Source: Eubacteriales bacterium (lineage in GTDB: Bacteria; Bacillota; Clostridia; Peptostreptococcales; Anaerovoracaceae). Taken from it: DNA of 64,000 nucleotides. Positions 1 to 64,000 of the stretch are shown here, piece after piece. How positions within the stretch are numbered: the first letter of the stretch is position 1; each line of letters opens with the position of its first letter. The notes beneath the pieces were generated by a model. The model saw only the letters and a program-made list of their open reading frames with translations, had not been told where the DNA came from and searched no databases. Where the stretch lies: positions 1,083 to 65,082 of the forward strand of contig JBAWWY010000007.1 in NCBI GenBank assembly GCA_037144355.1, written 5' to 3'. A program made the position numbers and the translations under genes.

Positions 1-243
1 TCTTCTTGGAATGTTGACAAGAAGTTCTGCAAATGACTGCATTACTCCATAAACTGTAAGACCGGCTATTGCGTAAGCTATAACTACTGCTCCAGGACCC
101 ATTTCCGAGAATGTTAAACCTAGTCCCAAGAAGTAGCAGGAACCAATGATTCCTCCCAAAGCGATTAAAGATACGTGCCATGGCCTTATGCCACGTGAGA
201 GTGTTCTCTCACTCTTTTCTAGATACCTGTCTTGATCTGCCAT
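1..243 (-). CDS. Amino-acid permease (APC/AAT family), N-terminal fragment; the gene continues past the window start
   Basis: Own translation from ATG at 243-241: MADQDRYLEKSERTLSRGIRPWHVSLIALGGIIGSCYFLGLG... This is a typical permease N-terminus with a first TM of the form IALGGxIGxxxFLG. An RBS (gggagg) lies just upstream. Confidence 0.6.
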   Translation of the reverse strand, partial: MADQDRYLEKSERTLSRGIRPWHVSLIALGGIIGSCYFLGLGLTFSEMGPGAVVIAYAIAGLTVYGVMQSFAELLVNIPRR

Positions 244-601
244 TTTTTGCCTCCCTTTTTTTGATGTAACTCCAAATAAAATAGTTAATAATTAGAAAAA
301 TACCTCTTTTCGGTTATTCATGACGAATTTCGGAAATAATCTTTTAAGAGTACCATTCGATGTACCGCCTTTCCGTTATTTGACAATTTATATTAACTTA
401 CGTTCGAGAAAACAATTTTTATAAATCTAATCTTTATTTAGTTGATAGTTTTGGGAGGCTTAAAAAAATATATTGATTTCATTTATAGTCAATAAATGAA
501 GGAATTTTTCACATTTCCTACATATTAACACTCATAGAATAAGATTGCCATATTTTTCTGACAATTTTTTGATTAATTAATTTACTTTTCAGAATATTGA
601 T

Positions 602-1618
602 TTAATAGACACTTCTTCCAACCGCATTTGCAACTTTTTCCATCTTTGGCATAAGTTCTTCGAACTGTTTAGGTGTAATGGATTGAGCTCCATCTGAAAG
701 AGCATTTTTGGGATCCTGATGGACTTCTATCAATAAACCGTCAGCTCCACATGCAATTGCGGCAAGTGCCAATGGTTCAACCAAATAAGACATTCCTGCT
801 GCATGTGACGGATCTACTATTACTGGGAGGTGGCTATGTCTTTTCAAAATCGGAATTGCGCTTACATCCAATGTATTCCTTGTGTATGTTTCGAAAGTTC
901 TGATACCCCTTTCACACAAAATGACATTTTCGTTCCCACCATTCATAATGTATTCAGCCGACATTAAAAGTTCTTCAATTGTATTTGAAAATCCTCTCTT
1001 CAATAATATTGGCTTCCTCATCTGTCCCAATTGCTTTAGTAATTCGAAATTCTGCATATTCCGTGAACCAACCTGGATAATATCAACATACTCATTGAAA
1101 AGCTCAATATGTGATGTGTTGGTAATTTCTGAAACAACAGGTAATCCAGTTTCCGATCTAGCCTTATCCAGAAGGTCAAGACCTTCCGATTCCAGGCCCT
1201 GGAATGAATATGGGGATGATCTTGGCTTGAAAGCCCCACCTCTTAGAAGTGTTGCTCCATACTCCTTCACTTTTCTCGCAATTTCTATTATCTGAGCTTC
1301 AGATTCCACCGAACATGGACCAGCAATGATTGGAATCCTATTTTCCCCAAATTTTACACCTCTCGCTTCAACAATTGTCCTTTCAGGATGAAATTTGATA
1401 TTTGCTCTTTTATATGGTTCTTGAACCATTATGACTTTTTCTACACAATTAATCATGCCAAGGGCATCCTTGTCTATTTCAAAAGTATCCCCTACCAAAC
1501 CTAATACAGTCGTTTCTGAGCCATAAATGGGATTTGCGTAAACCCCGAAGCTTTTCACCCATTCTGTAAGTTCTGCTATTTCATCAATGGAAGCTCCCTT
1601 TTTCAATACTACTATCAT
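602..1618 (-). CDS. aroF: 3-deoxy-7-phosphoheptulonate (DAHP) synthase, type I-beta with an N-terminal ferredoxin-like regulatory domain
   Basis: 338 aa ORF. The N-terminal MIVVLKKGAS...ANPIYGSETTVLGLVGD domain is followed by a KDO8P/DAHP-synthase TIM barrel with IIAGPCSVES, LRGGAFKPRSSPYSFQG, QVGSRNMQNF and VDPSH motifs. Confidence 0.9.
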   Translation of the reverse strand: MIVVLKKGASIDEIAELTEWVKSFGVYANPIYGSETTVLGLVGDTFEIDKDALGMINCVEKVIMVQEPYKRANIKFHPERTIVEARGVKFGENRIPIIAGPCSVESEAQIIEIARKVKEYGATLLRGGAFKPRSSPYSFQGLESEGLDLLDKARSETGLPVVSEITNTSHIELFNEYVDIIQVGSRNMQNFELLKQLGQMRKPILLKRGFSNTIEELLMSAEYIMNGGNENVILCERGIRTFETYTRNTLDVSAIPILKRHSHLPVIVDPSHAAGMSYLVEPLALAAIACGADGLLIEVHQDPKNALSDGAQSITPKQFEELMPKMEKVANAVGRSVY

Positions 1619-1689
1619 TCTCTACACATCCTTTTCAATTTTATTATTAGCATGCAATACCTTATTGTAGAGCACCTTTGAGGAAAACA

Positions 1690-1975
1690 CAAAAAAAGCT
1701 TCTCCCCAGTGTTGGGGCGAAGCTTTGTTAAACTCGCGGTACCACCCAATTTTACAGCATTTTCCACTGCCTCTTTTTAGCGTACAATCATACACCTACC
1801 ATGATAACGGTTGGAACCCGGCATAACCTACTGTTAATTCAGCCATGCAACTCACAAGGGAACTTCAATCCACGTCTTTTCGCTATGGTAATTCCAGCAC
1901 CTACCACTCTCTAAAAGGCTAACGCCCCAGCATTTCTGCTTAACTTAAACGCCAATCTACTTCCTTGATCTTAGT
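1690..1975 (-). promoter_or_regulatory. T-box leader (tRNA-sensing transcription attenuator) upstream of aroF
   Basis: On the minus strand, the T-box sequence AATTGGGTGGTACCGCG (plus coords 1735-1751) is followed by a terminator: AAAGCTTCGCCCCA-ACAC-TGGGGAGAAGCTTTTTTT. Upstream lie an AGAGAG bulge and a TGGTA/TACCA distal hairpin typical of Stem I. The specifier codon could not be read with confidence; UGG followed by A is one candidate. Confidence 0.8.
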
Positions 1976-2137
1976 TTTGTTTATATTAGCATTTGCTAAA
2001 TATATTGTCAATGCATATCTTCATTTATGTTTCACATATTCTTCATATAGTTTTCACAAATCAATTGCATAATCATCTTGAAAGTTGAATTAAATTTTGT
2101 TTAATTCATAATTTAGAAATGAAAGGTGGTTTTCGTG

Positions 2138-2425
2138 ATGATGAGAATAGGTTTCGAAGGTGGATACAACCATATGATGTTATTTGGGGGAGTATTTATG
2201 TTTTTAATAGGAATAGTAGTAATAGGTTTATTGATTTATCTAGTTATGGCTGCTGCGAAGTCACATAAGATGATGGGGCATGGATATAGTCAGGCAACTA
2301 AGATTTCCAATAGTTCTGAAAGTCTAAATGAAAAGGCAATATTAATTTTGAATGAAAGATTCGCAAAGGGTGAAATAGATGAGGAAGAATACACAAGCAG
2401 AAAAGCTGCTATTTTGAAAAACTAG
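2138..2425 (+). CDS. Small membrane protein with a C-terminal SHOCT domain
   Basis: One hydrophobic helix (FMFLIGIVVIGLLIYLVMAA). The C-terminus LNERFAKGEIDEEEYTSRKAAIL matches the SHOCT short oligomerisation motif. Start moved to ATG 2138, which follows RBS aaaggtgg; the start is uncertain. Confidence 0.6.
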   Translation: MMRIGFEGGYNHMMLFGGVFMFLIGIVVIGLLIYLVMAAAKSHKMMGHGYSQATKISNSSESLNEKAILILNERFAKGEIDEEEYTSRKAAILKN

Positions 2426-2495
2426 ACGGGCATTTGAACTGATGCTTATTTGATTTCAAGTCCTCCACGGCTCTTCGAGCATTCAAATATAGATT

Positions 2496-2541
2496 AAAAA
2501 AACAGGCACCGCAAGATATATATTGTCGGGCTTGTTTTTTT
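2496..2541. terminator. Bidirectional rho-independent terminator between the convergent genes 2138-2425 (+) and 2593-4317 (-)
   Basis: aaaaaaACAGGCACCGCAAG-atatatat-TGTCGGGCTTGTttttttt: an imperfect GC-containing stem flanked by an A-run and a T-run. Confidence 0.55.
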
Positions 2542-2592
2542 GTTATCATATTATTTTATTTTAAATTTATTTGCATAATCATTATCTTGAAA

Positions 2593-4317
2593 CTAAATCT
2601 CAATAATATGTATACCACAATATTCATGTTTTATTAGCACAGCTTCTTCAAGTGGAATATTTTCCATGCTGCTTCTTATGACTGCCACTACACCGTTATG
2701 CGTAATAAGGATTATATCCTTGTCCTTATCTTGTTCCAACAATTGATTTAGTTTCTTCATGACGCGATATCGCAGATCAAAATAATTTTCTGCATTCTGG
2801 TCAATTTTGAAGCTGAGTAGATTCTGCCCCCGATTCTCATATTCGGATGGAAACTTTTCTTTAATCTTGCTAATAAATTTCCCATCCCAGCTACCTAGGC
2901 TGATTTCTCTAAAATCAGGTAGCGCTTCCAATTTCTGTTCCTGATTGGTAAATATTTTTTTGCTTATAATTTCTGCTGTCTGCATTGCTCGTTTAAGATC
3001 ACTACAATAGACTTTCGAAACTTTTGGATTGTAAAGAAGAAGTTTAAGTGCAGCTTCCTCAGCTTGCTCAATTCCTTGCGTACTTAAATCCAAATCAGTC
3101 TGCCCAAGAAATATTTTTTCTTTGTGCCTCTTGGTTTCGCCGTGACGAATAAGATAAAGCTTTCTATCATTATCGGGTTTCAATATTTTAGTTTTTTGTT
3201 CCCATATTTCTTGAATTTTTTTCCCAGTAACTTGATTAATGTGAATTTCAAGTTCTCTGGCTTTTTTATATCTTTCATTAACCTTTTCAAGAGCTTCAGA
3301 ATTGTCTTTAAATTTATGTAAAACTGGGGTTGCTCTATCCTTTAACGTAACTAGCTTATCCCCCCGCATCATCTTATCAGACAAGCATAAAACATCCTGC
3401 TCTGAAATTGTCTCTAGGTCGTCTTCCTTATCATAAGACATATGTTTTTCAACCAATTTTGCAACTTTATCGAAACCATATAGTCTGCAAATTAAAGCAC
3501 CTGCCTCTCCATGCCTGGGTCTATTACGGACTATGTCATGGAGAAGCGCGGCACTTCTAATGAGTGCTATGTTAAGATTGGCTCCGCTTTTGTTTAGCTC
3601 TTCTCCAATTTTGACTGCCAGGCTACCAACACAAATGCAATGTGCTTTAGCTTCAGCAGGCGTTTTGAATTTTTGCAGCATATATAAGCAATATTTTTCA
3701 TCCGGCGTCTGAGTTTTTTCCAAATGTCGTAAAAGTTCCTCGTAGTCGGATATTGTATCCATGTCCATGACGACTTCTTCAAATTCCAATTCCAACTTCA
3801 ATATTCTAGACTCATGCTTTATTGTAATATCTTTTAACCCATTTTTACCAGCATGATCAAGAATTTCTGGGATAAGATTCCTGGGTAATAGAGGAGGATG
3901 CCCTTTTTTTCCCATATAACATGGAACAATTATAGAATTTGGATTTTCTTCATATTTCTCAATCATCTCAAGAAATACTTGAGCTGGCACAAGTGGATAA
4001 TCAACTGGAAGAATGAAGAAGGCATCGATTTCTTCTCCAATTTCTGCTAACCCAGCCTTAATCGAGGTGAACATTCCCTCTTCATATAAATTATTATGGA
4101 CACTTCTAACTTTTTGCTCATGGATTATGGGTTCAAGAAGCTGGTTTTGATGGCCCGTTACCACAATAATATCATCAAGCTTGGAAAGTTTTGCGCTTCT
4201 AATAAGCCTTTTTAAAGCTGTCTCATCCCCGAACTTAAGTAAAGGTTTAAACTCACCCATTCGGGACGAGAATCCAGCAGCTAGAATAATTATCGCATAT
4301 TTTTTATTATTTCCCAT
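2593..4317 (-). CDS. Three-domain fusion: MobA/MocA-like NTP transferase + HD phosphohydrolase domain + histidine phosphatase (PGM/CobC-like)
   Basis: The N-terminus IIILAAGFSSRMGEFKPLL is the MobA-like nucleotidyltransferase signature. The middle region has ALLHDIVRNRPRHGEAGA (HD motif). The C-terminus has LYLIRHGET (RHG phosphohistidine motif) and LITHNGV. Ends in TAG. Confidence 0.75.
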   Translation of the reverse strand: MGNNKKYAIIILAAGFSSRMGEFKPLLKFGDETALKRLIRSAKLSKLDDIIVVTGHQNQLLEPIIHEQKVRSVHNNLYEEGMFTSIKAGLAEIGEEIDAFFILPVDYPLVPAQVFLEMIEKYEENPNSIIVPCYMGKKGHPPLLPRNLIPEILDHAGKNGLKDITIKHESRILKLELEFEEVVMDMDTISDYEELLRHLEKTQTPDEKYCLYMLQKFKTPAEAKAHCICVGSLAVKIGEELNKSGANLNIALIRSAALLHDIVRNRPRHGEAGALICRLYGFDKVAKLVEKHMSYDKEDDLETISEQDVLCLSDKMMRGDKLVTLKDRATPVLHKFKDNSEALEKVNERYKKARELEIHINQVTGKKIQEIWEQKTKILKPDNDRKLYLIRHGETKRHKEKIFLGQTDLDLSTQGIEQAEEAALKLLLYNPKVSKVYCSDLKRAMQTAEIISKKIFTNQEQKLEALPDFREISLGSWDGKFISKIKEKFPSEYENRGQNLLSFKIDQNAENYFDLRYRVMKKLNQLLEQDKDKDIILITHNGVVAVIRSSMENIPLEEAVLIKHEYCGIHIIEI

Positions 4318-4385
4318 TAAAGTCTTAGTCTCCCAAGCATCCGGTGGCCGGCATCAAATCCAAAGTTGAATAATTATATTTAAAG

Positions 4386-5204
4386 CTATTTAGAAAGTTC
4401 TGCTCTTATCATAATCATTTCAGCCACCACGCTAATAGCAATTTCCTCAGGTGTTTCTGCTAAGATATCCAATCCAATTGGTGCGTGCACTTTTACTAAA
4501 TCATTTTCTGTAAAACCATCAATTTTTAATTGGTCATATACAACCCCAATTTTTTTCCGGCTTCCAATCATTCCTATATACGAGGGTTGTTGTGCAAGCG
4601 CTTGTTTTAAAACATCATAATCTCCGCTGTGACCCCTGGTAACAATAATAATGTAGTTGTTTTCACCCGCTTGATAATTTTGGAAAGCATTCTGGAAATT
4701 ATCCAAGACTTCTATTTTATACGCCTCTGGAAATCTAACTGAATTTGCAAACTCAGGTCTATCATCAAGAATAACTGTTTTAAATCCCACATATTGGGCA
4801 ATTTTTGCTATTTCTTTTCCAACATGGCCCGCTCCATAAATATAGGCAACTGATTCCATGTCTAAATCCTCTTCGAAATTCTCTGGATTTAAATGGTCAA
4901 CATACTCTACGCTGACTTTTGCGTCACCGCCGCATCTCATGTCAATACCCTTTTGATCAGCAGGTGTTAGGCTGAATTCATGGGTTTTAGATTCTTTAGT
5001 CTTAAATGTGTCTTTGCAAATAGATTCTACTAGAGCTTCAAGTTTTCCTCCGCCGACAGTCCCAAAAGCTTTCCCTTCTTTGGTCATCAAGAGCCATGCT
5101 CCCTTTTTCCTTGGTGTTGAGCCAACGGTTTGTATAACTTTAGCTATTACGAAATCCTGTCCATTTTCAATTAAATCTCTGCCTATCTTAATAATTTCTC
5201 TCAT
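4386..5204 (-). CDS. XdhC/CoxI-family molybdenum-hydroxylase accessory protein
   Basis: 272 aa. An N-terminal XdhC_CoxI-like region (VIAKVIQTVGSTPRKKGA) is followed by a Rossmann region (IYGAGHVGKEIAKIAQYVGFKTVILDDRPEF), then IGSRKK and PIGLDI. Confidence 0.8.
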   Translation of the reverse strand: MREIIKIGRDLIENGQDFVIAKVIQTVGSTPRKKGAWLLMTKEGKAFGTVGGGKLEALVESICKDTFKTKESKTHEFSLTPADQKGIDMRCGGDAKVSVEYVDHLNPENFEEDLDMESVAYIYGAGHVGKEIAKIAQYVGFKTVILDDRPEFANSVRFPEAYKIEVLDNFQNAFQNYQAGENNYIIIVTRGHSGDYDVLKQALAQQPSYIGMIGSRKKIGVVYDQLKIDGFTENDLVKVHAPIGLDILAETPEEIAISVVAEMIMIRAELSK

Positions 5205-5259
5205 TTAAAATCTCCTTCTCTATATACGCTTAATTATTCTAACGACAAAACCGCATCTT

Positions 5260-6618
5260 CTAAATATTCTTATTCAATCTTTCCCTATGAAGGATATTAT
5301 AAGCACAAAATGGGATTAAACTACCACCTTTTATTGCAACATGCACCCGGCATTTTTGAAGTCTTTCCAGGTCAAGGTTCCATGCATCCTGAAATGCCAT
5401 AGCGGTAATGCTGAATCCATGGGTGTGCATTCTATTTAGAAATAAATCCCAGGAAGAAAAGTCGTATTCGCTGCTAGCCGCTTCAGATACTTCATTGTCT
5501 TCATAAGTCCACTTCCTAGCAATATAGTTTCTAGCTTTTTCTATGGATTCCTTTTGGCAACAACATGTTTTGTCACCCAAATTAGCCGATAACGAATTTA
5601 TGCTCCCATCTTCCATTAAAATGAAATTACCATGGAATGAACACATGGCATGTCCGGTGGCAAGAGGTATAAACTGGTTTGCGTTTAATTTACCATCTGA
5701 TTGTTCCACAAGTTTGGAAATCAACTTAGGTATAGTTATTCTGTCCTTGTCTTCAGGTTGTTTCGGATATCTACCAAAATAGCTCACAGGCTGGAAATGA
5801 ATGCCTCGAATATATGGCAGGCCATCTGTTGCGAATTTAAGTATATCCCCCAAATTATCGTCATTGATTTCTGGAACCACTGTCACAACTAGAACAACTC
5901 CAAGTTCTACATTGGAGCAATTTTCAATAGCTGTTTTCTTGATTTCAAGTAATTCCTTGCCTCTTATCTTTTCATAAATCGAATCTTCAGTCCCATCAAA
6001 CTGTAGAAATATCGAGGATAATCCTGCATCCTTTAGTTCTTTTGCATAAGATGGATCTTCTGAAATGCGGCGTCCATTTGTGTTTAATTGAATATATGGA
6101 AATCCCAAATCTTTGCCCATCATAATGATTTCTGGCAGGTCGTCACGCAAAGTAGGCTCGCCTCCTGACAACTGTATATTGAAAGGCCTTCCATCTGTCT
6201 TCTTAAGCAATTCTTCATAAATCGCTTTTATTTCTATTAAGGAAATGTCGCCTGTCTTCCCTTTAGAAGAGTGTGCGGATGCAAAGCAATACTTGCAATT
6301 TTGATCGCAATTCTGAGTAATTTCAATTAAGACACAGCATGCTTGTTGCAAGTGGTTTTCGCAAATTCCACAGTCATGAGGGCAGCGGCTTTTAGCTTCT
6401 GTATTTATAATAGAAGCTGTATCATTTTGCTCTTCACCTGACCAATTATCATAAGATAGTTTACTAATTGCTGCGCTTTCTTCTTCCCAAATAAGTGATT
6501 CAAAGCCTCCATGTTCCATGCAAACTTTTTCCAAATATATTTTATTCCTCTTTTGTTCACGTTTGGCAGGAATTGTTTTATAACATATTGGACAAATACT
6601 TCCTGTTATATTTTTCAT
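5260..6618 (-). CDS. Radical SAM enzyme with an N-terminal Cys-rich (zinc-ribbon-like) extension
   Basis: CxxxCxxC motif: ITQNCDQNCKYCFA. A SAM-binding region follows: IQLSGGEPTL. The N-terminus carries CPICYK...CMEHGG plus CPHDCGIC. Overlaps the upstream methyltransferase stop by 1 nt, consistent with translational coupling. Confidence 0.8.
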   Translation of the reverse strand: MKNITGSICPICYKTIPAKREQKRNKIYLEKVCMEHGGFESLIWEEESAAISKLSYDNWSGEEQNDTASIINTEAKSRCPHDCGICENHLQQACCVLIEITQNCDQNCKYCFASAHSSKGKTGDISLIEIKAIYEELLKKTDGRPFNIQLSGGEPTLRDDLPEIIMMGKDLGFPYIQLNTNGRRISEDPSYAKELKDAGLSSIFLQFDGTEDSIYEKIRGKELLEIKKTAIENCSNVELGVVLVVTVVPEINDDNLGDILKFATDGLPYIRGIHFQPVSYFGRYPKQPEDKDRITIPKLISKLVEQSDGKLNANQFIPLATGHAMCSFHGNFILMEDGSINSLSANLGDKTCCCQKESIEKARNYIARKWTYEDNEVSEAASSEYDFSSWDLFLNRMHTHGFSITAMAFQDAWNLDLERLQKCRVHVAIKGGSLIPFCAYNILHRERLNKNI

Positions 6619-7361
6619 TAATATCCCTCTATTTTTTTTTTAGCCGCTAAAAGAAAATAACCCAATTTGGCTTTGGACATATCATATGTATATTTTGATG
6701 AATCAATCCCATCAGGTAAAATGCTCTTCCAGAAATTCTCCATTGATCCACAATTCATTATGATTTCTGCTGTAAATTCTTTAAGTTCCTTTGTTCTATC
6801 TTCCCATTCGATAATATAATATCCTATATCTTCTATAACCTTTATCAGTTCTTCTTTTTCAAATGCTCCATTGATGCAACTTCCAATTGGAACAAAGCCC
6901 TCGCTCGATGTGCAATCTTGCGATTTGGTATCCCTTAAATAAAAATCGCTTATTACAAGTTTCCCGCCAACTTTGAGAACACGATAAGCTTCTAGTAATG
7001 CGTTGGATTGGTTGGGAAAAAGTGAAAGAGTACATTCCATCAATACGGCATCAAATGTAGTTGACGGGAAATCCAGCTGTCCACCCTCTCCTTTACGTAA
7101 GTCCAGTTCTGGATTGACTTTTCTACCATTTTCCAATATGGAATCGGAAAAATCAACGCCTATTCCATCTATACCAAAGTCTTTATTCAAATATTGAAGA
7201 GTTGAACCAATTCCACATCCAACGTCAAGTACTTTCATTCCTAGATTCAATTTAGCAAGCCTGACACCATCTTCTGTAATCTTAAATCCTCCAGGCCTCA
7301 TTATCCCCTTAGATAGTTCTTGGAAACCTTCATTCTCAAAAAGGTTGCATGTCTTTTCCAT
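6618..7361 (-). CDS. Class I SAM-dependent methyltransferase
   Basis: Motif I VLDVGCGIGST, then FDAVLMECTL and VLKVGGKLVISD. Confidence 0.8.
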   Translation of the reverse strand: MEKTCNLFENEGFQELSKGIMRPGGFKITEDGVRLAKLNLGMKVLDVGCGIGSTLQYLNKDFGIDGIGVDFSDSILENGRKVNPELDLRKGEGGQLDFPSTTFDAVLMECTLSLFPNQSNALLEAYRVLKVGGKLVISDFYLRDTKSQDCTSSEGFVPIGSCINGAFEKEELIKVIEDIGYYIIEWEDRTKELKEFTAEIIMNCGSMENFWKSILPDGIDSSKYTYDMSKAKLGYFLLAAKKKIEGY

Positions 7362-7388
7362 TAGTATTCCTCACAAAGCATATTTAGT

Positions 7389-8714
7389 TTACATATTTCT
7401 TTTATCTATTAAATTTCGTTTTCTAATTGCTTTAATATCCGGTTCCGCACATCCTTGCATGAATGTTTCAATATTCAAAGCGCCAGATCTTATATGATTT
7501 CCTATTATTGATTTTTTAATTGCCTCATAAATATTCCCACGAATAATTTCCTTATCTCCTATGGCATATACGCCTATTTTCAATGTTTCCCTGCCACAGT
7601 CCATAACAATTTCTGCCGTAAAATCTAAAATGCCTTTGATTGAGAAAATAATGTCCTCGAGCATGGGCATGGATATAGTTTGGCCATTTTTAAGCTTCAT
7701 CAAGGAGACAATTCTACTTTGTATCCTATCCATGGTTTTTAGAACAGTTCCACATCTGCATGGATCTAAAAGAAATCTGCTGATATCACCAGTCTTGTAC
7801 CTAATTAGGGGCATCCCTTTCCTTGTCAATGTTGTAAAAACAACTTCCCCATATTCGCCATCTTTGGCTGGTTGTCCAGTTTGTATGTCAATAATCTCAA
7901 ATAACATATCTGCATCTCTCATGTGGTATCCATTCAATGCTTCGCAGAAAACTCCTCCGCCCAAACCCATTTCAGTCATCCCGTAATGCTCATAAACCCT
8001 ACATCCCCAGCCTTTTATGATTATAGAAGTTATGGATGGTGAGACATAATCCGTACTTAGCAATACGCTTTTCAACTTTCCTGATTTCCTGATAGCATCC
8101 GATTTCTCTGATTTGGTTAAAGTGAATATTTGCTGTGGAATACCAACTATGCCTGTAATTTCCTGATTTATAATAATGTCCATGACTTTATCTACGTCGT
8201 CGACAATGCCATATATAACACCTTCAACATCCATTCTTGCAAGTCCTATTTTCAATAAATCGCCAATGCTTCCTGGTGTTTGCCCAGGCAAAAGAATGAG
8301 CACCTTGTCTCCAGGATATGTAAATGTGGACATTCCATGTCGGAAAAAATCTATTGTCAACTCCTGATCTTCTTTTGTAAAGTAAATCCTCTTGGGTTCA
8401 CCAGTCGTCCCTGAAGTATCCAAAGTGACAATACGATGAATATTTCCCTGCGCCACGCATACCATTCGACTTCCTTGCAACCTTATATCTTCAGAAGTTG
8501 TAAAAGGTATTTTGTATAAATCATCTCGGCTCTCAATTTTTGTTGAATCAAAATCATTAAGTAGATCCTTATAGAACGGGCTTCTTTCCTTAGCATAAGA
8601 TAAGATTCCTCGAAACGCCTCTATTTGATATTTTTCCAATTTTTCTTCGGTAAGCCGACATCCCCCATTTTGGATTTTAGTATTTATCCATTTTTCCATT
8701 GGTGTTATTATCAT
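7389..8714 (-). CDS. Adenylate-forming enzyme of the phenylacetate-CoA ligase (PaaK) / F390-synthetase type
   Basis: AMP-binding motif DTSGTTGEPKRIYFT, then YGMTEMG and the hinge YKTGDISR. Size (441 aa) and N-terminus are typical of the PaaK-like subgroup. Confidence 0.75.
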   Translation of the reverse strand: MIITPMEKWINTKIQNGGCRLTEEKLEKYQIEAFRGILSYAKERSPFYKDLLNDFDSTKIESRDDLYKIPFTTSEDIRLQGSRMVCVAQGNIHRIVTLDTSGTTGEPKRIYFTKEDQELTIDFFRHGMSTFTYPGDKVLILLPGQTPGSIGDLLKIGLARMDVEGVIYGIVDDVDKVMDIIINQEITGIVGIPQQIFTLTKSEKSDAIRKSGKLKSVLLSTDYVSPSITSIIIKGWGCRVYEHYGMTEMGLGGGVFCEALNGYHMRDADMLFEIIDIQTGQPAKDGEYGEVVFTTLTRKGMPLIRYKTGDISRFLLDPCRCGTVLKTMDRIQSRIVSLMKLKNGQTISMPMLEDIIFSIKGILDFTAEIVMDCGRETLKIGVYAIGDKEIIRGNIYEAIKKSIIGNHIRSGALNIETFMQGCAEPDIKAIRKRNLIDKRNM

Positions 8715-8716
8715 AT

Positions 8717-8926
8717 TTATTTATCTTCCAATGTCTTTTCAACTTCAGCCATTTTGCCAAGCGCCAAATCTTCTGGCACATAGACAAGTCCGCAGATGGG
8801 ACATTTCAAAAGTTCTGCAGGAAAAGTACTGGCTAGATAAGTTATATGAACTTTTCCTGGTTCCAGTAACACGTTGCATTTTGAACATATTAGTCCGTCT
8901 TCATTTTTTATTTCAGGCTGTTGCAT
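8717..8926 (-). CDS. Small zinc-ribbon protein (2 x CxxC)
   Basis: 69 aa with CSKC...CPIC. It sits 2 nt upstream of the ligase start and is co-oriented inside the operon. Confidence 0.55.
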   Translation of the reverse strand: MQQPEIKNEDGLICSKCNVLLEPGKVHITYLASTFPAELLKCPICGLVYVPEDLALGKMAEVEKTLEDK

Positions 8927-8939
8927 TTTTCCACATCCT

Positions 8940-9212
8940 TTATTCTAAATCTAATCTATGACTATAGACATTGAAGATCTCAAATGTTAGATCTTTTTTA
9001 CCGTATTGAACCCAAAAGGTTGTATTACCTTCCTTAAAATGGGAAGTGAATCTATTGTTGGTTGGGTTGAATATTTTAAAATTAGTGCATTCTGCGAAAT
9101 GGATAACCTTTTGAATATCCGTTTCCAATATGCGCCTTTCTTCCATTGTTTTTTTAAGTTCTTCTGATATTGACAATACTATTTTCTGATAAACTTCTAT
9201 CTCTTCAACCAT
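8940..9212 (-). CDS. Small conserved protein homologous to the C-terminal domain of the 770-aa oxidoreductase at 11325-13637
   Basis: 90 aa. MEERRILETDIQKVIHFAE...FNPTNNRFTSHF...FWVQY...FEIFNVYSHRLDLE aligns with MEERLILDEDIQRVIEKAE...FNPKSGHFMASD...YWVEY...YEVFNAYSHRLKLIEE. Confidence 0.6.
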   Translation of the reverse strand: MVEEIEVYQKIVLSISEELKKTMEERRILETDIQKVIHFAECTNFKIFNPTNNRFTSHFKEGNTTFWVQYGKKDLTFEIFNVYSHRLDLE

Positions 9213-9230
9213 CTTGTTCTTTTCCTCTAT

Positions 9231-10382
9231 TCAAATACTAGCCTTTTGTCTGCTTAAGGTTTTAATTGCTTCAATCGTTTTTAAAATTTCATCCTCTGTA
9301 TTAAAATAACCAGGACTTAATCTAACTGTTCCAGATTCCAAAGTTCCAATGGTTTTGTGGGCCAATGGTGCGCAATGCAGTCCAGAACGCACATAAATAT
9401 CATATTCATCATCAAGCAAATAAGCCGTTTCAGAGGAATCCCTATCTTCTATGTTAAACGACAACACAGCCACTTGCTTGCGGCTATCGCAAGGTCCATA
9501 TAGAGTAACTCCTCTCACTTGCTTCAACTCATCAATCAAATATTGTGTTAGTCTCTTTTCATGCGCTCTAATCTTTTCCGAGGTTTCCGAAAAAATAAAT
9601 TCTATCCCAGCCCCTAGACCTACGATGCCCGGAGTGTTCAATGTCCCGCTTTCATATCGGTCCGGCAATATGAGCGGTTGGGTAATTTCTTCTGACTTGC
9701 TTCCTGTGCCGCCTTCTTTCAGAGTTCGTAATTCCAATCCTTCTTTAATATATAATATACCAGTCCCCTGAGGGCCTAAGAGTGACTTATGCCCTGGCGC
9801 AGCTAAGAAATCGCATGCCATTTCATTAACGTCGATATGGCAAATCCCTGCTGTTTGTGATGCATCAATCAAAAACAGCAAATTGTTTTTTCTACAAAGT
9901 TCTCCAATTTCCTTTAGTGGAAGAATTGTGCCAAGCACATTGGATGCATGAGTCATGGCAATCATTCGAGTGTTTGGGTTTATAGCCTTTTGAATGTCAT
10001 CCAAATTGATGGAACCTTCTGGGTTGCACTTGACTACGGATAATGAAATAGATTTTTCTGAAAGTCCTTTGAGTGGTCTAATGAGTGAATTATGCTCCAA
10101 GCTGGATACAATTACATGATCGCTAGGGTTTAATATCCCCTTTAAAGCCAGGTTCAATGAATCTGTCGCATTGCTGGTAAAAATAAGTTGCATTGGGTTT
10201 GAAATATTAAATAGTTTTGCAACAAGTTCTCTAGTTTTATAAATTTCTCTTCCAGCTTTTAATGAAAGCTTATGCCCCGATCTTCCAGGATTTGCAGCAT
10301 ACTCACGCATACATTCGTCAACTGCCTGATAGACCCTTTCGGGCTTTGGGAAGGTCGTTGCAGCATTATCTAGATAAATCAT
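9231..10382 (-). CDS. Class V aminotransferase-fold cysteine desulfurase / selenocysteine lyase family protein
   Basis: 383 aa. IYLDNAATTFP N-terminus, FLAAPGHKSLLGPQGTG (PLP lysine region), and RSGLHCAPLAH (active-site Cys loop). Confidence 0.85.
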   Translation of the reverse strand: MIYLDNAATTFPKPERVYQAVDECMREYAANPGRSGHKLSLKAGREIYKTRELVAKLFNISNPMQLIFTSNATDSLNLALKGILNPSDHVIVSSLEHNSLIRPLKGLSEKSISLSVVKCNPEGSINLDDIQKAINPNTRMIAMTHASNVLGTILPLKEIGELCRKNNLLFLIDASQTAGICHIDVNEMACDFLAAPGHKSLLGPQGTGILYIKEGLELRTLKEGGTGSKSEEITQPLILPDRYESGTLNTPGIVGLGAGIEFIFSETSEKIRAHEKRLTQYLIDELKQVRGVTLYGPCDSRKQVAVLSFNIEDRDSSETAYLLDDEYDIYVRSGLHCAPLAHKTIGTLESGTVRLSPGYFNTEDEILKTIEAIKTLSRQKASI

Positions 10383-10397
10383 TTATTTGCTCCTCTT

Positions 10398-10679
10398 TTA
10401 TTCGTTTTCTATTCCCAAATCAATTTTCTCAATTTCTCTTTTTCCATCCACTTTCTGATTGCTTAATCGATAAAATCCATAAGGCACCTTCATTGATTGA
10501 AGGAATTCCTTTATCGCTTTAAAATCCAACGAAAATATTTTAATAGACAAGCCACAGCTATTGGTAATCTCTCTAGGTGTTGGAATTGTGGCAATCCTAA
10601 AGTAATCCTTTATTCGTATCTCAGTTTGTATCGCATGGCTGGTTGAATCAAAGGATAGAACATAAAAAAAATCGTCCAT
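10398..10679 (-). CDS. DUF3343-type small protein (putative S/Se carrier partner)
   Basis: 93 aa: FDSTSHAIQTEIRIKD...ATIPTPREITNSCGLSIKI. This is the pattern typical of DUF3343, and the gene is positioned between the desulfurase and YedF. Confidence 0.6.
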   Translation of the reverse strand: MDDFFYVLSFDSTSHAIQTEIRIKDYFRIATIPTPREITNSCGLSIKIFSLDFKAIKEFLQSMKVPYGFYRLSNQKVDGKREIEKIDLGIENE

Positions 10680-10697
10680 TGTATTTCACCTTTTCTG

Positions 10698-11276
10698 TTA
10701 TATTTTAATTGAATTACTTGCATTGTTTAGTTTTTCCACTATAGAGTACATATTAGATACTGAACCAATAATCAATTTATCGGTCAAACCGTAAAAATTC
10801 AAGCAGGCTCCACAAGTTAATATTTCTATACCATCGGCTTCCAATGTTCTTAGACTTTCTTCCACGACAGAACCCTCAACTGTGAAAAATACGCCACTAT
10901 TGATAAAAATCAATGTCTTAGGTCTAGGTGTCACTTCTGTAATTGCATACAGGTAACTTTTCATGAGGCTTTCTCCCAGCTCTTTTGCGCCTTGCCCAAA
11001 CGTATCTGTGCTGACAAGAATTACTAAACTGCCTTCTTTCTCAAAAGCTTCAATATCTTTCTCCTTTTGAATTGTAACTTTGTATAAATTCTTATCCTGG
11101 ATATTACTAACAGTATATCCAAGGCTTTCGGCAAAATTGGTCAGATTTTTAAGAGCAATATCATTGTCTACAATAGTTGTAACTGTACCTTCCGTCATTG
11201 TGTCCAATAATCTCTTTGTTTCTATAATTGGTTTTGGGCATTCCCATCCTTGCGCATTGATAATTTGTTCCATCAT
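10698..11276 (-). CDS. yedF: YedF-type protein: TusA/SirA-like N-domain fused to a DsrE-like C-domain (selenium/sulfur metabolism protein YedF family)
   Basis: 192 aa. The N-terminus GWECPKPIIETKRLL carries the CPxP motif of TusA-like proteins. The C-terminal half resembles DsrE (ILTCGACLNFYGL). Confidence 0.75.
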   Translation of the reverse strand: MMEQIINAQGWECPKPIIETKRLLDTMTEGTVTTIVDNDIALKNLTNFAESLGYTVSNIQDKNLYKVTIQKEKDIEAFEKEGSLVILVSTDTFGQGAKELGESLMKSYLYAITEVTPRPKTLIFINSGVFFTVEGSVVEESLRTLEADGIEILTCGACLNFYGLTDKLIIGSVSNMYSIVEKLNNASNSIKI

Positions 11277-11324
11277 TTTACCTCCTGATTAAGAAATAAC
11301 CATTTAAAGCTTACGAATAAGCAA

Positions 11325-13637
11325 CTACTCTTCAATCAACTTTAACCGATGAGAGTAAGCATTAAAAACCTCATACCTATCATCTGTTATTATATATTCT
11401 ACCCAGTAAGTTATCAAATCATGTTTGTCGCTAGCCATAAAATGTCCACTTTTGGGATTGAAAGTTTTATTCCCTGTTCTCTCAGCTTTTTCAATGACCC
11501 TTTGAATATCTTCATCTAAAATCAAACGCTCTTCCATGTCATCAATGACCTGTTTATTTAAGTTAATTTTAATATTATAATAATTATTGTCCAACTCAAT
11601 ATATTTTTCATCCCAAAGAGTGGAAAGCAATTCCTTTTTCAACCTTATTCTATTTATTCTTTTTTGAGAAATTGGTTCAGGTATTTTTGTTGAAAATACC
11701 TCTGTGTCGTTTCCATAAATTATATCTAAGATATGGTGGGTCGGCTTGTTTTTTAATGTGAAATAATTCTTGCACATAATACAATATGCTACATAATCCC
11801 TTTTGCTTTCGCTTATTCTTCCCTTTACTATGGTCTCTGTCAATTTCTTGTTTCCATAAAATATTAATCCACCATAACCGCAACATTTGGTCTTATCTTT
11901 GCTATATTTCAACTCTTCAATGGAATACCCAGTTTTCTCCAAAATACTTCTTACGCTTTTCTGCATTTTGGGCTCATGTCTAGCGGTGCATGAATCATGA
12001 ATAGAAATGATTTTCCCTTTATTACGCTCAACATCCGGTAAACCAAATTTGTCATACAACTCCCAGATTGAAATCAGATTCATTTCCGGGATTTCTTCTT
12101 TAAATTCCTTATGGCAGGTCGAGCAGGCGGTAATAATCGTAGGCTTTCCCATTGCATCCCATTCTTTCCTGAATTGAGCCATTACCCCCTTGTATGTATC
12201 TTTTCGGCCAGCCCAATCGGCGGGTGCTCCGCAACATCCCAACTTTATTCCAACGCCACCTTCAAGATTAGCTATTAGATATTCATACATAGGTTGAATG
12301 TAAAATGGAGTAGTTGCTCCCAGCTGACAACCTGGGAAAAACAGATAACTACTTTCAGTTTTACCTGGTTGATGCTTGCAAAGCGAAGCTGCTTCGCTAT
12401 TGCTAAAATCCATATCCTTGATTGGGAAATCATGTATGGTTAATGGCATGCTGTTGTCTTTGATCATATTTTGTCTTGCAGCCTTATTGATCTCTCCCAT
12501 ATTCAAGCCATTTGGGCAAAGTTCTTTGCAAAGTCCACATAAAGAACACGAGTTTATTAAATCTTTTGCAGTACGCAATCCAATTCCCCTAGTAGATAAA
12601 TTATTAAATATTTCTCGAATATATTTTCTTGGAAATTTTTCAAAAGATTCTAAATAAATGCATTCTTTGACGCATTCCATACACCTGCAGATAATACATC
12701 TTCCTGCTTCTTCCAAGGCTTCTTCCTTGGTATATCCTTCTATCTCATTTGATGGAAAGATTGGATTCTTCTTTTGGATTCCCTCAATGCTGGTAAATAA
12801 CTTTGTATCTAAATTGCCTTCGGCAACTCTGCTTGCAGTTAAAGAAACGCTTTTAAGGAAACGGTCTATAGACGTAGCTGCCTTTTTGCCTTCAACCATT
12901 TTAAAAACGATTGGATTCTCTAATTGAGCGGCAATATCGATTCGACTCACAAATACCTTTTCATTGGATGTTTGGAGAGTTTCTTCTATTACCTTGATGT
13001 GATTTTTTTTATCCTGCTCAAGATCAGATCCATTGATAAATTTATTTGCACTAATATATATGGCATCATATTCACTATAAAGTTCTATAAAGGAAATGTC
13101 TTTTCCCACTTCTTTGCCAAGTTTGATCTCTATTTCCAAATCGGATAAAAACCTGAAATCATTTTCCAAATCGCCTTTTGTTAATACTTTTGAATGATAT
13201 AGGCCTCCACCGAGATTGTTTTCTCTTTCATAAATTGTAACTTTAAAACCTTTTTCATATAAGCTGACCGCTGCGGAAAGTCCATCCACTCCAGCTCCAA
13301 TTATTGCAACTTTCTTATTGAGTTTCATAAAAGGTTCAATTTTATGAACAATATGTCCATAAGTTGCAACAGCATTTTCAATTTGAGGTATCATTAACGA
13401 TTGATCTACTTCTATGCGCTTGCAGAAATTCATACATGGAGCCGTGCACGTTTTAGAAACGATAATAGGAAAATATATGTTTTTGTATAAAACATCTGCG
13501 GCTTCTTCATAATTATTTTTTTGCACCCATCCCATCATACTTCGCACATCTAATCTCAGCGGACAAGCCGCAGTACAAAATGGAGCATGTTCTTCTATGC
13601 AATCTTTTTCTTTTGCTAATATTTCTCTTGTGTCCAT
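11325..13637 (-). CDS. Chimeric Fe-S flavoprotein: GltD-like N-terminus + FAD/NAD(P) Rossmann + 2x[4Fe-4S] ferredoxin + HdrD/GlpC-like CCG domains + C-terminal small domain
   Basis: 770 aa. Motifs in order: FCTAACPLRLD..CTAPCMNFC; VAIIGAGVDGLSAA..YERENNLGGG; CIICRCMECVKEC and CSLCGLCKELCPNG; cysteine-rich CCG-type repeats (FPGCQLG..CCGAP; HDSCTARH..KCCGYGG). The last ~85 aa are homologous to ORF 8940-9212. Confidence 0.7.
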   Translation of the reverse strand: MDTREILAKEKDCIEEHAPFCTAACPLRLDVRSMMGWVQKNNYEEAADVLYKNIYFPIIVSKTCTAPCMNFCKRIEVDQSLMIPQIENAVATYGHIVHKIEPFMKLNKKVAIIGAGVDGLSAAVSLYEKGFKVTIYERENNLGGGLYHSKVLTKGDLENDFRFLSDLEIEIKLGKEVGKDISFIELYSEYDAIYISANKFINGSDLEQDKKNHIKVIEETLQTSNEKVFVSRIDIAAQLENPIVFKMVEGKKAATSIDRFLKSVSLTASRVAEGNLDTKLFTSIEGIQKKNPIFPSNEIEGYTKEEALEEAGRCIICRCMECVKECIYLESFEKFPRKYIREIFNNLSTRGIGLRTAKDLINSCSLCGLCKELCPNGLNMGEINKAARQNMIKDNSMPLTIHDFPIKDMDFSNSEAASLCKHQPGKTESSYLFFPGCQLGATTPFYIQPMYEYLIANLEGGVGIKLGCCGAPADWAGRKDTYKGVMAQFRKEWDAMGKPTIITACSTCHKEFKEEIPEMNLISIWELYDKFGLPDVERNKGKIISIHDSCTARHEPKMQKSVRSILEKTGYSIEELKYSKDKTKCCGYGGLIFYGNKKLTETIVKGRISESKRDYVAYCIMCKNYFTLKNKPTHHILDIIYGNDTEVFSTKIPEPISQKRINRIRLKKELLSTLWDEKYIELDNNYYNIKINLNKQVIDDMEERLILDEDIQRVIEKAERTGNKTFNPKSGHFMASDKHDLITYWVEYIITDDRYEVFNAYSHRLKLIEE

Positions 13638-13671
13638 TGGAAGTCATTCCCCTCTGCATACCTATATGGGG

Positions 13672-13700
13672 AAAAAGAGGGCAATCTCAGCCCTCTTTTT
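13672..13700 (-). terminator. Hairpin with flanking A/T runs between the oxidoreductase structural gene and the accessory operon
   Basis: AAAAAGAGGGC-7 nt-GCCCTCTTTTT. It lies 29 nt downstream of the stop at 13729 and 35 nt upstream of the start at 13637. Confidence 0.6.
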
Positions 13701-13728
13701 CCCAGTATTTATAGGTAATATAATGATC

Positions 13729-16485
13729 TTATTTAGGCATTGCTGCCAATACTTTTTCTGGAAGAATCGGTAAATCTCTAACTCTTGCACCGCAAGCATC
13801 TGCGATTGCATTGGCAATTGCTGCATGAGGGCTGCAATGAACAACCTCGCCAATACCGGATGAACCGAATTTGCTATGTGGTCTTGGTGTTTCAAGATAG
13901 ATTAATTCGATGTCATCAGGAACATCAGCGATAAAAGGTATTCCGCATTTCATAAGCGTATTATGTTTTGTTAGATCCTCAAAATCCTCGCTTAACGCTA
14001 AGCCGATTGATTGCGCTAATCCGCCATAAGCCTGTCCATCAACAACAGTTTTGTTCCCTATCTTGCCTACATCGTAAACTCCAGTTGCTTTAACAACTTT
14101 AACTTTACCTGTTTTAACATCCACTTCAGCTTCAGTTACGAACGCGCCATACATGAATGCCACATAAGGATTGAATTGACCTGTCTTTTCATCAATTGTA
14201 GTACAAAGCGGCGTACTGGAATAATTGCCAGTGTAATAAGTATCAATATTTTCCGCTTTCATTTCTTCTAATGTTCTAAATGATCCATCTGCTTTTTTCA
14301 TAGCCTTGATTAAGTTTTCGCAAGCATCTCCTATTGCATTTCCTACAAACAATTGGCTTCTACTTCCAGCTGCAGGACCACTGTCAGGGCATTTTGCCAT
14401 ATCATTCAGTACAAGTTTGATGTCTTCTGGCTTGATTTTCAACTCTCTTAATGCTTCATGAGAAGTTGATAATGCTCCCATATCTCCACCCTGGCCATGA
14501 TCTTCCCAAGTTGTATATATTGCTACTTTGCCGTCGCCGATTAATTCACATGCCGCTGTTGATTCATCAACTGTATCATTTCCAACACAGTAAATCCCAA
14601 GAGCGACACCAACGCCTCGTCTTTTTTCAGGTGTGTCAAACTTTGCTTTTCTTTCTAATGCTTCCTTATATTTAGGCCTTAAGATGTCGAAAATCTGTTT
14701 TAGAACATAAACATCTGGAGCGCTTCCTGTAGGTGTAGTGGACCCTTTTTCAGGATCATACAAGTTGTTATATCTGAACTCAAAAGGATCTTGACCGAAT
14801 TTTCTAGCCAATTCATCTATGGCGCTTTCACCTGCGAGAAAACTTTGAGGTGAACCATAAGCTCTCATTGGTGCTCCATAGCAATGATTTGTAAATGTCA
14901 TTTTTCCTAATGCTCTGATATTGTCAAGATGGTACCCTGCTCCAATGAACTGATTTCCCTTAGTTAGGAGCAAATCAGAAAATTCAGAGTAAGCGCCATG
15001 ATCTGCAAGGAAATTTGATTCCATTCCAAGCAATTTTCCATCTTTGTCACATCCCATTTTAAGCTTCATAAAGAATGGTGAACGTTTTCCAGTATAAGTA
15101 ATAGACTGAGCCATATCCATTTCCAAATAACAAGGTTTGCCAGTTGCCATTACAGCAATCCCGATATATTGTTCGATTGTATTGCAAAGCTTATATCCGA
15201 ATGTTCCGCCAGCGTTATTTTGGATGTATCTGAACTTCTCTGGGTCTATTCCAAGAGCGTCTACAATCATAACTGAATTCAAGTAAATTCCAACTGACTT
15301 TGAACAAATAGTTAAACGTTCTTCTTCGTCCCAATATCCATATGCTACATCTGGCTCTAAGAAAAGATGTGGCTGTCTTTGCACATAATATTCTTCTTCA
15401 ATAACGGCTGCTGCCTTGTCAAATAAAGTTTTTGGATCTACTCCCTTTATTGTTGCCTGTTCAAAGTGAATATTAGGTGTGCCAGGGTGAATTTCTAATG
15501 CATCAGGTGCCGCTGCAGCTTTTGCATTCATGTAGGCTGGCAATTCTTCAACTTTAACTACAACTTTGTCTGCTGCCGCTCTTGCATGTTCCTCAGTGTC
15601 AGCACAGACAATCGCCATTACATCCCCAAATTGAAATATTTTTTCGTCACAAAGAAGTGGTCTATCAAAACCATCTCCCTTATTCCATGGATAAGTTACA
15701 AATCCATTTACACGATTTGTCCCCTTAACATCTTTTGCAGTTAACACAGCTTCCACGCCAGGCATTTTTTCTGCTTCAGCGAAATCAATTGAAAGAATAT
15801 TCGCATGTGAAACTTTGGCTTGAACTAGTGCTAGTTTTAGGACTCCTTCAGGTAATTTTGTTCCTGTATCCGCGCCGTAGTCAAAAGTACCTGTTACTTT
15901 TGCTATTCCGGATGGACGTGGATAATCAGTTCCATAAATTCTGCCATCAGCAGGCATTTTGAACTGTAATTCCTCAATTTTCATTTCGCCGCGCATTACT
16001 TTTGCAGCTGCCATTACTGCATCAACGATTGGTTTATAACCAGTACATCGACAAACATTTCTGTTTTTTTGGAACCAGTCTCTAACTTGTTCTCTTGTTG
16101 GATTACTATTTTGATCTAATAGGTTTTTTGCTGCCACAATAAATCCTGGCGTACATATACCACATTGTGCTGCTCCATGTTTTACCCAGGCAGCTTGCAA
16201 TGGATGAAGATTGTCAGGATTTCCAACACCTTCAATAGTAGTAATTGTAGCTCCATCAGCAACCTTGTTCATTTTAACCAGGCATGCTCTTACAACCTTG
16301 CCATCTAAAATAACTGAGCAAATACCACATTGATTGACACGACATCCAACTTTTGTTCCAGTCATTCCCAATTGTTTTCTAATAACATCAACCAGGATTT
16401 CCTCTCCAGTAACTAGCACGGTTCTTATACTGCCATTTACCATCAAGTCTTTTCTCTTGTAGATTTTCTTTGCATTTTCAGACAT
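13729..16485 (-). CDS. Molybdopterin-dependent aldehyde oxidoreductase / molybdenum hydroxylase, single-polypeptide Mop type (2x[2Fe-2S] + Mo-pterin domains, no FAD domain)
   Basis: 918 aa. The N-terminus has GCRVNQCGICSV and CGICTPGFIV (two 2Fe-2S sites). A long a/b-hammerhead and Mo-binding region follows. The C-terminal SSGIGEVV contains the conserved catalytic Glu context. Size and architecture match the D. gigas aldehyde oxidoreductase type. Confidence 0.85.
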   Translation of the reverse strand: MSENAKKIYKRKDLMVNGSIRTVLVTGEEILVDVIRKQLGMTGTKVGCRVNQCGICSVILDGKVVRACLVKMNKVADGATITTIEGVGNPDNLHPLQAAWVKHGAAQCGICTPGFIVAAKNLLDQNSNPTREQVRDWFQKNRNVCRCTGYKPIVDAVMAAAKVMRGEMKIEELQFKMPADGRIYGTDYPRPSGIAKVTGTFDYGADTGTKLPEGVLKLALVQAKVSHANILSIDFAEAEKMPGVEAVLTAKDVKGTNRVNGFVTYPWNKGDGFDRPLLCDEKIFQFGDVMAIVCADTEEHARAAADKVVVKVEELPAYMNAKAAAAPDALEIHPGTPNIHFEQATIKGVDPKTLFDKAAAVIEEEYYVQRQPHLFLEPDVAYGYWDEEERLTICSKSVGIYLNSVMIVDALGIDPEKFRYIQNNAGGTFGYKLCNTIEQYIGIAVMATGKPCYLEMDMAQSITYTGKRSPFFMKLKMGCDKDGKLLGMESNFLADHGAYSEFSDLLLTKGNQFIGAGYHLDNIRALGKMTFTNHCYGAPMRAYGSPQSFLAGESAIDELARKFGQDPFEFRYNNLYDPEKGSTTPTGSAPDVYVLKQIFDILRPKYKEALERKAKFDTPEKRRGVGVALGIYCVGNDTVDESTAACELIGDGKVAIYTTWEDHGQGGDMGALSTSHEALRELKIKPEDIKLVLNDMAKCPDSGPAAGSRSQLFVGNAIGDACENLIKAMKKADGSFRTLEEMKAENIDTYYTGNYSSTPLCTTIDEKTGQFNPYVAFMYGAFVTEAEVDVKTGKVKVVKATGVYDVGKIGNKTVVDGQAYGGLAQSIGLALSEDFEDLTKHNTLMKCGIPFIADVPDDIELIYLETPRPHSKFGSSGIGEVVHCSPHAAIANAIADACGARVRDLPILPEKVLAAMPK

Positions 16486-16598
16486 AAATAAACCTCCTTC
16501 AGAAACAATATAATGTAAAGCATTGAATAATATTTCTTGTTCAATTATTTAAATAGCTTCTACCCATTGGGTAGGTGCTAAAAAAAACTTTTTATTTG

Positions 16599-17639
16599 TT
16601 AATAGCCAAAGCTGCAATCCGGATATGTGCAGTTTTCGCACGCAAGACACATTCCACCGTAGGCAAGTTTAGTGATATCTTCCCTTGTAATCTTTTCACC
16701 TGAAAGTATTCTTGGTATAACCAAATCAAATACACTCGCTTTATGATACATGACACATCCAGGTAATCCAACTACAGGAATATCTCCGATTTCAGCAAGC
16801 ATAAACATGGCGCCAGGCAATACTGGAGCACCATAGGTGATTACCTTTCCACCAGCGGCTCTGATTCCAGAAGGCGAGAGATCGTCTGGGTCTACTGACA
16901 TCCCACCAGTTACAGCTATCATATCCGCACCTTTGCCAAGCAAATCATGAACCGCTTTTACAATTTCCTCAATTGAATCAGGCACAAATATTTGCTGCAT
17001 TATATGGCTTCCAAGTGCTTCAAATTTTGTTTTCAATATAGGCCCAAATTGATCCTTTATTCTTCCGTGATATATTTCACTGCCAGTTGTAATGACTCCA
17101 ACCTGGAAACTTTTAAAAGGTTTGACCTCAATTATTGGATCATTACCACCGCACAACTCTTCAATCTGTCTTAAAAAATGGTCTTCAATAACTAATGGTA
17201 CAATTCGTGCTCCAGCGACTTGTTTCCCCTTTTGCACAAACCTATTTCCCTTAATTGTTGACAAAACAATCTGATCTATTGCATTGACTTCGAATAATCT
17301 TTCTACATTGATTTTAAGCAATCCTTCTATGGCCGCTGTTATTACTACCTTGCCCTCGTTTGGTTCAGTAAATTCAACACCACTTCCTGATGCAGCCATT
17401 GCAATTTGCATGGCAGCTTCATTTTCATGAGTATAACCATTCTGCAAATCCCAAACATAAATATTTTCTTTCCCAATATCAAGCAGCTTGGCAATATCCT
17501 CGCTCTTAATAATATGTCCTTTTTTAAAAAGTCTTCCCTTGAATTCTCCAGGAACAATTTTCGTTATATCGTGGCAGAGGGTCATTCCAACTGCATCTCT
17601 AACATTTACACATTCCAATTTTTCACCTTCATCATTCAA
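16599..17639 (-). CDS. Molybdopterin-binding protein (MoeA-like N/linker region + MoCF-biosynthesis domain) with a Cys-rich C-terminus
   Basis: 346 aa. VGVITTGSEI..., AVTGGMSVDPDDLSP (MoaB/MogA/MoeA-type domain), and C-terminal CLACENCTYPDC. Confidence 0.7.
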   Translation of the reverse strand: MNDEGEKLECVNVRDAVGMTLCHDITKIVPGEFKGRLFKKGHIIKSEDIAKLLDIGKENIYVWDLQNGYTHENEAAMQIAMAASGSGVEFTEPNEGKVVITAAIEGLLKINVERLFEVNAIDQIVLSTIKGNRFVQKGKQVAGARIVPLVIEDHFLRQIEELCGGNDPIIEVKPFKSFQVGVITTGSEIYHGRIKDQFGPILKTKFEALGSHIMQQIFVPDSIEEIVKAVHDLLGKGADMIAVTGGMSVDPDDLSPSGIRAAGGKVITYGAPVLPGAMFMLAEIGDIPVVGLPGCVMYHKASVFDLVIPRILSGEKITREDITKLAYGGMCLACENCTYPDCSFGY

Positions 17640-17674
17640 TATATAATCAATTAATTTGCATATTATTACTATTT

Positions 17675-18451
17675 TTAAGATGTTTTATTCATGTTTTCAT
17701 TGTTATTTTTCGCAATGAGTGCGGCGCCAATTGCTCCAGCGAATTCTGAGTGACGATGTATTTCAAGCTCCATTCCCATTTGCATTTCCAATGCGGTTTT
17801 TAGAGCATTGCAATTTGCCCCGCCACCTACCAGCACTCCTTTTCCTTCTTTGAATTTTATTGCCATGGAATAAATCCTTTTGGCAATTGACTGATAGATT
17901 CCTCCAATTATGTTATCAATATTCTCTCCGGAAGCGATTAAACCAATAATCTCACTTTCAGCAAAGACCGTACACATACTGCTTATTTGTGATGGTTGCT
18001 TGAAATTTGCCTGTTCAGCAAATACCTTCATATCCATTCCAAGCCTCTCTGCCATTACTTGCAAAAACTTTCCAGTTCCAGCGGCACATTTGTCATTCAT
18101 GATAAAATCAAGAACTTTACCTGAATGATTGACTTTTATCACCTTGCAGTCTTGACCGCCAACATCGATAATAAAATCAATATCATGGAATAAATATGCG
18201 CTTCCCTTTGCATGGCACGTAATCTCAGTAATCTGCTCATTGGAAGGATAAAGGCCTCTTCCGTACCCAGTTGTTACAGAATAAGAGACATCTCCTTTTG
18301 TCTTTTGACATTGTTCCAACAATTCTGCGACCATATGCTCGGCCCCAACTCTGGGGTTCCAACCGGTCTCTGTTTTTTCGAAATATATTTCACCTTGATC
18401 AATCGCAACTGCTTTGATAAAAGTTGAACCTACATCAATTCCTAAATACAA
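17675..18451 (-). CDS. BcrAD/BadFG/HgdC-family ATPase (activase of 2-hydroxyacyl-CoA dehydratase / benzoyl-CoA reductase type)
   Basis: 258 aa. YLGIDVGSTFIKAV (ASKHA phosphate-1), DVGGQD, NDKCAAGTGKF and CTVFAESE (cluster-bridging Cys motifs). Apparent TTG start after RBS agaagga. Confidence 0.8.
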   Translation of the reverse strand: MYLGIDVGSTFIKAVAIDQGEIYFEKTETGWNPRVGAEHMVAELLEQCQKTKGDVSYSVTTGYGRGLYPSNEQITEITCHAKGSAYLFHDIDFIIDVGGQDCKVIKVNHSGKVLDFIMNDKCAAGTGKFLQVMAERLGMDMKVFAEQANFKQPSQISSMCTVFAESEIIGLIASGENIDNIIGGIYQSIAKRIYSMAIKFKEGKGVLVGGGANCNALKTALEMQMGMELEIHRHSEFAGAIGAALIAKNNNENMNKTS

Positions 18452-18814
18452 AACATCCTTCTTTCATGTCCATAGTCTATCTGTCAGATCCCAGTCCCAC
18501 AATAAAATAGACTATTCTTATAAAAAGACCAGCCTTCATGACTAACAATTAATTACTCAAAATACTAATCATCCAATTTGACAATTAGTTATTGTAATTT
18601 TGTCAGTAGGCCTTCTCCTTTTCACAATGGAGTAGAATCTATTATTTAATTTATTGGTTTTAGGCTAACATATTCGCAATTTTTTGTCAATGATTAAAGT
18701 AACATTATAAGTGTGTCCGCCTATGCGTGAATTGCCTTTTTCCAACGTTAATTCCAAATTAGCATTAAATATTGTGCCAGGTTTGAAACTAATATTATAA
18801 AATGCTTCAGACAA

Positions 18815-19372
18815 TTATTGTGCCATTTTCTTGCCTAGTTCAAATGCCTTGCTTAATGTTTCATCATTAGTCGCAATTTCCCCAGATTCTCCTGCTGTAG
18901 CATGAACAATTCCAGCAATTTCTCCCCCACAATGGTTAAATATATCCTGAAATGTTCTAAAAGCATTGACTGCTCCGGAAGAAAATGCATCTTCATCTGC
19001 ATAAGTCATAATTATGCCTGCTTGCTTATTTTCCAAAAATAGTTCGTTTTTCATGTAAACTGAAAACCATCGGTCAATAAACAGTTTCATTTGCCCCGAC
19101 ATATTGAACCAATATACTGGGCTCGCCAATATTATCCCATCCGCTTCTTCAATTGATTTATAAAATTTTTTCATGTCATCTTCTATTATGCAATCAATAT
19201 TCTCATCGGAACAACTTTCGCATGCAATACAAGGTTTGATTGATTCATTTCTTAGAAGAATTTCAATTACCAATCCCCCTTTAGATAGAACTCCTTCTAT
19301 TGCCTTGTCAGCAAGTAGGTCTGTGTTTCCGCCAGCTCTTGGACTTCCTTTTACTACAAGTATTCTTTTCAT
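18815..19372 (-). CDS. Flavodoxin-like fold NAD(P)H-dependent FMN reductase / iron-sulfur flavoprotein-like protein
   Basis: MKRILVVKGSPRAGGNTDLL N-terminus, CIACESC motif, and ASPVYWFNMSGQMK. Start set at the second ATG, which has better RBS spacing. Confidence 0.7.
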   Translation of the reverse strand: MKRILVVKGSPRAGGNTDLLADKAIEGVLSKGGLVIEILLRNESIKPCIACESCSDENIDCIIEDDMKKFYKSIEEADGIILASPVYWFNMSGQMKLFIDRWFSVYMKNELFLENKQAGIIMTYADEDAFSSGAVNAFRTFQDIFNHCGGEIAGIVHATAGESGEIATNDETLSKAFELGKKMAQ

Positions 19373-19414
19373 TTTTCCCATCCTTTTAACAAGTTTCCTT
19401 GTTCAATATTATAT

Positions 19415-19807
19415 CTAGTGCTTATGCCCTTCACAACTTCCTTGATGGATATGGATATCATCTTCCTCATTTTCCGGATTTTTAAAATATCCCAAATTTT
19501 GCGAATTCATTCTATTGATTGCTTCTTTTGCCGTGAGACCTCTTCCATCAAAGCGGGTAACCCCTTCATTAGCCAATATATTAAAGGCTTCATAGTTTAA
19601 GATTCCTGAGATAAGGGCTTCGCAGTTTTCTTCTATTACAACAACCGCCAAGGCTGTTTCCGGCATATCGAATGGATAACTTGATTTTGAACTCATTCTC
19701 AACGTATCATCATCGATCTCCATGATTAATAGGAATTTCGACATGGAAAATCTTTCATCAATAATTCCATCCACGTTGTCTATATTTGTTGAAATCGCTA
19801 TTTTCAT
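19415..19807 (-). CDS. NifB/NifX-family (dinitrogenase FeMo-cofactor-binding fold) small protein with a His/Cys-rich tail
   Basis: 130 aa. MKIAIST...DERFSMSKFLLIMEID pattern, and C-terminal HIHQGSCEGHKH. Confidence 0.5.
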   Translation of the reverse strand: MKIAISTNIDNVDGIIDERFSMSKFLLIMEIDDDTLRMSSKSSYPFDMPETALAVVVIEENCEALISGILNYEAFNILANEGVTRFDGRGLTAKEAINRMNSQNLGYFKNPENEEDDIHIHQGSCEGHKH

Positions 19808-20037
19808 ATTTCCCCCTTAGTAAAATCTTCTTGTTTTGTAGTATGTAAATCTCACTTCATTATAGTAAATGTCCTATTGATTATATTTTACCTGGTTTTC
19901 ATTTGTCAAATACTAAAACATTATTATAGAAGCAAAATTCATGTAAATGGTTTTTACAACCATTATGAAATCCTTATGGTTTGATGGTATAATATGCAAA
20001 ACAATTGTATTATTTTTTACTAATAGGAGAGTGGGCT

Positions 20038-20997
20038 ATGATAAAGTTGATAATCTTTGGAACGGGTGTTGGTTTAAATAAATTATTGAAGGCAATTGCA
20101 TATGAGCATATTAAGATAGTGGCTATCGTCGACAATGATCATAAGAAATGGGGAAATTCCATATGTTTGCTGCAAGTTCAATCCCCTGATGTGATTAAGA
20201 ATCTTGAGTTTGATTTCATCGTAATTGCAAGTCAATCTTATAACCAAATATTACAGCAGTTATTAATGATGGGTATCGATAGGAAAAATCTAATAAATTT
20301 CTTTTCTGCAAATTTATGGGATTTCACTGGAGTTCCAACTTTAAGTATATATGATACTAGTAAACTTTCTGAAGATAGGTTGATTATTAACACCATGGAG
20401 AAGCTAGGTCGGAAAAGATTGTTAGATACCAGTGATGGCGATTATGTAAGGCGTTCGACTTTAGAATTGATGGCCAGCGAAATATACTCAAAGAATCTTT
20501 CTGGGAATGTGGCTGAACTGGGTGTTTATCAAGGTGGTTTTGCAAGAATTTTGAATGAAGTATTTTCCGATCGCTTGCTTTACCTATTTGATACGTTTGA
20601 AGGTTTTGACCAAAAGGATATTGAGGAGGAACTCCTCCATGATTATTCGAAATCAAGTACGAGGACTTTTTCGAACACAAGTGCCGATGCTGTACTGCAG
20701 TCTATGCCTCATCCTGAAAATTGCATAATTAAAAAAGGATACTTTCCCCATACAACTCAAGATATTGATGATGCTTTTTCTTTTGTGAGCATTGATGCGG
20801 ATTTGTTCAATCCAACCTATGAGGGTCTGAAATATTTCTATCCGCGTCTTGTCAAAGGTGGATATATATTAATTCATGACTATAATAATATAGACTATTT
20901 AGGTGTTAAGGATGCTGTGAAGCAGTTCTGTAATGAGTTTGGAATTCCTTATTTTCCACTCAGTGATATTTGTGGAAGTGTTTGCATATCAAAATAA
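20038..20997 (+). CDS. TylF/MycF-type (macrocin-O-methyltransferase family) methyltransferase with an N-terminal Rossmann-like extension
   Basis: NVAELGVYQGGFARIL, FDTFEGF, SIDADLF and ILIHDY motifs. Start moved to ATG 20038, which follows aggaga. Confidence 0.65.
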   Translation: MIKLIIFGTGVGLNKLLKAIAYEHIKIVAIVDNDHKKWGNSICLLQVQSPDVIKNLEFDFIVIASQSYNQILQQLLMMGIDRKNLINFFSANLWDFTGVPTLSIYDTSKLSEDRLIINTMEKLGRKRLLDTSDGDYVRRSTLELMASEIYSKNLSGNVAELGVYQGGFARILNEVFSDRLLYLFDTFEGFDQKDIEEELLHDYSKSSTRTFSNTSADAVLQSMPHPENCIIKKGYFPHTTQDIDDAFSFVSIDADLFNPTYEGLKYFYPRLVKGGYILIHDYNNIDYLGVKDAVKQFCNEFGIPYFPLSDICGSVCISK

Positions 20998-21031
20998 TCG
21001 AATCCATAAAGCCTCATTCAATTACTATTAA

Positions 21032-21409
21032 CTAGATTTTTATTTTATTGGAGGTATTATTTAGTTTCGCGACTATATTATACATATTTGATACAGTACC
21101 AATTATCAATTTCTCAGTCAGTTTATAATAGTTTAAACATGTACCGCATGATAGTATTTCAACCCCTTCTGCCTCCAATGTTCTTAAGCTCTCCACAACA
21201 GTTGAGTCTTCAGTTGTAAGGAAAACACCTCTGTTTAGAAATATTAGAGTATCTGGCCTTGGATTGACTTCTGTAAGGCTGTATATAAAACTTTTCATGA
21301 GATTCTCACTAAGTTCTTTTTCTCCTTGTCCAAATTGGTCTGAAGTGATAACAATCACCATTTTATCATCCAAGCAAGGTTTTGATTTAATGTCCATTGA
21401 TCCATTCAC
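21032..21409 (-). CDS. DsrE-like protein, paralogue of the C-terminal half of YedF (no TusA domain)
   Basis: 125 aa, collinear with YedF residues ~85-192: QFGQGEKELSENLMKSFIYSLTEVNPRPDTLIFLNRGVF...ESLRTLEAEGVEILSCGTCLNYY...VSNMYNIVAKLNNTSNKIKI. Confidence 0.7.
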   Translation of the reverse strand: MNGSMDIKSKPCLDDKMVIVITSDQFGQGEKELSENLMKSFIYSLTEVNPRPDTLIFLNRGVFLTTEDSTVVESLRTLEAEGVEILSCGTCLNYYKLTEKLIIGTVSNMYNIVAKLNNTSNKIKI

Positions 21410-21483
21410 TAGCTTTCCTCCTCGTTTGCTCTTTTAGTTTTTTATATCCTCTAAATTATAATACTCCTCATTGAATTGTCAAA

Positions 21484-21520
21484 TAAAAAGCCAACCCCGA
21501 CGTTATTCGAGGTTGGCTTA
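21484..21520 (-). terminator. Rho-independent terminator downstream of 21560-22708
   Basis: Minus strand: AGCCAACC-loop-GGTTGGCTTTTTATTT. Confidence 0.7.
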
Positions 21521-21559
21521 TATACAATGCTTAATTCATATTCTTATTGTCTCTTTTTA

Positions 21560-22708
21560 CTATATCATCTCAATTAGAGCACTAACTCTAACTTTAAGCT
21601 GTTCCAAATCTGAAGATGAATAATCCGTTTCAATATGCAAATATGGAAGACCTAGCTTTTCTTTGACAAGTTTTTCTATTGCTACGGCTTCAATATTGTA
21701 AGTATGGCATGCCTGCCAAGTCAAATCAATGACTGCATCTACTTTGAATTCACGTGCAAGCATTTCCAGCTTTTCTTCCCTCATGTTATTTGGTGACATT
21801 ATCGAGCAAGGTATTTGAATATATCTTTGCGCAAGTGCTAAATAAGGATCCTCTACCGCAAGTTTTTCATCAACCAGCAAGTCCACAGTTTTATACCCTG
21901 TACAGTTTTCAAAGACAACAATATTGCCGCCGCATTCTTCAACAATGGAAAATATTTTATCACTGCCTACTCCTGTGGGAACTCCAGTAAGTAAAATCCT
22001 TGGTGTGCTCATAGAGTCATTGTATATTTGGCTCGCAATATTCTTTTCCAATTCAGAAATTAGGTTCTCAATCATATGAATCCGCTCAATCCTATTTAGA
22101 TGGAATCCGCTTTGCCATGAAACTTTTAGCATTTCCTTTCCGGAAATGACTGCAGGTTTGTTTTTATTCAAGTCAAAAAGTTTTTTGACAGTTCTTCTTT
22201 CTTTATTAAGTAGTTTTATCGACCCGATTATTTCATCTTGAGAAACCACTTTCCCTGTAACTTCTTGAATATGTTCCTTAAGTCTTATTATTTCATCTTT
22301 CATTACCGCAAGGGCTTGTTCGCTTTGATTTGGAAGCATTTGCATAATATGAACATTTTTAAATCCAGACATAAGTTCATACATTTTTTTCTTCCCATCA
22401 CAAGTTGTCTCTCCAACAATCATATCTGAAAAAAAGAAGTAGGGGCATTTATCTGATACAGCAAAGCCATATGAGGATTTAATCAATGGGCATAGGTTCC
22501 TTGGCAGGTCCTTTTCCGCATCGATTATGGGTTCTTCCTTCGTGCCACATAAAGTAACAGCATAAGCTCCGGCAGCATCTGCAATTTCCTGTGGTGCATA
22601 TGTGCAGTAAAAGCCAAATGTTTTTTTGCCAGTGTCCTTTGATTCTTTTAAAATCATCATATTCTGGTCTCTTAGATTGTCAAATTGTTTTGTTGCTTCG
22701 ATTGTCAT
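21560..22708 (-). CDS. 2-hydroxyacyl-CoA dehydratase (HgdB/BcrBC) superfamily protein, possibly double-cubane-cluster-protein-like
   Basis: 382 aa single-subunit member. FGFYCTYAPQEI, LCGT, NLCPLIKSS, ETTCDGKKKM, NCTGYK and WQACHTY give scattered conserved Cys. Stop is TAG, immediately followed by TAA. Confidence 0.6.
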   Translation of the reverse strand: MTIEATKQFDNLRDQNMMILKESKDTGKKTFGFYCTYAPQEIADAAGAYAVTLCGTKEEPIIDAEKDLPRNLCPLIKSSYGFAVSDKCPYFFFSDMIVGETTCDGKKKMYELMSGFKNVHIMQMLPNQSEQALAVMKDEIIRLKEHIQEVTGKVVSQDEIIGSIKLLNKERRTVKKLFDLNKNKPAVISGKEMLKVSWQSGFHLNRIERIHMIENLISELEKNIASQIYNDSMSTPRILLTGVPTGVGSDKIFSIVEECGGNIVVFENCTGYKTVDLLVDEKLAVEDPYLALAQRYIQIPCSIMSPNNMREEKLEMLAREFKVDAVIDLTWQACHTYNIEAVAIEKLVKEKLGLPYLHIETDYSSSDLEQLKVRVSALIEMI

Positions 22709-22720
22709 AGTTATTCCTTC

Positions 22721-23311
22721 CTATTCTTTCACTTTAATACTTTTACCATTATAAAATGGATTGTTGCCCTTTGAAAGCATGTCTTTTGGAAGCCTTGTGA
22801 ATAAAAAAGCTACCAATAAGGCCGTGAATATCTTATCTATGAAATTACCTGTAATTCTTGGAATAAAGGCGGCAGTAAAGATATCCTGACCGCTTTTTAC
22901 CAGCCATAAGAATATGAAGTCATTTCCTCCGCCAGTTATTCCTCCATAGATCCAAACAGCGATTGGTGATCCAATCAATGGCGCAACAACGGAAATAATC
23001 AATCCCGTAATAAGCGCGGTTACGTAATTAAACTTGAACTTCCTAGCAATAAAGCCTACTATAATTCCAATTGCAATATTAACCAAGGCAAATGGGATAT
23101 CTTTAGGATTTGTGATAACCCCTTGGATAACATTCGTAAGCAGCCCAATTAATGCTCCATACCAGGGTCCAAGAAGAACTGCCCCGAAGAAAGTGCCAAC
23201 CGTGTCAAGAAAAATCAACGGTATTTTAAATAGCTGAACGACAGTCCCAAGTATTAAATTGATAGCTATGCAAATTGCACTGAAAGTGATAAAAAAATTC
23301 TTTGATTGCAT
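22721..23311 (-). CDS. ECF-transporter substrate-capture (S) component-like membrane protein
   Basis: 196 aa, about 6 TM. LILGTVVQLFKIPLIFLDTVGTFFGAVLLGPWYGALIGLLTN resembles S-component signatures. No EcfAAT genes are present in the window. Confidence 0.55.
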   Translation of the reverse strand: MQSKNFFITFSAICIAINLILGTVVQLFKIPLIFLDTVGTFFGAVLLGPWYGALIGLLTNVIQGVITNPKDIPFALVNIAIGIIVGFIARKFKFNYVTALITGLIISVVAPLIGSPIAVWIYGGITGGGNDFIFLWLVKSGQDIFTAAFIPRITGNFIDKIFTALLVAFLFTRLPKDMLSKGNNPFYNGKSIKVKE

Positions 23312-23328
23312 TTTGTTGCCTCCTTCTA

Positions 23329-23883
23329 TTAAATAAATATTTCATTTATTGCAAAAATTCCCAATTCAGGATTCTCTTCATCCAAAGCTATAAATTTCAT
23401 TTTGATTTGATTTTCTAAAAGGCATTTTTCTATTTCCTCAATGAAAATACCTTTGCCTTCAACCATTTTTAAATCTTTTATTTTGCTTTCGATTTCATTC
23501 CCATTACCAATTTCTCCACCCCAAACCCTTGAAGAGCATGTCTTGTGAACACCGCAACTTGGGCTACCGTCAATTCCTATTATCGCTCTAATGGTATAGC
23601 CATTATTATGATAATCTACTATTTGATCCAGAAATGGCATGAATAATTCTTTGCAATGTTTTCTAAAGTATGGTGTGTCATATTGTTCCTTAACTTGTCC
23701 CCATCTTCTTATTCCAGCGAATGTTGTTTCTGGACAAGGTAGTTGGATTATTCCTAACTTCTTGTCAATCAGATATGAAATTATGCTTTCCTCCAAACCA
23801 TCACCTTTGGATGAACCATCAACTTTTGAATGTCGATTTAATAGGCAGTGGCATGTCAGTACAATATCTTTTTTTCTTTCCAT
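23329..23883 (-). CDS. DUF523/TudS-related Cys-rich protein (putative [4Fe-4S] desulfidase-like)
   Basis: 184 aa with CHCLLN...VDG, LPCPE and DGSPSCGV. This is the three-Cys pattern I associate with DUF523/TudS proteins. Confidence 0.45.
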   Translation of the reverse strand: MERKKDIVLTCHCLLNRHSKVDGSSKGDGLEESIISYLIDKKLGIIQLPCPETTFAGIRRWGQVKEQYDTPYFRKHCKELFMPFLDQIVDYHNNGYTIRAIIGIDGSPSCGVHKTCSSRVWGGEIGNGNEIESKIKDLKMVEGKGIFIEEIEKCLLENQIKMKFIALDEENPELGIFAINEIFI

Positions 23884-23940
23884 AACAACCCCTTTTTCCT
23901 TTTCTCATAGCAAACTATGATATATATCACTTAATTATGA

Positions 23941-23958
23941 TTTGCAAAATTTATGCCA
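23941..23958 (-). promoter_or_regulatory. Sigma-54 (-24/-12) promoter for the operon 23883->21560
   Basis: Minus strand reads TGGCATAAATTTTGCA. GG and GC have the exact consensus spacing (TGGCAC-N5-TTGCW). It lies ~55 nt upstream of the ATG at 23883, adjacent to a sigma-54 activator gene. Confidence 0.75.
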
Positions 23959-24132
23959 TTACTCTAGTTTGTTGCAAATCAATGCTTTTGCAATTTACTA
24001 TTTCAAAATTGGCAAAAAAATGTACCAATTTGAATCAGCCTGTAAGGTGATGAACCAAATTGATACAATACCGTATTTTTACTTCATATCTCATTAATTT
24101 TCGGTAATTTATGTATTATTATGAAACAGTAT

Positions 24133-25521
24133 CTATTGATTATTATTTTTTAATAGCTTTCCCGCATGCAAGTTGTCGGTAAATTTTCCTTGATTAACCA
24201 CCATTTGACCATTTATTATCACATGGCTAATTCCCCTTGGTGGTGCGTCCGGTTGGCCTTTACCAATATATTCAGCGCAATCAATAATATTGTTATAATC
24301 AAAGATTACAATATCAGCATCCATATTTTCGCTAATCCTGCCCTTACCAGTCAACCCAAATCTTTCAGCAGGGAGAATAGTAATTTTTCTAATTGCTTCC
24401 ATCAAGTTTATTTCTTTTTTATCCCTTACATATCGTCCTATCAACCTTGGGAATGTACCTGATACCTCAGGAGATCCCATCCCAGGATAGTGAGGACCTT
24501 CAGCAGCACTTGTTGAGACAAAAATATACGGTTTCTTTAGAGCCATGGAAATCGCAGTTTCGTCACATACGAAGGCAGTAACCAATGTCCCCGGAAATTC
24601 TCTTCGAAGATATTCAAAAAGGTCTTCATCGCAATATGTCCCCATATATATTCCCGAAGTTATCAATAAATCTTTAGCGGAAAATTTTCCATATGCCTTC
24701 TCCCAGCCTGGATCAAAAATACTAGTTCCGATTCCCACTGAATAAGCATCATAAACCCCGCTGTCAGCTGTTATATCAAGCCCCTCAACTCTCCCTGCTT
24801 CTATGATTTCCAAGGCTTTTCCCATTGTACCCCCGATTCCCACCATATATACAAGTTCCAACAAGTGAATACTTGCTCCAGTAAACTCAGCAGCCTGTAT
24901 AACTTCGTCGAAATATTGAATTGCATCTTTTCCATCCTTTCTCAATTGGATGGTTACTGGCCTGTTATATCTTTTAGCTAATTTAGACAATTCAATGATT
25001 TCCCTAAAAGATGTCCCAGGTACAAATTCCAATCCAAAACAAATTCCATATGCACCATGGTCCATAAAACTTTCAGCCAAGTCTACCATGGTGTTTATTT
25101 CTTTCTTGGTTGCCGATACCCTTGGGTTCAATGCCCCTGCAGCAGCCCTCAATGTAAAGGAATGTGATATGAAAAATCCTTGGTTGACTACAAAACCATC
25201 TTCGGCAATTTTTCTTATGGTCCTGCCGTTCAGGTTTCTCTCTCCACCTAAAGTTGTTGTACCACCTTGTCTAACCAGGCACTTTGCCGAAAATTCATTT
25301 CCATCCACATGGGAATGAAAATCAATGAAACCTGGAGAAACAAATTTGCCTTTGGCATCAATCGTAACCTTGCCAAAGATTTTAATTCTTGTTATGATTT
25401 TAATTTTCCCATTGCTGATCCCTATATTGAATTCCTCAACTATTTCATTGACCACGTCAATAACCTGGCCATTCAAAATAACCAAATCATACTTTATTTC
25501 TTCTTCCAGATCTTTGTCCAT
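24133..25521 (-). CDS. Metal-dependent amidohydrolase (D-aminoacylase / cyclic amidase-like), paralogue 1
   Basis: 462 aa. SPGFIDFHSHVDG (HxH metal site), TTTLGGER, and C-terminal DADIVIFD. Confidence 0.75.
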   Translation of the reverse strand: MDKDLEEEIKYDLVILNGQVIDVVNEIVEEFNIGISNGKIKIITRIKIFGKVTIDAKGKFVSPGFIDFHSHVDGNEFSAKCLVRQGGTTTLGGERNLNGRTIRKIAEDGFVVNQGFFISHSFTLRAAAGALNPRVSATKKEINTMVDLAESFMDHGAYGICFGLEFVPGTSFREIIELSKLAKRYNRPVTIQLRKDGKDAIQYFDEVIQAAEFTGASIHLLELVYMVGIGGTMGKALEIIEAGRVEGLDITADSGVYDAYSVGIGTSIFDPGWEKAYGKFSAKDLLITSGIYMGTYCDEDLFEYLRREFPGTLVTAFVCDETAISMALKKPYIFVSTSAAEGPHYPGMGSPEVSGTFPRLIGRYVRDKKEINLMEAIRKITILPAERFGLTGKGRISENMDADIVIFDYNNIIDCAEYIGKGQPDAPPRGISHVIINGQMVVNQGKFTDNLHAGKLLKNNNQ

Positions 25522-25538
25522 TCAAACTCCCAACATTT

Positions 25539-27521
25539 TTAAATCAAGCCGTTTTTTCCCAATATTCTATAGATTGTCGATCTGCTAACTTGGAGAACAT
25601 CAGCAGCTTTTCTAATATTTCCATTATTGCTGTCTAGAATATTTTTAATATATCTTGCGGTGGCTTTTTCTAATGATTCAATTTCAATCATAGCAGTTGA
25701 TTTTTCCTGGCTATTGTCCATAATATCCTTCGGGATTACATTTATGTTTATTGTTTCTTGCTGGGACATAATAAGCATTCTCTCAATTACGTTGTAAAGT
25801 TGTCTAACATTGCCTGGCCAATTGTATTTCATTAGAATTTCCTGAACATCTTTGCCAATTCTTTTATTCTTATTTTGTATATTGTTGCTATTCAGAAGAT
25901 AATGGTTTATTAAAGTAGGTATATCGCTTTTTCTTTCCCGCAAAGCTGGCAATTTAATATGAATAACATTCAATCTGTACAATAAATCTTCTCTGAAGTT
26001 GCCATGCTCCACTTCTTGCTTCAAATCAGAATTGGATGCAGAAATGATTTGAACATCGATTGGTATCGGAACATAACCCCCAATCCTAACAATCCTATTT
26101 TCCTGCAGTACTCTAAGAAGCTTGACCTGCATCTCAAATGGCATATTCCCGATTTCATCCAAGAAAAGAGTCCCTCCATTTGCTAATTCAAATTTGCCGC
26201 GATGGCCACCTTTTCTAGCGCCTGTATAAGCACCTTCTTCGTAACCAAAGAGTTCGCTTTCCAGCAATTCTCTTGGAATTGCACCACAGTCGACTGCTAT
26301 GAAAGGTCCGTTCCTTCTTTTACTGCTATTGTGGATTGCCTGGGCAAACATTTCCTTCCCAGTCCCACTTTCTCCTTCAATTATTATTCTGGTTCCATGT
26401 GAAGCGGCCTTTCTTCCAAGATCAATAGCTTCTTCCAACAAATTCGACTTGCCGACAATATCTCCGAAAGTGAAGTACGCCCTATTTTCAGCATTAAGCT
26501 GAGTAGCCATTTCCTGGATTTCAGCCATTTTGGTGAAGACTAGTATCCGATTTAAATCCTCTTTATCGTCGGTTGTTAAAAACCTGAGATTTAGAAAACA
26601 ATTATAACTATTAAGCTTTCCGACAATACGTATTTCCTTGATTTTCGAAGCACCTTCAATTGTATTGATATTCCCAATTATTTTGGGTGAGGTCTGAAGC
26701 ATACTAACGCTGTTGCCAATTAAATCTTCTTTCCTTACCCCAGCCATCTGTGCAATAACATTATTGGCCTGTGTAATTATATTTTTACTATTTATATATA
26801 TTATTCCTTCAGCAACCGTATTTATTATGTCATCTTGTTGTATATTCTGATTTAATATTTGAGAATGTATCTCCTTTAATTGAAGTTCATTTTCAATTGC
26901 TTTTGCAGCTGCGACTATCATACCAAGTGTATATTTGCTAAGAGAGTTTATTTGGCCTATCATGCTTAAAATTGCAATTGGCCTTTCGTCCCTATCAAAT
27001 ATAGGCGCCGCATAGCTTGCATTCTTTTGAAAAATCTGGCAGTAATGCTCCGCTCCAACCACGTCGATAGGCTTTCCACTGATAAGTGATAGTCCGCAAG
27101 CGGTTGTGCCGATAATATTTTCATTAATGCTGCTTCCGATTGGGAAAACCAATTCGTTATCGCTAATAAAATTTGAATTGTTCAAATTCCTAAGCAAATA
27201 ACCTTCATTATCAATGATTTGAATGCTTATCCCAATCTCATCGACAATTTCTATCAACGTTTCCATAAATGGAAGCGCTGTATTTATCAGCTCTGAATTT
27301 AATTTTATCCGCTTTGAAAGATCATCCTGAGCTATGGTTGCTTGTGGAAGTTCTCTCATCATGTAATCAATATTGTACTTCTTAGATCTTTTCCATGAAT
27401 CCAAAATCTCCTGACGCATAGCTTCATCAATAATCTTCCCTGTACGAACAAAATTAACCCAGGCATATTCATACCTAAGTATTTCAGGGTTTTCCGCATT
27501 TAGAAATGGGTCGTAATTCAT
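25539..27521 (-). CDS. Sigma-54-dependent transcriptional activator (N-terminal AcoR-like/GAF + PAS + AAA+ + Fis-type HTH), paralogue 1
   Basis: 660 aa. GESGTGKEMFAQAIH (Walker A), the GAYTGA loop (GAFTGA variant), FLDEIGNMP, and C-terminal AADVLQVSRSTIYR. Confidence 0.9.
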   Translation of the reverse strand: MNYDPFLNAENPEILRYEYAWVNFVRTGKIIDEAMRQEILDSWKRSKKYNIDYMMRELPQATIAQDDLSKRIKLNSELINTALPFMETLIEIVDEIGISIQIIDNEGYLLRNLNNSNFISDNELVFPIGSSINENIIGTTACGLSLISGKPIDVVGAEHYCQIFQKNASYAAPIFDRDERPIAILSMIGQINSLSKYTLGMIVAAAKAIENELQLKEIHSQILNQNIQQDDIINTVAEGIIYINSKNIITQANNVIAQMAGVRKEDLIGNSVSMLQTSPKIIGNINTIEGASKIKEIRIVGKLNSYNCFLNLRFLTTDDKEDLNRILVFTKMAEIQEMATQLNAENRAYFTFGDIVGKSNLLEEAIDLGRKAASHGTRIIIEGESGTGKEMFAQAIHNSSKRRNGPFIAVDCGAIPRELLESELFGYEEGAYTGARKGGHRGKFELANGGTLFLDEIGNMPFEMQVKLLRVLQENRIVRIGGYVPIPIDVQIISASNSDLKQEVEHGNFREDLLYRLNVIHIKLPALRERKSDIPTLINHYLLNSNNIQNKNKRIGKDVQEILMKYNWPGNVRQLYNVIERMLIMSQQETININVIPKDIMDNSQEKSTAMIEIESLEKATARYIKNILDSNNGNIRKAADVLQVSRSTIYRILGKNGLI

Positions 27522-27683
27522 TATTTACCTCGTTTGCTGTAAATGTCTCATTTTAAAACATTTTTCAAATAAAAAATAATCCTATGCATATGCTCATAGA
27601 TTACTTGCTAATTTTATCACTAATTGTATTAAAATCAAACAAATATGAACAATATTATAGAATTATTTATCATGTATATTTAT

Positions 27684-28004
27684 TTAGAAATTGACAACCT
27701 TGTCAGCCCATTCAACCATATCGACGCAATCAATCATAGTTGAAAGCGGACATATTTCCGTTCCCTCCATGTCTCTTGCTATAAGGCATGTTCCGCAAGC
27801 TAGGATTTCACCACCAGCCTGGTTGAATAAATTTAACTGTCCAGATACATCATACTTGAGATTTGATAGTGTTTCGATCTCAACAGCCTCTCCCATTAAA
27901 AATACTTTGACGTCGTGCCCTTTTTTCTTTGAAGCAACAGCAAAACGCAATGCATTCCAAGCCTTTTCATATTCTTTCGTTTCCAATATAATACCTATTT
28001 TCAT
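27684..28004 (-). CDS. DsrE/DsrF-like family protein
   Basis: MKIGIIL...AWNALRFAV...KVFLMGEAV...ACGTCL. Start set at MKIGI, which follows RBS ggaggg. Confidence 0.6.
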   Translation of the reverse strand: MKIGIILETKEYEKAWNALRFAVASKKKGHDVKVFLMGEAVEIETLSNLKYDVSGQLNLFNQAGGEILACGTCLIARDMEGTEICPLSTMIDCVDMVEWADKVVNF

Positions 28005-28063
28005 TGTTTTCCCTCCGATCACTTGTATTTGCTTAAATTACTCTACAAATACTATACCTCATT

Positions 28064-29158
28064 TTAGTCAATAATGTATCTTTGTGCTTCTTTCTTTTCA
28101 ACAAATATTACAAATGATGGATCAATATATATCATTGTTGGCTGTGGAAGTTTTTTAATTTCTTCCCTAAGTTCCTGACTAATTTCCCATTGTATATGAA
28201 AATCCGTTGCTTTTTCTGGTTTCGATCCAATCTTTAAATATAAGGTCGTTCGAAATGGTGTCTCATTTTCATCAGCAATCCAAACTTGAAAGCAATTTTC
28301 TATTTTTAAATTATCCGCCAGTTTTATATGATTAGCTCTAATCCCCGCAAAACCGGAGTCGATTTGTATTTTCTTGGTGGTTTTAAGTTGAATACCCCAG
28401 TCTGGTATTTCTATTTCATTATCAGATTTTCTGATTGCTTCTGATAAGTTTTTGCATCCTGTTATCTTGGCGACTTCAAGAGTTATTGGATTATGAAACA
28501 ATTCCCGCTTTTCTTCAAACTCCTCAACCCTGCCAGCGTTTAGTACGGCAATCCTATCGCATAATCTGTATGCTTCCTCCATATTATGAGTAACTTGTAT
28601 AGTAGTTCCTTTGAATTCCTTCAACGTCTCTAGCATTTCCTTGATCATATGGGTCCTAAGATGATTGTCGAGGGCAGAAAAAGGTTCATCTAAAAGTAAA
28701 ATTTCCGGATCCACTATTAAAGCCCTTGCAAGTGCTACCCGCTGCTGCTGTCCACCGGATATCTGAGCTGGATATTTCATCTCCATATCCTTCAAGCGGA
28801 ATTTTTTCATCAGGCCGTCAACTTTGTCATTTTTCTCTTTTGCATCTAGCCCATCCAAACCAAAAGCAATGTTCTGCCTAATAGTCAAATGTGGGAAGAG
28901 GGCATAATTTTGAAATAAAAAACCAACTTTTCTTTCTCTCGGCGGTAGATTGATTTTTTTTTGCGAATCAAACAGAGTCTTCCCATTAATAACAACCATT
29001 CCCTCGTCAGGTTTAACAAGTCCAGCTATGCAATTTAACAGCATGCTCTTACCCGAACCTGATGCCCCAAGTATACCAATAATTTCTTTACCAGATGAAA
29101 TTTCAACATCTAAATTGAATCCGGGAAGATTTTTTTTAATATTTATATAAAGCTCCAT
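28064..29158 (-). CDS. modC: Molybdate ABC transporter ATP-binding protein with a C-terminal regulatory domain
   Basis: GASGSGKS (Walker A), ISGGQQQRVALARAL (signature), LLLDEPFSALD. Genomic context with modB/modA. Confidence 0.8.
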   Translation of the reverse strand: MELYINIKKNLPGFNLDVEISSGKEIIGILGASGSGKSMLLNCIAGLVKPDEGMVVINGKTLFDSQKKINLPPRERKVGFLFQNYALFPHLTIRQNIAFGLDGLDAKEKNDKVDGLMKKFRLKDMEMKYPAQISGGQQQRVALARALIVDPEILLLDEPFSALDNHLRTHMIKEMLETLKEFKGTTIQVTHNMEEAYRLCDRIAVLNAGRVEEFEEKRELFHNPITLEVAKITGCKNLSEAIRKSDNEIEIPDWGIQLKTTKKIQIDSGFAGIRANHIKLADNLKIENCFQVWIADENETPFRTTLYLKIGSKPEKATDFHIQWEISQELREEIKKLPQPTMIYIDPSFVIFVEKKEAQRYIID

Positions 29159-29159
29159 C

Positions 29160-29846
29160 CTACTTCCTCCCAACGCCATACATCATCTTGCTTTGATAGC
29201 TGTTCCAATAATTCATAAGAACAATGACGGTTAGTGAAATTGCAAATATAATTGAAACCCAAATCACTGCAATTCTCATATCTCCGCTTTGAGTGGCAAA
29301 GTAAATGGCAATTGGTATAGTCTGTGTTTTACCTGGAATACTTCCAGCAACCATTAAAGTGGCACCAAATTCCCCTAGTGACCTGGCAAAGGCAAGGGCA
29401 GTTGCAGCAGCGATACCTGGCCATGCCATAGGTACTGTTACTTTCCAGAATATTTTCCATTCTGACACTCCAAGTGTTCTTGCTGCATTTAGTATATTTG
29501 GATCAATTTGCTCGAAGGCTCCCCTCGATGTTTTATACATTAGTGGGAAAGCTACAACCGTTGCAGCAATAACTGCAGCGTACCAAGAAAATACAATATT
29601 CACTCCAAAAAGGTTTAGAAAATTACCGATTGGCCCGTTTTTTCCTATCAGCAATAGAATCCCAAAGCCAGCCACTGTAGGGGGCAATACAAGAGGCAGC
29701 GTCAAGATACCATCGAGTAAACCTTGCCATCTGCCTCTATAATTTGTCATCAACCACGCAGTAAATAAACCAAGAAAAAATATTATTAATGTTGCTGTAA
29801 ATGTAATCTTGATTGAAATCCATGCTGGTGATAGGTCAAAATTCAT
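29160..29846 (-). CDS. modB: Molybdate ABC transporter permease
   Basis: 228 aa with 5-6 TM and the EAA-type loop NAARTLGVSEWKIFWKVTVP. Ends in TAG. Confidence 0.8.
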   Translation of the reverse strand: MNFDLSPAWISIKITFTATLIIFFLGLFTAWLMTNYRGRWQGLLDGILTLPLVLPPTVAGFGILLLIGKNGPIGNFLNLFGVNIVFSWYAAVIAATVVAFPLMYKTSRGAFEQIDPNILNAARTLGVSEWKIFWKVTVPMAWPGIAAATALAFARSLGEFGATLMVAGSIPGKTQTIPIAIYFATQSGDMRIAVIWVSIIFAISLTVIVLMNYWNSYQSKMMYGVGRK

Positions 29847-29902
29847 TTTTTGCTCCGATTCTTGTTTTCTATAATCTATGATTTCTATTTTTAGTCTCTA
29901 TT

Positions 29903-31036
29903 TTATAAAACGCTAAATCCATATTTCAAAAATATAGCCTTTACAGAATCACTGCTTAAAAAATTCATGAAATCTTTTGCTGCTTCAGAATTTTTTGTCG
30001 ACTTAATAACTGCTGCAGGGTAAATGATTGCCTTATGCGAAGCATCTGAAGCTGTTGCAATAACAGCTACCTTTGTTGAGACTTTTGCATCTGTTGAGTA
30101 TACTACACCTGCGTCCACATTTCCAGTTTCTACCCAGGTTAATACTTCTTTAACATCTTTTCCATAAACTGCTTTTGCCTTAACTTGATTCAATATCTTC
30201 AAATAGGTGAAAACTTGCTCTGCATATTGTCCAGCAGGAACTGTTGTTGGTTCTCCCAAAGCAATTTTCTTGATAGATGCGTCTAAAACATCTGAAAAAC
30301 TTGTTATTGCTACCTTTGAATCCTTAGGAACAATGAGAACAACTTTATTACCTAGCATATTTTTCAATGTTGTATTATCTAATAGGTTTTTATCCTTTAA
30401 TAACGTCATGCTGCTTGAAGACGCTGAAAAAAACAAATCGACTGGTGCTCCCTGCTCAATTTGTTGCTCAAGTGCTCCTGAAGCACCAAGATTAATTGTT
30501 AATGCAGTATTCGGTTTTTCTTTTAAGTATAGTGCCTTGACTTCATTCATGGCATCCTTTAGGCTTGATGCTGCAGAAATCGTCAATTCCGCTTTTGTAA
30601 CAACATTAGCTGTAACAATTCCATTTTTGGAGGTTGCATCAATCTTGTAGCCTAATGCATTTCCAATATATCTAATTGGAACGTAAACTCTATTTCCGAT
30701 TATTACAGCAGTTGTATCCATAGTAATAGTGCCATATGCTGTACTGATTTTATTTGAACCAACTTTAATCTGGATATCTCCATCTATTGTCGCAGTTTTC
30801 GTATTCTGATTCCATGTAATTGTTGCTCCCAGATTTTCAGAAACAAATCTTATTGGTGCTTGAATTCGATTTGCAGAGTCGATATAGACCATTCCATATG
30901 TAGCTGGGATTGAAATACTTGATCCATCGATGGCAATACCTGCTTGCTTGGAAAGGGCCGTTGATGGCACTAATGATACTATGAAAAATAGGGACATTAT
31001 TGTGAAAAGTGCGATTCCTCTTTTGATTTTTTCCAT
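29903..31036 (-). CDS. modA: Molybdate-binding protein ModA fused to an N-terminal copper-amine-oxidase-N-like (cell-envelope 'stalk') domain
   Basis: Signal peptide, then an IAIDGSSISIPA...RIQAPIRFVSENLGATITWNQ...NRVYVPIRYIGNALGYKI domain. The ModA core follows: LTISAASSLKDAM...GASGALEQQIEQGAPVDLFFSAS...TVPAGQYA. Confidence 0.75.
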   Translation of the reverse strand: MEKIKRGIALFTIMSLFFIVSLVPSTALSKQAGIAIDGSSISIPATYGMVYIDSANRIQAPIRFVSENLGATITWNQNTKTATIDGDIQIKVGSNKISTAYGTITMDTTAVIIGNRVYVPIRYIGNALGYKIDATSKNGIVTANVVTKAELTISAASSLKDAMNEVKALYLKEKPNTALTINLGASGALEQQIEQGAPVDLFFSASSSSMTLLKDKNLLDNTTLKNMLGNKVVLIVPKDSKVAITSFSDVLDASIKKIALGEPTTVPAGQYAEQVFTYLKILNQVKAKAVYGKDVKEVLTWVETGNVDAGVVYSTDAKVSTKVAVIATASDASHKAIIYPAAVIKSTKNSEAAKDFMNFLSSDSVKAIFLKYGFSVL

Positions 31037-31169
31037 TGTTTTCTCCTTATTATCTTTTTTAGTTTATTATTGTTATGTTTCGTTATTTTTTAATCGTTTT
31101 TATTATAATTTGCAATCTTATAAAAAGCAATATAGAATATATATAATATTTTAAAAAGTAGGTGTTTAA

Positions 31170-31691
31170 ATGAGAAACGATATATTATTCACTCCAGAGG
31201 AAATTGCAAACAGGCTGAAGATAACAAAAAATACTGTTTATGAAATGATTAAACGAGGGGATATTCATGCACATCGCATAGGCAAGCATCTTCGCATTTC
31301 CGAGTCACAGTATGAAATATTTATTTTGGAATCCAAAGGAGCAGAAAATATTTATGAGGCATCCATAGTTGAAGAAAACAATAACATCCTCGCGACTGTT
31401 GGATTAGTAAGTTTTCATGTCAATACTGAATTAAGAGGCGCATGTAAGGTTTCCATACGCCCGGAAGATATCATATTAAGTAAAGGTGAGTTTGTCAGCA
31501 GCGCAAGAAATATGCACAAAGGAAATGTCACTAATATAATTGTTGATGGTCAAAGTTCCAAAGTGGTTTTAGATATTGGTATCCCTATTGTCGCCCTTAT
31601 TACCAAGAGGTCGTTGGACGAAATGAAGATTGAGATTGGATCTGAGCTATATGTTGTTTTCAAGACCATGTCCATTACAGTTTATCGATAG
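31170..31691 (+). CDS. Excisionase/MerR-type HTH + TOBE (molybdate-binding) domain regulator, divergent from modABC
   Basis: FTPEEIANRLKITKNTVYEMIKRGDIHAHRIGKHLRI (HTH_17-like). The C-terminal ~70 aa is a TOBE-like beta domain (VTNIIVDGQSSKVVLDIG...). Confidence 0.65.
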   Translation: MRNDILFTPEEIANRLKITKNTVYEMIKRGDIHAHRIGKHLRISESQYEIFILESKGAENIYEASIVEENNNILATVGLVSFHVNTELRGACKVSIRPEDIILSKGEFVSSARNMHKGNVTNIIVDGQSSKVVLDIGIPIVALITKRSLDEMKIEIGSELYVVFKTMSITVYR

Positions 31692-31773
31692 TAAAATAAT
31701 ATTTGGTTGCTAATTATTGCAACAATTCAGTGTTTAAATATTTCGAGATTGCCACATCTCAGCATTCCAAGAT

Positions 31774-32433
31774 TTATTCAACCAATGTGTAAATATCATC
31801 GAAAGTCTTCTTGCCTGGGCTTTTCGGATTATCTTCGGGAACCCCAAGGCTGAGCATCGCCCCCATGAAATAACCCTCTTTTTCAAAATCAATCTCCTTC
31901 TTAAGGAGTTGCTCGATTTCTTCAGCAGCATAGTTGGCGCTGGTGATCCAGCATGTCCCATAGCCCGATTCGATTGCTGACAAGGTCAGGTTCTCCACCG
32001 CAGCTCCAAGACTTTGCATACCTGGATTTCTATGTAGAACTATATCATCCAATATTTCCTTTGAAGCATCAATAAATACCAACTCGTGGTATCCAGAAGG
32101 ATAATAAGTAGTTGTATAAATCACAATTAAAACTGGAGCTTTCAAGAAAAATAAAGTGAAGTTCTTCGCGAATTTTCTAAATTTATCTCCTTTTTCCGGA
32201 TCAATTTTATCAGTAATCAATGAAATCTCTTCATTTTTTTCTATCAAGGCATCTCCGATCTTATTTATCAGAGATTTGTTTTTTATTACAACAAAATGCC
32301 AGTTTTGAATATTTTTACCTGATGGAGCCGTACCTGCGTTCCTGATGATTTTCTCCAAGTCTTCCCTGGGAACATCTACATCTTTAAAGTGTCTTATACT
32401 TTGCCTTTTCTTAAGTATTTCTTGAAGTTCCAT
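31774..32433 (-). CDS. Nitroreductase-family FMN oxidoreductase
   Basis: KKRQSIRHFKD...APSGKNIQNWHFVVI is a typical nitroreductase N-terminus. Confidence 0.8.
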   Translation of the reverse strand: MELQEILKKRQSIRHFKDVDVPREDLEKIIRNAGTAPSGKNIQNWHFVVIKNKSLINKIGDALIEKNEEISLITDKIDPEKGDKFRKFAKNFTLFFLKAPVLIVIYTTTYYPSGYHELVFIDASKEILDDIVLHRNPGMQSLGAAVENLTLSAIESGYGTCWITSANYAAEEIEQLLKKEIDFEKEGYFMGAMLSLGVPEDNPKSPGKKTFDDIYTLVE

Positions 32434-32494
32434 TATTTCTCCTTATTCAATTAAATGGCTAAATCTCCATTCCTATTACAATATCCTAATTGAA

Positions 32495-33253
32495 TTAGAC
32501 AATTTCTTCCAACTTTTGCTTTGCTAGTTCCCTAAATTGGTTATCACTTGGTGCTTTTTCCAGTAAATATTCAAGGTCTTTTTTCGCATCGTCTAATCTT
32601 CCAAGTTTGGCGAGAAGAAGACTTCTATAATAAAGAGAGTCCGCATCTTTTGGGCTAATTGCCAGTGCGGAATTATAGTCTTCCAAAGCCCCTTCTATAT
32701 TGTCAAGTTGTTCTTGAACTTTTCCCCTATGGGTATAGGAACAGGCAAAGCCTTTTCTTACCTCAACTGCCTTCGTAAAATCAGCAAGGGCAGCTTCATA
32801 GTCGTGCAACTTATAATGCGCAAGTCCAATATTGTTGTATGCTCCTCCAAAAGATGGGTTCAATTTGATTGCTTTTGAAAAATCGTAAGTTGCCTTTAAT
32901 AACTCCCCAATTGCAGCATATGCAAGTCCCCTATTGTAAAAAGCGATTTCATTTTCGGAATTTATAAGGAGTGCCGCTGAGAAATCAGATATGGCATCCT
33001 GATAATTACCAAGTGATGAAAGAATCTCGCCTCTTAGATTCAGCGCCTCGCTATTGCCAGGTTCCAAATATATAGCTGAATTGCAGTCATTAAGGGCCTC
33101 ATCAAATTGAGCCATCTCGTCAAGAAGCATAGCTCTTAAAATATATGGCTTCGCACTCATCGGTTCCTCGGTATAAGCTTTTTTATATTCTTCAATAGCT
33201 TCCTTATATTTTTCTTCTTTTTCATAATGCATTGCTTGTATAAGGTGTGACAT
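32495..33253 (-). CDS. Tetratricopeptide (TPR) repeat protein
   Basis: Repeated A..Y/F..A...P 34-mer pattern throughout (e.g. ALNLRGEILSSLGNYQDAISDFSAAL; AYNNIGLAHYKLHDYEAALADFTKAVE). Confidence 0.85.
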   Translation of the reverse strand: MSHLIQAMHYEKEEKYKEAIEEYKKAYTEEPMSAKPYILRAMLLDEMAQFDEALNDCNSAIYLEPGNSEALNLRGEILSSLGNYQDAISDFSAALLINSENEIAFYNRGLAYAAIGELLKATYDFSKAIKLNPSFGGAYNNIGLAHYKLHDYEAALADFTKAVEVRKGFACSYTHRGKVQEQLDNIEGALEDYNSALAISPKDADSLYYRSLLLAKLGRLDDAKKDLEYLLEKAPSDNQFRELAKQKLEEIV

Positions 33254-33418
33254 CTCTCAACCTCCGATCCTATTGGCAAATATGCTTTAATTAAATTGCC
33301 TTACTAGGACATTTTAGTTTAAAACTGCTTTATTTTCAATCAATAATGAAAAATCCGGATGAATAATGATCATCCGGATTTATAATTCATATTTTCTCCA
33401 ACACCAAACCTCAATAAT

Positions 33419-33523
33419 TTAGTTTGTTTCTTCAGGTTTTTTAACCGATGAAATTATTATTGGAACTATCTTGTCTTTCTTTGGCTTTTTCTTTGTTTCT
33501 TTTTTTATGCTTTTGTCTCCCAT
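33419..33523 (-). CDS. Possible 34-aa lysine-rich small protein
   Basis: Not in the ORF track (shorter than 60 aa). A strong RBS (aagaggaggtg) precedes the ATG. Translation: MGDKSIKKETKKKPKKDKIVPIIISSVKKPEETN. Followed by the hairpin terminator ATCCGGATGA-ATAATGA-TCATCCGGAT + T-run (33346-33381). Confidence 0.35.
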   Translation of the reverse strand: MGDKSIKKETKKKPKKDKIVPIIISSVKKPEETN

Positions 33524-33663
33524 GTGAAACACCTCCTCTTTTAAAATGAACCTAATTATGGAACATTTTGTTGCCTTAAGCTTTTCGATATTACTAGAAT
33601 ACCTAAAATCAAGCTAAAAAGCAAGTAAAAGCAGATTAAATAGAGGAATTCCCCTGGGTGATG

Positions 33664-33834
33664 CTATAAATTTTTATTGCTTTTTTTCCTCTTGTTTACA
33701 CTTTCACTTAGGAGATACTCGATTTGGCCGTTTATTGATCTAAAGTCATCTTCGGCCCATGCCGCCAATTCTTTCCAAAGGGTTGGAGATAACCTTAGAA
33801 GCAACTGCTTTTTATCTTTTTCCTTGCCTTCCAC
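33664..33834 (-). CDS. Ribbon-helix-helix (Arc/CopG-type) DNA-binding protein, 56 aa
   Basis: Not in the ORF track. GTG start after RBS aaagggga. Translation: VEGKEKDKKQLLLRLSPTLWKELAAWAEDDFRSINGQIEYLLSESVNKRKK... matches the RHH pattern L-R-L-P-x-x-L...RS(L/I)N-x-(E/Q)I. Confidence 0.5.
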   Translation of the reverse strand: MEGKEKDKKQLLLRLSPTLWKELAAWAEDDFRSINGQIEYLLSESVNKRKKSNKNL

Positions 33835-33905
33835 TAAATTTATCCCCTTTCTTTGAAACTTATTTGCTAATTTACCCTATTTCTATTTAAAGGATATATC
33901 TAACT

Positions 33906-34940
33906 TTAATAGATAGATCCGCTGTTTATAATAGGTTGTGCGCCTTTGTCCCCGCATAATACTACAAGAAGATTGCTCACCATGGCAGCTTTTCGTTCCT
34001 CATCCAGTTGTACTATATCTTTTTCGCTCAATTTTGTAAGTGCCATTTCAACCATGCCTACAGCACCTTCCACAATAAGTTTCCTTGCATCAATTATCGC
34101 CGATGCCTGTTGTCTCTGCAGCATTGCTGCGGCTATTTCCGGAGCATAAGCCAAATGAGTTATCCTAGCCTCGCTAATTTCTAAGCCAGCAAGATTTACC
34201 CTTGATTGTAGTTCGACTTTGATTTTCTCTGCGACTTCCTGGCTGCTTCCCCTCAATGACTTCTCATTATCTGTGTTCGCTGAATCATAAGGATAAAGCC
34301 TCACAATATTACGAAGTGATGAATCGCACTGTATTGAAAGGAATTCTTTGTAGTTGTCCACATTGAAGGCTGCCATTGCGGTGTTCACAACTTTCCATAT
34401 TACTACAACACCAATAATAATTGGATTTCCCAATTCGTCATTGATCTTTTGTTTGTCATTATTTAGAGTCATGGTCTTTAAAGACATTATTCTGCTTTCT
34501 TTCCTGATGTTTATGGAAGGACTAGTCTTGCTAGTTCCAGTTGTCCCTTGTTCCATTGATATCCCGGCAAATATCCCTGCTGATGCGGCTGGATTAAAGG
34601 CTGATACAAAAGGATTCACAAAGAAAAACCCTTGGCCTTTCAATGTTCCATAATATTTCCCAAACAAAGTTAAAACCAAAGCTTCATTTGGCTTGAGTAT
34701 CTTTAATCCTGCAAATAGTATTGGCCCAATCAGGCAAAGATATAACGCGCTGATTATTATCAAGGAAAGTCTTGCAGCAAATCCAAAAGGTGTATCTATT
34801 AATGTAAGCTGGTAAATTAGAACAAAACAAGATGCCAACATTAGAAATATGTTTAAAATCAAAGCCAGCATTCCATTCTTTGCCTTTGGATCGATTTCTG
34901 CAAGTTGTTGCTCCTTATTGATTGAAACTATATCTGTCAT
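33906..34940 (-). CDS. SPFH/Band-7 domain membrane protein
   Basis: Two N-terminal TM helices, then an SPFH-like core and [16 protein letters not shown]. Start moved to MTDIV, which follows RBS aaaggggga. Confidence 0.65.
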
Positions 34941-35164
34941 TTCAATTCCCCCTTTAAAGAATAATAAATTATTATTTATGTGATATTGTTTTGATATCAT
35001 ATAAATATTAATATGACGAATGTATCTTGTCAAGAATATTTTTTTTTACATACTTTTAATTCTTATCAAGCAATAAAATCGAGAAGATGTGTTCTTCCAA
35101 ATTATCCAAATCTTTGATATAATTAGAACTAGTAAATCTTAAGTTTTATTAAAGGGAGATCGAT

Positions 35165-35905
35165 ATGAGTGATCGAAAAACAACAATAATTTTAGCTGCT
35201 TTTACAGTGGTTTTTCCCGTTGTAATCTATTGTCTACAACTATGGATATTCGAAGACCCACGAACAACTTTTTTTTACCTGTTGCAGGACCTGGCATTTG
35301 TTCCAATTTCCGTTGCTCTTGTAACTTTGGTATTCAATAAATTGCTCAGCAACCGAGAAAATGCTCAGAAAATCAAACGTAACAATGTGATGATTACAAC
35401 TTTCTTTGTTGAAAGTGGAACCGATATGATCGTGGAAATGGCTAAGTTCAATAAGAATTTTGAAGAATTTAGGAAGATACTGGCATCAAACAATCTAACT
35501 GGTACGGAAATAATAGAAACTAAAGCGAATGCTTCGAACTATAATTTTATCGTTGACTCAAGAACTGGAGATTTGGAGGAATTCGCCAAATTCTTTACTT
35601 CAAAACGAAATTTCATGTTGAGCATGCTGGATAATAGAACCTTGCTTGAGCACGATACTTTTACCGATATGCTTTGGGCGATATTCCATTTAGCTGATGA
35701 ACTGCAAAGCAGGGCAAATCTTAAAGAATTGCCTGCTCCGGATATGGACCACTTATCTATTGACATTCTAAGGGCTTATAAGCTCATTATTTTGGAATGG
35801 ATTGATTATATAAAATATCTTGGTGGAGATTATCCTTATCTTTTTTCTCTAGCCGTTAGAAAGAATCCTTTCAGTGATAATATCGACGTCAGGATATTGA
35901 AGTAG
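35165..35905 (+). CDS. Hypothetical membrane protein (2 N-terminal TM helices)
   Basis: ORF with a good RBS (aaagggaga). No family recognised. Confidence 0.4.
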   Translation: MSDRKTTIILAAFTVVFPVVIYCLQLWIFEDPRTTFFYLLQDLAFVPISVALVTLVFNKLLSNRENAQKIKRNNVMITTFFVESGTDMIVEMAKFNKNFEEFRKILASNNLTGTEIIETKANASNYNFIVDSRTGDLEEFAKFFTSKRNFMLSMLDNRTLLEHDTFTDMLWAIFHLADELQSRANLKELPAPDMDHLSIDILRAYKLIILEWIDYIKYLGGDYPYLFSLAVRKNPFSDNIDVRILK

Positions 35906-35919
35906 GTATTGCGTGATTG

Positions 35920-36201
35920 CTATTGCCCAGTCTTGTCCAATTTTGCTTCAAGCCTTTTGATTTCATCTTCAAGCTGTTTAACTTTCGACTTGCTTGATAG
36001 CGATGGGTCTTCTTTCCACCAATCAATACCTATTTCTTGAGCCTTGTCGACTGAAGCGATAATAAGCCTTATCTTAATTTGAAGCAATTCTACTTCACCA
36101 ACAGATATCTTAATATCTCCGGCAATTACTATGCCTTTATCTAGTATTCTTTCGAGAAGATCCGCTAAAGTATCCCCGGATGTTGATCTTTGAACAGTCA
36201 T
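35920..36201 (-). CDS. gvpJ: Gas vesicle protein, GvpA/J/M family (GvpJ-like)
   Basis: [43 protein letters not shown] is the GvpA-family core, with a longer C-terminal tail. Confidence 0.8.
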   Translation of the reverse strand: MTVQRSTSGDTLADLLERILDKGIVIAGDIKISVGEVELLQIKIRLIIASVDKAQEIGIDWWKEDPSLSSKSKVKQLEDEIKRLEAKLDKTGQ

Positions 36202-36245
36202 AATAATCCTCTTTTCTTACGAGCAAAACCTTTTTTTAATCTTAT

Positions 36246-36581
36246 TTAAAGCAACTTTCCAAGCGGACCGAGATCTATATTCAAATCCGATTCCTTGAGG
36301 TTGAATATTGCCCTCAACTCGGTCATTTTTTCTTCAAGCTTGATAAATGTCTCTCCCATTCTCTCTGTTTCTTCATCTGAAACAGTTCCATTTTCAATTC
36401 TTCTCATTGCTTGATTTTCCATAAGTTTTCTTAATAACTCAATAACAGTCAAAACTAGTTTTGCCAATCCTTGCTCAACGTTTTCTGGATCAAGTCCAAG
36501 ATTATTGCATTTTTCTGGTTTGTTGTCGCTCATTTCCCTGCCAAATAATTCTATATTATTGTCTCCATCCAAATATTCCAT
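36246..36581 (-). CDS. gvpK: Gas vesicle protein K
   Basis: GLAKLVLTVIELLRKLMENQAMRR is the GvpK hallmark. Confidence 0.8.
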   Translation of the reverse strand: MEYLDGDNNIELFGREMSDNKPEKCNNLGLDPENVEQGLAKLVLTVIELLRKLMENQAMRRIENGTVSDEETERMGETFIKLEEKMTELRAIFNLKESDLNIDLGPLGKLL

Positions 36582-36601
36582 TTGTAATCACCCCTTCAAT
36601 A

Positions 36602-37309
36602 TCAGATAGTCAAATTGCAAAAGTTGTAAGGCGGCCAAGGACCAGTAAGAATGAACTTATAAATGCTATTTTCATCCGCTGCCTTCTTATATGCCAAATT
36701 AAAATCAGAAAGGTCTTCCCTTTTAACAAGATAAACTCCATTAAAAAACATATTATCTGTTTTCAGCAAGGTTAATTTACCGGCCGAAGCACAAGCTAAA
36801 AGTTGTTTATGTATTACTTCTGATTCTTTTTCTGCTAAACTCTTGATACCTTCTTCAATTTTATATTCTTTCATTTTCTGATTCAGATAGCTTGCCACTT
36901 TTTCACTTTTGCTTTCCAATTCCTGGATAGTCATGCTGCTTATTAAATTTCCCCTAATTGTTTCATAATCCCACATTACCCTGACTCCGACTTCAACTTT
37001 GCCCGTTAGGTTGCCAATAACTCTTTTCAGTAATTTATACTTTTCTCCCAACATGGTTTTTGCAGTTTTTAAGTCCATGCAAGTTCCAAATCTAAATGGC
37101 AGTATCGTAGCATTATCTTCCAGCAAATTGTCAAGCACGGCCTCATGCGTCATGAAATTATTTTCTGAATATTTAAGTTCTTTGTCAATAACGCTGTATA
37201 TCATGTTCAAATCTTTGAATTTAAACACTAGCACCTTTGCCTTATCCATTCCTAAAACATCTTCGTCAATTGGCTTATCTGAAATGCAATACATATAAAG
37301 TTTTTCCAT
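36602..37309 (-). CDS. Gas vesicle protein GvpF/GvpL family (copy 3)
   Basis: LYMYCIS...VLPFRFGT...GPWPPYNF are the family hallmarks. Start is ATG 37309 or GTG 37318. Confidence 0.8.
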   Translation of the reverse strand: MEKLYMYCISDKPIDEDVLGMDKAKVLVFKFKDLNMIYSVIDKELKYSENNFMTHEAVLDNLLEDNATILPFRFGTCMDLKTAKTMLGEKYKLLKRVIGNLTGKVEVGVRVMWDYETIRGNLISSMTIQELESKSEKVASYLNQKMKEYKIEEGIKSLAEKESEVIHKQLLACASAGKLTLLKTDNMFFNGVYLVKREDLSDFNLAYKKAADENSIYKFILTGPWPPYNFCNLTI

Positions 37310-37331
37310 AATTATCACCCTGCTGAATTAT

Positions 37332-37547
37332 TTATAGAAGCAACCCTGAAACATCCTTCTTTTCTGGCTCTACTCTTAATAGTCTGTCAACCGATGTTAT
37401 TATAACCTGCAGTCCAACATATATAAGGTTCACATCTGCAATGGAGATAATCAAATCTCCTTTTATTACAATGCCTTTATCGAGGATCCTGTCAAGGACT
37501 TCAAATAATGTTACTTCCTTTGATCTTAAAGCGAAATTGTCATCCAT
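37332..37547 (-). CDS. Gas vesicle protein, small GvpA/J/S-family member
   Basis: [41 protein letters not shown]. Confidence 0.8.
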   Translation of the reverse strand: MDDNFALRSKEVTLFEVLDRILDKGIVIKGDLIISIADVNLIYVGLQVIITSVDRLLRVEPEKKDVSGLLL

Positions 37548-37622
37548 GAAAATCCTCCTACAGACTCCCTTGGTTTATACCCAAGCATTATTTTGATCCA
37601 GTCCTTTTTTTCTTTTCTATTT

Positions 37623-38411
37623 TTATATTAATTCAATAAAATTGTATATCGGCCATGGTCTGCTTTCTTGGAGGAAGTACCCGCTTTCTCCATATTTGTC
37701 GTTGATTTTTTCAATTTCGTCTTTCAAATCCTGAAATTTTATTTTATTCGCTAAAACAACCGCGTTCACGATAAGTTCCACTGAATCAACATCCTCTTCA
37801 TTTATTTCCTTTGTAATAATATTTTCGGACAAGGCTTCAATTCTTTCAAATATCTTCTTCGCATCGCGATTCACGCTATCTTGTATTTGTGATTCGATAG
37901 TGTCTTCCAGCTTTTTTGACAACAAATACGCAATCCCTTTTGGTTTTGCAGTAATTTCCTCAATCTTCTTTTTAACATCCGAAGATTCCAATATTGAACT
38001 TTTCATTTTGTCTTTGTCCAGAAATACTTTGATACTGAACTCGAAATTATTGTCGGCAACTTCCAAGTTTTTAACAATTTTCCCATAATGAGTTTTGAGA
38101 AATTCAGCAACGTTTCTTTCATTTTCGTATATGGTTAGGAACCTCATCGGTAAAACTGAATAATTCTCCATTATCTCTTCAATAATATTTTCATGAGCCA
38201 TTGCCCTTTCTTCAACCCATTCCAAATTATCCAAATGCTTGTTCACTGCATCGCTTTGGAACTCTTGTGAATCGACAAGACTTGATACGGCTTGTATATC
38301 CTTGTAATGAAGTATTTCAACTCGATTTATTCCAGATATAGCCGTTGTTACTGTAATCAATTCATTGTCTGTGATCCCTTTAGTAATGCAGTAAATATAT
38401 ATCAAAGACAT
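37623..38411 (-). CDS. Gas vesicle protein GvpF/GvpL family (copy 2)
   Basis: MSLIYIYCIT...VLPMRF...RPWPIYNF. Start set after RBS gaggggga. Confidence 0.8.
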   Translation of the reverse strand: MSLIYIYCITKGITDNELITVTTAISGINRVEILHYKDIQAVSSLVDSQEFQSDAVNKHLDNLEWVEERAMAHENIIEEIMENYSVLPMRFLTIYENERNVAEFLKTHYGKIVKNLEVADNNFEFSIKVFLDKDKMKSSILESSDVKKKIEEITAKPKGIAYLLSKKLEDTIESQIQDSVNRDAKKIFERIEALSENIITKEINEEDVDSVELIVNAVVLANKIKFQDLKDEIEKINDKYGESGYFLQESRPWPIYNFIELI

Positions 38412-38415
38412 AGTA

Positions 38416-38613
38416 TCAATCCCCCTCTCCCTGATTTTCGGCAAGCAAGTCTAGTAACTCGCCTTCTCTTTCCTCATATTCTTCCTCTGTAATCTCCCCA
38501 AGGTTCAACCTTTGCTCAAGTTCAGCTAATTGTTTTTTTATTGAGGCTGGCCCATATAATTCCTTATCAACTTCATCTTTTATTATCTCTGCCAATTTTA
38601 TTAAAAGCGACAT
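38416..38613 (-). CDS. gvpG: Gas vesicle protein G
   Basis: 65 aa: LIKLAEIIKDEVDKELYGP..LAELEQRLNLGEITEEEYEEREGELL is the typical GvpG pattern. Confidence 0.75.
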   Translation of the reverse strand: MSLLIKLAEIIKDEVDKELYGPASIKKQLAELEQRLNLGEITEEEYEEREGELLDLLAENQGEGD

Positions 38614-38640
38614 TCTTGATCTCCTTATTTATCCTGATAT

Positions 38641-39378
38641 TTATTGAATATTAACAAAACTATATGGAGGAAAAGGTCCTGTACATTTGAAATTCAATTT
38701 ATTTTCATACTTGGCGTCGAGTTCGATTATTAATTTGTCGAAAGCCTCTTCCATATCCTTTCCAATCAGAAATGAGGCGTTTAACACCATTTCATTAGAT
38801 AAATTCTCATTGGCGATGGATTCGTCGGCGAATGCCGAAAGCCTATCAAATATATCATCTTTGTAATTAAGGGAAATCGCGTTCAATTCTCTTTCGATCA
38901 TTTTTCCCACTTCAATAATCAAATTAAGATTCCCGGTTACAATTGTTTTTTCTCTTTTTAATTGTTCAATCACTTGGTTGGAATCTGCGATGGAACTCAA
39001 TACTTCTTCCACATTTGCATGGGATACCTTAACTCCCATTTCAAATTTATTGCTTACCTTGTCAAGCAGGTTCTTAAAACTCATGTACTTTGACTCGAGC
39101 ATTTTAACAACACCTTTTTCATTATCAGCCACAATCCCGAATCTGAATGGCAGAACTGGATATTTTTCCATAACCTTTTCAATTGTCCCTTGGTGGACAA
39201 GATTGTTTTTTCGAGTTGGCCTATATTGCTTAATTTCAGCATTGGAAACCACCGCGGAAATATCCTTGTATTTTATTGTGAAGATTTCCTCATCCTCATT
39301 TTCAATTCCGCCCCTTCCAAATGATGAAACTTCAGGTGCGTTTGTTATGCAATATAGATATAATCCCATTTGCGCCAT
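38641..39378 (-). CDS. Gas vesicle protein GvpF/GvpL family (copy 1)
   Basis: LYLYCIT...VLPFRFG...GPFPPYSF. Confidence 0.8.
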   Translation of the reverse strand: MAQMGLYLYCITNAPEVSSFGRGGIENEDEEIFTIKYKDISAVVSNAEIKQYRPTRKNNLVHQGTIEKVMEKYPVLPFRFGIVADNEKGVVKMLESKYMSFKNLLDKVSNKFEMGVKVSHANVEEVLSSIADSNQVIEQLKREKTIVTGNLNLIIEVGKMIERELNAISLNYKDDIFDRLSAFADESIANENLSNEMVLNASFLIGKDMEEAFDKLIIELDAKYENKLNFKCTGPFPPYSFVNIQ

Positions 39379-39416
39379 TTTGCATCCTTTCTATTGTTAA
39401 ATTCCATGCTGTTCTT

Positions 39417-41540
39417 TTACTTAATCATATAACCTAAATCTTCAATTGCGGTAAAAAAATCTTCCTCCCTGACAATGAAATCCGATATGTCTTCATATTG
39501 AATCTCCTTATGTTCTGCTATATATCTTTTTATAGCCGACATTGCGGCTTTCTTGCAAATATTTTCAATATTGGCCCCTGTAATATTATTTATCTGCTTT
39601 AATATCAATTCAAAATGCATACCGACCTCAACCGGCATCTTGCCTGCGTGAATTCGGAAAATTTCAAGCGCATCTTCAAAACATGGTTCTAATATATTAT
39701 AAATTATATCAAATCTTCCTGATCTCAATAACGCCGGATCTAATATGTCCACCCTATTGGTAGCAGCTAGAATCATAATTCCATCTCTTTTTTCAATGCC
39801 ATCAATTTCCACAAGAAGCTGGCTTAAAACCCTTTCCGAAACCCCTGAATCTCCACCTCCTGAGCCTCTTTTTGGTGCAAGCGAGTCAATCTCGTCAAAG
39901 AATATTATGCAAGGCGACGCAAGTCTTGCCTTTTTAAATACTTCCCTTACTCCTTTCTCACTCTCACCAATCCACTTTGATAATAATTCTGGTCCTTTTA
40001 TATAAATGAAATTTATGCCAGTTTCATTTGCAAGTGCTTTAGCAATCAATGTTTTCCCAGTTCCTGGAGGACCAGACAAAAGGACACCCCTTCCTGGTCT
40101 TACCCCTGTGGCTTCAAATAATTTTGGGTAAAGCAGTGGTAGTCTAATTTCGTTTTCCAGATCGCTTTTAATTTTCTTAAATCCTCCAACATCTTTCCAT
40201 GTAACTTTAGGAACATCCATGAACACCTCTCTCAGTGCTGAAGGTTCGATTTGGTTTACAGCATACATGAAGTTGGCCATATTGACCTTGAGCTGCATAA
40301 TAACGTCGTAAGGAATAGCCCTCAAATTGAAATCAATATCCGGCAGTACTTTCGCCAAAGCATTCATAGCTGCCTCCCTGCATAGATTAGCAATGTCCGC
40401 GCCCACAAAACCATGGGTAATCTCTGCAATCTTCTCAAGGTCCACATCATCATCAAGAGGTATCGACCTTGAATGAACATTTAGTATTTCCAATCTTCCG
40501 TTCTTGTCTGGAACACCAATATAGATTTCCCTGTCAAAACGACCTGGCCTTCTAAGCGCGGTATCTAAAAGCTCCGGCATATTCGTTGCACCAATTACAA
40601 CAATCTGCCCTCGCTTCTCCAACCCATCCATCAGTGTCAGAAGTTGTGTAACAACCCTTTTTTCCACATCTCCCTGAACATCGCCTCGTTTTGGTGCTAT
40701 GGCATCAATTTCATCAATAAAAACAATCGAAGGCGCATTTTTCTTAGCTTCGTCAAAAACCTTTCTTAGGTTTGCCTCGCTTTCCCCATAGAATTTTTGT
40801 ATTATTTCCGGCCCATTTATGCTAACAAAATGTGTTGATGCTTCATTTGCAATTGCTCTTGCAATTAATGTCTTTCCCGATCCTGGAGGTCCATATAGCA
40901 AAACTCCCCTCGGTGGTTCTATCCCTAATTTAACAAACAAGTCAGGATACTTGAGTGGAAGTTCAATCATTTCACGAATTTTTCCAATTTGCTTTTTTAA
41001 TCCGCCGATATCTTCATAAGTTATTTTTCTTTCTGATATCCTTGCATTGCCAGCTTTTAAAAAGAATGCAGTATCCTTGCCAACAACCACAATATCTGAA
41101 GGTTCGGTTTTTTTGACTAGGAAGTCTTCATTGATAAAACCAAACACATTGACTTTAATTACATCTCCTTCGCTTATTGGTTGGCCTTCCATTGCTTTTG
41201 CAAGATATTTTGTGAAATTGCTGTTTTCGTCAATACTTCTTGATGGTTCAATTACAATTTGTTTTGCTTGTATCGCAATTAGTTTCTCAACCTGGACTTT
41301 ATCGTTAATGGCGACACCGGCATTACCCCTTGTGGTGCCATCGATTTCTATGATATTTTTGCCCCTCTCATCAATAAAAGAAGGCATAGCTTTAACAGCC
41401 GTGCGCTTCTTTCCAATAATCTTTATTAGGCTGCCCGTCTCAATCCCAAGTTCGCTGAAAAACAGCGGGTCAATTCTTGCGATTCCTCTTCCTGCATCCT
41501 TGCTTGAACATTCAGATACGCTGAGAAAAATATCGTCCAT
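39417..41540 (-). CDS. CDC48/VAT-type AAA+ ATPase (N-domain + D1 + D2) embedded in the gas-vesicle cluster
   Basis: 707 aa. CDC48-N-like GRGIARIDP...GSLIKIIGKKRTAV, two Walker A motifs (GPPGSGKT, GPPGTGKT), two Walker B motifs (IVFIDEID, IIFFDEID), and SRH regions (ALRRPGRFD, ALLRSGRFD). Confidence 0.85.
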   Translation of the reverse strand: MDDIFLSVSECSSKDAGRGIARIDPLFFSELGIETGSLIKIIGKKRTAVKAMPSFIDERGKNIIEIDGTTRGNAGVAINDKVQVEKLIAIQAKQIVIEPSRSIDENSNFTKYLAKAMEGQPISEGDVIKVNVFGFINEDFLVKKTEPSDIVVVGKDTAFFLKAGNARISERKITYEDIGGLKKQIGKIREMIELPLKYPDLFVKLGIEPPRGVLLYGPPGSGKTLIARAIANEASTHFVSINGPEIIQKFYGESEANLRKVFDEAKKNAPSIVFIDEIDAIAPKRGDVQGDVEKRVVTQLLTLMDGLEKRGQIVVIGATNMPELLDTALRRPGRFDREIYIGVPDKNGRLEILNVHSRSIPLDDDVDLEKIAEITHGFVGADIANLCREAAMNALAKVLPDIDFNLRAIPYDVIMQLKVNMANFMYAVNQIEPSALREVFMDVPKVTWKDVGGFKKIKSDLENEIRLPLLYPKLFEATGVRPGRGVLLSGPPGTGKTLIAKALANETGINFIYIKGPELLSKWIGESEKGVREVFKKARLASPCIIFFDEIDSLAPKRGSGGGDSGVSERVLSQLLVEIDGIEKRDGIMILAATNRVDILDPALLRSGRFDIIYNILEPCFEDALEIFRIHAGKMPVEVGMHFELILKQINNITGANIENICKKAAMSAIKRYIAEHKEIQYEDISDFIVREEDFFTAIEDLGYMIK

Positions 41541-41552
41541 TTGAAATACTCC

Positions 41553-42092
41553 CTATTTAATTAGTTTCTTTAAACTCAATTCAAGCATTCCATTTACATA
41601 ACTTTTTTTGATTGGCTCCTGTTCTACTTCGCTCTTGAACAACAGTTCCTTTTCATATTCCCTAGTAGTCGATTTTGCTGAAATCTGAACAATATCTCCA
41701 TTGATAATGACTTTTATATCATCTTCCGAAACCCCTGGGATTTCTGCTATTACAGTGTAAGTTGCCCCTTCATCCATAATATCCACAATTGGCTCCCGAG
41801 TAGAATCAATAAAAACCTCCCCGTCCTTTTCATCTTTTTTAATCTTGTTTCCAAATTCTTCTATGGATGTGCTGCCATCCAGTGTCCTGACAGTAAATCC
41901 ATAGATACCTTTAACTTTTCCTCCCGTTTCGCTCAAAGTCCCTTCTCTTTTTATTTCGCCTCCGCTCAAATCAGAAACAGTGTTCATGATATCCTTCAAA
42001 CCACCAAACAATTTTCCCAAACCAAAATCAATGTTTATATTTATATCACCCTTCTCATCAATTTTTATATTTCCTTTTTTTTTATCATCCAT
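41553..42092 (-). CDS. Hsp20/alpha-crystallin-family small heat-shock protein (gas-vesicle-cluster associated)
   Basis: C-terminal ACD: YTVIAEIPGVSEDDIKVIINGDIVQISAKS...YVNGMLELSLKK. Confidence 0.7.
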   Translation of the reverse strand: MDDKKKGNIKIDEKGDININIDFGLGKLFGGLKDIMNTVSDLSGGEIKREGTLSETGGKVKGIYGFTVRTLDGSTSIEEFGNKIKKDEKDGEVFIDSTREPIVDIMDEGATYTVIAEIPGVSEDDIKVIINGDIVQISAKSTTREYEKELLFKSEVEQEPIKKSYVNGMLELSLKKLIK

Positions 42093-42118
42093 AACTATTA
42101 TTCACCTGCCAATATGCT

Positions 42119-42451
42119 TTAATATTCTACTTCAATAATTTTAATTTTATTGTATGGGTTGTTCTCATTCAGTTTTCCAGGTTGATAATACCCAGTGCCA
42201 ACCTGTACATCTCTTCGCCTTTGAGATATATATGCTTCCATGTCATCGATTTCACTTTCAACTCTGTTTAATTCGTATTTAGCTGCATTAGCCTTAGTTT
42301 CACAAGTCGTTATAATATTTTGCAGCATGTTTTTTCTTGAATGAAGTACCTGCAAGTCGAAATAGATAGACCCTTCTTTCTTTGGAATGCTGCTGAGTGG
42401 CCTACTGGATACTTGGGTCTTACAGAAACTGCCTCTATTTTTAATTATCAT
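42119..42451 (-). CDS. Hypothetical protein within the gas-vesicle cluster
   Basis: 110 aa with a good RBS (aagaaggga). Predicted helical middle section. No family recognised. Confidence 0.4.
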   Translation of the reverse strand: MIIKNRGSFCKTQVSSRPLSSIPKKEGSIYFDLQVLHSRKNMLQNIITTCETKANAAKYELNRVESEIDDMEAYISQRRRDVQVGTGYYQPGKLNENNPYNKIKIIEVEY

Positions 42452-42531
42452 GTTTAAATCCCTTCTTTACAAAATCTAAAATTTTCGTCATTCAACCTGA
42501 CAATTTACTAATGATGCAATTATATTCATGC

Positions 42532-43494
42532 TCAACAATGCTTGTTGATGAGTTCATCAACTACCTGTTTGCTAATATTCTTAGAATCGTTTTCCATTGC
42601 CAAATTGTTAATCTTGGAGCATAACATGTCATAAGCCACTTTACGGAAAAATGCATCCTTCTTTGATGCGTGACAATTGTTTTCCTTCAATATCTTCCCC
42701 ATCATAACTCCAACCCTTAGGGATGGAATCGATGAATATGATCCATTATTCCTAAAATCCCTTATCAAGTTTACAATTTTGTCTGCATCCTCATAAGCGA
42801 TATTTGCTCTTCCCCTTACAATTTCCCTTTCTGTCTCGGCATCCATATATCCCATATTGATTGTTATCATCCTGTCAAGAAGGGCATCCTGGATTTTATG
42901 AACTCCAGCATATTCTTCCGAATTGCTGGTGAAAATAGCCTTAAAATTCGGATGAACTTTTACATATCTTTCGGAGCTCATCGAATCGCTTGTTTCCAAC
43001 ATTCTTTCTTCGAATATATTTAGTAGAATATTATTCGTTTCTGGCCTTGAACGATTAAATTCATCATATATAAGAGTAAAACCGTTTCTGCATGCAATAG
43101 TAAGCTGGTTGTCAACCCACTTCTTTTGATAGTCATCAACGGTTTTCAATACGGAGTGTATGTAATTGTCAACAAGTTTCTCTCTTCTATATCCGGCCTC
43201 CGAACCAACGAGGTCAGAAGGAAGATATTCATCATTGCCATGAATGATTGTTACCGGGACATTGAAGCAAGAGGCTACGTGCATGGCAAGGGTTGTCTTG
43301 CCTGTACCGGCAGGTCCCCTTAGATGAACAGGATATCCGGCATTCAGATATCTGGTGACTCTCATGGTCAGCTCTTTTATATATGGTGTAATAACATACG
43401 AATCTTGCTTCTTCAGCCTTATCGCAACCGGTTCGTATGGATTTTCCGACCTTTCAATAATATCGATTTGCTCAATTTGACGGATTTGCTCCAT
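42532..43494 (-). CDS. gvpN: Gas vesicle protein N (MoxR/CbbQ-like AAA+ ATPase)
   Basis: YPVHLRGPAGTGKTTLAMHVA (Walker A) and LIYDEFNR (Walker B). The size and position after the gvpO-like gene fit gvpN. Confidence 0.8.
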   Translation of the reverse strand: MEQIRQIEQIDIIERSENPYEPVAIRLKKQDSYVITPYIKELTMRVTRYLNAGYPVHLRGPAGTGKTTLAMHVASCFNVPVTIIHGNDEYLPSDLVGSEAGYRREKLVDNYIHSVLKTVDDYQKKWVDNQLTIACRNGFTLIYDEFNRSRPETNNILLNIFEERMLETSDSMSSERYVKVHPNFKAIFTSNSEEYAGVHKIQDALLDRMITINMGYMDAETEREIVRGRANIAYEDADKIVNLIRDFRNNGSYSSIPSLRVGVMMGKILKENNCHASKKDAFFRKVAYDMLCSKINNLAMENDSKNISKQVVDELINKHC

Positions 43495-43520
43495 TCTCAA
43501 CACCTCCCCGCTTTTTACTC

Positions 43521-43793
43521 CTACGCTGAAGGTTCAATTGGTCCAATGTCGGTCCTCTCTCGCAAATGCATTCGCTTGAAGCCCATAACCATTCCATTGT
43601 CGTCCAATTCCACTTCATAAAGACCAACTAGGTCGGTCTTTGCAAATTTCCTAACATACTCGGATTCCTCAATAATTTCAAAATGGGAAACCCACTTATT
43701 TTCTTTCTTTACAAGTTCAATTATCTTACCGGTTTGGCTGAAATTACCGGAAATAAATTCGAGCACCTTATCCCTGATCTGGATAAATTCCAT
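43521..43793 (-). CDS. gvpO: GvpO-like gas vesicle protein
   Basis: 90 aa: ...WVSHFEIIEESEYVRKFAKTDLVGLYEVELDDNGMVMGFKRMHLRER. This resembles the GvpO/GvpR C-terminal pattern (Y-x-V-x-L-D..G-x-V-x-G-(F/Y)-x-R). Start set at MEFIQ, which follows gaggggg. Confidence 0.55.
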   Translation of the reverse strand: MEFIQIRDKVLEFISGNFSQTGKIIELVKKENKWVSHFEIIEESEYVRKFAKTDLVGLYEVELDDNGMVMGFKRMHLRERTDIGPIEPSA

Positions 43794-43820
43794 AAAAAAA
43801 CCCCCTCGCTCCAATTACTG

Positions 43821-44123
43821 TCAATCTGTCTTTTTTTCCGGCATATAACTTCTGATAACCTGGTAAAACATGCCGATTTCATTTAATATGTTCGATCTGG
43901 CTGATGGGTTTGTTGTTTCTGATAATGAGTTGAATCTTTTCAACACTTCATCAATGTAATCCCCCAAGGCTTGAAGCTGCTTATTTGCTTCAATGTCCTG
44001 GCTATTGGATATCATAATGTCAATTTTTTCTTTCAAATTGGGAAGAGCCTGGATTATCTCTTCATAGACTCTTTCCATTTCATCATTTCTTCTATCGATA
44101 TCATCATTCATATCCTGCGACAT
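43821..44123 (-). CDS. Hypothetical acidic helical protein within the gas-vesicle cluster
   Basis: 100 aa. No family recognised. Confidence 0.4.
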   Translation of the reverse strand: MSQDMNDDIDRRNDEMERVYEEIIQALPNLKEKIDIMISNSQDIEANKQLQALGDYIDEVLKRFNSLSETTNPSARSNILNEIGMFYQVIRSYMPEKKTD

Positions 44124-44163
44124 CGTAATCTTCCTCTCTTAGTTACAAACGGTTAACTTATAA

Positions 44164-44643
44164 TTAGCTCGGCTTGGTTTTTCTTTTAACAGTGTTCCAT
44201 TCTTTTCTCGCACCAGACATATCCTTGTGAAAACCACCTAACATTCCGCCGACATTATCTCTCAAATCATTTGCAAAAGCATTAAGTGATGTTCTTGTAT
44301 CATCGCCCATGTTTTTTCTTGCTTCATTGAAATCTGCAATCATTCCACTTACATCGGTTTTCAACTTGTTCAGTTCTAAAACTCTAATTCTTGTATCTTC
44401 TATACTGTTTCTTATTCTTTGCTTTCGATAATCATTAATCATATTGCTGACCTCTGACTTTAGTTTTTTAAGTTCGGCCATTCTATGCTTGGTATCATCC
44501 AAATTCATCTTTGTTCTATGTTTGCGAAAATTATTCATCATATTTACATTAGTCTTTTTTAAAGAACGAATGTATCCCTGCCTTTTATCATAATTGCTAT
44601 CTATATCCATTCTCAATGATCTCATCGCACTGGTTAAACTCAT
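44164..44643 (-). CDS. Repeat protein made of 33-residue units, directly downstream of gvpA (candidate GvpC-like gas-vesicle shell-stiffening protein)
   Basis: 159 aa from MSLTS, after RBS ggaaggaggt. Consecutive 33-aa units: NMMNNFRKHRTKMNLDDTKHRMAELKKLKSEVS / NMINDYRKQRIRNSIEDTRIRVLELNKLKTDVS / GMIADFNEARKNMGDDTRTSLNAFANDLRDNVG, then a partial unit GMLGGFHKDM... Units 2 and 3 match at 16 of 33 positions. Confidence 0.6.
   Translation of the reverse strand: MSLTSAMRSLRMDIDSNYDKRQGYIRSLKKTNVNMMNNFRKHRTKMNLDDTKHRMAELKKLKSEVSNMINDYRKQRIRNSIEDTRIRVLELNKLKTDVSGMIADFNEARKNMGDDTRTSLNAFANDLRDNVGGMLGGFHKDMSGARKEWNTVKRKTKPS
44248..44643 (-). repeat. Four tandem 99-nt (33-codon) coding repeats
   Basis: Period seen in the translation: aa 1-33, 34-66, 67-99, 100-132. 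The repeats are degenerate at the DNA level. Confidence 0.6.
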
Positions 44644-44677
44644 GATGTCTACCTCCTTCCAATATTCATTTAACATT

Positions 44678-44701
44678 GTGGGAGAGACTAGTCTCTCCCA
44701 C
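44678..44701 (-). other. Perfect 24-nt palindrome (RNA hairpin) in the gvpA-downstream intergenic region
   Basis: GTGGGAGAGACTAGTCTCTCCCAC. No U-run follows on the coding (minus) strand. Confidence 0.7.
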
Positions 44702-44819
44702 TTTGGCTAGCACAATCGTACTTGGAAAATCTATAAAATCTGCTTTAAAGCATTTTCTTTATCCTTAATGCCTACTATTGAATACCCAAGTATTAATAGT
44801 TTTGCTATATCTTGGGAAA

Positions 44820-45041
44820 TTAAGCGGCATGTGGTTGTGCAGCTGTTGCGGTAAGTCCAACTGCCTCTGCATATTTCAAATATGTTTCAACAGATGCGAT
44901 TACCAACCTTAATTCAATTGCTATTAGCTCGATCCCTACCAACGAAACCCTGGCCCACAAATCAACAACAATACCTTTGTCCAAAATTCTGTCGATAACT
45001 TCAGCGAGACTAGATGATGAGTTTGTTTTTTCTACTGCCAT
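44820..45041 (-). CDS. gvpA: Major gas vesicle structural protein GvpA
   Basis: 73 aa: [63 protein letters not shown]. This is near-canonical GvpA. RBS is gggaggtg. Confidence 0.95.
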
Positions 45042-45077
45042 TTCTGACACCTCCCTTCTCAAATATTTGCCCTAATT

Positions 45078-45107
45078 ATTATATACTCTCTTTAAAATAT
45101 AATGTCA
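45078..45107 (-). promoter_or_regulatory. Consensus sigma-A-type promoter for gvpA
   Basis: Minus strand: TTGACA (45107-45102), 18 nt spacer, TATAAT (45083-45078). It lies ~37 nt upstream of the gvpA ATG. Confidence 0.65.
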
Positions 45108-45116
45108 ATATGCCTA

Positions 45117-45145
45117 TTGACATTTACCATTATTTATTTTATAAT
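45117..45145 (+). promoter_or_regulatory. Consensus sigma-A-type promoter for the divergent gene 45205-46410
   Basis: Plus strand: TTGACA (45117-45122), 17 nt spacer, TATAAT (45140-45145). Confidence 0.65.
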
Positions 45146-45204
45146 TCATTGTGTATTATTTATCTAAATGTCACCCCTTATATATTTAGGGCCAATAAGG
45201 AAAG

Positions 45205-46410
45205 GTGGTGCTGGGTTTGTCCAAAAATCAACAATTAAGATCTGACATTATACGCCAAGCCAATTCAGGATTACTAACCGTTCCAAAAGCTGCCTTTGCC
45301 CTTGGTATATCAGAAAGACAAGTTCAACGTCTGAAGAAAATTATGAGAATTTCGGATTCTGGTGATTCCTCTGGTTTGAATTCTATTAGGAAAGCATACA
45401 ACTCCATACCCGAAGATATTAAAAATAGTATTCTTGAGATAAAAAATCAGGAAGAATATATTAATTGTAATTTTTATAATTTCAATGAAATACTAAGTAA
45501 TTTCTATGATATAAAAATTAGCTACTCAACTTTATATAAAATCTTATCATACAATGGATACAAATCTCCGAAAACCAGGAGACGTTTCAAAAGGCATACT
45601 AGAATTAAAAAAATAACTAATAGCCGGGTGCTTTTTCAATTAGTCTCCCCATCATTTGCATGGTTTGGGAATAAGGAAGAATATATTCTACATATTGATA
45701 TAGCGAATACCCCTTCACAGATTTCTGCTATTTATTTGAAAAGTAGTGAAGATTCTATTAATGTCACTAGTATGAAAGAGTCTCCTAAAAAGTTTTCAAA
45801 GTTTATTGGTGAGGAAGATAGCAATGACAAAAGTCTTTCCATAGTAAGGTTGCCGGATTCCGATTGGATTTCCATAACGCCCCATGGTAATACAGTTTAT
45901 CAAAATAACAGTAATCATTTTGGCAAACCTCCAAAAAAAAATATTGGGACCAAGCTAATAGCCCCTAGATCCCCACACAGCAAGCTTCGTATCGATAGAC
46001 TTTGGGAAATTCTACAGGGTTGGCTTTCAATAGAGTTTGCTCAAAGGGAAATTAAAAGCATAGATCAAGCAAATAAATATCTTCGCGTTTTTGTTCAAGC
46101 AAATACACCTCTCGGCAGTTATATTTCAAATTTAAACGACCGATTTATTCTGCCTATGGATAGTCTTGAGGGCGATATAATTAAAGCACTTGCAAAGTTT
46201 AATTTTGATGAGGATTTCATGCGCAAGAAGAAGCTATCCATGAAAAGAGCCGGACTTGTTTCAATAAAAAACGCCAGCTTCAAAATGGATAAGCAGTTGT
46301 TTGAAAAAAAGAATTTTGAAGAATATATGAAAAGAAGAGTTGTTTATAAAAATCGTGATACTGAAATTTTAGATATGATTTCAGAAATATTCCAAAAGAG
46401 CTATAAATAG
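45205..46410 (+). CDS. ISNCY-like transposase-derived HTH protein with a degenerate catalytic core (possibly domesticated)
   Basis: N-terminal HTH (AAFALGISERQVQRLKK). Collinear with the ISNCY-type transposase pattern: Y..FN..F.E.L...Y.I.ISYSTLYKIL; L-Q-x-[D]-xSP..WF here reads LFQLVSPSFAWF (Asp replaced); IDDAT here reads IDIAN; SPQAKGRIER here reads SPHSKLRIDR. GTG start. Confidence 0.55.
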   Translation: MVLGLSKNQQLRSDIIRQANSGLLTVPKAAFALGISERQVQRLKKIMRISDSGDSSGLNSIRKAYNSIPEDIKNSILEIKNQEEYINCNFYNFNEILSNFYDIKISYSTLYKILSYNGYKSPKTRRRFKRHTRIKKITNSRVLFQLVSPSFAWFGNKEEYILHIDIANTPSQISAIYLKSSEDSINVTSMKESPKKFSKFIGEEDSNDKSLSIVRLPDSDWISITPHGNTVYQNNSNHFGKPPKKNIGTKLIAPRSPHSKLRIDRLWEILQGWLSIEFAQREIKSIDQANKYLRVFVQANTPLGSYISNLNDRFILPMDSLEGDIIKALAKFNFDEDFMRKKKLSMKRAGLVSIKNASFKMDKQLFEKKNFEEYMKRRVVYKNRDTEILDMISEIFQKSYK

Positions 46411-46433
46411 AATCTGCAATTTCATGTTGTTTT

Positions 46434-46465
46434 AAAAAGGAGATGGTTTTATCCATCTCCTTTTC
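46434..46465. terminator. Bidirectional terminator between the convergent genes 45205-46410 and 46476-47126
   Basis: AAAAAGGAGATGG-ttttat-CCATCTCCTTTTC. Confidence 0.8.
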
Positions 46466-46475
46466 TGTATTCAAA

Positions 46476-47126
46476 TTAATTATTCATAAGCTCATTTGCC
46501 AGGGTAACTGCCTCTGCCGCGTTTTCGCTAAAACCATCGGCTCCAATCTTTTGGCACCATCTGGAAGTTACAGGTGCTCCACCTACCATTGTTTTAAATC
46601 TGCCTTTGAGTCCACGTTCTTTCAACAGAGACTCCAGCTTTTGTTGCTGTATCATGGTAGTGGTGAGCAATGTGCTTGTGCCAATAATATCCGCATTATG
46701 TTTAACGGCTTCTTCAATGATATTCTCATTGGAGACATCCCTTCCAAGATCAATGACTTCAAAGCCGTTGGCAACTAAAAGCGAAGCAACAATGCACTTG
46801 CCTATGTCATGTAAATCGCTCTCAACGGTTGCAAGTATTATTCTGCCCTTTTGCTTCCTCTTTTCTCCCCGGTCCTCCATTGCCTTGTTGAGAATTTCCA
46901 CAGCTTCCTTTATTGCATCTGCCGCCATCATGACTTCAGGTAAAAACACTTCGCCATCTTCAAACAAATCCCCTATTTCCATAATCCCTGGTACAAATCC
47001 CTTTTCTATAAATTCTTCAGGCTCAACTCCATCGTCAAGACCCTTTTGTGCGAGAGATAGGGCGAGAATTTTATCGCCATCAATGATGGATTGCTTTGCT
47101 GCTTCTAATAATTTAGAATCAATCAT
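46476..47126 (-). CDS. Methyltransferase-cognate corrinoid (B12-binding) protein, MtbC/MttC-like
   Basis: 216 aa. The B12-binding-2 cap is followed by ESDLHDIGKCIV (DxHxxG), then GTSTLLTTT and GGAP. Its ATG overlaps the stop of mtbB by 1 nt. Confidence 0.85.
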   Translation of the reverse strand: MIDSKLLEAAKQSIIDGDKILALSLAQKGLDDGVEPEEFIEKGFVPGIMEIGDLFEDGEVFLPEVMMAADAIKEAVEILNKAMEDRGEKRKQKGRIILATVESDLHDIGKCIVASLLVANGFEVIDLGRDVSNENIIEEAVKHNADIIGTSTLLTTTMIQQQKLESLLKERGLKGRFKTMVGGAPVTSRWCQKIGADGFSENAAEAVTLANELMNN

Positions 47127-48544
47127 TATTTTTGTCCCCTCTCATGCATATATTTTGGGAGATACATTCCAGTCTTCTTTGAGAATTTCTCAACACAGTT
47201 GATTTCAATATCCAGCAATTTTGAGATATTTGCCTTAGCTTCAATTCCCCGACTTACAGCTCCATAACCCATAAATATAGTTCCAATATCCAACTCTTCC
47301 CTTCGCTCCCGCATGACAACCTCATCGGTTAGATCAAGCAGGCTTACTCCGAGTTTTTCTGCAACATATCTTTTTGCTTCATCGAGTTTCATGCTCTTTG
47401 CAAGCTGCATTCTTGACACCAGATCTCCGGCTGTCCTTATGCCGCCCATTCCAGATGCTTGACTGTGAACAATTGCCATTCCAGAGGGATCGCCATAGCC
47501 TACCTACAACCCATCCAACTTTCCGATTTCCGCCATTGCCGTAGATGCTCTAGAGACGCAGTCAATTGGTGGAGTAATTTGCATTGGAACTCCTCCGACT
47601 CCCATGCCCACATTTGCGTGCACTGGTATTGGAGAAACCTCTGCGGCATATTTGCACATTGTCAGTGCTCTTGCAAGGTTCCATGGGAAACTTTTTCTAG
47701 TATTGGTATTCACTACTGCTCCAAATACGTTTCCACCAGCTTCGGCTACAATCTTCGCTTGGTCGTGTGGGTACATTCCTGCTAGCCTTTTACCCTTGTA
47801 CTCAAGCTCGCTATGGAATCCCAGCACAAATTCTCCCGACATTCCAACTTCAATATTAATATCAGGATACTTAGCTCTCAGCCTCTCAACTCCGTGAAGA
47901 ACAGCATAAAATTCAGCATCTCCCCCTGCTGCAGTAGTATCGAAATCAATTCCGTCGGCACCAGCTTCATACATTGCCGATCCAACAACGTTTATATCTT
48001 TTATCAGCATTTCTGCTGCCATGACCTGTGCCTCTTGAGCTTCTTTTATAAACCCTTTCGGCATCAGCTCAGCTGAATTCTCGCATGGGCCGTCAGGTTT
48101 TGTATACATTGGCATATTTGGCATTGCGCCATAAAGCAAAGGTGGCGTGGTTACCAGAAGTGCTTCGGCAACAGCATACTGCTCTTCAGGCAAGATGGAT
48201 TTCACGGATTTGAAACTATAATGAACGTAAGCCATCTCCAGGGTATCTGCCATCATCGCCCTTTCATATAATTGAAGTATCTGAGGCATAGCTATAGGAA
48301 TTCCCAGTCTGGTAATCTTCAGGGGCTGAGAATCGTAGCTTAAAACAAGTTCATTCCCGCGTTCCACGCTTACGAATTTTCTCGGCTCACAGATTATGCC
48401 CATCAATCTTTCAATATCGTCATCTGTAAGTGGTGGGCATTTTGCTTTCTTAGCTGCTGTCATTACTCCGTCTTCGATATCTTTTCTGATTTCTGAAGTT
48501 GACATTTCAATAAAATAACCGTCTCCCATTCTCGTTAAAACCAT
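47126..48544 (-). CDS. mtbB: Dimethylamine methyltransferase MtbB with an in-frame UAG (predicted pyrrolysine) at codon 347
   Basis: Track ORFs 47504-48580 and 47126-47479 are in the same frame and are separated only by TAG (47506-47504) plus 8 sense codons. Read-through gives ...AEIGKLDGL-[UAG][29 protein letters not shown]... The full 472-aa product is collinear with archaeal MtbB as I recall it (~467 aa, Pyl ~356), e.g. [39 protein letters not shown]. Start is [10 protein letters not shown], after RBS aaggaga. Confidence 0.85.
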
Positions 48545-48611
48545 AAGTTTTCTCCTTATAATAACAAGTGCTATAAGCAACTAAAAATATATATGGTAGG
48601 TTAATATAATA

Positions 48612-51600
48612 CTATTTATTATCAAATGTTTCAAAATTTTTATTAATGACATTCTCTGCGAATACCTTGACAATTTCCGGATCAAATTGCACCCCGGAAT
48701 ATTTTAAGATTTCATCAATTGCTTCCTGCTGGGTCAAAGCACTACTGTAGGCTCTTTGGCTTGTCATTGCATCATATGCGTCTGCGATTGATATTATCCT
48801 GGCTTGAATGGAGATCTCTTTTCCTTTTAATCCTCTTGGATAGCCAGAGCCATCCCATTTTTCCTGATGTTCCAATACATAATTTGCTACCTCGGAAAAT
48901 TCATTTACTGAGCTGAGAATTCTATAACCTATTTCAGAATGTTTCTTGATTTCGTTCCATTCTTCATCAGTAAGTTTTTCTGGCTTGTTTAGAATTTTTT
49001 CGTCGATACCGATTTTCCCAATATCATGCATCAATCCTGCAATTTTAATTTGTTTGATTGTATCTTTTTCCAAATTCAATTTTCTGGCCAATGATTCACA
49101 AATTTCACTTACTCTCTTCGAATGGAGCATTTCCCTATGGTTCTTCTCGTATAGGGTATTCATGATTAAATCAATTGTCTTGCTTCTCATACTTGAGCTT
49201 TCATAGAGTTTATGTCGATACATATTGTCCTCAGTATCTTTAAAGACATCTTGAATTTTTTCATCTTTTTCATGCTTGGTCTGAAAACCAAAAGAAACAG
49301 ATAGATTGATAGATCCCACTTTTTCATTTGACAGAAATGTATTTATACGCTGAATTATTTTTTCGGTTTCTATCGAGTCCGTATTTGGTAGAATAATTAC
49401 AAACTCGTCACCTCCCAGCCTAGCGACGATGTCATCCTCCCTACACCCACATTTAATTGCGTCTGCAGTTTTCTTAAGTAGTTCATCTCCCACATTGTGG
49501 CCAAATGAGTCATTAATAAGTTTCAAGCCATTTACATCACCCATGACAATGGTCATAGGAAGATTTCTTGGCGTATCCAATCTTGTTAGCTCTTCTTCGT
49601 AAAATCTACGATTGTAGAGATTAGTCAAGTGGTCGTGGAAGCTTAGATATCTAATTTCTTCTTCTGTCCTTTTTCTTTCATCAATATTTCTACTCGTTCC
49701 GACTATCTCGATTTCTCCATTGGCATTGTATCTGTATCTAGTTACAATTTCCACCCAGATTATATCCCCATTTTTGCAAGGTTGCTGGATTTCGGTTGCT
49801 TGTGAGTTTTCTTCATTTGGATTTTCAATAAAATATTTAATATCCTTTATCATAGTTTCTTTTACTAGCGACAACGATTCAGAAGTTAAGGCATCTTCCA
49901 GTTTTTCATTGATTCCCTCTTGGACGGTAATTCCTCGCAATTTGTATATGGATGGGCTTAGATAAGCGAATTTTTCTTTTGACACATTATATATCCAAAT
50001 TACATCAGATATATTCTCTGTAATTAACCTGTATTTTTCCTCGCTAGCCCTTATCAATTCTTCAGATTCTTTTTTTTCTGTAATATCTCTTATGCTCTCT
50101 ATCACACCGATTATTTTCCCTGCTGAATCATGAAGTGGAGATGCCTTGGTATAAATCCATGCACCTTTATTGTTATGGAGCGCTGGGCAGAAGACTTCAG
50201 CCACCAATGCTTCATCTTCACGTTTCATGTTCTTATATCTGCCTGCGACTTCTTCATTGTAATCAAGAACCAAGTCCATCAATTGTGGTCTCGCATCCCC
50301 GTAGAATGGTATAGTATAAGCATATTCTCCCTTTCCAATCATTTCGGGAGCAGCTATGCCGGTCATCTTCTCAATAGCTTTGTTCCAAATTATTACACGC
50401 TTTTCCATGTCTATGCCAAGAGTCGCATCCGGCAAAAATTCAATTATATCCATTAATTCCTTTTGTTTCGACTGTAGCTTTTCAGCCGAATTTACCCTAT
50501 CGGTAATATCCCTTATGGAAATTAAAATAACATTTCGGTTATCCATTTTGAAAATGCTTGCTGTAATCTCCACGGGGAACTTAGATCCATTCTTTCTCTT
50601 ATGGTATCTAATGGGGATTAATGTATATGTTCCCTGTATCTCTTCAATCGTCTTAAGTGTTTCTTCTGGTTCTGCAGAAATGTCAGTAATCTTCATTTTC
50701 AAAAATTCTTCGATGGAATATCCATAAACAAAAGAAGCTGCATTATTTGCCTCGAGTATTGAAGTTGTTTCATGATCGATTATAAAAAGGGAATCGCTTT
50801 CTAAAGCAAATATATTGCGATATCTATCCTCACTTTCCTTCAATGCCTCTTCCGCATTTTTACGTTCGGAAATATCTCTTGTTATCCCCTGAAATCCAAT
50901 GATGCTTCCATCATCTTCTCTTATAAATGAAATATGCATTGATACCCAGAAAGTTGAGCCATCGGCTCTATACATTTTTGTTTCAATTTGTCTTGTTCTA
51001 TCTTTATGGATCTGAGGATTATTTTCATTCCCAATTTCTTCCGTTATGATAGACCTTATTTCATTTAAAAATTCTGGGGGGAATTTCTCTTCCATGTTCC
51101 TACCCATATATTTATCGCTTGGCTCACCTATTAGTTTTTCAGCGGAAGGGCTGATATATAGCAATTTGAGGTTGTTGTCAACCACCCAGATGACGTCGGA
51201 GATGTTTTCGGCAATTCTACGATATTTTTTTTCATTCTCTTTCAATTTGAGTTGTAACTCACTTTTTGAGAACTGATTTGCTAAAAGAATGCAAAGAAGG
51301 TAAGTTCCAATTGGATAAAGAACTAATACCGGAATGGCGATGCTCTTTAAAACGCTTTCAATTTGCTCTTTCGGGAAAGCAAACATGCAAAGGAGCATTA
51401 CAATATGAGTTATAACGCCAAAAAAATAAAACTCAAACTTGAATGAGCTTTTTTTATTTAATATTTTATTCAAACGATAATGGTGCCACAAAACTCCCAG
51501 CAAGCCAGTTGTGGAAATGACTAAAATACCTGCGTAAATCCCAGAACCACCTATTATAATTCTATAGGCTACCATCATGGATCCTGCAACAAGCGTCGGC

Positions 51601-51845
51601 AATAATCCGAAGAACATTCCTGTAGCGCCGATTAATATGGATCTTGTATCAAAAATTCCTCCACCACTAAGTTTCACGGCGGTAGTCATAATCAGGAAAC
51701 CGGCAAAACCAATGACAATACCCAAAGCCAATTGCAGCAGCCATTTTGGACCGCGCATTTCTCTTTGGAAAAGTGTAAATATCAATGCCAAGGTTAAAAG
51801 AAGAGTTACATTATAAATAAGCCCAATAATAGAATTGTTATCCAT
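48612..51845 (-). CDS. Membrane-anchored multi-PAS signalling protein with GGDEF (diguanylate cyclase) and HD-GYP (c-di-GMP phosphodiesterase) output domains
   Basis: 1077 aa. N-terminal ~6 TM (5TM-LytS-like), several PAS units (repeated ITERK/ITEKK boundaries), RLGGDEFVIIL (GGDEF), and HDIGKIGI...HQEKWDGSGYPRGL (HD-GYP). Confidence 0.85.
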   Translation of the reverse strand: MDNNSIIGLIYNVTLLLTLALIFTLFQREMRGPKWLLQLALGIVIGFAGFLIMTTAVKLSGGGIFDTRSILIGATGMFFGLLPTLVAGSMMVAYRIIIGGSGIYAGILVISTTGLLGVLWHHYRLNKILNKKSSFKFEFYFFGVITHIVMLLCMFAFPKEQIESVLKSIAIPVLVLYPIGTYLLCILLANQFSKSELQLKLKENEKKYRRIAENISDVIWVVDNNLKLLYISPSAEKLIGEPSDKYMGRNMEEKFPPEFLNEIRSIITEEIGNENNPQIHKDRTRQIETKMYRADGSTFWVSMHISFIREDDGSIIGFQGITRDISERKNAEEALKESEDRYRNIFALESDSLFIIDHETTSILEANNAASFVYGYSIEEFLKMKITDISAEPEETLKTIEEIQGTYTLIPIRYHKRKNGSKFPVEITASIFKMDNRNVILISIRDITDRVNSAEKLQSKQKELMDIIEFLPDATLGIDMEKRVIIWNKAIEKMTGIAAPEMIGKGEYAYTIPFYGDARPQLMDLVLDYNEEVAGRYKNMKREDEALVAEVFCPALHNNKGAWIYTKASPLHDSAGKIIGVIESIRDITEKKESEELIRASEEKYRLITENISDVIWIYNVSKEKFAYLSPSIYKLRGITVQEGINEKLEDALTSESLSLVKETMIKDIKYFIENPNEENSQATEIQQPCKNGDIIWVEIVTRYRYNANGEIEIVGTSRNIDERKRTEEEIRYLSFHDHLTNLYNRRFYEEELTRLDTPRNLPMTIVMGDVNGLKLINDSFGHNVGDELLKKTADAIKCGCREDDIVARLGGDEFVIILPNTDSIETEKIIQRINTFLSNEKVGSINLSVSFGFQTKHEKDEKIQDVFKDTEDNMYRHKLYESSSMRSKTIDLIMNTLYEKNHREMLHSKRVSEICESLARKLNLEKDTIKQIKIAGLMHDIGKIGIDEKILNKPEKLTDEEWNEIKKHSEIGYRILSSVNEFSEVANYVLEHQEKWDGSGYPRGLKGKEISIQARIISIADAYDAMTSQRAYSSALTQQEAIDEILKYSGVQFDPEIVKVFAENVINKNFETFDNK

Positions 51846-52084
51846 TTCCCCTCGCTTATAAAATGATAATTCTTAAAATGTAAAAGGGTTCATTAAGCTG
51901 CGAATTTTCTCTATACGAAGATTCTACCACTTTTGAAATATTTTAGGTAGTGATATTTTCCTTGAATACTAGTCATTATTTTATATTTGAAAACTCCGAG
52001 GATATTCTATATAATCAAGTTTGCAATAAAATAAAATCCAGAATTATCTTAGTGAATATAAAATATATTTCAAGGGGGAAAATC

Positions 52085-52321
52085 ATGAAAAACAAGGATA
52101 GGATAAAGCTTTCGAAAGAAAAGAAAGATGATATGATAATATCAATCAAGAACTATTTTCTACATGAGAGGGATGAGGAATTGGGAGATTTAGCTTCCAA
52201 TTTAATGTTGAATTTCATAATAGAAGAATTGGCCCCGGAATTTTACAATCAGGGTGTTTATGATTCAAGCAAATTCATAAATGAAAGAAGCGAAGACCTT
52301 TTGTCGCTACAGATTTACTAA
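52085..52321 (+). CDS. DUF2164-like small protein
   Basis: 78 aa: MKNKDRIKLSKEKKDDMIISIKNYFLHERDEELGDLASNLMLNFIIEELAPEFYNQGVYD. Start set after RBS aaggggga. Confidence 0.5.
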   Translation: MKNKDRIKLSKEKKDDMIISIKNYFLHERDEELGDLASNLMLNFIIEELAPEFYNQGVYDSSKFINERSEDLLSLQIY

Positions 52322-52359
52322 GCAAATAATTGGTAACTTAATAAATGGTCATGCTTTGC

Positions 52360-53715
52360 TTAAATATGCTTAAGTAGCTTACCCAAATTACGTGCTTTAA
52401 TCTCATTATTTTCAACCGCTATCTGTCCATTGACAATTATATAATCTATACCATCAGGTGGAGCGTTTGGGTCCCCTCTGCCAATATAGTCAGATTTATC
52501 TTTAATTTTCTTTAAATCTAAGATAAGCAGGTCAGCGTCTGCTCCCTTGTCAATAAAACCCTTGCCAATTATTCCAAATCGTTTGGCAGGTAATATGGTA
52601 ATTTTCTTGATGGCCTCAACCAAATCAATTATTTTTTCCTCCACTACATACCTTTTGATAAGTTTTGCAAATGTGCCTGATGTTTCAGGGTGGCCGATTT
52701 TCGTATAATGCGGTCCATCGGCAGCATTTGTGGAAATATATACATAGGGTTTCACAATTGACTTTTCAATTTGCTTTTCATCGCAGGCAAATACAGTTAC
52801 AAGGGTGTTTGGGAACTCTTCTCTGAGATATCTAAATAACTTTTCATCGCAATAGTTACCTGCATAGATTCCTGATGATATTAGCAAATTCTTGACCCCT
52901 ATATTATTGCCATATCCCTTCTCCCATCCTTTATCCAGTATTGAAGAACCGATGCAAGATGGAAATGCTGAATAAATTCCTGTATCTGCTGTGATATCTA
53001 TACCTTCGCTTCTAGCTGAATCAATTATTTCAAGTGCCTGGTCCATGACTCCCTGAAATCCAACCATATACATCAAGTGCAATATATGCACAGCTGCCCC
53101 CGTAATTCTGCAAATTTCGATAATCTCCTTAAATGTGTCAATTGCCTCCTGCCCATCTTTCCGTAAATGGATTAGTAATACTCTTTCATATTTTTTTGCC
53201 GTTTCTGCGATTCGAAGGATTTCTTCAAATGATGTTCCTGGAACAAACTCTAAGCCTAAATGAATACAATACGCCCCGTTTTCAAAAAATTGTTCTGCAA
53301 GGTATGACATCGCATCAATTTCCTTTTGTGTCGCAGGCTTATATCTTTCCTTTATACCTACAGCCGGTCTAAGTGTAAATGAGTGAGAGAAATTGAACCC
53401 ATGATTAAGAAGGAACCCCTTCCTTTCAATATCAAAAATAGCCCGTCCATCAAAACTTCTTTCTCCGCCAAGTGTTGTTGTCGCACCCTGCCTTAGAACA
53501 CATTCAGCTGAAAATTCTTTTCCATCAACGTGAGAATGAAAATCAATAAAACCTGGAGATATGATTTTCCCCACACCATCGATCTTTATCTCTGCATCAA
53601 CAATGTCATCAGTAATCTCAACGATTTTACCAGATTTAATCCCAATGTTTTTCTTGATAATGCTATCATTGACCACATCGATAAATTTCGCACCATTTAT
53701 TGCAATATTGTTCAT
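52360..53715 (-). CDS. Metal-dependent amidohydrolase (D-aminoacylase / cyclic amidase-like), paralogue 2
   Basis: 451 aa, collinear with 24133-25521: SPGFIDFHSHVDGKEFSAECVLRQGATTTLGGER..., ITILPAKRFG, DADLLILD. Confidence 0.75.
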   Translation of the reverse strand: MNNIAINGAKFIDVVNDSIIKKNIGIKSGKIVEITDDIVDAEIKIDGVGKIISPGFIDFHSHVDGKEFSAECVLRQGATTTLGGERSFDGRAIFDIERKGFLLNHGFNFSHSFTLRPAVGIKERYKPATQKEIDAMSYLAEQFFENGAYCIHLGLEFVPGTSFEEILRIAETAKKYERVLLIHLRKDGQEAIDTFKEIIEICRITGAAVHILHLMYMVGFQGVMDQALEIIDSARSEGIDITADTGIYSAFPSCIGSSILDKGWEKGYGNNIGVKNLLISSGIYAGNYCDEKLFRYLREEFPNTLVTVFACDEKQIEKSIVKPYVYISTNAADGPHYTKIGHPETSGTFAKLIKRYVVEEKIIDLVEAIKKITILPAKRFGIIGKGFIDKGADADLLILDLKKIKDKSDYIGRGDPNAPPDGIDYIIVNGQIAVENNEIKARNLGKLLKHI

Positions 53716-53748
53716 ACTAACTTCCTTGCTGTTTAAGATTTTTAGAAC

Positions 53749-55713
53749 TTATTCTTTTGATTTTTGCTTTGCCAGATTATAGATAGTTGTCCTGTTTATT
53801 TTTAAAATTCTTGCTGCTTCACTAACGTTTCCATCAGTTTGTCGCAAGACTTTATTTATATGAGACTTGACAGTTTCATCAAGGGATAATTCTGTATTCC
53901 CTTCTCCCAGCTTACCGTTAACATTATTCATCTGAACTATATCTGATGGAAAATCTTCTCTCTTGATCTTATTATCTTCTGACATCATAATAGCTCTTTC
54001 TACAGCATTATGAAGCTGTCTTATATTCCCAGGCCAATCATAATATTCAAGTAAAGCCATAACTTTCTTGTCTATACTCTTTTTCGTATTGAATTCCTTT
54101 ATGAAATGTTCAACAAGCAAAGGTATGTCTTCTCTTCGTTCTCTTAATGCCGGTAATTTAATGTAGATGACATTTAACCGATAATAAAGATCTTCTCTGA
54201 AATTCCCTCTCTTGACTTCGTCTTCAAGATTGCAGTTTGTTGCAGTTAGAACCCTTACATCAATTGGTATAGGTGTCGTTCCCCCTATACGTGTGATTTT
54301 TTCCTCTTGAAGAACCCTTAGCATTTTAGCTTGCATTTCCATGGGCATATTGCCAATTTCATCAAGGAAAATAGTTCCACCATTTGCCAGCTCAAATTTT
54401 CCAAGTTTGCCATCGCGACGTGCGCCGGTAAAAGCTCCTTCCTCGTATCCAAACATTTCGCTTTCAATAAGCGCATGGGGAATGGCTCCACAGTCTACAG
54501 CTATAAAAGGCTTGTTTTTCCTCAAGCTTTCATTATGTATTGCCTGAGCAAACATTTCCTTGCCAGTTCCACTTTCCCCCTCAATCAAAACCTTGAAATT
54601 GTAATTTGATGCCTTTTGTGCAAGGGAAATCGCTTCTTTGATTTTATTTGAATTTCCGATTATTTGATTGAAAGTAAAAAAAGCCGTATATTTGTTTATC
54701 TTTCTAGCAAGCATTCGAATTTCTTCGGTCCTTGTAAATATAAGCACATAACTAGATTGGCTTTCATCAATATATTCCAAGCTAAGTAGGCAGTGCTGGA
54801 TTTTATTTTTTTGCTTTACGCTTACTTCCACATACTTGTCAACTTTTATACGGTTTAAGGCTTCCTCAATGCCAGGTGTTGTTTTTATTGCATCCCATAA
54901 AATTTTGCCGATGACTTCGTTGTCCTTCTCCCCAAGAATTTCAGCCATGGCTTTGTTTATCTGAGCTATTATTCCATTTTTAACGTAAACAACTCCATCA
55001 GTTACTGCGCTTAACGTTGCTGCAAGATGACTGTTATTTTCAATAAGAACGTTGTTTATTCTCTGAATTCTGATTTCGTTTTCAATAGCTTTTGCAGTGG
55101 CTGCTATCATGCCTAAAGTATGTTCGTGGGTCAATTCATATCTACCTGAAATATTTATTATTCCTAGTAAATTATTATTTGAATCCAAAATTGGCGCTGC
55201 TGAACATGTCCATCTATGCAGTATCTGCCTATAATGTTCCGCACCAGCTATTTGGATGGGATGCTTGTTTATTTTTGCCATTCCAGTGGCAGTTGTTCCC
55301 ATTACTTCTTCCGACTGGTTTGATCCAGGTAGCGAATTGGTCTTTTGAGACAATTCAAGTGTTTCAGCATCCCCCATTGTTATCAAAACATTACAGTGTC
55401 TATCGCATAAATCTACCCTGAATCCAGAATTTTCAACTAGTTTGAAAAGCATCTTCATGAAGGGAAGTGCAACATTGATAAAACTTTTATTGTCGCTTTT
55501 TAGACTCTCCAATTTGCTTTCCGAAATTAGTTCCTGCTTTTTAATATCCAATGGATCAAGGCCAAAATTTCTACAACGTTTCCATGATTCCGCTACTTCC
55601 ATTTCTATTATGTCACTGTTAACTTGTCCTGACTTGATAAAATCCACCCATGCATTTTCAAAGGCAAGCAGTTCAGGGCTATAATGATAATAAAACGGGT
55701 TGAAATTGCTCAT
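53749..55713 (-). CDS. Sigma-54-dependent transcriptional activator, paralogue 2
   Basis: 654 aa, collinear with 25539-27521: GESGTGKEMFAQAIHN, FIAVDCGAIP, GAFTGA, FLDEIGNMPMEMQAKMLRVLQE, and a C-terminal HTH. Confidence 0.9.
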   Translation of the reverse strand: MSNFNPFYYHYSPELLAFENAWVDFIKSGQVNSDIIEMEVAESWKRCRNFGLDPLDIKKQELISESKLESLKSDNKSFINVALPFMKMLFKLVENSGFRVDLCDRHCNVLITMGDAETLELSQKTNSLPGSNQSEEVMGTTATGMAKINKHPIQIAGAEHYRQILHRWTCSAAPILDSNNNLLGIINISGRYELTHEHTLGMIAATAKAIENEIRIQRINNVLIENNSHLAATLSAVTDGVVYVKNGIIAQINKAMAEILGEKDNEVIGKILWDAIKTTPGIEEALNRIKVDKYVEVSVKQKNKIQHCLLSLEYIDESQSSYVLIFTRTEEIRMLARKINKYTAFFTFNQIIGNSNKIKEAISLAQKASNYNFKVLIEGESGTGKEMFAQAIHNESLRKNKPFIAVDCGAIPHALIESEMFGYEEGAFTGARRDGKLGKFELANGGTIFLDEIGNMPMEMQAKMLRVLQEEKITRIGGTTPIPIDVRVLTATNCNLEDEVKRGNFREDLYYRLNVIYIKLPALRERREDIPLLVEHFIKEFNTKKSIDKKVMALLEYYDWPGNIRQLHNAVERAIMMSEDNKIKREDFPSDIVQMNNVNGKLGEGNTELSLDETVKSHINKVLRQTDGNVSEAARILKINRTTIYNLAKQKSKE

Positions 55714-56297
55714 TATTTTTCTCCATCACGTTGGAATTGTTTTGTGAAATCATATATTAAATTAATAAGTTTCGATATAGATTCAATTTCCTTATCCCAA
55801 ATTTTAACCTGATATGCTATTGGGGGAATAATCATCCACACCATGCTGCCGGCATAGGGAGTTATCTTGACGGTGAGTTTTTCTTCATCGCTTGAATAAT
55901 TTACAGTAATTGTTTCAATCTGAACTTCCCTCAACAATATATTGAATTTGCTTAGAGTTTTATATTGATTGAATAAATTAACGTATTCCTTGTCGCCTCT
56001 TATATTGACAAGACTTCCCTTAGTGCCTATCATTCCCTTAAGCTGGAGTTTGCAGTCAAAATCATCAAATCCCTTTACATCATATATTTTAACAATGCAT
56101 TCTGCTCTATAAATCTTCGAGAAAAAACTATCTTTTATATTTTGTCTTAGAAGAAAAGTATCTTCTCCTTCCAAATCAAATAAAAAAGCTTCCCCATTTA
56201 TATCGTAATCTCCAAATTGCTTTGAAAATACATTTGCTTGCTGCAAGAATGATTTTTTAGTCTTAGCTATCGCAATACTATTTTGAAATCTTGTCAT
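55713..56297 (-). CDS. Hypothetical protein, translationally coupled (ATGA overlap) to the sigma-54 activator gene
   Basis: 194 aa. No family recognised with confidence. Its stop overlaps the regulator ATG by 1 nt. Confidence 0.45.
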   Translation of the reverse strand: MTRFQNSIAIAKTKKSFLQQANVFSKQFGDYDINGEAFLFDLEGEDTFLLRQNIKDSFFSKIYRAECIVKIYDVKGFDDFDCKLQLKGMIGTKGSLVNIRGDKEYVNLFNQYKTLSKFNILLREVQIETITVNYSSDEEKLTVKITPYAGSMVWMIIPPIAYQVKIWDKEIESISKLINLIYDFTKQFQRDGEK

Positions 56298-56320
56298 TGG
56301 ATTACTCCTTTAATAAAACC

Positions 56321-56355
56321 GGGGCTGCCAATTCAACTTTCCATTTAACAGCCCC
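56321..56355 (-). terminator. Possible terminator/attenuator hairpin after the alcohol dehydrogenase gene
   Basis: Minus strand: GGGGCTG-21 nt-CAGCCCC followed by GGTTTTATT. The loop is long, so support is weak. Confidence 0.35.
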
Positions 56356-56408
56356 TTGGATTAAAATATCGTATGACTTAGGTGCCGGTTTTTTAGCAGG
56401 TCAATAGT

Positions 56409-57572
56409 TTAACTCCCACTATATGCCTTGATAAATATATCAAGATAATCAGATTTTGTTATAACCCTGCAATTGCTTCCAGAGGAAACATTTACTGAAG
56501 ATCTTTGAGCAAGCTCTTCAAGGTCTCCAATCAAAACTCCTACGTCAACAAGAGTAGGCATATTAAGGTCTTTGTTTAGTTTCCTTACAGCCTCCACAGC
56601 CTTATACGCAGCTTCGATTTGAGTAAGTCCTTGAATATTCTCTCCCATAGCTAGGGCTATTCTAGCGTGTTTTTTTGGGTCTGCAAGATAATTATACTCC
56701 ATCACATACGGAAGCAAAATTGCATTTGCGACTCCATGAGGGGTATCGTACAATCCCCCAACAGCTTCTGCCATGCTATGTACTGCCGCTATATCGGAGT
56801 TTCCGAATGCTATCCCGGCAATGAGACTTGCGAGAAGCATATTCGCCTTGTTATCCTGGCATTCTGTGAACACCGCGCCTCTAATATTTTCAGAAATCTG
56901 TTCAATTGCATAAAGTGCCACAGCATCTGTAATAGGCTCGGACAAAAGGCATGTGTATCCTTCTATTGCATGTGTAAGCGCATCAATTCCTGTTGATGCT
57001 GTAATCTTAGGTGGAAGTTTGCTTACCATAAGCGGATCAACTAAAGCTACTCTTGGAGCGATTAGCGGACTTCCAACACTCATTTTAAATTTTCTCTTGG
57101 TATCTGTAATTACTGACCAAAAGGTAACTTCACTTCCTGTGCCAACTGTTGTAGGTATTGCGATTATTGGTGTAATTGGTCTAAGAACACTATCAAGCCC
57201 TTCATAATCATTAATAACACCACCATGTGTTACGACAACGCCGATACCTTTTGCAACATCCATGGAGCTACCGCCACCAACTGCAACCAATACGTCAATA
57301 CCATTAGCCAATGCTTTTTCCGCCCCGTGTTGCACTGTTGTATCTCTAGGATTTGGTTCAACATCGTCAAAAATAATTGTTTCAATATTTAATTCCTCAA
57401 GAGACTTTAAGATTCCATTCAGTAGCCCCGCCGCAATGATACCCTTGTCAGTTACAATCATTGCCTTCTTACATCCAAGCGCCGCGACTTCTTTACCTGT
57501 CTCAAGAGCTCTTCCGGATCCAAATTTTATTATTGTGGGTAGGATAAAGTCAAAATTTTCCAAGTTAGCCAT
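56409..57572 (-). CDS. Iron-containing (group III) alcohol dehydrogenase
   Basis: 387 aa. GGGSSMDVAKG, and the His-rich metal site region DALTHAIE...AAVHSMAE...HGVANA. Confidence 0.85.
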   Translation of the reverse strand: MANLENFDFILPTIIKFGSGRALETGKEVAALGCKKAMIVTDKGIIAAGLLNGILKSLEELNIETIIFDDVEPNPRDTTVQHGAEKALANGIDVLVAVGGGSSMDVAKGIGVVVTHGGVINDYEGLDSVLRPITPIIAIPTTVGTGSEVTFWSVITDTKRKFKMSVGSPLIAPRVALVDPLMVSKLPPKITASTGIDALTHAIEGYTCLLSEPITDAVALYAIEQISENIRGAVFTECQDNKANMLLASLIAGIAFGNSDIAAVHSMAEAVGGLYDTPHGVANAILLPYVMEYNYLADPKKHARIALAMGENIQGLTQIEAAYKAVEAVRKLNKDLNMPTLVDVGVLIGDLEELAQRSSVNVSSGSNCRVITKSDYLDIFIKAYSGS

Positions 57573-57590
57573 TCCTAGTAATCCCCCTTT

Positions 57591-58985
57591 CTACTTTACA
57601 TCCTCAATCTCATGATGCCAGCTCTTTTCAACTTCTTCAAGTGCAACTGGTTCAAAACAATTCTTTTTCATTACAAATTTAACCCAGATTAGAGAGTATG
57701 CCATGAAAACTGTGCAGAAAGCTCCAGCAATCATAAATACTGATCTTTTAATAACTGGGTCTGGATGAATCGTCAAAATCATGTAGATACAGGCTAATAT
57801 TCCTAACACCTGTGGGATAGGAAAGAAAGGCGATCTAAATGGTCTTGGAAGATCAGGATATGTTTTTCTAAGAATAATAACATCTATCTGGGCAATTATG
57901 TATGAAATCAACCATGTTACGCATGCAACTGAAATCATTGTCATAATCCCATTGATATCTCTTGAGAATAACAATGGAGAAGCAAGACATGCCGCAACAG
58001 CAAAAATAGCTACCCATGGTGTTCTGAATTTCGGATGTAGATAAGAAAATACCCTTGGAAGCATACCATCTCTAGCAAGTCCATATAACATTCTTGGAAC
58101 TGCCGCAACATGGGAGTTGATTGAACTGCCACCAGCTAGTATAGTTGCGATAGCTAGGAATATAACACCATTTTGTCCCATCATCGCTCTAGCGCCTTCA
58201 AGTTGAGGAACGCTTGATGTAGTTAAAATCGCTGGATCAACATATCGTAAAATTGCTTCACCAAAAAGCATGTCGCAAACAAAGATAGTCAATAATCCAA
58301 TAATCATTGCTTTCGGTATATTTTTTTCTGGCTGAACAATTTCTTCGGCCATTGGGCATACATATTCTATCCCGATATAGAGCCAGATACCGCCCGCTAT
58401 ACTTTGCGCTACAACATTCCAACCACCTGGATTAAAGACAACACTTTCCAGCATTGGGTTTACAGTACCAACACCAAGAAGACCCATTGTTCCAAGAATT
58501 AACAATGCTGCCATCATGGCTATTGTCATAATCAACTGCAACATGCCATAAATTTCTACACCAAGTAAGTTGACAATTAAAAATAGTAGAAGAAGAAGTC
58601 CGGCAAAAAGTTTATAATTAATTCCCCATACAGTTTCAGCGCATAAACCTGAAACTATGGACTCCATTGCTCCCCCAGCAGATACAAGTACAATGTATCC
58701 AGACAGAACTCCAAAGATTGCCATTGAACGACCCATTGCTGGGAGCGTATACTCTGCTATCATGCCAGCGCCAGGTATTGCACTAGCTAGTTCAGCATAA
58801 GATAAAGTTACTATTAAGCTTACGATCAATGCAATAAATGCCGGGATAAAAAAAACTGGTCCTACAAGCCCAAAGTAGTATGCTAAAGATACCATGGTTG
58901 TTCCAGCAACCACTAGTCCAACTGCTACTCCATAAGCCTGCCAAAAGCCTAGTACCCTGTTTAGGGTGACTTCTTGTTTTGACAT
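57591..58985 (-). CDS. APC-superfamily amino-acid/amine permease
   Basis: 464 aa with about 12 TM. SYAELASAIPGAGM motif. Confidence 0.8.
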   Translation of the reverse strand: MSKQEVTLNRVLGFWQAYGVAVGLVVAGTTMVSLAYYFGLVGPVFFIPAFIALIVSLIVTLSYAELASAIPGAGMIAEYTLPAMGRSMAIFGVLSGYIVLVSAGGAMESIVSGLCAETVWGINYKLFAGLLLLLFLIVNLLGVEIYGMLQLIMTIAMMAALLILGTMGLLGVGTVNPMLESVVFNPGGWNVVAQSIAGGIWLYIGIEYVCPMAEEIVQPEKNIPKAMIIGLLTIFVCDMLFGEAILRYVDPAILTTSSVPQLEGARAMMGQNGVIFLAIATILAGGSSINSHVAAVPRMLYGLARDGMLPRVFSYLHPKFRTPWVAIFAVAACLASPLLFSRDINGIMTMISVACVTWLISYIIAQIDVIILRKTYPDLPRPFRSPFFPIPQVLGILACIYMILTIHPDPVIKRSVFMIAGAFCTVFMAYSLIWVKFVMKKNCFEPVALEEVEKSWHHEIEDVK

Positions 58986-59060
58986 ATTTTTCTCCTTTCG
59001 TAATCAGAAATAAATTAATACCATATTTCTCAATTGAAATAACTTATCAAATTACTAATT

Positions 59061-59076
59061 CGCAAGAAGCGTGCCA
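59061..59076 (-). promoter_or_regulatory. Sigma-54 (-24/-12) promoter for the permease/alcohol-dehydrogenase operon
   Basis: Minus strand reads TGGCACGCTTCTTGCG, a full match to TGGCACG-N4-TTGC. It lies ~75 nt upstream of the ATG at 58985. Confidence 0.8.
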
Positions 59077-59093
59077 TTGACTAAAAGGTTACT

Positions 59094-59258
59094 TTTTCAA
59101 CACTATATATAAAAAACTGGTTTCAATTTTAGAATATTTGTGAGAAATTCATAATTATGTTTATATATTCTACACTATATCATTTTATTATAATCTTTGG
59201 TGTTTATATTTTCAACACATACTAATTATTTTCGCTTATATGATGATATTTTCAACAC
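59094..59258. promoter_or_regulatory. Three copies of TTTTCAACAC upstream of the sigma-54 promoter (candidate activator binding sites)
   Basis: Copies at 59095-59104, 59209-59218 and 59249-59258, in the same orientation. The last two are 40 nt apart and lie ~135-175 nt upstream of the -24 element. Confidence 0.45.
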
Positions 59259-59378
59259 TAATTGATATCGGATCAATAACTATCTCAACTCTGATGTGTC
59301 ACTATTTATAGTGTTATCGAAAGATCAGAAATCTAAAATCAAATTTGGTTATCCTCGTAAAAAGTAAACCAAAATGAA

Positions 59379-59406
59379 AGAAGTCTCTCAAGTTTGAGAG
59401 ACTTCT
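59379..59406 (-). terminator. Rho-independent terminator after the SLH/FN3 gene
   Basis: Minus strand: AGAAGTCTCTCAA-ac-TTGAGAGACTTCT followed by TTCATTTT. Confidence 0.75.
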
Positions 59407-59443
59407 CGGCATTTGGAGTCAAATTTAGTTCATGATATGCTGC

Positions 59444-60720
59444 TTAGTTTATCTTATACTCGGCAGTAAGGCCAGTGCTTCCATTTCCTTCAGCATCAAA
59501 AGCCCTAACTTTGAAAATGTAAGTTAAATCTGTGTCCAAACCATTTACCTTTAAACTATTTACCTTGGAATCTAAAGTTTTGATTTTGATGTCGTTTTTA
59601 TAAACTACATATTCTGTAACTGCGATGTTATCAATTGCATCAGGCCATTCCAAAGTGATGCTGCTTGGAGTAACTGTAGATGGGTCAATTGTCAATTCAG
59701 CATCATTTGGCCATGTTGGGATTTCAACGTCAGAAGATTCAAGTGTAGTTGCCTGGATGGAAGGTCCGTCATTTGACCAGTTTCCGGCGGCATCCCTTGC
59801 TTCAATGGCGAAATTGTATTCTTCGTCGGGGAGCAAACCTGTTACTTTTGTTGTCTTGTCAAAGGAGACAAATTTTGTCTTTTGAATATCCGATTCGCCA
59901 ACCAAGTCATATATAACCTTGTATCCTATTACCTGCTCATTATCCGATGCACCTGACCATTTTAATACTATGCTTGTGGAAGCAATGTTTGAAGCAGTTA
60001 ATGTGCTGTCATCCGCCCAAGTTGGGAGTGTTTTATCGTTAGACTCATTGTTTAATATATTGTCTAGGATTTTGGCCATTTCAGCTCTTCTCAATAAATT
60101 GTTTGGATTGAAGTTCCCATCAGGATAACCTTTTACATAACCTGCTTCATAAAGTGCTACCAGATATCCGTAGTCCTCATCGTTGATTTTCAATCTATCC
60201 TAAAAGGATTTACACTAAAATCAGTAACTGGATCAAACTTTAATGCTTTTGCAAGAGCTATTGCTGCAGTCAAACGGTCACACTGTACTTGAGAATGAAA
60301 TCTTTTCAAGTTCAGATAATTATTTTTAGCGCCATCTGCTACAGCTTTTTTTGCCCACCCTGGAACATTTTTCAAGTATGCATCATTTGTATCTTCATCT
60401 GAGTTATTGTTATTCAAGTCGGAATTGTCATCATTTTCCAAATCTACATCTTCAGTATTATCTGAATTCTGCCTCATTTGTACTAGTCTTTCGATGATAA
60501 CCGCAAGTTCATCCTGGGTTAGTGTATTGTCCGGTTTGAAAGTGCCATCCTCATAACCGTTTAACAGGTTTAATTCCTGCAATTTAAGGATTGACTGGGA
60601 GCCCCAATGCCCCTTGATGTCTTTGAAACTGTTACCATTGCCCTGCTTGGCAAAAGCAGTACCGGCAGTCATTGTCATTAGAAAAGCCAATATAAGAATA
60701 GTTGATATGGTTTTTCTCAT
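59444..60720 (-). pseudogene. S-layer-homology (SLH) + 2x fibronectin-III surface protein, apparently split by a +1/-1 frameshift near 60190
   Basis: ORF 60190-60720 has a signal peptide and two SLH units (FKDIKGHWGSQSILKLQELNLLNGYEDGTFKP...). It ends in TGA in the middle of a third SLH unit. That unit continues in another frame in ORF 59444-60193 (...YLVALYEAGYVKGYPDGNFNPNNLLRRAEMAKIL), followed by two FN3 units. Confidence 0.5.
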
Positions 60721-60956
60721 TATAAATACCTCCTTTTATTTAAAAGCCAACCCACTAGCTGGAAAATTAATCAGTAGGAATTTGTGACCGGACAATTGAC
60801 TTGTAAATAGCAGTTTAAGTTCGTTCCTATGATTTTGTACTATAGTTCTTCCTTCATTTATATTCAATAGTTTAAATATTAATAGAATGTTAACATTTAT
60901 ACTTGAAATGCGCTTTATCAAGTAGTATTGTGAAATTGAAATTAGGATGCGACGAC

Positions 60957-61028
60957 AATCTGATCCTATGTGGACGCTCTGATCAGATTAGAGCAAACAG
61001 CGTAACCGGCCATGTTGGCTGGTTTTTT
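60957..61028 (+). promoter_or_regulatory. Structured 5' leader with a pseudoknot-capable fold and an intrinsic terminator upstream of the surface-protein gene (riboswitch/attenuator candidate, class unassigned)
   Basis: Helix AATCTGATC (60957-65) / GATCAGATT (60981-89). The loop segment ACGCT (60974-78) can pair with AGCGT (60999-61003). The terminator AACCGGCC-atgt-TGGCTGGTTTTTT (61004-61028) ends 67 nt before the ATG at 61095. Confidence 0.5.
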
Positions 61029-61094
61029 GTTTTCTACCCCATATTTTACATGATATTTTTTATTGTAAATCGATACGATTTAGGAGGTGTAAAG

Positions 61095-63242
61095 ATGAAA
61101 AAGTGCAAGAAAGCAATGGTCTTTTTCGCAATGCTATGCATGCTCTTCAGCCTGATGCCAAGCATGGCTTTTGCAGAAGACCCTCCTCAGGTTGCTAGTC
61201 CCCAGGACTGGCCGATTTATGACCCAACGCAGGAAGTCTTCCCTGGTGAAGATACCTTATATCAGGAAATGATCTTGAATCCAAAGTTGATTGATAATTG
61301 GGTTACGATATTCAACATGCATCCTCTGGTTTTTGGATCAACCACAATTCCTCTCGACCCAGTAGCCTGCAAGACCAACCTGCGTTATGCTTCAAAACCC
61401 CAAGATGCTCTCGCATACTTCGGTTCAACAGATGAAAATATTTTTCCCTTAGATAAAACCGGCACTACTTACTACACATTTACCGGAACTGAGGATTTAA
61501 GTGCAAATACGGCTTATAGAAACATACTTGTTTTTTATGACTTTAAGGTTGAAATGCTTCCTGATGACTTTAAAACGTCCACTGAAGGCATCAAAATAGG
61601 AGACCCAATCCCAGAAGGTGTAATCGTAGCGTACAATGCCGGTGATACATCAAGGTCAACATTCACAAATCCAAATCTTGATCCGGTAACTATTTCAAAA
61701 GCATACAGTTACGAGAAAAGCCAAGAGGTCAAGCACGAGACCAGCACAAAATTCTCGGATAGTTTCTCTATATCCACAGCATTGACAATTAACTTCCCAT
61801 TAGGTGCCGGTTCCGTACAAACAACATTTGGCTGGAACTGGGGCAGGGAAAATTCCTGGACAGATTCAACCTCAAATGTAAGCAGGCAAAATGTCACAGA
61901 CACCATCAGCGTTCCTCTACCTGCCAATACCTCTGTAATAATTGAACAGCAGGCTTCAGATGTTAGTGTAGCTGTACCTTATGAGGGAAAAGCAAGGATT
62001 ACCTACAAGGTAAAAAACATACACCAGATAAAATGGATTTTCGTTCCTACTCCATATACTGAAATTGCTTCATTTGGAGACTCAATCCAAGCCATTTCAG
62101 ATTTGAAACATCGTGTGGAAGAAAGGAACATTGATGGACATGACCCTGACAACATTGATTGGAATACTGTTTTGGGAGTAACATCCCAGCCGGCAATCGG
62201 CACACTAGTTCCTATCGATAATCCATCTGAAGATCAAACCGCAAGACTTGAAGCTTTCAATTCCTTGACCCAATCACAGCCCTATACTCCTCTAGGTGGT
62301 ACATTTACATATAAGATTACAGGAAATAACATCACACCATTTCCAGTTGAGCCACTTTATAACCTTGACCGTATAGTACCCAGCATTTCCAATATAGCCA
62401 TGAAGAGCAGCGATTCTTACTATTTGAAGGATATCAGCTTGCAGGCGTTGAACCGCTACAACGTGCCCTATTATGGGTTCAATTCAAGAACTGAGGGTGC
62501 TTGGGAAGTTGTAAAGGTTGAATCTGCTCAGGATGGTTCTTACACGACCAGCCCTGACAACACAATCGCTACATTGAAGGATAGTATTAACGGCAAAATG
62601 CTCGTTCCAGTAAAAGCTGGTACCACTTACATTCAATACATCACCAAAGCCATGAGTAATGTTGAAACCACCCTAAACGATACAGATAATATCGGGTATA
62701 TAAAAAGCCAGCCCGTCAAAGTAGTAATTTCAGAATCAGGTACTCCAAATAATGGAGGCGGCGGCGGCGGAGGTGGCGGCGGCTCTTCAATAGTAATTCC
62801 TGAGGTTCAAGTACCTGCTGCCACGGCAATAATCCCAAGAGAACTTCGATTCAATATTGGTCAAATAAATTCTTATTTCGTTCCTGAATCCGGAGTTGAG
62901 GAAATGATGTTGATGGATGCAGCTCCCATGCTTTATATGGGCAGGACCTTGTTGCCCATTAAGTTTCTTGTTGAACCTTTAGGTGGAACTGTTGCCTGGG
63001 ATCAACCATCAAAAAAGATTACAATTACTCAAGGTACCAATACAATTGAAATCTGGATTGGCAACAATATTGCAAAAGTAAATGGCGCATCCGTTTTGAT
63101 CGATTCAGATAATTTAAAAATCTCTCCAATTATTGTATCACCAGGTAGGGCAATGTTGCCCTTACGCTTCATTGCAGAAACCTTGGGATATAATGTAACT
63201 TGGAATCAAGAATTAAAACAGGTTGTTGTATCTCCTAAATAA
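61095..63242 (+). CDS. Secreted/cell-surface protein: signal peptide, central domain with an aerolysin/ETX-MTX2-like amphipathic beta-hairpin, poly-Gly linker, C-terminal copper-amine-oxidase-N-like domain
   Basis: Start MKKCKKAMVFFAMLCMLFSLMPSMAFA follows RBS aggagg. SFSISTALTINFPLGAGSVQTTFGWNW shows alternating polarity flanked by Ser/Thr-rich stretches. A G10 linker follows. The C-terminus has GRTLLPIKFLVEPLGGTVAWDQ...GRAMLPLRFIAETLGYNVTWNQ. Confidence 0.6.
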   Translation: MKKCKKAMVFFAMLCMLFSLMPSMAFAEDPPQVASPQDWPIYDPTQEVFPGEDTLYQEMILNPKLIDNWVTIFNMHPLVFGSTTIPLDPVACKTNLRYASKPQDALAYFGSTDENIFPLDKTGTTYYTFTGTEDLSANTAYRNILVFYDFKVEMLPDDFKTSTEGIKIGDPIPEGVIVAYNAGDTSRSTFTNPNLDPVTISKAYSYEKSQEVKHETSTKFSDSFSISTALTINFPLGAGSVQTTFGWNWGRENSWTDSTSNVSRQNVTDTISVPLPANTSVIIEQQASDVSVAVPYEGKARITYKVKNIHQIKWIFVPTPYTEIASFGDSIQAISDLKHRVEERNIDGHDPDNIDWNTVLGVTSQPAIGTLVPIDNPSEDQTARLEAFNSLTQSQPYTPLGGTFTYKITGNNITPFPVEPLYNLDRIVPSISNIAMKSSDSYYLKDISLQALNRYNVPYYGFNSRTEGAWEVVKVESAQDGSYTTSPDNTIATLKDSINGKMLVPVKAGTTYIQYITKAMSNVETTLNDTDNIGYIKSQPVKVVISESGTPNNGGGGGGGGGGSSIVIPEVQVPAATAIIPRELRFNIGQINSYFVPESGVEEMMLMDAAPMLYMGRTLLPIKFLVEPLGGTVAWDQPSKKITITQGTNTIEIWIGNNIAKVNGASVLIDSDNLKISPIIVSPGRAMLPLRFIAETLGYNVTWNQELKQVVVSPK

Positions 63243-63335
63243 TAACTAATGTTCATTCAATGATGAAATGCGATACCTTTTCCAACGATTTGTATTTTAA
63301 CTGGAATAGATAACCATGAGTCTTGCAAGGTAAAA

Positions 63336-63376
63336 GAAAAAGGGGCTTTCTCAACTTGAAAAAGTCCCCTTTTTTG
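63336..63376. terminator. Bidirectional terminator between the convergent genes 61095-63242 and 63418-63987
   Basis: AAAAAGGGGCTTT-loop-AAAGTCCCCTTTTTT. Confidence 0.7.
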
Positions 63377-63417
63377 TTAGTGGATTTGAAGCTTTTATAT
63401 TAGCTTCCAACAGATGT

Positions 63418-63987
63418 TTAAATTTTAGTTTTCTTTTTAATTTTTCTTATAAAAACATATATTATTGAAAGTGCAATCGTTATAAACATAATACATGCTA
63501 GCCATGCCAGAAATATCAGCCCACCTAGTTTATCGATAAGTTTTTCAGTTTCGCTTAAAGATTTGGCGGCTACAACATATCCATTTTCATATTTAATTGC
63601 AACCGATGCAAATCTAAGGCCGTCTTGAGGCTGCCATGTTACTCTGGACTCATTATTTTTATCAACATACTCCAAAACTCCTTTGGGATATGATGGTTTA
63701 ACGTTATCAAGGATTCCTGATGATTCAACAATGTTTTTATTTCTATCAAATATCATCACAAAAGTATTCAATCCTTTTGACACATCCATTTTTTCCTTTG
63801 GAATTATCAAGTCTATACTTTTACCATTTTGAAGTTCAGTTGATGCTTCAATTGCGAATTGAGCTGGTAGTTCATTGGCTCCAAGCCTTAATGTTTGCTG
63901 GGCAACAATATAAACAAGTATGCAATTAAATGTCACAATAAAAATCATCATTACCCAAATGGCAATTATCTTTTTTCTATTATTCAA
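63418..63987 (-). CDS. Hypothetical bitopic membrane protein (N- and C-terminal TM helices)
   Basis: 189 aa with an apparent TTG start after ggaggt. No family recognised. Confidence 0.4.
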   Translation of the reverse strand: MNNRKKIIAIWVMMIFIVTFNCILVYIVAQQTLRLGANELPAQFAIEASTELQNGKSIDLIIPKEKMDVSKGLNTFVMIFDRNKNIVESSGILDNVKPSYPKGVLEYVDKNNESRVTWQPQDGLRFASVAIKYENGYVVAAKSLSETEKLIDKLGGLIFLAWLACIMFITIALSIIYVFIRKIKKKTKI

Positions 63988-64000
63988 AAGACATACCTCC

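Follow-up and report, generated by a model that had tools for sequence, protein, structure and literature searches.

A Mop-type aldehyde oxidoreductase locus that appears to be a variant of the conserved TrsS/DVU_1551-DVU_1557 cassette

The window (the whole stretch of DNA that was analysed, 64 kb) carries 13 same-strand ORFs, running from 17639 to 2593 on the minus strand, whose products are a Mop-type aldehyde oxidoreductase (AOR) and its accessory proteins. Judged by its sequence, the locus is one variant form of the cassette, known as TrsS or "DVU_1551-DVU_1557", that is conserved beside Mop-type, MCD-dependent AORs in anaerobes. This cassette has been listed before (NCBIfam; Haft & Tolstoy 2025), and the locus is therefore of no new kind. 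A previous sequence-only reading had called the system undescribed, which is not the case, and uncharacterised, which agrees with our literature search, in which no biochemical study of the cassette was found. We tentatively propose, with a probability of about 45%, that the cassette consists of three modules: a cofactor supply, an enzyme-specific partner and a shared kernel of carrier-based sulfur/SAM chemistry for the maturation of pterin enzymes. Family membership, synteny, gene fusions and the behaviour of copy number are the observations behind this proposal.

Table 1. Features of the AOR locus in gene order, with scores in bits and model cut-offs where available.
Feature	Coordinates	Strand	Evidence
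MoCF_biosynth-domain (molybdopterin-binding) protein, C-terminal CxxCxxCxxxxC	16599..17639	-	Pfam PF00994 only
Mop-type molybdopterin (MCD) AOR, 918 aa	13729..16485	-	NF045668, 1467 (cut-off 1100)
Hairpin, 14-bp, G+C-rich	13669..13703	.	Inside the 91-nt AOR/accessory-gene spacer
PNDR-CCG, Fe-S flavoprotein, 770 aa	11325..13637	-	NF045663, 921 (cut-off 530)
YedF (TusA + DsrE-like), thiol-based S/Se carrier	10698..11276	-	TIGR03527, 198 (cut-off 110)
DUF3343 / Se_S_carrier small protein	10398..10679	-	Pfam PF11823
Class-V PLP cysteine desulfurase, EF2568 family	9231..10382	-	TIGR01977, 508.7 (cut-off 377)
p90 (~90-aa protein)	8940..9212	-	Aligns to model positions 673-757 of NF045663
DVU_1557 family / DUF7479, 69 aa, 4-Cys zinc ribbon	8717..8926	-	NF045645, 95.5 (cut-off 60)
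DVU_1553-family AMP-forming (PaaK-like ANL) ligase	7389..8714	-	NF045666, 457 (cut-off 300)
DVU_1556-family SAM methyltransferase (MTase), class I, ArsM-like	6618..7361	-	NF045667, 202 (cut-off 155)
Radical SAM protein TrsS, Cys form	5260..6618	-	NF045646, 579.5 (cut-off 490)
XdhC-family Moco chaperone, short form, 272 aa	4386..5204	-	Pfam XdhC_CoxI + XdhC_C
DVU_1551-family MocA-like NTP transferase + HD + CobC-like histidine phosphatase	2593..4317	-	NF045665, 381.7 (cut-off 315)

All the ORFs of the sequence-only reading were confirmed, and its domain calls were reproduced with Pfam and NCBIfam except for a "MoeA-like" protein. That identity was rejected, as the product has the MoCF_biosynth domain alone together with a conserved C-terminal CxxCxxCxxxxC. 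Seven ORFs passed NCBIfam cut-offs (the AOR, DVU_1551, DVU_1553, DVU_1556, DVU_1557, TrsS and "diclust_near_Sec" families); the four DVU families, which the sequence-only reading had named, are real and the ORFs are members. The spacers measure 113 nt between the MoCF protein and AOR and 91 nt between AOR and PNDR-CCG, then, in gene order, 48, 18, 15, 18, 13, 2 and 27 nt; MTase and TrsS overlap by 1 nt, and 55 and 68 nt follow. The hairpin behind the AOR gene, after which no U-tract was found on the coding (minus) strand, may set the AOR:accessory stoichiometry, either as a stabiliser or as a partial attenuator.

This synteny recurs at 160 independent genomic and metagenomic loci, and the arrangement goes far beyond what chance would produce. 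The neighbourhood is kept across at least 7 phyla, those of the genome scan being Bacillota, Chloroflexota, Desulfobacterota, Nitrospirota, Spirochaetota, Acidobacteriota and Actinomycetota. When the sampling started from TrsS, 70 full-flank loci were available (48 from genomes, 22 from metagenomes); AOR was present in 63 of them (42/48 + 21/22) and each core gene in about 64-68: PNDR-CCG in 44/48 + 21/22, DUF7479 in 47/48 + 21/22, C_GCAxxG_C_C in 46/48 + 22/22, the ligase in 46/48 + 22/22 and MTase in 42/48 + 21/22. XdhC (29/48 + 13/22) and the NTP transferase (27/48 + 14/22) were also recorded. When four loci were sampled from the AOR side, PNDR-CCG, DUF7479, MTase and C_GCAxxG were present in 4/4, and 3/4 also had TrsS plus a gene where the ligase would lie; the predicted conservation beside Mop-type AORs thus held from both sides. 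Two cases speak against the three-module proposal: TrsS and the ligase were not found near the AOR of locus L088, and no cassette gene lies within the 10-kb flanks of TrsS in C. ragsdalei.

The first module, which we consider well founded, comprises the MoCF-domain protein, the MocA-like NTP transferase-HD-phosphatase and XdhC. These proteins would produce MCD, keep it bound while it is sulfurated and then place it in AOR. It is documented that XdhC holds Moco during sulfuration by a NifS-type desulfurase and that MCD is made by MocA (PMC2997495). In the NTP transferase fusion (NTP_transf_3, HD and His_Phos_1), the NF045665 match covers residues 8-364, the MocA model scores 155 bits (cut-off 186), and residues 387-572 match an alpha-ribazole phosphatase model with 128 bits. 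The phosphatase is a separate neighbouring gene in most loci, while in A. bakii it is fused as in the window, and the A. bakii XdhC is also of the short form. XdhC of the window scores 324 against NF045664 (XdhC_rel_AOR), just under the cut-off of 350, and 139 bits against TIGR02964. The MoCF protein scores 60.6 against the NCBIfam molyb_syn domain, below the cut-off of 85; its four C-terminal Cys are kept in 13/13 homologues, and a homologue is found in the flanks of 12/48 + 9/22 full-flank loci, mostly directly upstream of AOR.

The second module, moderately founded, is PNDR-CCG with its C-terminal "p90" domain and DUF7479. PNDR-CCG begins with a GltD/NfnB-like N-terminal part with two [4Fe-4S] clusters and an FAD Rossmann fold, to which are joined a ferredoxin dicluster, a pair of HdrD-type CCG domains and a C-terminal domain of ~90 aa (Pfam Fer4_20, NAD_binding_8, Fer4_17 and CCG x2), and its similarity to PDB entries is confined to residues 12-200 (NfnB/GltD-type modules). 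The ~90-aa protein p90 shares 43% identity with the C-terminus of the window's own PNDR-CCG and is a free-standing paralogue of that domain; it lies directly upstream of DUF7479, the place that the domain always takes. Its invariant residues are W, Y, Y, H and R, and a PDB search by sequence and fold returned nothing significant. Natural p90-DUF7479 fusions of 137-181 aa exist, and AlphaFold2 (AF2) predicted one of them as a confident, compact structure (pLDDT 89.7, pTM 0.83). DUF7479 has a rubredoxin-knuckle-like ribbon (CPxCG), followed by a helix that AF2 modelled at lower confidence. It occurs fused to PNDR-CCG, to CCG-only proteins or to p90, being the last domain in every fusion examined, and as its own ORF in L087. 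What appears to be new in this analysis is that DUF7479 always terminates, fusions included, in a free, invariant tail (...LALGKMxEVEKxLE[D/E]K), the terminal Lys being kept in 67/67 and 60/60 sequences. The tail contains neither Cys nor Gly-Gly.

Copy number suggests how these proteins are divided. Locus L089 has three PNDR-CCG genes, with DUF7479 after two (within the stretch examined) and AOR before two, and a single MTase, C_GCAxxG, ligase and TrsS; L016 combines two sets with one TrsS, and the tandem sets of C. ljungdahlii described below belong to this evidence as well. Because PNDR-CCG and DUF7479 multiply per AOR copy while TrsS, ligase and MTase stay single, the former look like per-enzyme partners and the latter like shared maturases. 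This disagrees with the earlier reading, which placed both PNDR-CCG and DUF7479 in a maturation system. At L050 and L166, which with the other cassettes beside bis-MGD enzymes come from few lineages, p90-DUF7479, C_GCAxxG, MTase, TrsS and ligase stand behind a bis-MGD molybdopterin oxidoreductase without AOR and without full-length PNDR-CCG; a W-type AFOR lies directly upstream at L050 as well. TrsS adjoins a bis-MGD enzyme at L095, a lone TrsS lies near a CobW-type GTPase, an HD protein and a ModA-type binding protein at L011, and modABC precedes the cassette at L092.

We infer a third module, the shared catalytic kernel, from TrsS, MTase, ligase, a thiol-based carrier, p90 and DUF7479. TrsS is a homologue of the tetraether lipid synthase Tes/GDGT-MAS (366 bits against the Tes model, under its cut-off of 450; 296 bits against 7TOL over residues 3-320 and 394-449). 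Fourteen Cys are invariant in 81/81 sequences, and its N-terminus is a zinc ribbon common to Tes (Pfam PF23545, named after a proposed pterin methylase). Selenoprotein members are known elsewhere in the TrsS and C_GCAxxG_C_C families. For MTase, the ArsM models rank next after NF045667, and C110 (67/67) and C162 (49/67) align with the two Cys of the ArsM motifs NCVINL and GECLAGA. MTase-TrsS fusions were found in P0027 and P0064. The structure nearest to the ligase is PaaK 4R1L (116 bits).

It was suggested by the sequence-only reading that TrsS, MTase, ligase and zinc ribbon modify the pterin covalently or provide Mo with a modified labile S/Se ligand, giving a non-canonical cofactor in vivo. 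The co-operonic XdhC and MocA homologues, the occurrence of TrsS with other pterin enzymes and Mo-uptake genes, the thiolate-bound substrate site of the ArsM-like MTase, the Pfam name of the Tes/TrsS ribbon and the S/Se trafficking genes inserted in the window agree with this. The AOR (2Fe-2S + MoCoBD domains), however, matches the structures from D. desulfuricans (1DGJ, 1152 bits) and D. gigas (1VLB/1SIJ, 1146 bits) end to end, and these enzymes are its orthologues. Both structures, solved with protein from the native source, contain ordinary, unmodified MCD, and the D. gigas AOR is reported to be active without a sulfido ligand. Pterin modification is therefore unlikely, and an essential extra ligand is not evident, which also weighs against the three-module proposal. 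Moreover, this explanation does not account for the multiplication of PNDR-CCG per AOR copy, nor for the invariant free tail and the retention of DUF7479 and p90 in every kernel.

Less probable again is a purely electron-transferring function, in which PNDR-CCG, DUF7479 and C_GCAxxG_C_C form the acceptor chain of AOR, DUF7479 is a rubredoxin-like carrier with a docking tail, and TrsS, MTase and ligase are unrelated and merely co-located. An acceptor chain was suggested for C. ljungdahlii, in which two tandem AOR/PNDR-CCG/4-Cys/C_GCAxxG sets exist and the first is induced on syngas and/or H2-CO2 (PMC5640608). This duplication and co-induction of the four-gene redox set, the CPxCG knuckle and CCG fusions of DUF7479 and the redox set of L088 without TrsS or ligase are consistent with it; the tail could indeed be a mere docking helix, and the four Cys could simply be ligands of a Zn or Fe ion with a part in electron transfer. 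On the other hand, TrsS, ligase and MTase are as syntenic with AOR as the redox set is (42-46/48, 21-22/22), p90-DUF7479 and C_GCAxxG keep with them at L050 and L166, and fusions join MTase to TrsS.

A metabolic pathway with AOR as one step, for example with the ligase activating the acid product and TrsS and MTase tailoring the substrate, seems improbable. The ligase is PaaK-like, and the core genes are linked to AOR more tightly than XdhC or MocA, as is typical of pathway genes; but the cassette contains no conserved transporter, regulator or further catabolic enzyme and also accompanies different pterin enzymes and Mo-uptake genes, and single-copy catalysts beside duplicated PNDR-CCG/DUF7479 fit a partner/maturase split better.

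The comparison does not bear out the earlier description of one single 11-gene accessory operon. YedF was found in 0/70 full-flank loci, DUF3343 in 0/70 and also in 0 of all 160 loci compared, and a desulfurase within the cassette in 11/70 (6/48 + 5/22), and YedF, DUF3343, desulfurase and p90 form a rare, lineage-specific insertion outside the core. The otherwise near-universal core gene C_GCAxxG_C_C is absent from the window. YedF-bearing cassettes are those of the window, L069 and L094 only, all lacking C_GCAxxG_C_C; YedF occurred in 0/116 cassettes with C_GCAxxG and 2/9 without it (Fisher p = 0.005), L069 being a further case, so that this anticorrelation comprises three loci in all.

The selenium link that had been drawn for the locus is weak. 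The passing YedF, the DUF3343 and EF2568-family desulfurase genes and the selenoprotein relatives mentioned above would suit a Se-dependent Mo hydroxylase, with the inserted genes delivering a labile Se ligand to AOR in this lineage, but this is highly improbable: AOR scores 432.6 bits against TIGR03311 (Se_dep_XDH, cut-off 830) and the desulfurase 361 against the SclA selenocysteine-lyase model (cut-off 525), no in-frame TGA was seen at a Cys position of any cassette protein in 80 genome-scan loci, and the trio is equally suited to sulfur. Co-occurrence of SelD, YqeB and YqeC is regarded as the sole reliable marker of the trait (PMC9312934), and selD, yqeB, yqeC, selA, selB and tRNA-Sec were not found in the 64-kb window.

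Returning to the three-module proposal, hints of sulfur chemistry come from the embedded desulfurases, a rhodanese ahead of the cassette at L054, the restriction of YedF to cassettes without C_GCAxxG and the putative ArsM thiolate-site Cys of MTase. The route of the electrons, the part played by the carrier and the sulfur chemistry are inferred as follows. The PNDR-CCG/p90/DUF7479 unit would work stoichiometrically with each AOR copy. Electrons released when the aldehyde is oxidised would leave Mo by way of the two [2Fe-2S] clusters, reach the Fe-S clusters and FAD of the partner and arrive at the CCG site, which may act on a thiol/disulfide-type species. The kernel, with TrsS as a Tes-like radical SAM enzyme carrying auxiliary clusters, would use ATP and SAM for reactions of sulfur, or possibly selenium, on an intermediate bound to a protein, for which the free C-terminal ...LEDK tail of DUF7479 is the best candidate site. 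Its carrier would normally be C_GCAxxG_C_C; in the window YedF and DUF3343, which bring a desulfurase of their own, appear to take its place. The species held by the carrier would be a substrate of the CCG reductase, and the molybdo- or tungstopterin enzyme would benefit from the product or from its sulfur. The cassette is of interest as a widespread companion of the classic, well-studied molybdenum AOR of anaerobes.

The AOR operon, headed by the genes for a MoCF-domain protein and a Mop-type molybdenum aldehyde oxidoreductase (AOR), consists of 13 co-directional ORFs separated by anything from a 1-nt overlap to 113 nt, and the same locus recurs on several metagenome contigs. Pfam and NCBIfam recovered all the domains named in the sequence-only reading, and the NCBIfam families that it had named were correct, with seven ORFs exceeding the curated cut-offs. 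Two assignments were amended. In the protein described as 'MoeA-like', MoCF_biosynth is the only domain, and a CxxCxxCxxxxC motif is conserved at the C-terminus. The ORF of about 90 aa proved to be a free-standing paralogue (p90) of the domain that ends the 770-aa Fe-S flavoprotein with HdrD-type CCG domains (PNDR-CCG). The locus is a variant of a cassette already catalogued bioinformatically (NF045645, NF045646, NF045663-NF045668), with the same synteny as the genome and metagenome loci examined. The original observation stands and its interpretation is partly supported, but the system is not undescribed, since it had been catalogued before.

The AOR is a single chain with the Pfam domains Fer2_2, Ald_Xan_dh_C, MoCoBD_1 and MoCoBD_2 and no FAD domain, the same arrangement of two [2Fe-2S] clusters and MoCoBD domains as in the MOP of Desulfovibrio gigas and D. 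desulfuricans (1VLB, 1SIJ, 1DGJ). Its residues 12-916 align with residues 4-905 of 1SIJ/1VLB at 1146 bits, and over its whole length it is orthologous to the AORs of known crystal structure from D. desulfuricans and D. gigas (1152 and 1146 bits). From this orthology and the adjacent MocA-like gene we infer that its cofactor is molybdopterin cytosine dinucleotide (MCD). No Moco riboswitch was found in the window at the Rfam gathering thresholds. To our knowledge, the biochemistry of the D. gigas and D. desulfuricans AORs covers the enzyme only, and not the accessory genes or the physiological partner. A full-text literature search for the locus tags DVU_1551-1557 gave no match, and DVU1559 and DVU1558 appeared, judged by title and abstract, only in three omics or biofilm studies. 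PMC13188914 lists the Tes-like radical SAM protein of the cassette, TrsS, as a selenoprotein family, citing Haft and Tolstoy (2025, mSystems 10:e0141724).

The scan with a TrsS alignment, using one genome per species, gave at least 588 confirmed relatives, and the best 80 of these were distributed over Bacillota, Chloroflexota, Desulfobacterota, Nitrospirota, Spirochaetota, Acidobacteriota and Actinomycetota. The recurrent gene order, determined by tblastn with the window proteins, is [MoCF protein] - AOR - PNDR-CCG - DUF7479 (a small zinc-ribbon protein) - methyltransferase - C_GCAxxG_C_C - TrsS - ligase - XdhC - NTP/HD - histidine phosphatase, the last being a separate conserved gene at most loci. 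When the sample was taken from the AOR side, PNDR-CCG, DUF7479, the methyltransferase and C_GCAxxG_C_C were found in 4/4 AOR loci, and TrsS with a gene at the ligase position in 3/4. In the window the cassette likewise lies in co-directional synteny right downstream of the Mop-type AOR. The neighbourhood is thus conserved beside Mop-type enzymes from both the TrsS side and the AOR side, and the concern raised in the sequence-only reading, that it might not be, does not hold.

NCBIfam scores of the window proteins and presence of each gene at the loci with full flanks (48 genome and 22 metagenome loci, found via TrsS)
Component	NCBIfam model	Score (bits)	Cut-off (bits)	Genome loci	Metagenome loci
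AOR	NF045668, whole protein	1467.3	1100	42/48	21/22
PNDR-CCG, 'diclust_near_Sec'	NF045663	921.3	530	44/48	21/22
DUF7479, DVU_1557 family	NF045645	95.5	60	47/48	21/22
Methyltransferase, DVU_1556 family	NF045667	202.3	155	42/48	21/22
C_GCAxxG_C_C				46/48	22/22
TrsS, radical SAM (seleno)protein	NF045646	579.5	490
Ligase, DVU_1553 family	NF045666	457	300	46/48	22/22
XdhC, XdhC_rel_AOR	NF045664	324.4	350	29/48	13/22
NTP transferase, DVU_1551 family	NF045665	381.7	315	27/48	14/22
Desulfurase				6/48	5/22
YedF				0/48	0/22
DUF3343				0/48	0/22

The window departs from the catalogued cassette in several respects. The C_GCAxxG_C_C gene (about 150 aa, PF09719) is present in 116/124 complete cassettes, but no tblastn match to it was found across the whole 64-kb window, where the methyltransferase gene overlaps TrsS by 1 nt. 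Between PNDR-CCG and DUF7479 lies an inserted block of YedF, DUF3343, an EF2568-type desulfurase and p90. In addition, the ligase gene precedes the methyltransferase gene, NTP-HD and the histidine phosphatase form one fusion protein, TrsS is of the Cys and not the Sec form, and XdhC is short (272 aa against the 346 positions of its model) and falls just under the cut-off, while Pfam still places it clearly in the XdhC family. Of the cultured relatives examined, the nearest, Acetobacterium bakii, also has the short XdhC and an NTP-HD-phosphatase fusion, but with the standard C_GCAxxG_C_C and no inserted block. YedF occurs only in cassettes that do not have C_GCAxxG_C_C, namely those of the window and the comparison loci L094 and L069; counted in few lineages, it is found in 0/116 cassettes with C_GCAxxG_C_C and in 2/9 without it (Fisher p = 0.005). 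We read this distribution as a non-orthologous displacement of C_GCAxxG_C_C by the YedF block, which suggests that C_GCAxxG_C_C is a thiol-based sulfur/selenium or redox carrier.

The sequence-only reading linked the operon to selenium, and the markers of sulfur/selenium trafficking are indeed present: YedF (TIGR03527, 198 bits against 110), DUF3343 (PF11823) and the EF2568-family desulfurase (TIGR01977, 508.7 against 377). However, the AOR reaches only 432.6 bits against the cut-off of 830.45 for the selenium-dependent xanthine dehydrogenase model TIGR03311, and the desulfurase 361 bits against 525 for the SclA-specific model. SelD together with YqeB and YqeC is reported to be the reliable marker of the selenium-dependent hydroxylase trait, and YedF and DUF3343 are selenium markers by comparative-genomics prediction only (PMC9312934). 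Scanning of the ORFs of the 64-kb window revealed none of selD, yqeB, yqeC or selAB, nor tRNA-Sec. In the cassette proteins of the 80 best genome-scan loci there was no in-frame TGA aligned to Cys, and the only two stop codons within TrsS hits fall opposite Gly and Ser and so look like errors. Because both selenium-specific models fail, the selenium genes and tRNA-Sec are missing from the window, the markers are predicted ones and the insertion is seen in almost no other cassette, the selenium reading is weak; the YedF, DUF3343 and desulfurase markers fit sulfur equally well. A covalently modified pterin, also proposed from the sequence, is unlikely, as the native Desulfovibrio AORs, orthologous by bit score, show ordinary MCD at high resolution. 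A labile ligand may be present in vivo and lost on purification.

Some components appear to be specific to each enzyme, and others to be shared. The comparison locus L089 has three PNDR-CCG genes; in the stretch examined, DUF7479 follows two of these and an AOR precedes two, whereas the methyltransferase, C_GCAxxG_C_C, ligase and TrsS are each present once. Similarly, L016 has two partner sets and one TrsS. Aklujkar et al. (2017, PMC5640608) described two tandem sets of AOR, PNDR-CCG, 4-Cys protein and C_GCAxxG_C_C in C. ljungdahlii, of which the first was induced on syngas and/or H2/CO2, and proposed a redox function. Fusions of DUF7479 were found with PNDR-CCG (806-915 aa), with CCG-only proteins (449-693 aa) and with p90-like domains (137-181 aa), and AlphaFold2 predicted one p90-DUF7479 fusion to be a compact unit (pLDDT 89.7, pTM 0.83). 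Taken together, the copy numbers, the C. ljungdahlii sets, the fusions and this model indicate that PNDR-CCG, p90 and DUF7479 behave as an enzyme-specific partner, and TrsS, the methyltransferase and the ligase behave as catalysts able to serve several enzymes. In L050 (Thermincola) and L166, p90-DUF7479, C_GCAxxG_C_C, the methyltransferase, TrsS and the ligase stand behind a bis-MGD molybdopterin oxidoreductase, with a tungsten-type AFOR just upstream as well in L050; a Mop AOR and a full-length PNDR-CCG were not detected in the stretches examined of either locus. TrsS also stands behind another bis-MGD enzyme in L095, the cassette of L092 lies behind modABC, and C. ragsdalei has a lone TrsS with a CobW-type GTPase, an HD protein and a ModA-type binding protein. 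These contexts tie TrsS and its companions to the biogenesis of Mo/W-pterin enzymes and not to one substrate pathway.

TrsS is a close relative of GDGT-MAS (7TOL, 296 bits) and has in common with Tes and GDGT-MAS a rubredoxin-like ribbon at the N-terminus, the radical SAM core and a cluster-binding segment at the C-terminus. All cluster cysteines are kept, and 14 cysteines are invariant in 81/81 sequences. On the other hand, it scores 366 bits against the cut-off of 450 for the Tes model NF045702, matching only positions 2-318 of 486, and its residues 320-394 or so, with a Cys-Cys(-Cys) motif, do not align with the middle segment of about 110 residues in Tes, which we take to be the lipid-binding part. 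TrsS also differs in its genomic context, which is a pterin enzyme and not lipid synthesis. Some TrsS proteins (P0040, P0046, P0057, P0066, P0088 and those of L010 and L089; 690-725 aa) are C-terminally fused to the Cys-rich DUF5714, either inside an AOR cassette (L089) or alone (L010). Homology between C_GCAxxG_C_C and DUF5714 was rejected (hhalign probability 1%).

Fusions of the methyltransferase with TrsS exist as well. In comparison with ArsM (PDB 5EVJ, 4FR0), C110 and C162 of the methyltransferase align with the two cysteines in the ArsM motifs NCVINL and GECLAGA, which form the As(III)-binding pair of ArsM. In the methyltransferase family C110 is invariant and C162 is retained in 49/67 sequences, but the score against the ArsM models is 76-79 bits, below the cut-offs of 240-263, and the N-terminal cysteines of ArsM are missing. 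The ligase is a fold-level relative of PaaK (4R1L, 116 bits) that reaches 97 bits against the TIGR02155 cut-off of 646. Its C257, C319 and C321, considered as special cysteines, turned out to be general PaaK-family features.

DUF7479 contains a pair of Cys knuckles, of which the second is a rubredoxin-like CPxCG knuckle, and a tail of the form ...LALGKMxEVEKxLE[D/E]K, whose terminal Lys is invariant in 67/67 and 60/60 sequences of two sets. It is the last domain in every fusion examined, so its C-terminus is always free. An apparent DUF7479-methyltransferase fusion in L087 was an over-extended gene call, DUF7479 being a separate 70-aa ORF ending in LEDK. Foldseek gave no significant PDB match to the DUF7479 fold (best hit, the zinc-finger protein ZifS, E = 0.095). 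Unlike LysW-, MoaD/ThiS- and lipoyl-type carriers, it has no diagnostic EDWGE, GG or lipoyl-Lys hairpin, and we liken it to C-terminal carrier proteins by function only, as no homologous fold was found. For p90, a profile search of PDB sequences gave no match, and the homologue search returned only p90 itself, annotated as a hypothetical protein of an uncultured Eubacteriales MAG. A RelE/HigB-type resemblance of the p90-DUF7479 model was weak and non-significant (Foldseek E about 0.2, TM <0.5) and was discarded as evidence.

TusA/DsrE-type sulfur carriers belong to the Hdr-like sulfur-oxidation system. The closest functional precedent for the cassette, by analogy and not by homology, is the LbpA module of this system (PMC6067878, PMC10332631). 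In each, an Hdr/CCG-type Fe-S flavoenzyme is accompanied by radical SAM enzyme(s), TusA/DsrE-type carriers, an ATP-dependent ligase of its own and a small protein in which a lysine is critical. However, the cassette ligase is ANL-type and not LplA-type, its radical SAM enzyme is Tes-like and not LipA-like, and DUF7479 is a zinc ribbon with a C-terminal Lys, its modification being hypothetical, and not a lipoyl domain. The other precedent is Moco maturation of the XdhC/MocA/NifS type (PMC2997495). The operon closes with XdhC and MocA homologues, and a desulfurase is embedded in the window cassette and in 11/70 others, as in that scheme, whereas the canonical system does not require a radical SAM enzyme, a methyltransferase, an ANL ligase, an HD domain or a histidine phosphatase.

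In the window, a Nitro_FeMo-Co gene is followed downstream by an FMN-reductase-like gene, a gene for an acyl-CoA dehydratase-type activase and the AOR operon. Its homologues are found in the flanks of four loci (L012, L031, L062 and L145), in the last two of them right next to TrsS, and a Pfam Nitro_FeMo-Co gene adjoins TrsS in L089; the protein may be an occasional cassette component. The regulator next to modABC, together with a ModA-type protein or full modABC, directly flanks the cassette in A. bakii (L091), L092 and L104. The possible sigma-54 operon is another sulfur-handling set beside the AOR region. The L087 set, directly upstream of a standard AOR cassette, looks like alternative sulfur-relay partners for a Mop-type enzyme. 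The T-box leader marks the downstream boundary of the AOR operon region. Further away, gas-vesicle genes, which are unusual in an anaerobic Eubacteriales MAG, are separated from the methylamine gene region by an ISNCY-like ORF. PYLIS_2 is located where the two mtbB ORFs meet, and the organism probably decodes UAG as pyrrolysine.

Coordinates of the AOR operon, of other features in the window and of features in comparison loci (L010, L087 and L089, each in its own numbering)
Feature	Position	Strand	Content or score
AOR operon, 13 ORFs	17639-2593	minus
DAHP synthase gene	602-1618
T-box leader	1710-1981	minus	96.3 bits; upstream of the DAHP synthase gene
Small Nitro_FeMo-Co (NifX/NafY-like) domain protein	19415-19807	minus
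Promoter-like site	19909-19880	minus	Perfect sigma-70 consensus TTGACA-18-TATAAT, ahead of the Nitro_FeMo-Co gene
Possible sigma-54 operon	21032-23958	minus	CD3072-family TudS-related desulfidase, CD3073-family ECF S component, double-cubane-cluster reductase, DsrE-like protein
-24/-12-like site of this operon	23958-23943		TGGCATAAATTTTGCA
Amidohydrolase and PrdR/DhaR-like sigma-54 activator	24133-27521		Upstream of the possible sigma-54 operon
modABC, divergent HTH and TOBE/Mop-domain regulator	28064-31691		About 10 kb upstream of the AOR operon
Gas-vesicle cluster	38641-43503	minus	GvpN (TIGR02640, 342 bits), GvpF-like, CDC48-type AAA ATPase, Hsp20
ISNCY-family transposase-like ORF	45205-46410	plus	NF033594, 121.9 bits, below the cut-off of 250
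mtbB, dimethylamine:corrinoid methyltransferase	47126-48580	minus	TIGR02368; split in two ORFs
PYLIS_2 (Rfam)	47407-47506		62.4 bits against a gathering score of 36
Second amidohydrolase and sigma-54 activator pair	52360-59076	minus	Paralogous to the first pair; Fe-alcohol dehydrogenase and amino-acid/ethanolamine-type permease upstream
Second -24/-12-like site	59076-59061		Ahead of the Fe-alcohol dehydrogenase and permease genes
L087 set	5009-9328		Second AOR paralogue (928 aa), then DsrC-like protein and class-V desulfurase
TrsS-DUF5714, L010	9980-12157
TrsS-DUF5714, L089	10001-12082

We propose that the cassette comprises three modules. The first, which is well founded, would supply and insert MCD by means of the MoCF protein, the MocA-like NTP-HD protein with its phosphatase, and XdhC; in cassettes with a desulfurase, this enzyme would sulfurate the Moco bound to XdhC, according to the Rhodobacter paradigm (PMC2997495). 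The second, moderately founded, would be a redox partner for each enzyme, in which the two [2Fe-2S] clusters relay electrons from Mo to PNDR-CCG, where they would reach the Fe-S clusters and FAD and then a CCG site that would act on a thiol, disulfide or persulfide species. The third, which we infer, would be a shared kernel of ligase, TrsS, methyltransferase, thiol carrier and p90-DUF7479, using ATP and SAM for sulfur (or selenium) chemistry on an intermediate bound to a protein, in the service of the pterin enzyme. The most plausible target of this kernel would be the DUF7479 tail.

Carried further, this proposal would make DUF7479 a new type of carrier serving the AOR, with a tail charged by the ligase, tailored by TrsS and the methyltransferase, and processed by the CCG protein; we consider this full scheme improbable as it stands, with a probability of roughly 15%. 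The invariant free C-terminal ...LEDK would be activated or acylated by the PaaK-like ligase, so that either the terminal carboxylate would become a thio- or seleno-carboxylate or the terminal lysine would bear a swinging-arm prosthetic group. TrsS and the ArsM-like methyltransferase would then tailor the attached group with sulfur or selenium, drawn from C_GCAxxG_C_C or, in the window, from YedF, DUF3343 and the desulfurase. Finally, the HdrD-type CCG reductase, normally fused to a p90 docking domain, would process the carrier-bound species. If this is true, the Mop AOR works with, or is matured by, a hitherto undescribed protein-bound cofactor.

The window variant is a natural experiment, in that dedicated genes for YedF, DUF3343 and a desulfurase are found where C_GCAxxG_C_C is missing, and it suggests that the C_GCAxxG_C_C component serves in the trafficking of sulfur or selenium. 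The D. gigas-type AOR has served for some thirty years as a structural model for the xanthine-oxidase family. The cassette that surrounds it is widespread, and its Tes-like radical SAM enzyme, ArsM-like methyltransferase, ANL ligase, Hdr-type CCG reductase and small protein with a strictly conserved, free C-terminus do not fit canonical Moco biology. These parts, gathered around a textbook enzyme, point to unprecedented maturation or carrier chemistry, and working this chemistry out would reveal either a new step in the maturation of molybdo- and tungsto-enzymes or a new protein-bound cofactor and redox partner.

Follow-up and report, generated by a model that had tools for sequence, protein, structure and literature searches.

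Two questions are raised by the locus described here: the nature of the physiological substrate of double-cubane cluster proteins (DCCPs), and the manner in which anaerobes take up selenium and process it for SelD. At this locus and its relatives, a DCCP gene is physically tied to the genes for an uptake protein and for a putative sulfur/selenium-stripping iron-sulfur enzyme, and this linkage of importer, desulfidase, and DCCP suggests a concrete three-step route. The locus lies within the 64-kb stretch of DNA analyzed (the window), and its genes and control elements are all read from the minus strand. Briefly, the three genes encode a CD3072-family TudS-related putative [4Fe-4S] desulfidase of 184 residues (23329..23883), a CD3073-family S component of an energy-coupling factor (ECF) transporter of 196 residues (ECF-S; 22721..23311), and a double-cubane [8Fe-9S] cluster reductase of 382 residues (DCCP; 21560..22708). 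The gaps are 17 nt between the desulfidase and ECF-S genes and 12 nt between the ECF-S and DCCP genes, and the DCCP gene is followed by a strong intrinsic terminator (21488..21519; 13-bp stem with seven GC pairs and a T-rich tail) and then by the promoter of the next gene, a perfect match to the sigma-70-type consensus (TTGACA-16-TATAAT; 21455..21482). This arrangement supports the three-gene operon proposed in the initial annotation, and the sequence argues for a single transcription unit.

The desulfidase scores 184.9 bits against NF045597 (cut-off 130) and 24 bits against the TudS/DUF523 family PF04463, below the Pfam gathering score of 34.7; judged by its sequence, it is a relative of the PF04463 family and not a strict member. 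The CHC, LPCPE, and SPSCG motifs with which it had been described as DUF523/TudS-like are present, and within the family, CHC is invariant only at its second cysteine. Across 24 homologues, C13, C50, C110, C116, E52, and S107 are invariant; the equivalence of C13, C50, C110, E52, and S107 to TudS residues is taken from the order of motifs and not from superposition. The AlphaFold model (pLDDT 85) finds its best PDB fold match in TudS 6z96 (probability 1.0, TM 0.49/0.56). The second protein, a small multi-helix membrane protein, scores 250.8 bits against NF045596 (cut-off 180) and 49.9 bits against PF12822, and the pair is already curated in NCBIfam as the CD3072 and CD3073 families. That no energizing module lies near the S component was correctly noted previously, but the situation is ordinary, as a common EcfA1-EcfA2-EcfT set is encoded on contig C24 (18269-19084, 19090-19899, and 19977-20642); a dedicated EcfT/EcfA follows the ECF-S orthologue at one related locus (L050).

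The third protein, the sole DCCP in the genome, scores 487.7 bits against NF040772 (cut-off 350). Its cysteines C35, C54, C73, C103, C269, C301, and C334 are spaced by 18, 18, 29, 165, 31, and 32 residues, and the seven-cysteine pattern is thus retained, with several spacings one residue under the quoted ligand pattern CX19CX18-19CX29CX166-170CX32-34CX32C (bioRxiv 10.1101/2022.07.06.499078). The nearest homologues (70-76% identity) reside in clusters of selD, activase, DCCP, YedF, DUF3343, and desulfurase genes. The earlier description as a radical-type reductase/dehydratase homologue is accordingly narrowed to a double-cubane reductase from a clade linked to selenium, and this placement points to sulfur/selenium handling rather than to generic heterocycle reduction. 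In a published survey, 955 of 970 NF040772 DCCPs occurred in genomes encoding SelD (bioRxiv 10.1101/2022.07.06.499078); the present genome encodes SelD with an in-frame TGA (C2:58546-59475).

The control of the operon is indicated by TGGCATAAATTTTGCA (23943..23958), in which the GG (23957-23956) and GC (23945-23944) doublets of a sigma-54 promoter are exactly 10 nt apart (GG-N10-GC; consensus TGGCAC-N5-TTGCW-like). The element is intergenic and faces the operon, as the initial annotation had stated, at 59 nt (rather than approximately 55 nt) from the ATG at 23883 within an intergenic region of 249 nt, and the transcription start is predicted near 23932. It is the sole match to TGGCAY-N5-TTGCW in the window. 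Shuffling of the window, with 0.25 strict matches expected, yields at least one strict -24/-12 match in 22 of 100 shuffles, and because of this frequency the motif by itself is weak evidence and the context carries the case. A chance match in AT-rich DNA has hence to be weighed, with transcription arising by read-through from the genes upstream or from an unrecognized sigma-70 promoter; as no terminator was found between the upstream amidohydrolase gene and the operon, read-through into the operon may contribute. Against chance, the genome carries rpoN, for which a search had been proposed (C16:19830-21221; TIGR02395, 480.8 bits), and 12 enhancer-binding proteins (EBPs, the activators of sigma-54), one of them adjacent to the element, and 8 of the 35 -24/-12 matches genome-wide are no more than 4 kb from an EBP gene, whereas approximately 1.6 are expected.

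The adjacent activator gene reported by the initial annotation encodes an EBP of 660 residues (25539..27521; PF00158, 227.8 bits; HTH_8; PAS), taken here as the cognate activator of the promoter. Its N-terminal sensor is AcoR/DhaR/MimR-like and is accompanied by a PAS domain, an AAA+ domain, and a Fis-type HTH; the loop of the AAA+ domain reads GAYTGA, a tolerated variant of GAFTGA (PMC6615313). The protein is DhaR/PrdR-like across its full length, and Pfam MimR_N is present in its orthologues. The next gene encodes an N-acyl-D-amino-acid-deacylase-like amidohydrolase of 462 residues (24133..25521; Amidohydro_1, Amidohydro_3; PRK09061-like with 236.8 bits, under the 340-bit cut-off), which is always partnered with an EBP of this same type. 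The pair recurs within the window (53749-55713/52360-53715), elsewhere in the genome (C27:6789-8789/5390-6769), and in other genomes (L033, L034, and L035). The present locus, C27, L033, L034, and L035 share the order of EBP, amidohydrolase, a 250-315-nt spacer carrying palindrome and -24/-12 element, and cargo, and exactly one such element is found in the corresponding spacer in five of five related modules; in the second copy in the window, the promoter precedes the cargo and the EBP pair comes last. The usual cargo is an Fe-alcohol dehydrogenase with an APC-family amino-acid permease, and a permease with a B12 diol dehydratase is also found. The cargo of TudS-related, ECF-S, and DCCP genes differs from the Fe-alcohol dehydrogenase and APC permease, so that the present locus is regarded as a variant of this arrangement, and the conclusion that EBP, amidohydrolase, enhancer, and promoter constitute one portable module is well supported.

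The enhancer of the module is represented by a candidate upstream activating sequence (UAS), TGTATCAATTTGGTTCA-N13-TGATTCAAATTGGTACA (24021..24067), in which two sites, TGT-N11-TCA and TGA-N11-ACA, each 17 bp long, are centered 30 bp apart; the midpoint of the pair precedes the -24 GG by 86.5 nt. These sites form the strongest inverted repeat of the region (arms 24021-24037 and 24051-24067, 14 of 17 positions complementary, 13 nt between them); the palindrome is imperfect, both inner half-sites being degenerate, and its score is reached by 31 of 300 shuffles, so that taken alone it is weak and not significant. A 47-53-nt double TGT-N11-ACA palindrome occurs in four of the five related modules, with its center preceding the GG by 75.5-86.5 nt (C27, 85.0; L035, 86.5; L033, 76.0; L034, 75.5 nt), and TGT-N10-12-ACA is the commonest UAS type among Clostridiales EBPs (PMC6615313). 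The initial annotation had sought the activator sites in two inverted repeats and a further box. The first, TTGCAAA-N8-TTTGCAA (23972..23993), is present between UAS and promoter and may be an operator; with the -12 box, it brings the TTGCAA cores to three, and it also takes part in a perfect 10-nt inverted repeat (23938-23947 and 23972-23981) bracketing the -24 box. The second, AAATTGG/CCAATTT (24006-24012 and 24025-24031, 12 nt apart), and the additional box at 24055-24062 are likewise present; however, the strongest pairing joins the second and third boxes and not the first and second, and the 47-nt palindrome at 24021-24067 appears the likelier activator site on the basis of its sequence. 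Together, the conserved position of the -24/-12 element in all five related modules and the agreement in enhancer geometry with these modules render a chance match highly improbable, and the element at 23958-23943 is well supported, as a sequence-based prediction, as a functional sigma-54 promoter.

The recurrence of the module also bears on the amidohydrolase, which had been thought to fit a heterocycle pathway. On that reading, a single catabolic pathway would take up and degrade one small heterocycle, either a cyclic amide or a thionucleobase, with the amidohydrolase acting alongside the TudS-like enzyme, transporter, and reductase, as might be expected from adjacent, co-oriented genes and from a superfamily that includes hydantoinases and dihydropyrimidinases, the N-terminal matches being weak here. 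However, the amidohydrolase gene lies upstream of the sigma-54 promoter and thus outside the operon, and it moves with the activator: at least five further copies of the pair accompany very different cargo, usually the alcohol dehydrogenase and permease, and the pair is absent from every other TudS-related locus examined. A common catabolic pathway is consequently considered improbable. A sigma-54 promoter is likewise found at none of the other TudS-related loci examined, and control by sigma-54 and an EBP, confined among these loci to the present one, offers an experimental handle.

Comparison with a sister genome indicates how this control was acquired. In the sister genome, the TudS-related/ECF-S pair directly follows modC, with no sigma-54 promoter, DCCP, or SelD. 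In the alignment with the sister locus (L025), homology is regained at position 23908, which precedes the ATG by 25 nt, and no counterpart was found there of the block 23909-28062, in which EBP, amidohydrolase, and promoter lie; the upstream end of this block encodes a DsrE-family protein (27684..28022; PF02635, 47.6 bits). Standing directly before the desulfidase/ECF-S pair, the module takes the place of whatever controls expression of these two genes in the sister genome. The locus, with a breakpoint 25 nt before a start codon, is a clean natural case in which regulation was rewired through the capture of an entire activator-enhancer-promoter cassette. Among the closest relatives, sister genomes keep the pair without DCCP, and one of them (G001) is also without SelD, which indicates that the pair works without selenium or DCCP. 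Co-conservation of the three genes, proposed initially as a check, is hence absent in the nearest relatives but recurs in distant lineages.

This recurrence was followed across TudS-related loci. An importer adjoins the TudS-related gene in 60 of 80 named loci (an SBP_bac_3 ABC system in 39 and a CD3073 ECF-S in 21), and DCCP, YedF, or SelD is encoded beside TudS-related genes in at least eight lineages. In several loci, the genes for DCCP, activase, YedF, SelD, or SclA are no more than 9 kb from the TudS-related one. One locus reads YedF-DCCP-TudSrel-ECFS-EcfT-EcfA (L050) and another activase-DCCP-ECFS-TudSrel-SelD-...-YedF-SclA, co-directional and with short gaps (L077); further loci with such neighbors are L071, L072, L073, L109, L015/L016, and L029. 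In a phylum sample of 400 genomes, SelD is found in 22 of the 23 genomes that encode a TudS-related protein versus 255 of the 377 that do not, as raw counts that ignore kinship.

The remaining DCCP-associated genes of the window are dispersed downstream of the operon. An HgdC/BcrAD-type ATP-dependent activase (17675..18451; TIGR00241, 224 bits) is the presumed electron-energizing partner of DCCP; the genome encodes no other close activase, and the protein is absent at the corresponding site of the sister locus. The activase gene is 3.1 kb downstream of DCCP in a Mo-enzyme transcription unit and is not co-transcribed with DCCP. An iron-sulfur flavoprotein/FMN reductase (18815..19381; PF03358), also absent from the sister locus, is a possible electron donor. 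Furthermore, a stand-alone DsrE-like half of YedF of 125 residues (21032..21409; TIGR03527, 149 bits, profile positions 82-193) forms its own transcription unit and shares 67% identity with the C-terminal portion of a full YedF encoded at 10698-11276. These surroundings suggest an alternative in which the operon is a mosaic: the TudS-related/ECF-S pair would salvage or detoxify thionucleobases or thionucleotides, handling sulfur only, the DCCP with activase, flavoprotein, and DsrE/YedF-like proteins would mature a Mo aldehyde oxidoreductase by sulfuration or selenation, and their co-transcription would be an accident of insertion. The whole region indeed lies between modABC and an aldehyde oxidoreductase/TrsS cassette, the activase gene sits as an insertion that separates the MoCF/oxidoreductase genes from a conserved leader, sister genomes retain the pair without DCCP or SelD, and characterized TudS enzymes use thiouracil and 4-thio-UMP as substrates (PMC10611767). 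By contrast, DCCP, YedF, or SelD adjoins TudS-related genes and importers in at least eight other loci without oxidoreductase context, most clearly in the tight co-directional clusters L050 and L077, and canonical selD-activase-DCCP-YedF clusters occur without a nearby Mo enzyme. The mosaic interpretation is therefore judged rather unlikely.

The operon most likely serves to import and strip a small sulfur or selenium compound. In the preferred scheme, the EBP, encoded 1.6 kb upstream, would bind the 47-nt double TGT-N11-ACA-type palindrome (24067-24021) and activate the promoter, and transcription would pass the three tightly spaced genes and end at the terminator (21519-21488). A small thione- or selone-type compound would be imported by the ECF-S, powered by the common EcfAA'T module, and the TudS-related [4Fe-4S] enzyme would then remove the sulfur or selenium of this compound, releasing sulfide or selenide; the DCCP, energized by the activase (17675-18451), may provide a low-potential reduction in the same route, and the product may pass to DsrE/YedF-type carriers and finally to SelD. 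This explanation as a whole, an EBP-driven sigma-54 module joined to an inducible route of import and sulfur/selenium stripping by which selenium carriers are supplied, is held with slightly more confidence than doubt. A more tentative and, at present, doubtful generalization is that CD3072-type TudS relatives with their importers are "deselenidases" through which organic selenium enters anaerobes, DCCP/activase and YedF/DsrE carriers leading to SelD, with the route switched by sigma-54 at the present locus; if true, it would provide the first physiological role for double-cubane proteins. The earlier statement that no pathway of such composition has been characterized is supported, and the known systems each match a part of the locus.

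The regulatory part resembles the Clostridiales EBP regulons (AdhR, AorR, SadR, and similar) reconstructed by Nie et al. (2019; PMC6615313) in the TGGCAT-N5-TTGC promoter, the adjacent Fis-HTH EBP with a GAFTGA-variant loop, the paired TGT...ACA sites approximately 100 nt upstream, and the regulation of alcohol dehydrogenase genes by the sister modules of the present locus. It differs in the degenerate inner half-sites TCA/TGA, in the EBP type that is always followed by an amidohydrolase, and in the desulfidase/ECF-S/double-cubane reductase cargo, which is absent from that reconstruction. Compared with the TudS desulfidase for thiouracil and 4-thio-UMP (PDB 6Z96; PMC10611767), the present protein has the same predicted fold, and its three invariant cysteines with glutamate and serine would fit a [4Fe-4S] cluster in which an iron is free, whereas identity is only approximately 17%, a C-terminal region of approximately 60 residues and a fourth invariant cysteine are additional, and a dedicated importer adjoins the gene. 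Both proteins of the pair correspond, above the cut-offs of NF045597 and NF045596, to CD3072 and CD3073, whose type genes are those of Clostridioides difficile 630, and the present genes are adjacent as in many genomes; in C. difficile, however, the two genes are divergent and alone, without DCCP or a sigma-54 promoter, whereas the present pair is predicted to be co-transcribed with DCCP under an EBP.

The DCCP shares with the DCCP/DCCP-R system of Carboxydothermus hydrogenoformans (PMC9351452, PMC7317905) the NF040772 assignment, the seven cysteine ligands, and an HgdC-type ATPase in the genome, although its partner is encoded 3 kb away in another transcription unit and the protein itself falls in the clade of the selD/YedF clusters. 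A cluster of this last kind, selD-activase-DCCP-YedF-DUF3343-selenocysteine-lyase-like, is described from STRING links of Slackia heliotrinireducens (PMC5322559). The adjacency of DCCP and YedF in such clusters is kept here as DCCP followed by the YedF half, whereas the other members are dispersed, with selD on another contig and the activase, full YedF, DUF3343, and desulfurase genes spread among Mo-enzyme genes, and the DCCP gene has been joined into a desulfidase/importer operon.

On the minus strand, modA-modB-modC (31036-28064) are followed by a DsrE-family gene (28022-27684), a gene for a 660-aa sigma-54 enhancer-binding protein (EBP; 27521-25539), and an amidohydrolase gene (25521-24133), after which the sigma-54 promoter is located. 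The promoter precedes a TudS-related putative desulfidase gene of the CD3072 family (23883-23329; NF045597, 184.9 bits against a cut-off of 130), a CD3073-family ECF S component gene (ECF-S; 23311-22721; NF045596, 250.8 against 180), and a gene for a double-cubane cluster reductase (DCCP; 22708-21560; NF040772, 487.7 against 350). These genes are separated by gaps of only 17 and 12 nt, and 40 nt past the DCCP stop codon lies a strong intrinsic terminator (21519-21488; 13-bp stem with seven GC pairs, T-rich tail), followed by a perfect sigma-70 promoter, TTGACA-16-TATAAT (21482-21455), ahead of the gene for a stand-alone DsrE-like half of YedF (21409-21032). The transcription unit thus comprises three genes, as the initial annotation had proposed, and the YedF-like gene was rejected as a fourth member because the terminator and the sigma-70 promoter separate it from DCCP. 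No terminator was found between the amidohydrolase gene and the sigma-54 promoter, so some read-through is possible. Further along, a convergent TylF-type methyltransferase gene on the plus strand is followed, again on the minus strand, by genes for a NifX-like protein and an Fe-S flavoprotein, an HgdC-type activase (18451-17675; TIGR00241, 224 bits), and a molybdenum aldehyde oxidoreductase with a TrsS/DVU_1551-1557-type cassette (full-length YedF, DUF3343, and cysteine desulfurase). A second sigma-70 promoter matching the consensus at 12 of 12 positions (TTGACA-N16/18-TATAAT) is present on the minus strand at 19880-19909, ahead of the NifX-like gene. An Rfam search of 9000-33000 returned zero matches, indicating no known riboswitch or leader in that region.

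The sigma-54 element, TGGCATAAATTTTGCA (minus strand, 23958-23943), has the GG-N10-GC spacing in a near-consensus TGGCAY-N5-TTGCW context, exactly as first described, and is located 59 nt upstream of the desulfidase ATG within a 249-nt intergenic region. It is the sole TGGCAY-N5-TTGCW match in the window, and at least one match occurred in 22 of 100 shuffles of the window, so that the motif taken alone is little proof. The genome (2.1 Mb, 99% complete) carries rpoN, a point that the initial annotation had left to be checked, together with 12 EBPs. The adjacent EBP combines a Fis-type HTH and a sigma-54 interaction domain with a GAYTGA loop, a variant compatible with activation according to a survey of Clostridiales EBPs (PMC6615313). 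Genome-wide, eight of 35 relaxed -24/-12 matches are located less than 4 kb from an EBP gene, one of them inside the EBP coding region, against about 1.6 expected from the 4.5% of the genome that this zone covers. A perfect 10-nt inverted repeat, TGATTTGCAA...TTGCAAATCA (23938-23981, arms 24 nt apart), flanks the -24 box on both sides, reaches into the -12 box, and may be an operator for a second regulator sitting on the promoter.

The strongest support for the predicted promoter is comparative and is provided by a recurring module of EBP, amidohydrolase, enhancer, and promoter. In a species-level sample of the class, the amidohydrolase family was present in only 3 of 399 genomes, and comparators were therefore taken from metagenome contigs. 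Three unrelated contigs (L033, L034, and L035) each carry an amidohydrolase homologue of 63-66% identity with an EBP of the same type in front of it. Two further EBP-amidohydrolase copies occur in the genome itself, at 55713-53749/53715-52360 of the window and at 8789-6789/6769-5390 of contig C27. In L033, L034, L035, and C27, the 250-315-nt spacer downstream of the amidohydrolase gene holds exactly one GG-N10-GC element, which is sigma-54-like in every case (TGGCATGAAATTTGCT, TGGTATAATGCTTGCA, TGGCACATAAGTTGCA, and TGGCATAGATATTGCG, respectively), and upstream of each promoter is a 47-53-nt palindrome of two TGT-N11-ACA sites, centered 76.0, 75.5, 86.5, and 85.0 nt from the GG, respectively. 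TGT-N10-12-ACA is the commonest enhancer type among Clostridiales EBPs (PMC6615313). At the present locus, all of the repeats initially reported are present, although the strongest inverted repeat combines what had been listed as the second and third boxes. This candidate enhancer, TGTATCAATTTGGTTCA-N13-TGATTCAAATTGGTACA (minus strand, 24067-24021), spans 47 nt, with 17-nt arms (24021-24037 and 24051-24067) that are complementary at 14 of 17 positions and separated by 13 nt. Its inner half-sites are degenerate (TCA/TGA), and its score, reached by 31 of 300 shuffles, is not significant alone. The informative feature of the candidate is its position, 86.5 nt from its center to the GG, which matches the family within one nucleotide or one helical turn. 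On balance, the promoter, in itself an ordinary element, and its candidate enhancer are very probably genuine.

The module usually carries an Fe-alcohol dehydrogenase together with an APC-family amino-acid permease, as in C27, L034, L035, and the second window copy, or else a permease and a B12 diol dehydratase, as in L033. The amidohydrolase is therefore assigned to the regulator module and not to a heterocycle pathway, into which it had initially been fitted. The sensor domain of the EBP shares 48-57% identity with its counterparts in modules controlling alcohol dehydrogenase genes. The closest in-genome paralogue of the module is the third copy, on C27 (2415-8789; EBP 56% and amidohydrolase 66% identical), in which the promoter and a 48-nt palindrome that is almost perfect precede the Fe-alcohol dehydrogenase and permease genes. 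A recent in-genome duplication of the EBP-amidohydrolase pair was rejected, since external amidohydrolase homologues (70-72%) are closer than this paralogue. The second window copy is located in an operon with its own sigma-54 promoter, TGGCACGCTTCTTGCG (minus strand, 59076-59061), about 75 nt upstream of the permease gene (57591-58985) and preceded by three GTGTTGAAAA(T/A) boxes among repeats at about 59090-59260; the operon continues with Fe-alcohol dehydrogenase, a 194-aa ORF, and the paralogous EBP and amidohydrolase, and this module thus appears to be auto-regulated.

The closest relatives of the locus are found in a same-genus genome, G001, and on a sister metagenome contig, L025 (TudS-related protein 74% identical). 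In both, modABC are followed directly by the TudS-related and ECF-S genes, and then by convergent TylF, NifX-like, MoCF, and oxidoreductase genes. In a nucleotide alignment with L025, four blocks of the window have no counterpart: 23909-28062 (DsrE, EBP, amidohydrolase, enhancer, and promoter), 20996-22740 (DCCP, terminator, sigma-70 promoter, and YedF half), 18750-19415 (flavoprotein), and 17623-18500 (activase). Upstream of the desulfidase gene, homology restarts just 25 nt before the ATG. The blocks are either gains in the window lineage or losses in the sister locus, and their joint variation suggests functional coupling. None of about 45 other TudS-related loci examined has a sigma-54 promoter upstream of the TudS-related gene, making sigma-54 control a lineage-specific feature and not a family trait; the apparent capture of a complete regulatory cassette in front of the desulfidase/ECF-S pair is one of two points of interest of the locus. 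Between the flavoprotein and activase genes, the non-coding stretch 18501-18749 shares 80-83% identity with the region between NifX-like and MoCF genes in L025, as much as or more than the coding DNA on either side (69-83%). It has no counterpart in Rfam and could serve the aldehyde-oxidoreductase operon as a leader or control region.

The main rival explanation is that co-transcription is incidental, the TudS-related/ECF-S pair serving sulfur-only thionucleobase salvage and DCCP the neighboring molybdenum enzyme. It gains weight from sister genomes that retain the pair without DCCP or SelD: neither was found in G001 (92% complete), which does carry YedF. The SelD gene of the present genome (C2:58546-59475) contains an in-frame TGA, indicating a selenocysteine-containing SelD, and selenium use may thus differ within the genus.

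Against an incidental arrangement, tight clusters of the same genes recur elsewhere. TudS-related loci were collected by an alignment-based scan of genome contigs, a single-protein scan having given no confirmed match. The TudS-related gene nearly always has an importer next to it: among 80 named loci, this is an SBP_bac_3-type ABC system in 39 and a CD3073 ECF-S in 21, and the same pattern was obtained in the species-level sample and in metagenome contigs. In several loci, a TudS-related gene and its importer lie within 9 kb of a DCCP, activase, YedF, SelD, or SclA-like gene. The clearest example of such a pair inside a selenium cluster is a Halobacteroidaceae MAG (L077, 5164-13963), in which activase-DCCP-ECFS-TudSrel-SelD-(three small ORFs)-YedF-SclA-like are co-directional with short gaps; upstream of this cluster is a 340-aa ORF containing a single in-frame TGA. 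Linkage also occurs in L050 (YedF-DCCP-TudSrel-ECFS-EcfT-EcfA), in Halanaerobium (L071 and L073), Syntrophomonadaceae (L072), and Orenia (L109), and in L015/L016 and L029. By a rough estimate (about 1-2 copies per 3-Mb genome), chance alone would place a DCCP in well under 1% of neighborhoods of this size. Of the 23 genomes that carry a TudS-related gene in a phylum sample of 400, 22 have SelD, versus 255 of the 377 that lack one; the comparison is uncorrected for relatedness, and G001 and G014 are exceptions to the co-occurrence. The closest DCCP homologues (70-76% identity) reside in selA-selB-selD-activase-DCCP-YedF-DUF3343-desulfurase clusters; those of the next clade (60%) do not. One selA-selB-selD-activase-DCCP-YedF cluster (L032) has sigma-54 EBP genes on both sides (2265-3665 and 12324-13739). 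Previously, 955 of 970 NF040772 proteins were found in SelD genomes (bioRxiv 10.1101/2022.07.06.499078), and YedF and DUF3343 were linked to an activase and an HgdB-like protein (PMC5322559). A literature search (CD3072/CD3073, TudS-related, TrsS, and TudS with selenium) yielded no paper devoted to the CD3072/CD3073 pair and none tying it to selenium or DCCP.

It is strongly supported that the EBP would bind the candidate palindrome and activate the sigma-54 promoter, that a single transcript would encode desulfidase, ECF-S, and DCCP, and that ECF-S would be powered by a shared energizer. For the cargo, we infer that the S component would import a small thione- or selone-type compound, from which the TudS-related Fe-S enzyme would strip sulfur or selenium; DCCP, which the activase would energize and the flavoprotein might feed, would carry out a reduction at low potential as part of that route, and DsrE/YedF-type carriers would hand the product to SelD. 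The initial observation is confirmed, and its interpretation as uptake and transformation of a small heterocycle is partly supported: the promoter and the three-gene unit hold, while a pathway role for the amidohydrolase and the unusual absence of an energizer do not. The cargo, the other point of interest, represents a recurring, uncharacterized, selenium-linked combination that bears on the function of double-cubane reductases.

With regard to known systems, an EcfA1-EcfA2-EcfT set on contig C24 is shared, and the missing nearby energizer is hence ordinary group-II behavior. The DCCP, the only one in the genome, has all seven Cys ligands, and its presumed ATPase partner is 3.1 kb away. A second, more distant TudS-related paralogue in the genome (C1:551340-551813; 39% identical) exceeds the NF045597 cut-off. 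It adjoins neither an SBP_bac_3 gene nor an ECF-S gene, and about 3 kb away is a homologue of cysteine desulfurase. In the TudS-related protein, H12, C13, C50, E52, S107, C110, and C116 are invariant among 24 homologues. In the PDB, neither sequence nor profile searches gave anything relevant, and TudS was reached by fold search only, as the best match (6z96, probability 1.0, TM 0.49/0.56) of the predicted structure (pLDDT 85). Since it scores below the Pfam DUF523 threshold, the protein is a relative of TudS and not a member in the strict sense.

What the first reader, a model, noticed from the sequence alone, without database searches (positions are those of the whole stretch)
35920..45145. 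Complete gas-vesicle gene cluster with non-canonical members
Fifteen co-oriented ORFs run in this order: gvpA, 33-residue-repeat protein, unknown (100 aa), gvpO-like, gvpN, unknown (110 aa), Hsp20, CDC48-type ATPase, gvpF/L, gvpG, gvpF/L, small gvpA/J/S-like, gvpF/L, gvpK, gvpJ-like.

The F-G-L-S-K-J core order resembles the Bacillus megaterium cluster. That cluster does not contain the repeat protein, the CDC48 ATPase or the two unknown ORFs.

Gas vesicles are rarely studied in low-GC anaerobes, where some are reported attached to endospores. Compact clusters are also of applied interest as acoustic reporter genes.
Basis: partly seen in the sequence, partly recalled or inferred. Interest (0 to 1): 0.6.

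Follow-up and report, generated by a model that had tools for sequence, protein, structure and literature searches.

The report
Gas-vesicle operon with built-in unfoldase
This is an intact 15-gene operon for gas-filled flotation vesicles in a small anaerobic Clostridia-type bacterium; most of its "odd" genes are recognisable gas-vesicle parts, but it carries a CDC48-type protein-unfolding motor that sits inside gas-vesicle clusters of many phyla and that I did not find mentioned in the gas-vesicle papers I searched.

Summary

Eleven match curated gas-vesicle families: GvpA, O, N, three F/L, G, K and two further GvpA-family proteins (S-like and J-like).

The four "non-canonical" members resolve as follows:
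- **110-aa ORF:** probably GvpV. It follows gvpN in 12 loci and always ends in Tyr.
- **Hsp20:** GvpH-like.
- **Repeat protein:** a true 33-residue repeat. It belongs to an unannotated family found after gvpA in at least seven phyla. GvpC profiles do not match it, so I call it a GvpC analogue.
- **100-aa ORF:** a lineage-restricted helical orphan.

The CDC48/VAT-type ATPase is the interesting part. In a 401-genome sample of the phylum, 9 of 14 GvpN-positive genomes carry one, always inside the gvp cluster. It also sits in gvp clusters of six other phylum-level groups, and a version lacking the N domain is gvp-linked in Nostoc. These copies fall outside the main clade of unlinked CDC48s. The protein is 88% identical to its counterpart in a close relative, more than GvpN.

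I found no paper describing this. None of 30 nearest relatives has GvpN, so the operon is probably a horizontally acquired island.

Verdict: a new variant of a known kind. Vesicle formation is untested.

The parts
45078..45124 (-). Promoter region of gvpA: TTGACA (45107-45102), 17 nt, TATATA. The -35 box is one arm of an inverted repeat, TGTCAA...TTGACA.
   Evidence: Sequence read. The TTGACA, the GTATATA and the inverted TGTCAA arm are all conserved in the close relatives L065 and L067. The consensus scan lists only the plus-strand partner at 45117-45145.
44820..45041 (-). gvpA, the major shell protein (73 aa from the ATG at 45041; the ORF extends to 45062)
   Evidence: NF006874 132 bits over its cut-off and PF00741. 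GGGAGG ribosome-binding site. 97% identical to the L065 copy.
44678..44701 (-). Stem-loop of 10 base pairs between gvpA and the next gene. Probably a gvpA transcript 3' stabiliser or partial terminator.
   Evidence: It forms in both the MFE and the centroid fold; the spacer folds with z = -2.7. The stem is identical in L065 with a different loop. L004 has a hairpin of different sequence at the same place. Function is inferred.
44164..44643 (-). 33-residue-repeat protein (159 aa), a GvpC analogue
   Evidence: Period 33 with 0 of 2000 shuffles reaching the score. Family A2 sits next to gvpA and gvpN in at least seven phylum-level groups. No TIGR02641, PF01304 or PF05465 hit. The L065 orthologue is exactly 33 aa shorter.
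43821..44123 (-). 100-aa helical orphan
   Evidence: No family hit. Only two 100-aa homologues among 1.84 billion representatives. Same place and length in L065 and L067. AF2 predicts a three-helix bundle, pLDDT 76. No fold match.
43521..43814 (-). gvpO (likely start at the ATG at 43793, giving 90 aa)
   Evidence: PF05800 at 30.4 bits, over its cut-off. 69% identical to the L065 copy.
42532..43503 (-). gvpN, a MoxR-type AAA+ ATPase
   Evidence: TIGR02640 at 342 bits, over its cut-off.
42119..42451 (-). GvpV-like coiled-coil protein (110 aa)
   Evidence: A small gene directly follows gvpN in 12 loci. The C-terminal Tyr is invariant. hhalign probabilities are 79-97% to the proteins in the GvpV position in Nostoc and Spartinivicinus. 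AF2 predicts a single long helix, residues 29-84.
41553..42092 (-). Hsp20 / GvpH-like small heat-shock protein (179 aa)
   Evidence: PF00011 at 29 bits, over its cut-off. Collinear BLASTP match to Halobacterium GvpH, E = 3e-6. Alpha-crystallin domain matches PDB 4rzk.
39417..41540 (-). CDC48/VAT-type double-ring AAA+ ATPase (707 aa)
   Evidence: TIGR01243 at 867 bits, over its cut-off, with N domains and two AAA modules. Best solved relative is Thermoplasma VAT, 5g4f, E = 2e-212. Walker A and B intact in both rings; pore loops KFYG and KWIG; no HbYX tail. gvp-linked across phyla.
38641..39378 (-). gvpF
   Evidence: PF06386 at 193 bits.
38416..38613 (-). gvpG
   Evidence: PF05120 at 64 bits.
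37623..38444 (-). gvpL-like (likely start at the ATG at 38411)
   Evidence: PF06386 at 155 bits. The best NCBIfam hit is GvpL, but below its cut-off.
37332..37547 (-). gvpS/M-like small GvpA-family protein (71 aa)
   Evidence: PF00741 at 60 bits. 91% identical to the L065 copy.
36602..37318 (-). Third gvpF/L paralogue
   Evidence: PF06386 at 161 bits.
36246..36581 (-). gvpK
   Evidence: PF05121 at 117 bits.
35920..36201 (-). gvpJ-like GvpA-family protein (93 aa)
   Evidence: PF00741 at 63 bits. The best NCBIfam hit is haloarchaeal GvpJ.
45205..46410 (+). Divergently transcribed ISNCY-transposase-like HTH protein. It travels with the cluster and is a candidate regulator.
   Evidence: NF033594 at 122 bits, below its cut-off of 250. 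A 378-aa homologue, 35% identical, sits at the same divergent position in L065, L066 and L067, in a different genomic context.

Best explanation
The region is a genuine and probably functional gas-vesicle operon.

**Expression (inferred).** One sigma-70-type promoter drives gvpA. A conserved hairpin after gvpA probably raises the amount of gvpA transcript relative to the 14 downstream genes.

**Roles by homology.**
- GvpA builds the ribbed shell.
- The 33-residue-repeat protein most likely lies along the ribs as an outer strengthener, as GvpC does.
- GvpF, GvpL, the third F/L paralogue, GvpG, GvpK, GvpJ, GvpS and GvpO form the nucleation and assembly set.
- GvpN and the GvpV-like protein drive growth from bicone to cylinder.

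**The distinctive part (inferred, about 45%).** The conserved gene block is Hsp20(GvpH-like)-CDC48-GvpF-GvpG. I propose a dedicated holdase plus unfoldase pair. The small heat-shock protein keeps the very hydrophobic GvpA-family proteins soluble. The VAT-like hexamer threads and releases them, or pulls them out of mis-assembled or collapsed shells, for correct insertion.

**Origin.** The operon, together with its divergent HTH gene, behaves as a horizontally acquired cassette.

**Shown versus inferred.** Shown: gene content, intactness, conservation, and the linkage and separate phylogeny of the CDC48. Inferred: vesicle formation, surface binding of the repeat protein, and the client and direction of action of the CDC48.
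For: **Gene set.** The full core set matches above curated cut-offs. All 15 ORFs are intact.

**Conservation in a close relative.** An independent metagenomic relative, L065, has the same 15 genes in the same order but in a different genomic neighbourhood. Core proteins are 76-97% identical.

**CDC48 conservation.** At 88% identity it is more conserved than GvpN, GvpK or GvpF.

**CDC48 linkage to gvp.**
- In 401 genomes of the phylum, GvpN is in 14 and CDC48 in 38.
- Nine genomes have both, and in all nine the CDC48 is inside the gvp cluster.
- Odds ratio 22, p = 3e-7, not corrected for phylogeny.
- CDC48 lies inside gvp clusters labelled Omnitrophica, Chloroflexia, Scalindua (Planctomycetota), Thermotogae, Bipolaricaulota and Prolixibacteraceae (a possibly mis-binned MAG), besides several Bacillota. 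Hsp20 is directly upstream in 9 of 13 such clusters.
- A Nostoc plasmid has a CDC48-like D1-D2 ATPase, 50% identical, next to gvpW.

**CDC48 phylogeny.** 27 of 29 unlinked CDC48s form one clade (SH-aLRT 93), and every gvp-linked copy falls outside it. The linked/unlinked label needs one change on the tree, against 14.5 in shuffles.

**CDC48 competence.** Closest solved relative is the VAT unfoldase. Both Walker A and B sets are intact and both pore loops are aromatic. There is no HbYX tail, and the genome has only one proteasome-family hit, an HslV-like gene, so a stand-alone unfoldase is likely.

**Hsp20.** It resembles GvpH. GvpH keeps GvpM from aggregating in Haloferax (PMC6107691).

**GvpV.** Serratia GvpV and GvpN are both needed for the bicone-to-cylinder step (PMC4982088).

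**Repeat protein.** Period 33. The orthologue differs by exactly one unit.
Against: - No expression or phenotype data exist.
- CDC48 is not universal in gvp clusters. Five of 14 GvpN-positive genomes in the phylum lack it. It is also absent from the Halobacterium, Marinococcus, Desulforhopalus, Spartinivicinus and Cyclobacteriaceae clusters examined.
- Two lineages keep only remnants of it (L014, L013). It is therefore dispensable in some backgrounds.
- The backbone of the CDC48 tree is unresolved. The split between linked and unlinked copies has weak support of its own (6), and the tree has no archaeal outgroup.
- GvpC profiles do not match the repeat protein.
- The GvpV assignment rests on 79-97% hhalign probabilities over a coiled-coil segment, plus a C-terminal motif.
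Confidence: 0.8

Rival explanations
1. The Hsp20 and CDC48 are general proteostasis genes that have merely lodged in the operon. They serve the whole cell, and the gas-vesicle machinery does not need them.
For: - 29 of 387 GvpN-negative genomes of the phylum also have a CDC48, so the family has other roles.
- Five of 14 GvpN-positive genomes lack it.
- CDC48 is reduced to remnants in L014 and L013.
- Model clusters (Halobacterium, and Bacillaceae represented here by Marinococcus) contain no CDC48 gene.
Against: - It is the only CDC48 in this genome (one match), and it sits mid-operon between gvpN/V/H and gvpF.
- The same embedding recurs in seven or more phylum-level groups.
- All nine genomes of the phylum sample that have both genes have them linked.
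- Linked copies fall outside the main clade of unlinked ones.
- It is more conserved than most gvp genes.
Confidence: 0.2
2. The CDC48 acts mainly to dismantle or regulate rather than to assemble. It would strip GvpA from collapsed or unwanted vesicles to lower buoyancy and recycle protein. Alternatively it would remove a regulator, as haloarchaeal GvpD removes GvpE.
For: - VAT-type enzymes unfold and extract proteins from stable assemblies (closest structure 5g4f).
- Collapsed vesicles cannot be reinflated, so recycling would need an unfoldase (established knowledge).
- GvpD, an NTPase, leads to degradation of GvpE (PMC9501494).
Against: - No partner protease is evident: there is no HbYX tail and only an HslV-like gene.
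- No GvpD or GvpE homologue is in the cluster.
- The tight linkage to GvpH-like and GvpF assembly factors fits assembly at least as well.
- This rival overlaps with the best explanation and differs only in direction of action.
Confidence: 0.2
3. The operon is a silent or recently acquired island that this organism does not use.
For: - None of 30 nearest relatives has GvpN.
- The same-genus genome has both flanks but no gvp DNA.
- A transposase-like gene lies at the edge.
- Thermacetogenium phaeum carries a gvp operon, but vesicles were never seen in its cultures (PMC3551663).
Against: - All 15 genes are intact and have ribosome-binding sites.
- A conserved consensus-like promoter is present.
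- The pattern of conservation against L065 (shell proteins 90-97%, accessory proteins lower) is that of genes under selection.
- GC content is the same as the surroundings.
Confidence: 0.1

Closest known systems
Bacillus (Priestia) megaterium-type gvp cluster (gvpAPQBRNFGLSKJTU), represented here by the Marinococcus loci L020-L023
   Same: Gram-positive-type order gvpA ... O/R-like, N, F, G, L, S, K, J. The families match.
   Different: The window adds a 33-residue-repeat protein, a 100-aa orphan, a GvpV-like gene, Hsp20, CDC48 and a third F/L paralogue between S and K. The Marinococcus loci have none of the repeat, GvpV-like or CDC48 genes. GvpT and GvpU were not searched for.
Serratia sp. 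ATCC 39006 gvpA1-C-N-V-F1-G... operon (PMC4982088)
   Same: The same left-hand logic: shell gene, then a strengthener, then gvpN, then a small gene directly after it (GvpV), then gvpF and gvpG. A GvpH is present.
   Different: Serratia has no CDC48 among its listed genes (PMC4982088, PMC9501494). The paper reported GvpV in only five proteobacteria. Here the family appears in Bacillota and many other phyla.
Cyanobacterial GvpC (33-residue repeats; TIGR02641, PF01304)
   Same: Located directly after gvpA. Tandem 33-residue units, helical and highly charged. Orthologues differ by whole units.
   Different: No profile match, although the Nostoc control scores 133 bits. hhalign probability is 16%. 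It belongs to a separate unannotated family (A2), and some members carry a C-terminal winged-helix-like domain.
Haloarchaeal GvpH (PF05455)
   Same: Similar length. Collinear similarity, E = 3e-6, including the motif ahead of the alpha-crystallin core. GvpH is a documented anti-aggregation factor for GvpM (PMC6107691).
   Different: The window protein scores on generic Hsp20 (PF00011) and not on PF05455. It is paired with a CDC48, which Halobacterium's cluster lacks.
Thermoplasma VAT / archaeal CDC48 (PDB 5g4f)
   Same: N domain plus D1 and D2. Aromatic pore loops in both rings. E = 2e-212.
   Different: Bacterial, with no HbYX tail and no 20S proteasome in the genome. Encoded inside an organelle-assembly operon.
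ArsA-type ATPase and Hsp20 in gvp clusters (PMC2963123)
   Same: A precedent for an extra ATPase plus Hsp20 embedded in gvp clusters, proposed to energise a biogenesis step.
   Different: A different ATPase superfamily. That paper does not mention CDC48. The Nostoc plasmid has both an ArsA and a CDC48-like gene after gvpW.

Membership tests
Gas-vesicle (gvp) gene cluster | Major shell protein GvpA | tested here: met
   NF006874 at 132 bits against a cut-off of 100; PF00741
Gas-vesicle (gvp) gene cluster | Conserved accessory set F, G, K, L, N plus two further GvpA-family proteins (J and M/S) and GvpO | tested here: met
   PF06386 three times, PF05120, PF05121, TIGR02640, PF00741 twice and PF05800, all over their cut-offs
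Gas-vesicle (gvp) gene cluster | Produces gas-filled, pressure-collapsible vesicles | not testable with these tools
   Needs expression, TEM and pressure nephelometry
GvpC (cyanobacterial or haloarchaeal) | Match to a GvpC repeat profile (TIGR02641/PF01304 or PF05465) | tested here: not met
   None of the nine family members hits. The controls do hit: Nostoc GvpC 133 bits and Halobacterium GvpC 245 bits. hhalign probability is 16%.
GvpC (cyanobacterial or haloarchaeal) | Tandem repeats of about 33 residues, encoded next to gvpA | tested here: met
   Period 33, with 0 of 2000 shuffles reaching the score. The gene directly follows gvpA.
GvpC (cyanobacterial or haloarchaeal) | Binds the outer shell surface and raises collapse pressure | not testable with these tools
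   Biochemical assay needed
GvpV | Small protein encoded directly after gvpN (Serratia arrangement) | tested here: met
   This position holds in the window and in 11 other loci
GvpV | Sequence relationship to proteins in the GvpV position of a gammaproteobacterial and a cyanobacterial cluster | tested here: inconclusive
   hhalign gives 92-97% (E = 8e-7 to 1e-10) against Spartinivicinus and 79-88% (E = 3e-6 to 1.5e-5) against Nostoc. All share the h-x-h-x-Y C-terminus. The segment is a coiled coil, and I had no Serratia GvpV sequence.
GvpH / Hsp20 | Alpha-crystallin domain | tested here: met
   PF00011 at 29 bits against 20.8; PDB 4rzk, E = 1e-15
GvpH / Hsp20 | Match to the GvpH profile PF05455 | tested here: not met
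   No hit at E < 0.01. Pairwise BLASTP to Halobacterium GvpH nevertheless gives E = 3e-6.
CDC48/VAT AAA+ ATPase | CDC48 N domain (double-psi barrel plus beta-clam) followed by two AAA modules | tested here: met
   PF02359, PF02933 and PF00004 twice; TIGR01243 at 867 bits against 803
CDC48/VAT AAA+ ATPase | Intact Walker A and B in D1 and D2, and aromatic pore loops | tested here: met
   Two Walker A motifs of the GPPGxGKT type; IVFIDEID and IIFFDEID; KFYG and KWIG
CDC48/VAT AAA+ ATPase | C-terminal HbYX motif for docking on the 20S proteasome (archaeal Cdc48) | tested here: not met
   The protein ends ...GYMIK. The genome has only one PF00227 hit, an HslV-like gene.
CDC48/VAT AAA+ ATPase | Hexameric ATP-driven unfoldase activity | not testable with these tools
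   Biochemistry needed
B. megaterium-type cluster | Presence of gvpT and gvpU | not tested
   No profile or reference sequence was at hand. No further ORF follows gvpJ on this strand.

The most novel reading that the evidence does not exclude
Gas-vesicle clusters of many, mostly anaerobic, bacterial lineages, and in an N-domain-less form cyanobacteria too, carry their own VAT/CDC48-type unfoldase. It is paired with a GvpH-like small heat-shock protein. Together they would form an organelle-specific holdase-unfoldase system that handles the extremely hydrophobic GvpA-family proteins, either delivering them during assembly or recycling them from collapsed shells. This module would be a missing component that helps explain why many clusters fail when moved into E. 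coli.
Probability: 0.4. Interest if true: 0.7.

Novelty: new variant of a known kind. Interest (0 to 1): 0.55.

Why it matters
Gas vesicles are studied both as buoyancy organelles and as genetically encoded ultrasound reporters.

Most natural clusters fail on transfer. Ten of 15 gave no vesicles in E. coli, and clusters with few "non-gvp" genes were deliberately chosen for that screen (PMC10344784).

This locus shows three things:
- A CDC48/VAT-type unfoldase plus Hsp20 is a recurrent, phylogenetically distinct part of gvp clusters across phyla.
- A GvpV-like gene and a 33-residue-repeat strengthener family are far more widespread than the literature states, yet every public homologue for which a source gave a name is called "hypothetical" or carries an unrelated automatic label.
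- A compact 9.2-kb, 15-gene version exists that could be tested directly.

If the unfoldase proves necessary, it would give the field a new assembly or recycling factor. It would also give a rare bacterial CDC48 a defined client.

Tried and rejected
- **GvpC membership of the repeat protein.** Rejected at the sequence level. Neither the window protein nor eight relatives hit TIGR02641, PF01304 or PF05465, while the controls did. hhalign gave 16%.
- **Structure of the GvpV-like protein.** AF2 gave one long helix with disordered ends, too plain for a fold search.
- **Structure of the 100-aa orphan.** AF2 gave a moderate-confidence three-helix bundle. Foldseek against the PDB found nothing at E <= 0.001.
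- **Exhaustive search with the orphan.** Only two real homologues turned up among 1.84 billion representatives.
- **Rfam scan of 35000-46500.** No riboswitch or known RNA.
- **Terminator scan.** No convincing minus-strand terminator after gvpJ. The convergent neighbouring gene ends 14 nt away.
- **Empty-site test in the same-genus genome.** Both flanks are present, but its contigs break there, so no clean empty site could be shown.
- **Literature.** Seven searches found no paper describing CDC48 in gvp clusters. The only mentions are a non-specific Ni-NTA contaminant (Cdc48d, PMC6107691) and unrelated haloarchaeal stress studies.
- **A flaw in the CDC48 tree.** For one row (L059/G381) my script picked the wrong ORF. 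That row should be ignored.

Full report
**1. What is there**

The window stretch 35920-45062 holds fifteen co-oriented minus-strand ORFs with short gaps or overlaps and no internal stops.

Curated profiles identify eleven of them above their cut-offs:
- GvpA: NF006874, 132 bits.
- GvpO: PF05800.
- GvpN: TIGR02640, 342 bits.
- Three GvpL/GvpF proteins: PF06386, 155-193 bits.
- GvpG and GvpK.
- Two further PF00741 proteins of 71 and 93 aa, S/M-like and J-like.

Two more have general families. One is an Hsp20 (PF00011). The other is a CDC48-family ATPase (TIGR01243, 867 bits against a cut-off of 803) with CDC48_N, CDC48_2 and two AAA modules.

Three have no family: the 159/170-aa repeat protein, a 100-aa ORF and a 110-aa ORF.

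These are the only GvpA-family genes in the 2.1-Mb, 99%-complete genome.

The likely true starts follow good ribosome-binding sites: gvpA at 45041 and the repeat gene at 44643.

A TTGACA-17-TATATA promoter with an inverted TGTCAA arm lies upstream of gvpA and is conserved in the nearest relatives.

A 10-bp hairpin at 44678-44701 follows gvpA. Its stem is identical in relative L065, and a hairpin of different sequence stands at the same place in L004. I read it as a device that raises the gvpA message relative to the accessory genes. That is inference.

**2. The "non-canonical" genes, one by one**

*The 110-aa ORF*
- A gene of 92-130 aa follows gvpN directly in the window and in 11 other loci from many phyla.
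- All have a basic N-terminus, a motif of the form Y-x-x-L-x-x-L, a coiled coil, and a C-terminus h-x-h-x-Y. The final Tyr is the only invariant column.
- AF2 predicts one long helix, residues 29-84.
- The protein in the same position of a gammaproteobacterial cluster (Spartinivicinus, ending FIMRY) matches the family profile at 92-97%.
- The protein in the GvpV position of a Nostoc plasmid cluster (ending FDIEY) matches at 79-88%.
- In Serratia the gene after gvpN is gvpV. Both are needed to turn bicones into cylinders, and GvpV was then known from only five proteobacteria (PMC4982088).
- I therefore call the ORF GvpV-like, with about 75% confidence. Among its 81 detected public homologues, nearly every one that a source names is called "hypothetical"; none is called a gas-vesicle protein.

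*The Hsp20*
- It has a C-terminal alpha-crystallin domain.
- It aligns collinearly with Halobacterium GvpH over 131 residues, E = 3e-6, although PF05455 itself does not score.
- GvpH keeps GvpM soluble in Haloferax (PMC6107691).
- Hsp20 genes in gvp clusters have been noted before (PMC2963123).

*The repeat protein*
- The 33-residue period is strong: the offset-33 score is 104 against -36 +/- 12 in shuffles.
- An iterated search among the fetched loci found relatives next to gvpA and gvpN in Omnitrophica, Chloroflexia, Desulforhopalus, Scalindua, Thermotogae and Bipolaricaulota.
- Several relatives also show periods of 33, or of multiples of 11.
- Some members hit apolipoprotein or phasin models, which describe amphipathic surface-binding helices.
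- None hits any GvpC profile, whereas the Nostoc and Halobacterium GvpC controls do.
- The closest orthologue is exactly one unit shorter, 126 aa against 159. I recall cyanobacterial GvpC varying in the same way, by whole units.
- It works like GvpC by every sequence-level sign, but I do not file it as a member of the GvpC families.

*The 100-aa ORF*
- It has two 100-aa homologues among 1.84 billion representatives.
- It has the same place and length in L065 and L067, and a distant 156-aa relative in L005.
- It is a predicted three-helix bundle without fold matches.
- It is a real but lineage-restricted gene of unknown role.

**3. The CDC48**

*Features of the protein*
- Its closest solved relative is the Thermoplasma unfoldase VAT, E = 2e-212.
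- Both Walker A and B sets are intact, and both pore loops are aromatic (KFYG, KWIG).
- It lacks the HbYX tail, and the genome has only an HslV-like proteasome-family gene. A stand-alone unfoldase is therefore likely.

*Linkage to gvp genes*
- Among 21 loci retrieved with GvpN, a full-length CDC48 lies inside the gvp cluster in 13. These carry labels of seven or more phylum-level groups.
- The usual block is Hsp20-CDC48-GvpF-GvpG.
- In an even sample of 401 genomes of the window's phylum, GvpN occurs in 14 and CDC48 in 38. Nine genomes have both.
- In eight of those nine the two genes are within 4 kb of each other. In the ninth the CDC48 is next to GvpA-family genes on a contig fragment.
- The association gives an odds ratio of 22 and p = 3e-7, not corrected for relatedness.

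*Phylogeny*
- In a maximum-likelihood tree, 27 of the 29 unlinked copies form one clade (SH-aLRT 93).
- All gvp-linked copies lie outside it, including those from other phyla and a Nostoc N-domain-less homologue.
- The linked/unlinked label needs one change on the tree, against 14.5 in shuffles.
- The backbone is unresolved and there is no outgroup.

*Conservation*
- Against the close relative L065 the CDC48 is 88% identical. That is higher than GvpN (82%), GvpK (82%) and GvpF (76%). Only the shell-family proteins are more conserved, at 90-97%.

*Evidence for dispensability*
- Five of 14 GvpN-positive genomes have no CDC48.
- Model clusters lack it.
- Two lineages retain only remnants.

**4. 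Origin**

- None of the 30 nearest genomes has GvpN: one of the same genus, 17 of the same family and 12 of the same order.
- The same-genus genome matches both flanks at 75-80% but has no gvp DNA. Its contigs end at the flank, so an empty site could not be shown.
- The relative L065 has the same 15 genes, plus the divergent ISNCY-transposase-like HTH gene, in a different neighbourhood.
- The cluster therefore behaves as a transferable cassette of 16 genes.

**5. Mechanism**

The best-supported reading is a working gas-vesicle operon, with about 80% confidence.

Within it, I propose that the GvpH-like Hsp20 holds hydrophobic GvpA-family proteins. The VAT-like hexamer would then unfold or extract them, for insertion or for recycling from faulty or collapsed shells. 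I put this at about 40-45%.

The rivals are a passenger proteostasis gene, a mainly dismantling or regulatory role, and a silent island.

**6. Known or new**

The cluster itself is a new member of a well-known kind.

The embedded, phylogenetically separate CDC48-Hsp20 module is not mentioned in the gas-vesicle reviews and papers I could search. The same goes for the wide spread of the GvpV-like family and the 33-repeat family. The nearest precedent is the ArsA-plus-Hsp20 observation (PMC2963123).

This scan's first stage had also flagged the CDC48/Hsp20 pair and the repeat protein on this same DNA. Those were leads, and I tested them here.

I rate the finding a new variant of a known kind, with interest 0.55.

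Spo0A is present, but SpoIVA was not found.

Noticed in passing
window 45205-46410 (+): An ISNCY-transposase-like HTH protein (NF033594, 122 bits, below its cut-off) is transcribed divergently from gvpA. A homologue, 35% identical, holds the same position in L065, L066 and L067 in a different genomic context. It travels with the cluster and may be a domesticated regulator.
   Followed up: partly
window 45096-45124: An inverted repeat, TGTCAA-N-TTGACA, overlaps the gvpA -35 box. It is conserved in L065 and L067, with a slightly different spacer. It could be two back-to-back promoters or an operator.
   Followed up: partly
window 46476-48580 (-): A corrinoid protein gene is followed by two adjacent same-strand ORFs (47126-47479 and 47504-48580). 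They look like one methylamine methyltransferase interrupted by an in-frame stop, which would suggest pyrrolysine.
   Followed up: no
L006:6028-6429 and L016:6567-6911: In the Omnitrophica and Scalindua gvp clusters, a protein made of repeated CxxCxGxG zinc-finger units (like the DnaJ cysteine-rich domain) lies between the repeat-protein gene and gvpN. This is another chaperone-like insert in gvp clusters.
   Followed up: no
L009/L010:7248-9461 and 11915-14083: Anaerobacterium chartisolvens and a related MAG carry two CDC48 paralogues in one gvp cluster. They also have a 360-aa protein with a GvpA domain and a 440-aa GvpF/L protein.
   Followed up: no
L014:7779-8036; L013:5846-6295: CDC48 is reduced to an 85-aa remnant between Hsp20 and gvpF in one Bacillota MAG, although its close relative L011 keeps the full gene. 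Another MAG has a fragment of about 150 aa. These point to lineage-specific loss.
   Followed up: partly
L025:9801-13584 (Nostoc sphaeroides plasmid p4): Directly after gvpW lie an ArsA-family ATPase and a 613-aa double-AAA protein. The latter is 50% identical to the window CDC48 over D1-D2 but has no N domain.
   Followed up: partly
L004:1821-2429, L005:429-1463, L018:104-745, L019:5472-6458: Several members of the repeat-protein family carry an acidic linker and a conserved C-terminal domain of about 50 aa that looks like a winged helix. The window protein lacks both.
   Followed up: no
own genome G000:C41:5962-6741: Spo0A is present at 286 bits, over its cut-off, but no SpoIVA ATPase domain was found in the 99%-complete genome. 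Endospore formation by this organism is therefore uncertain.
   Followed up: partly
L007:11797-13880: The Chloroflexia gvp-linked CDC48 is split over two overlapping frames. This is a frameshift or an assembly error.
   Followed up: no
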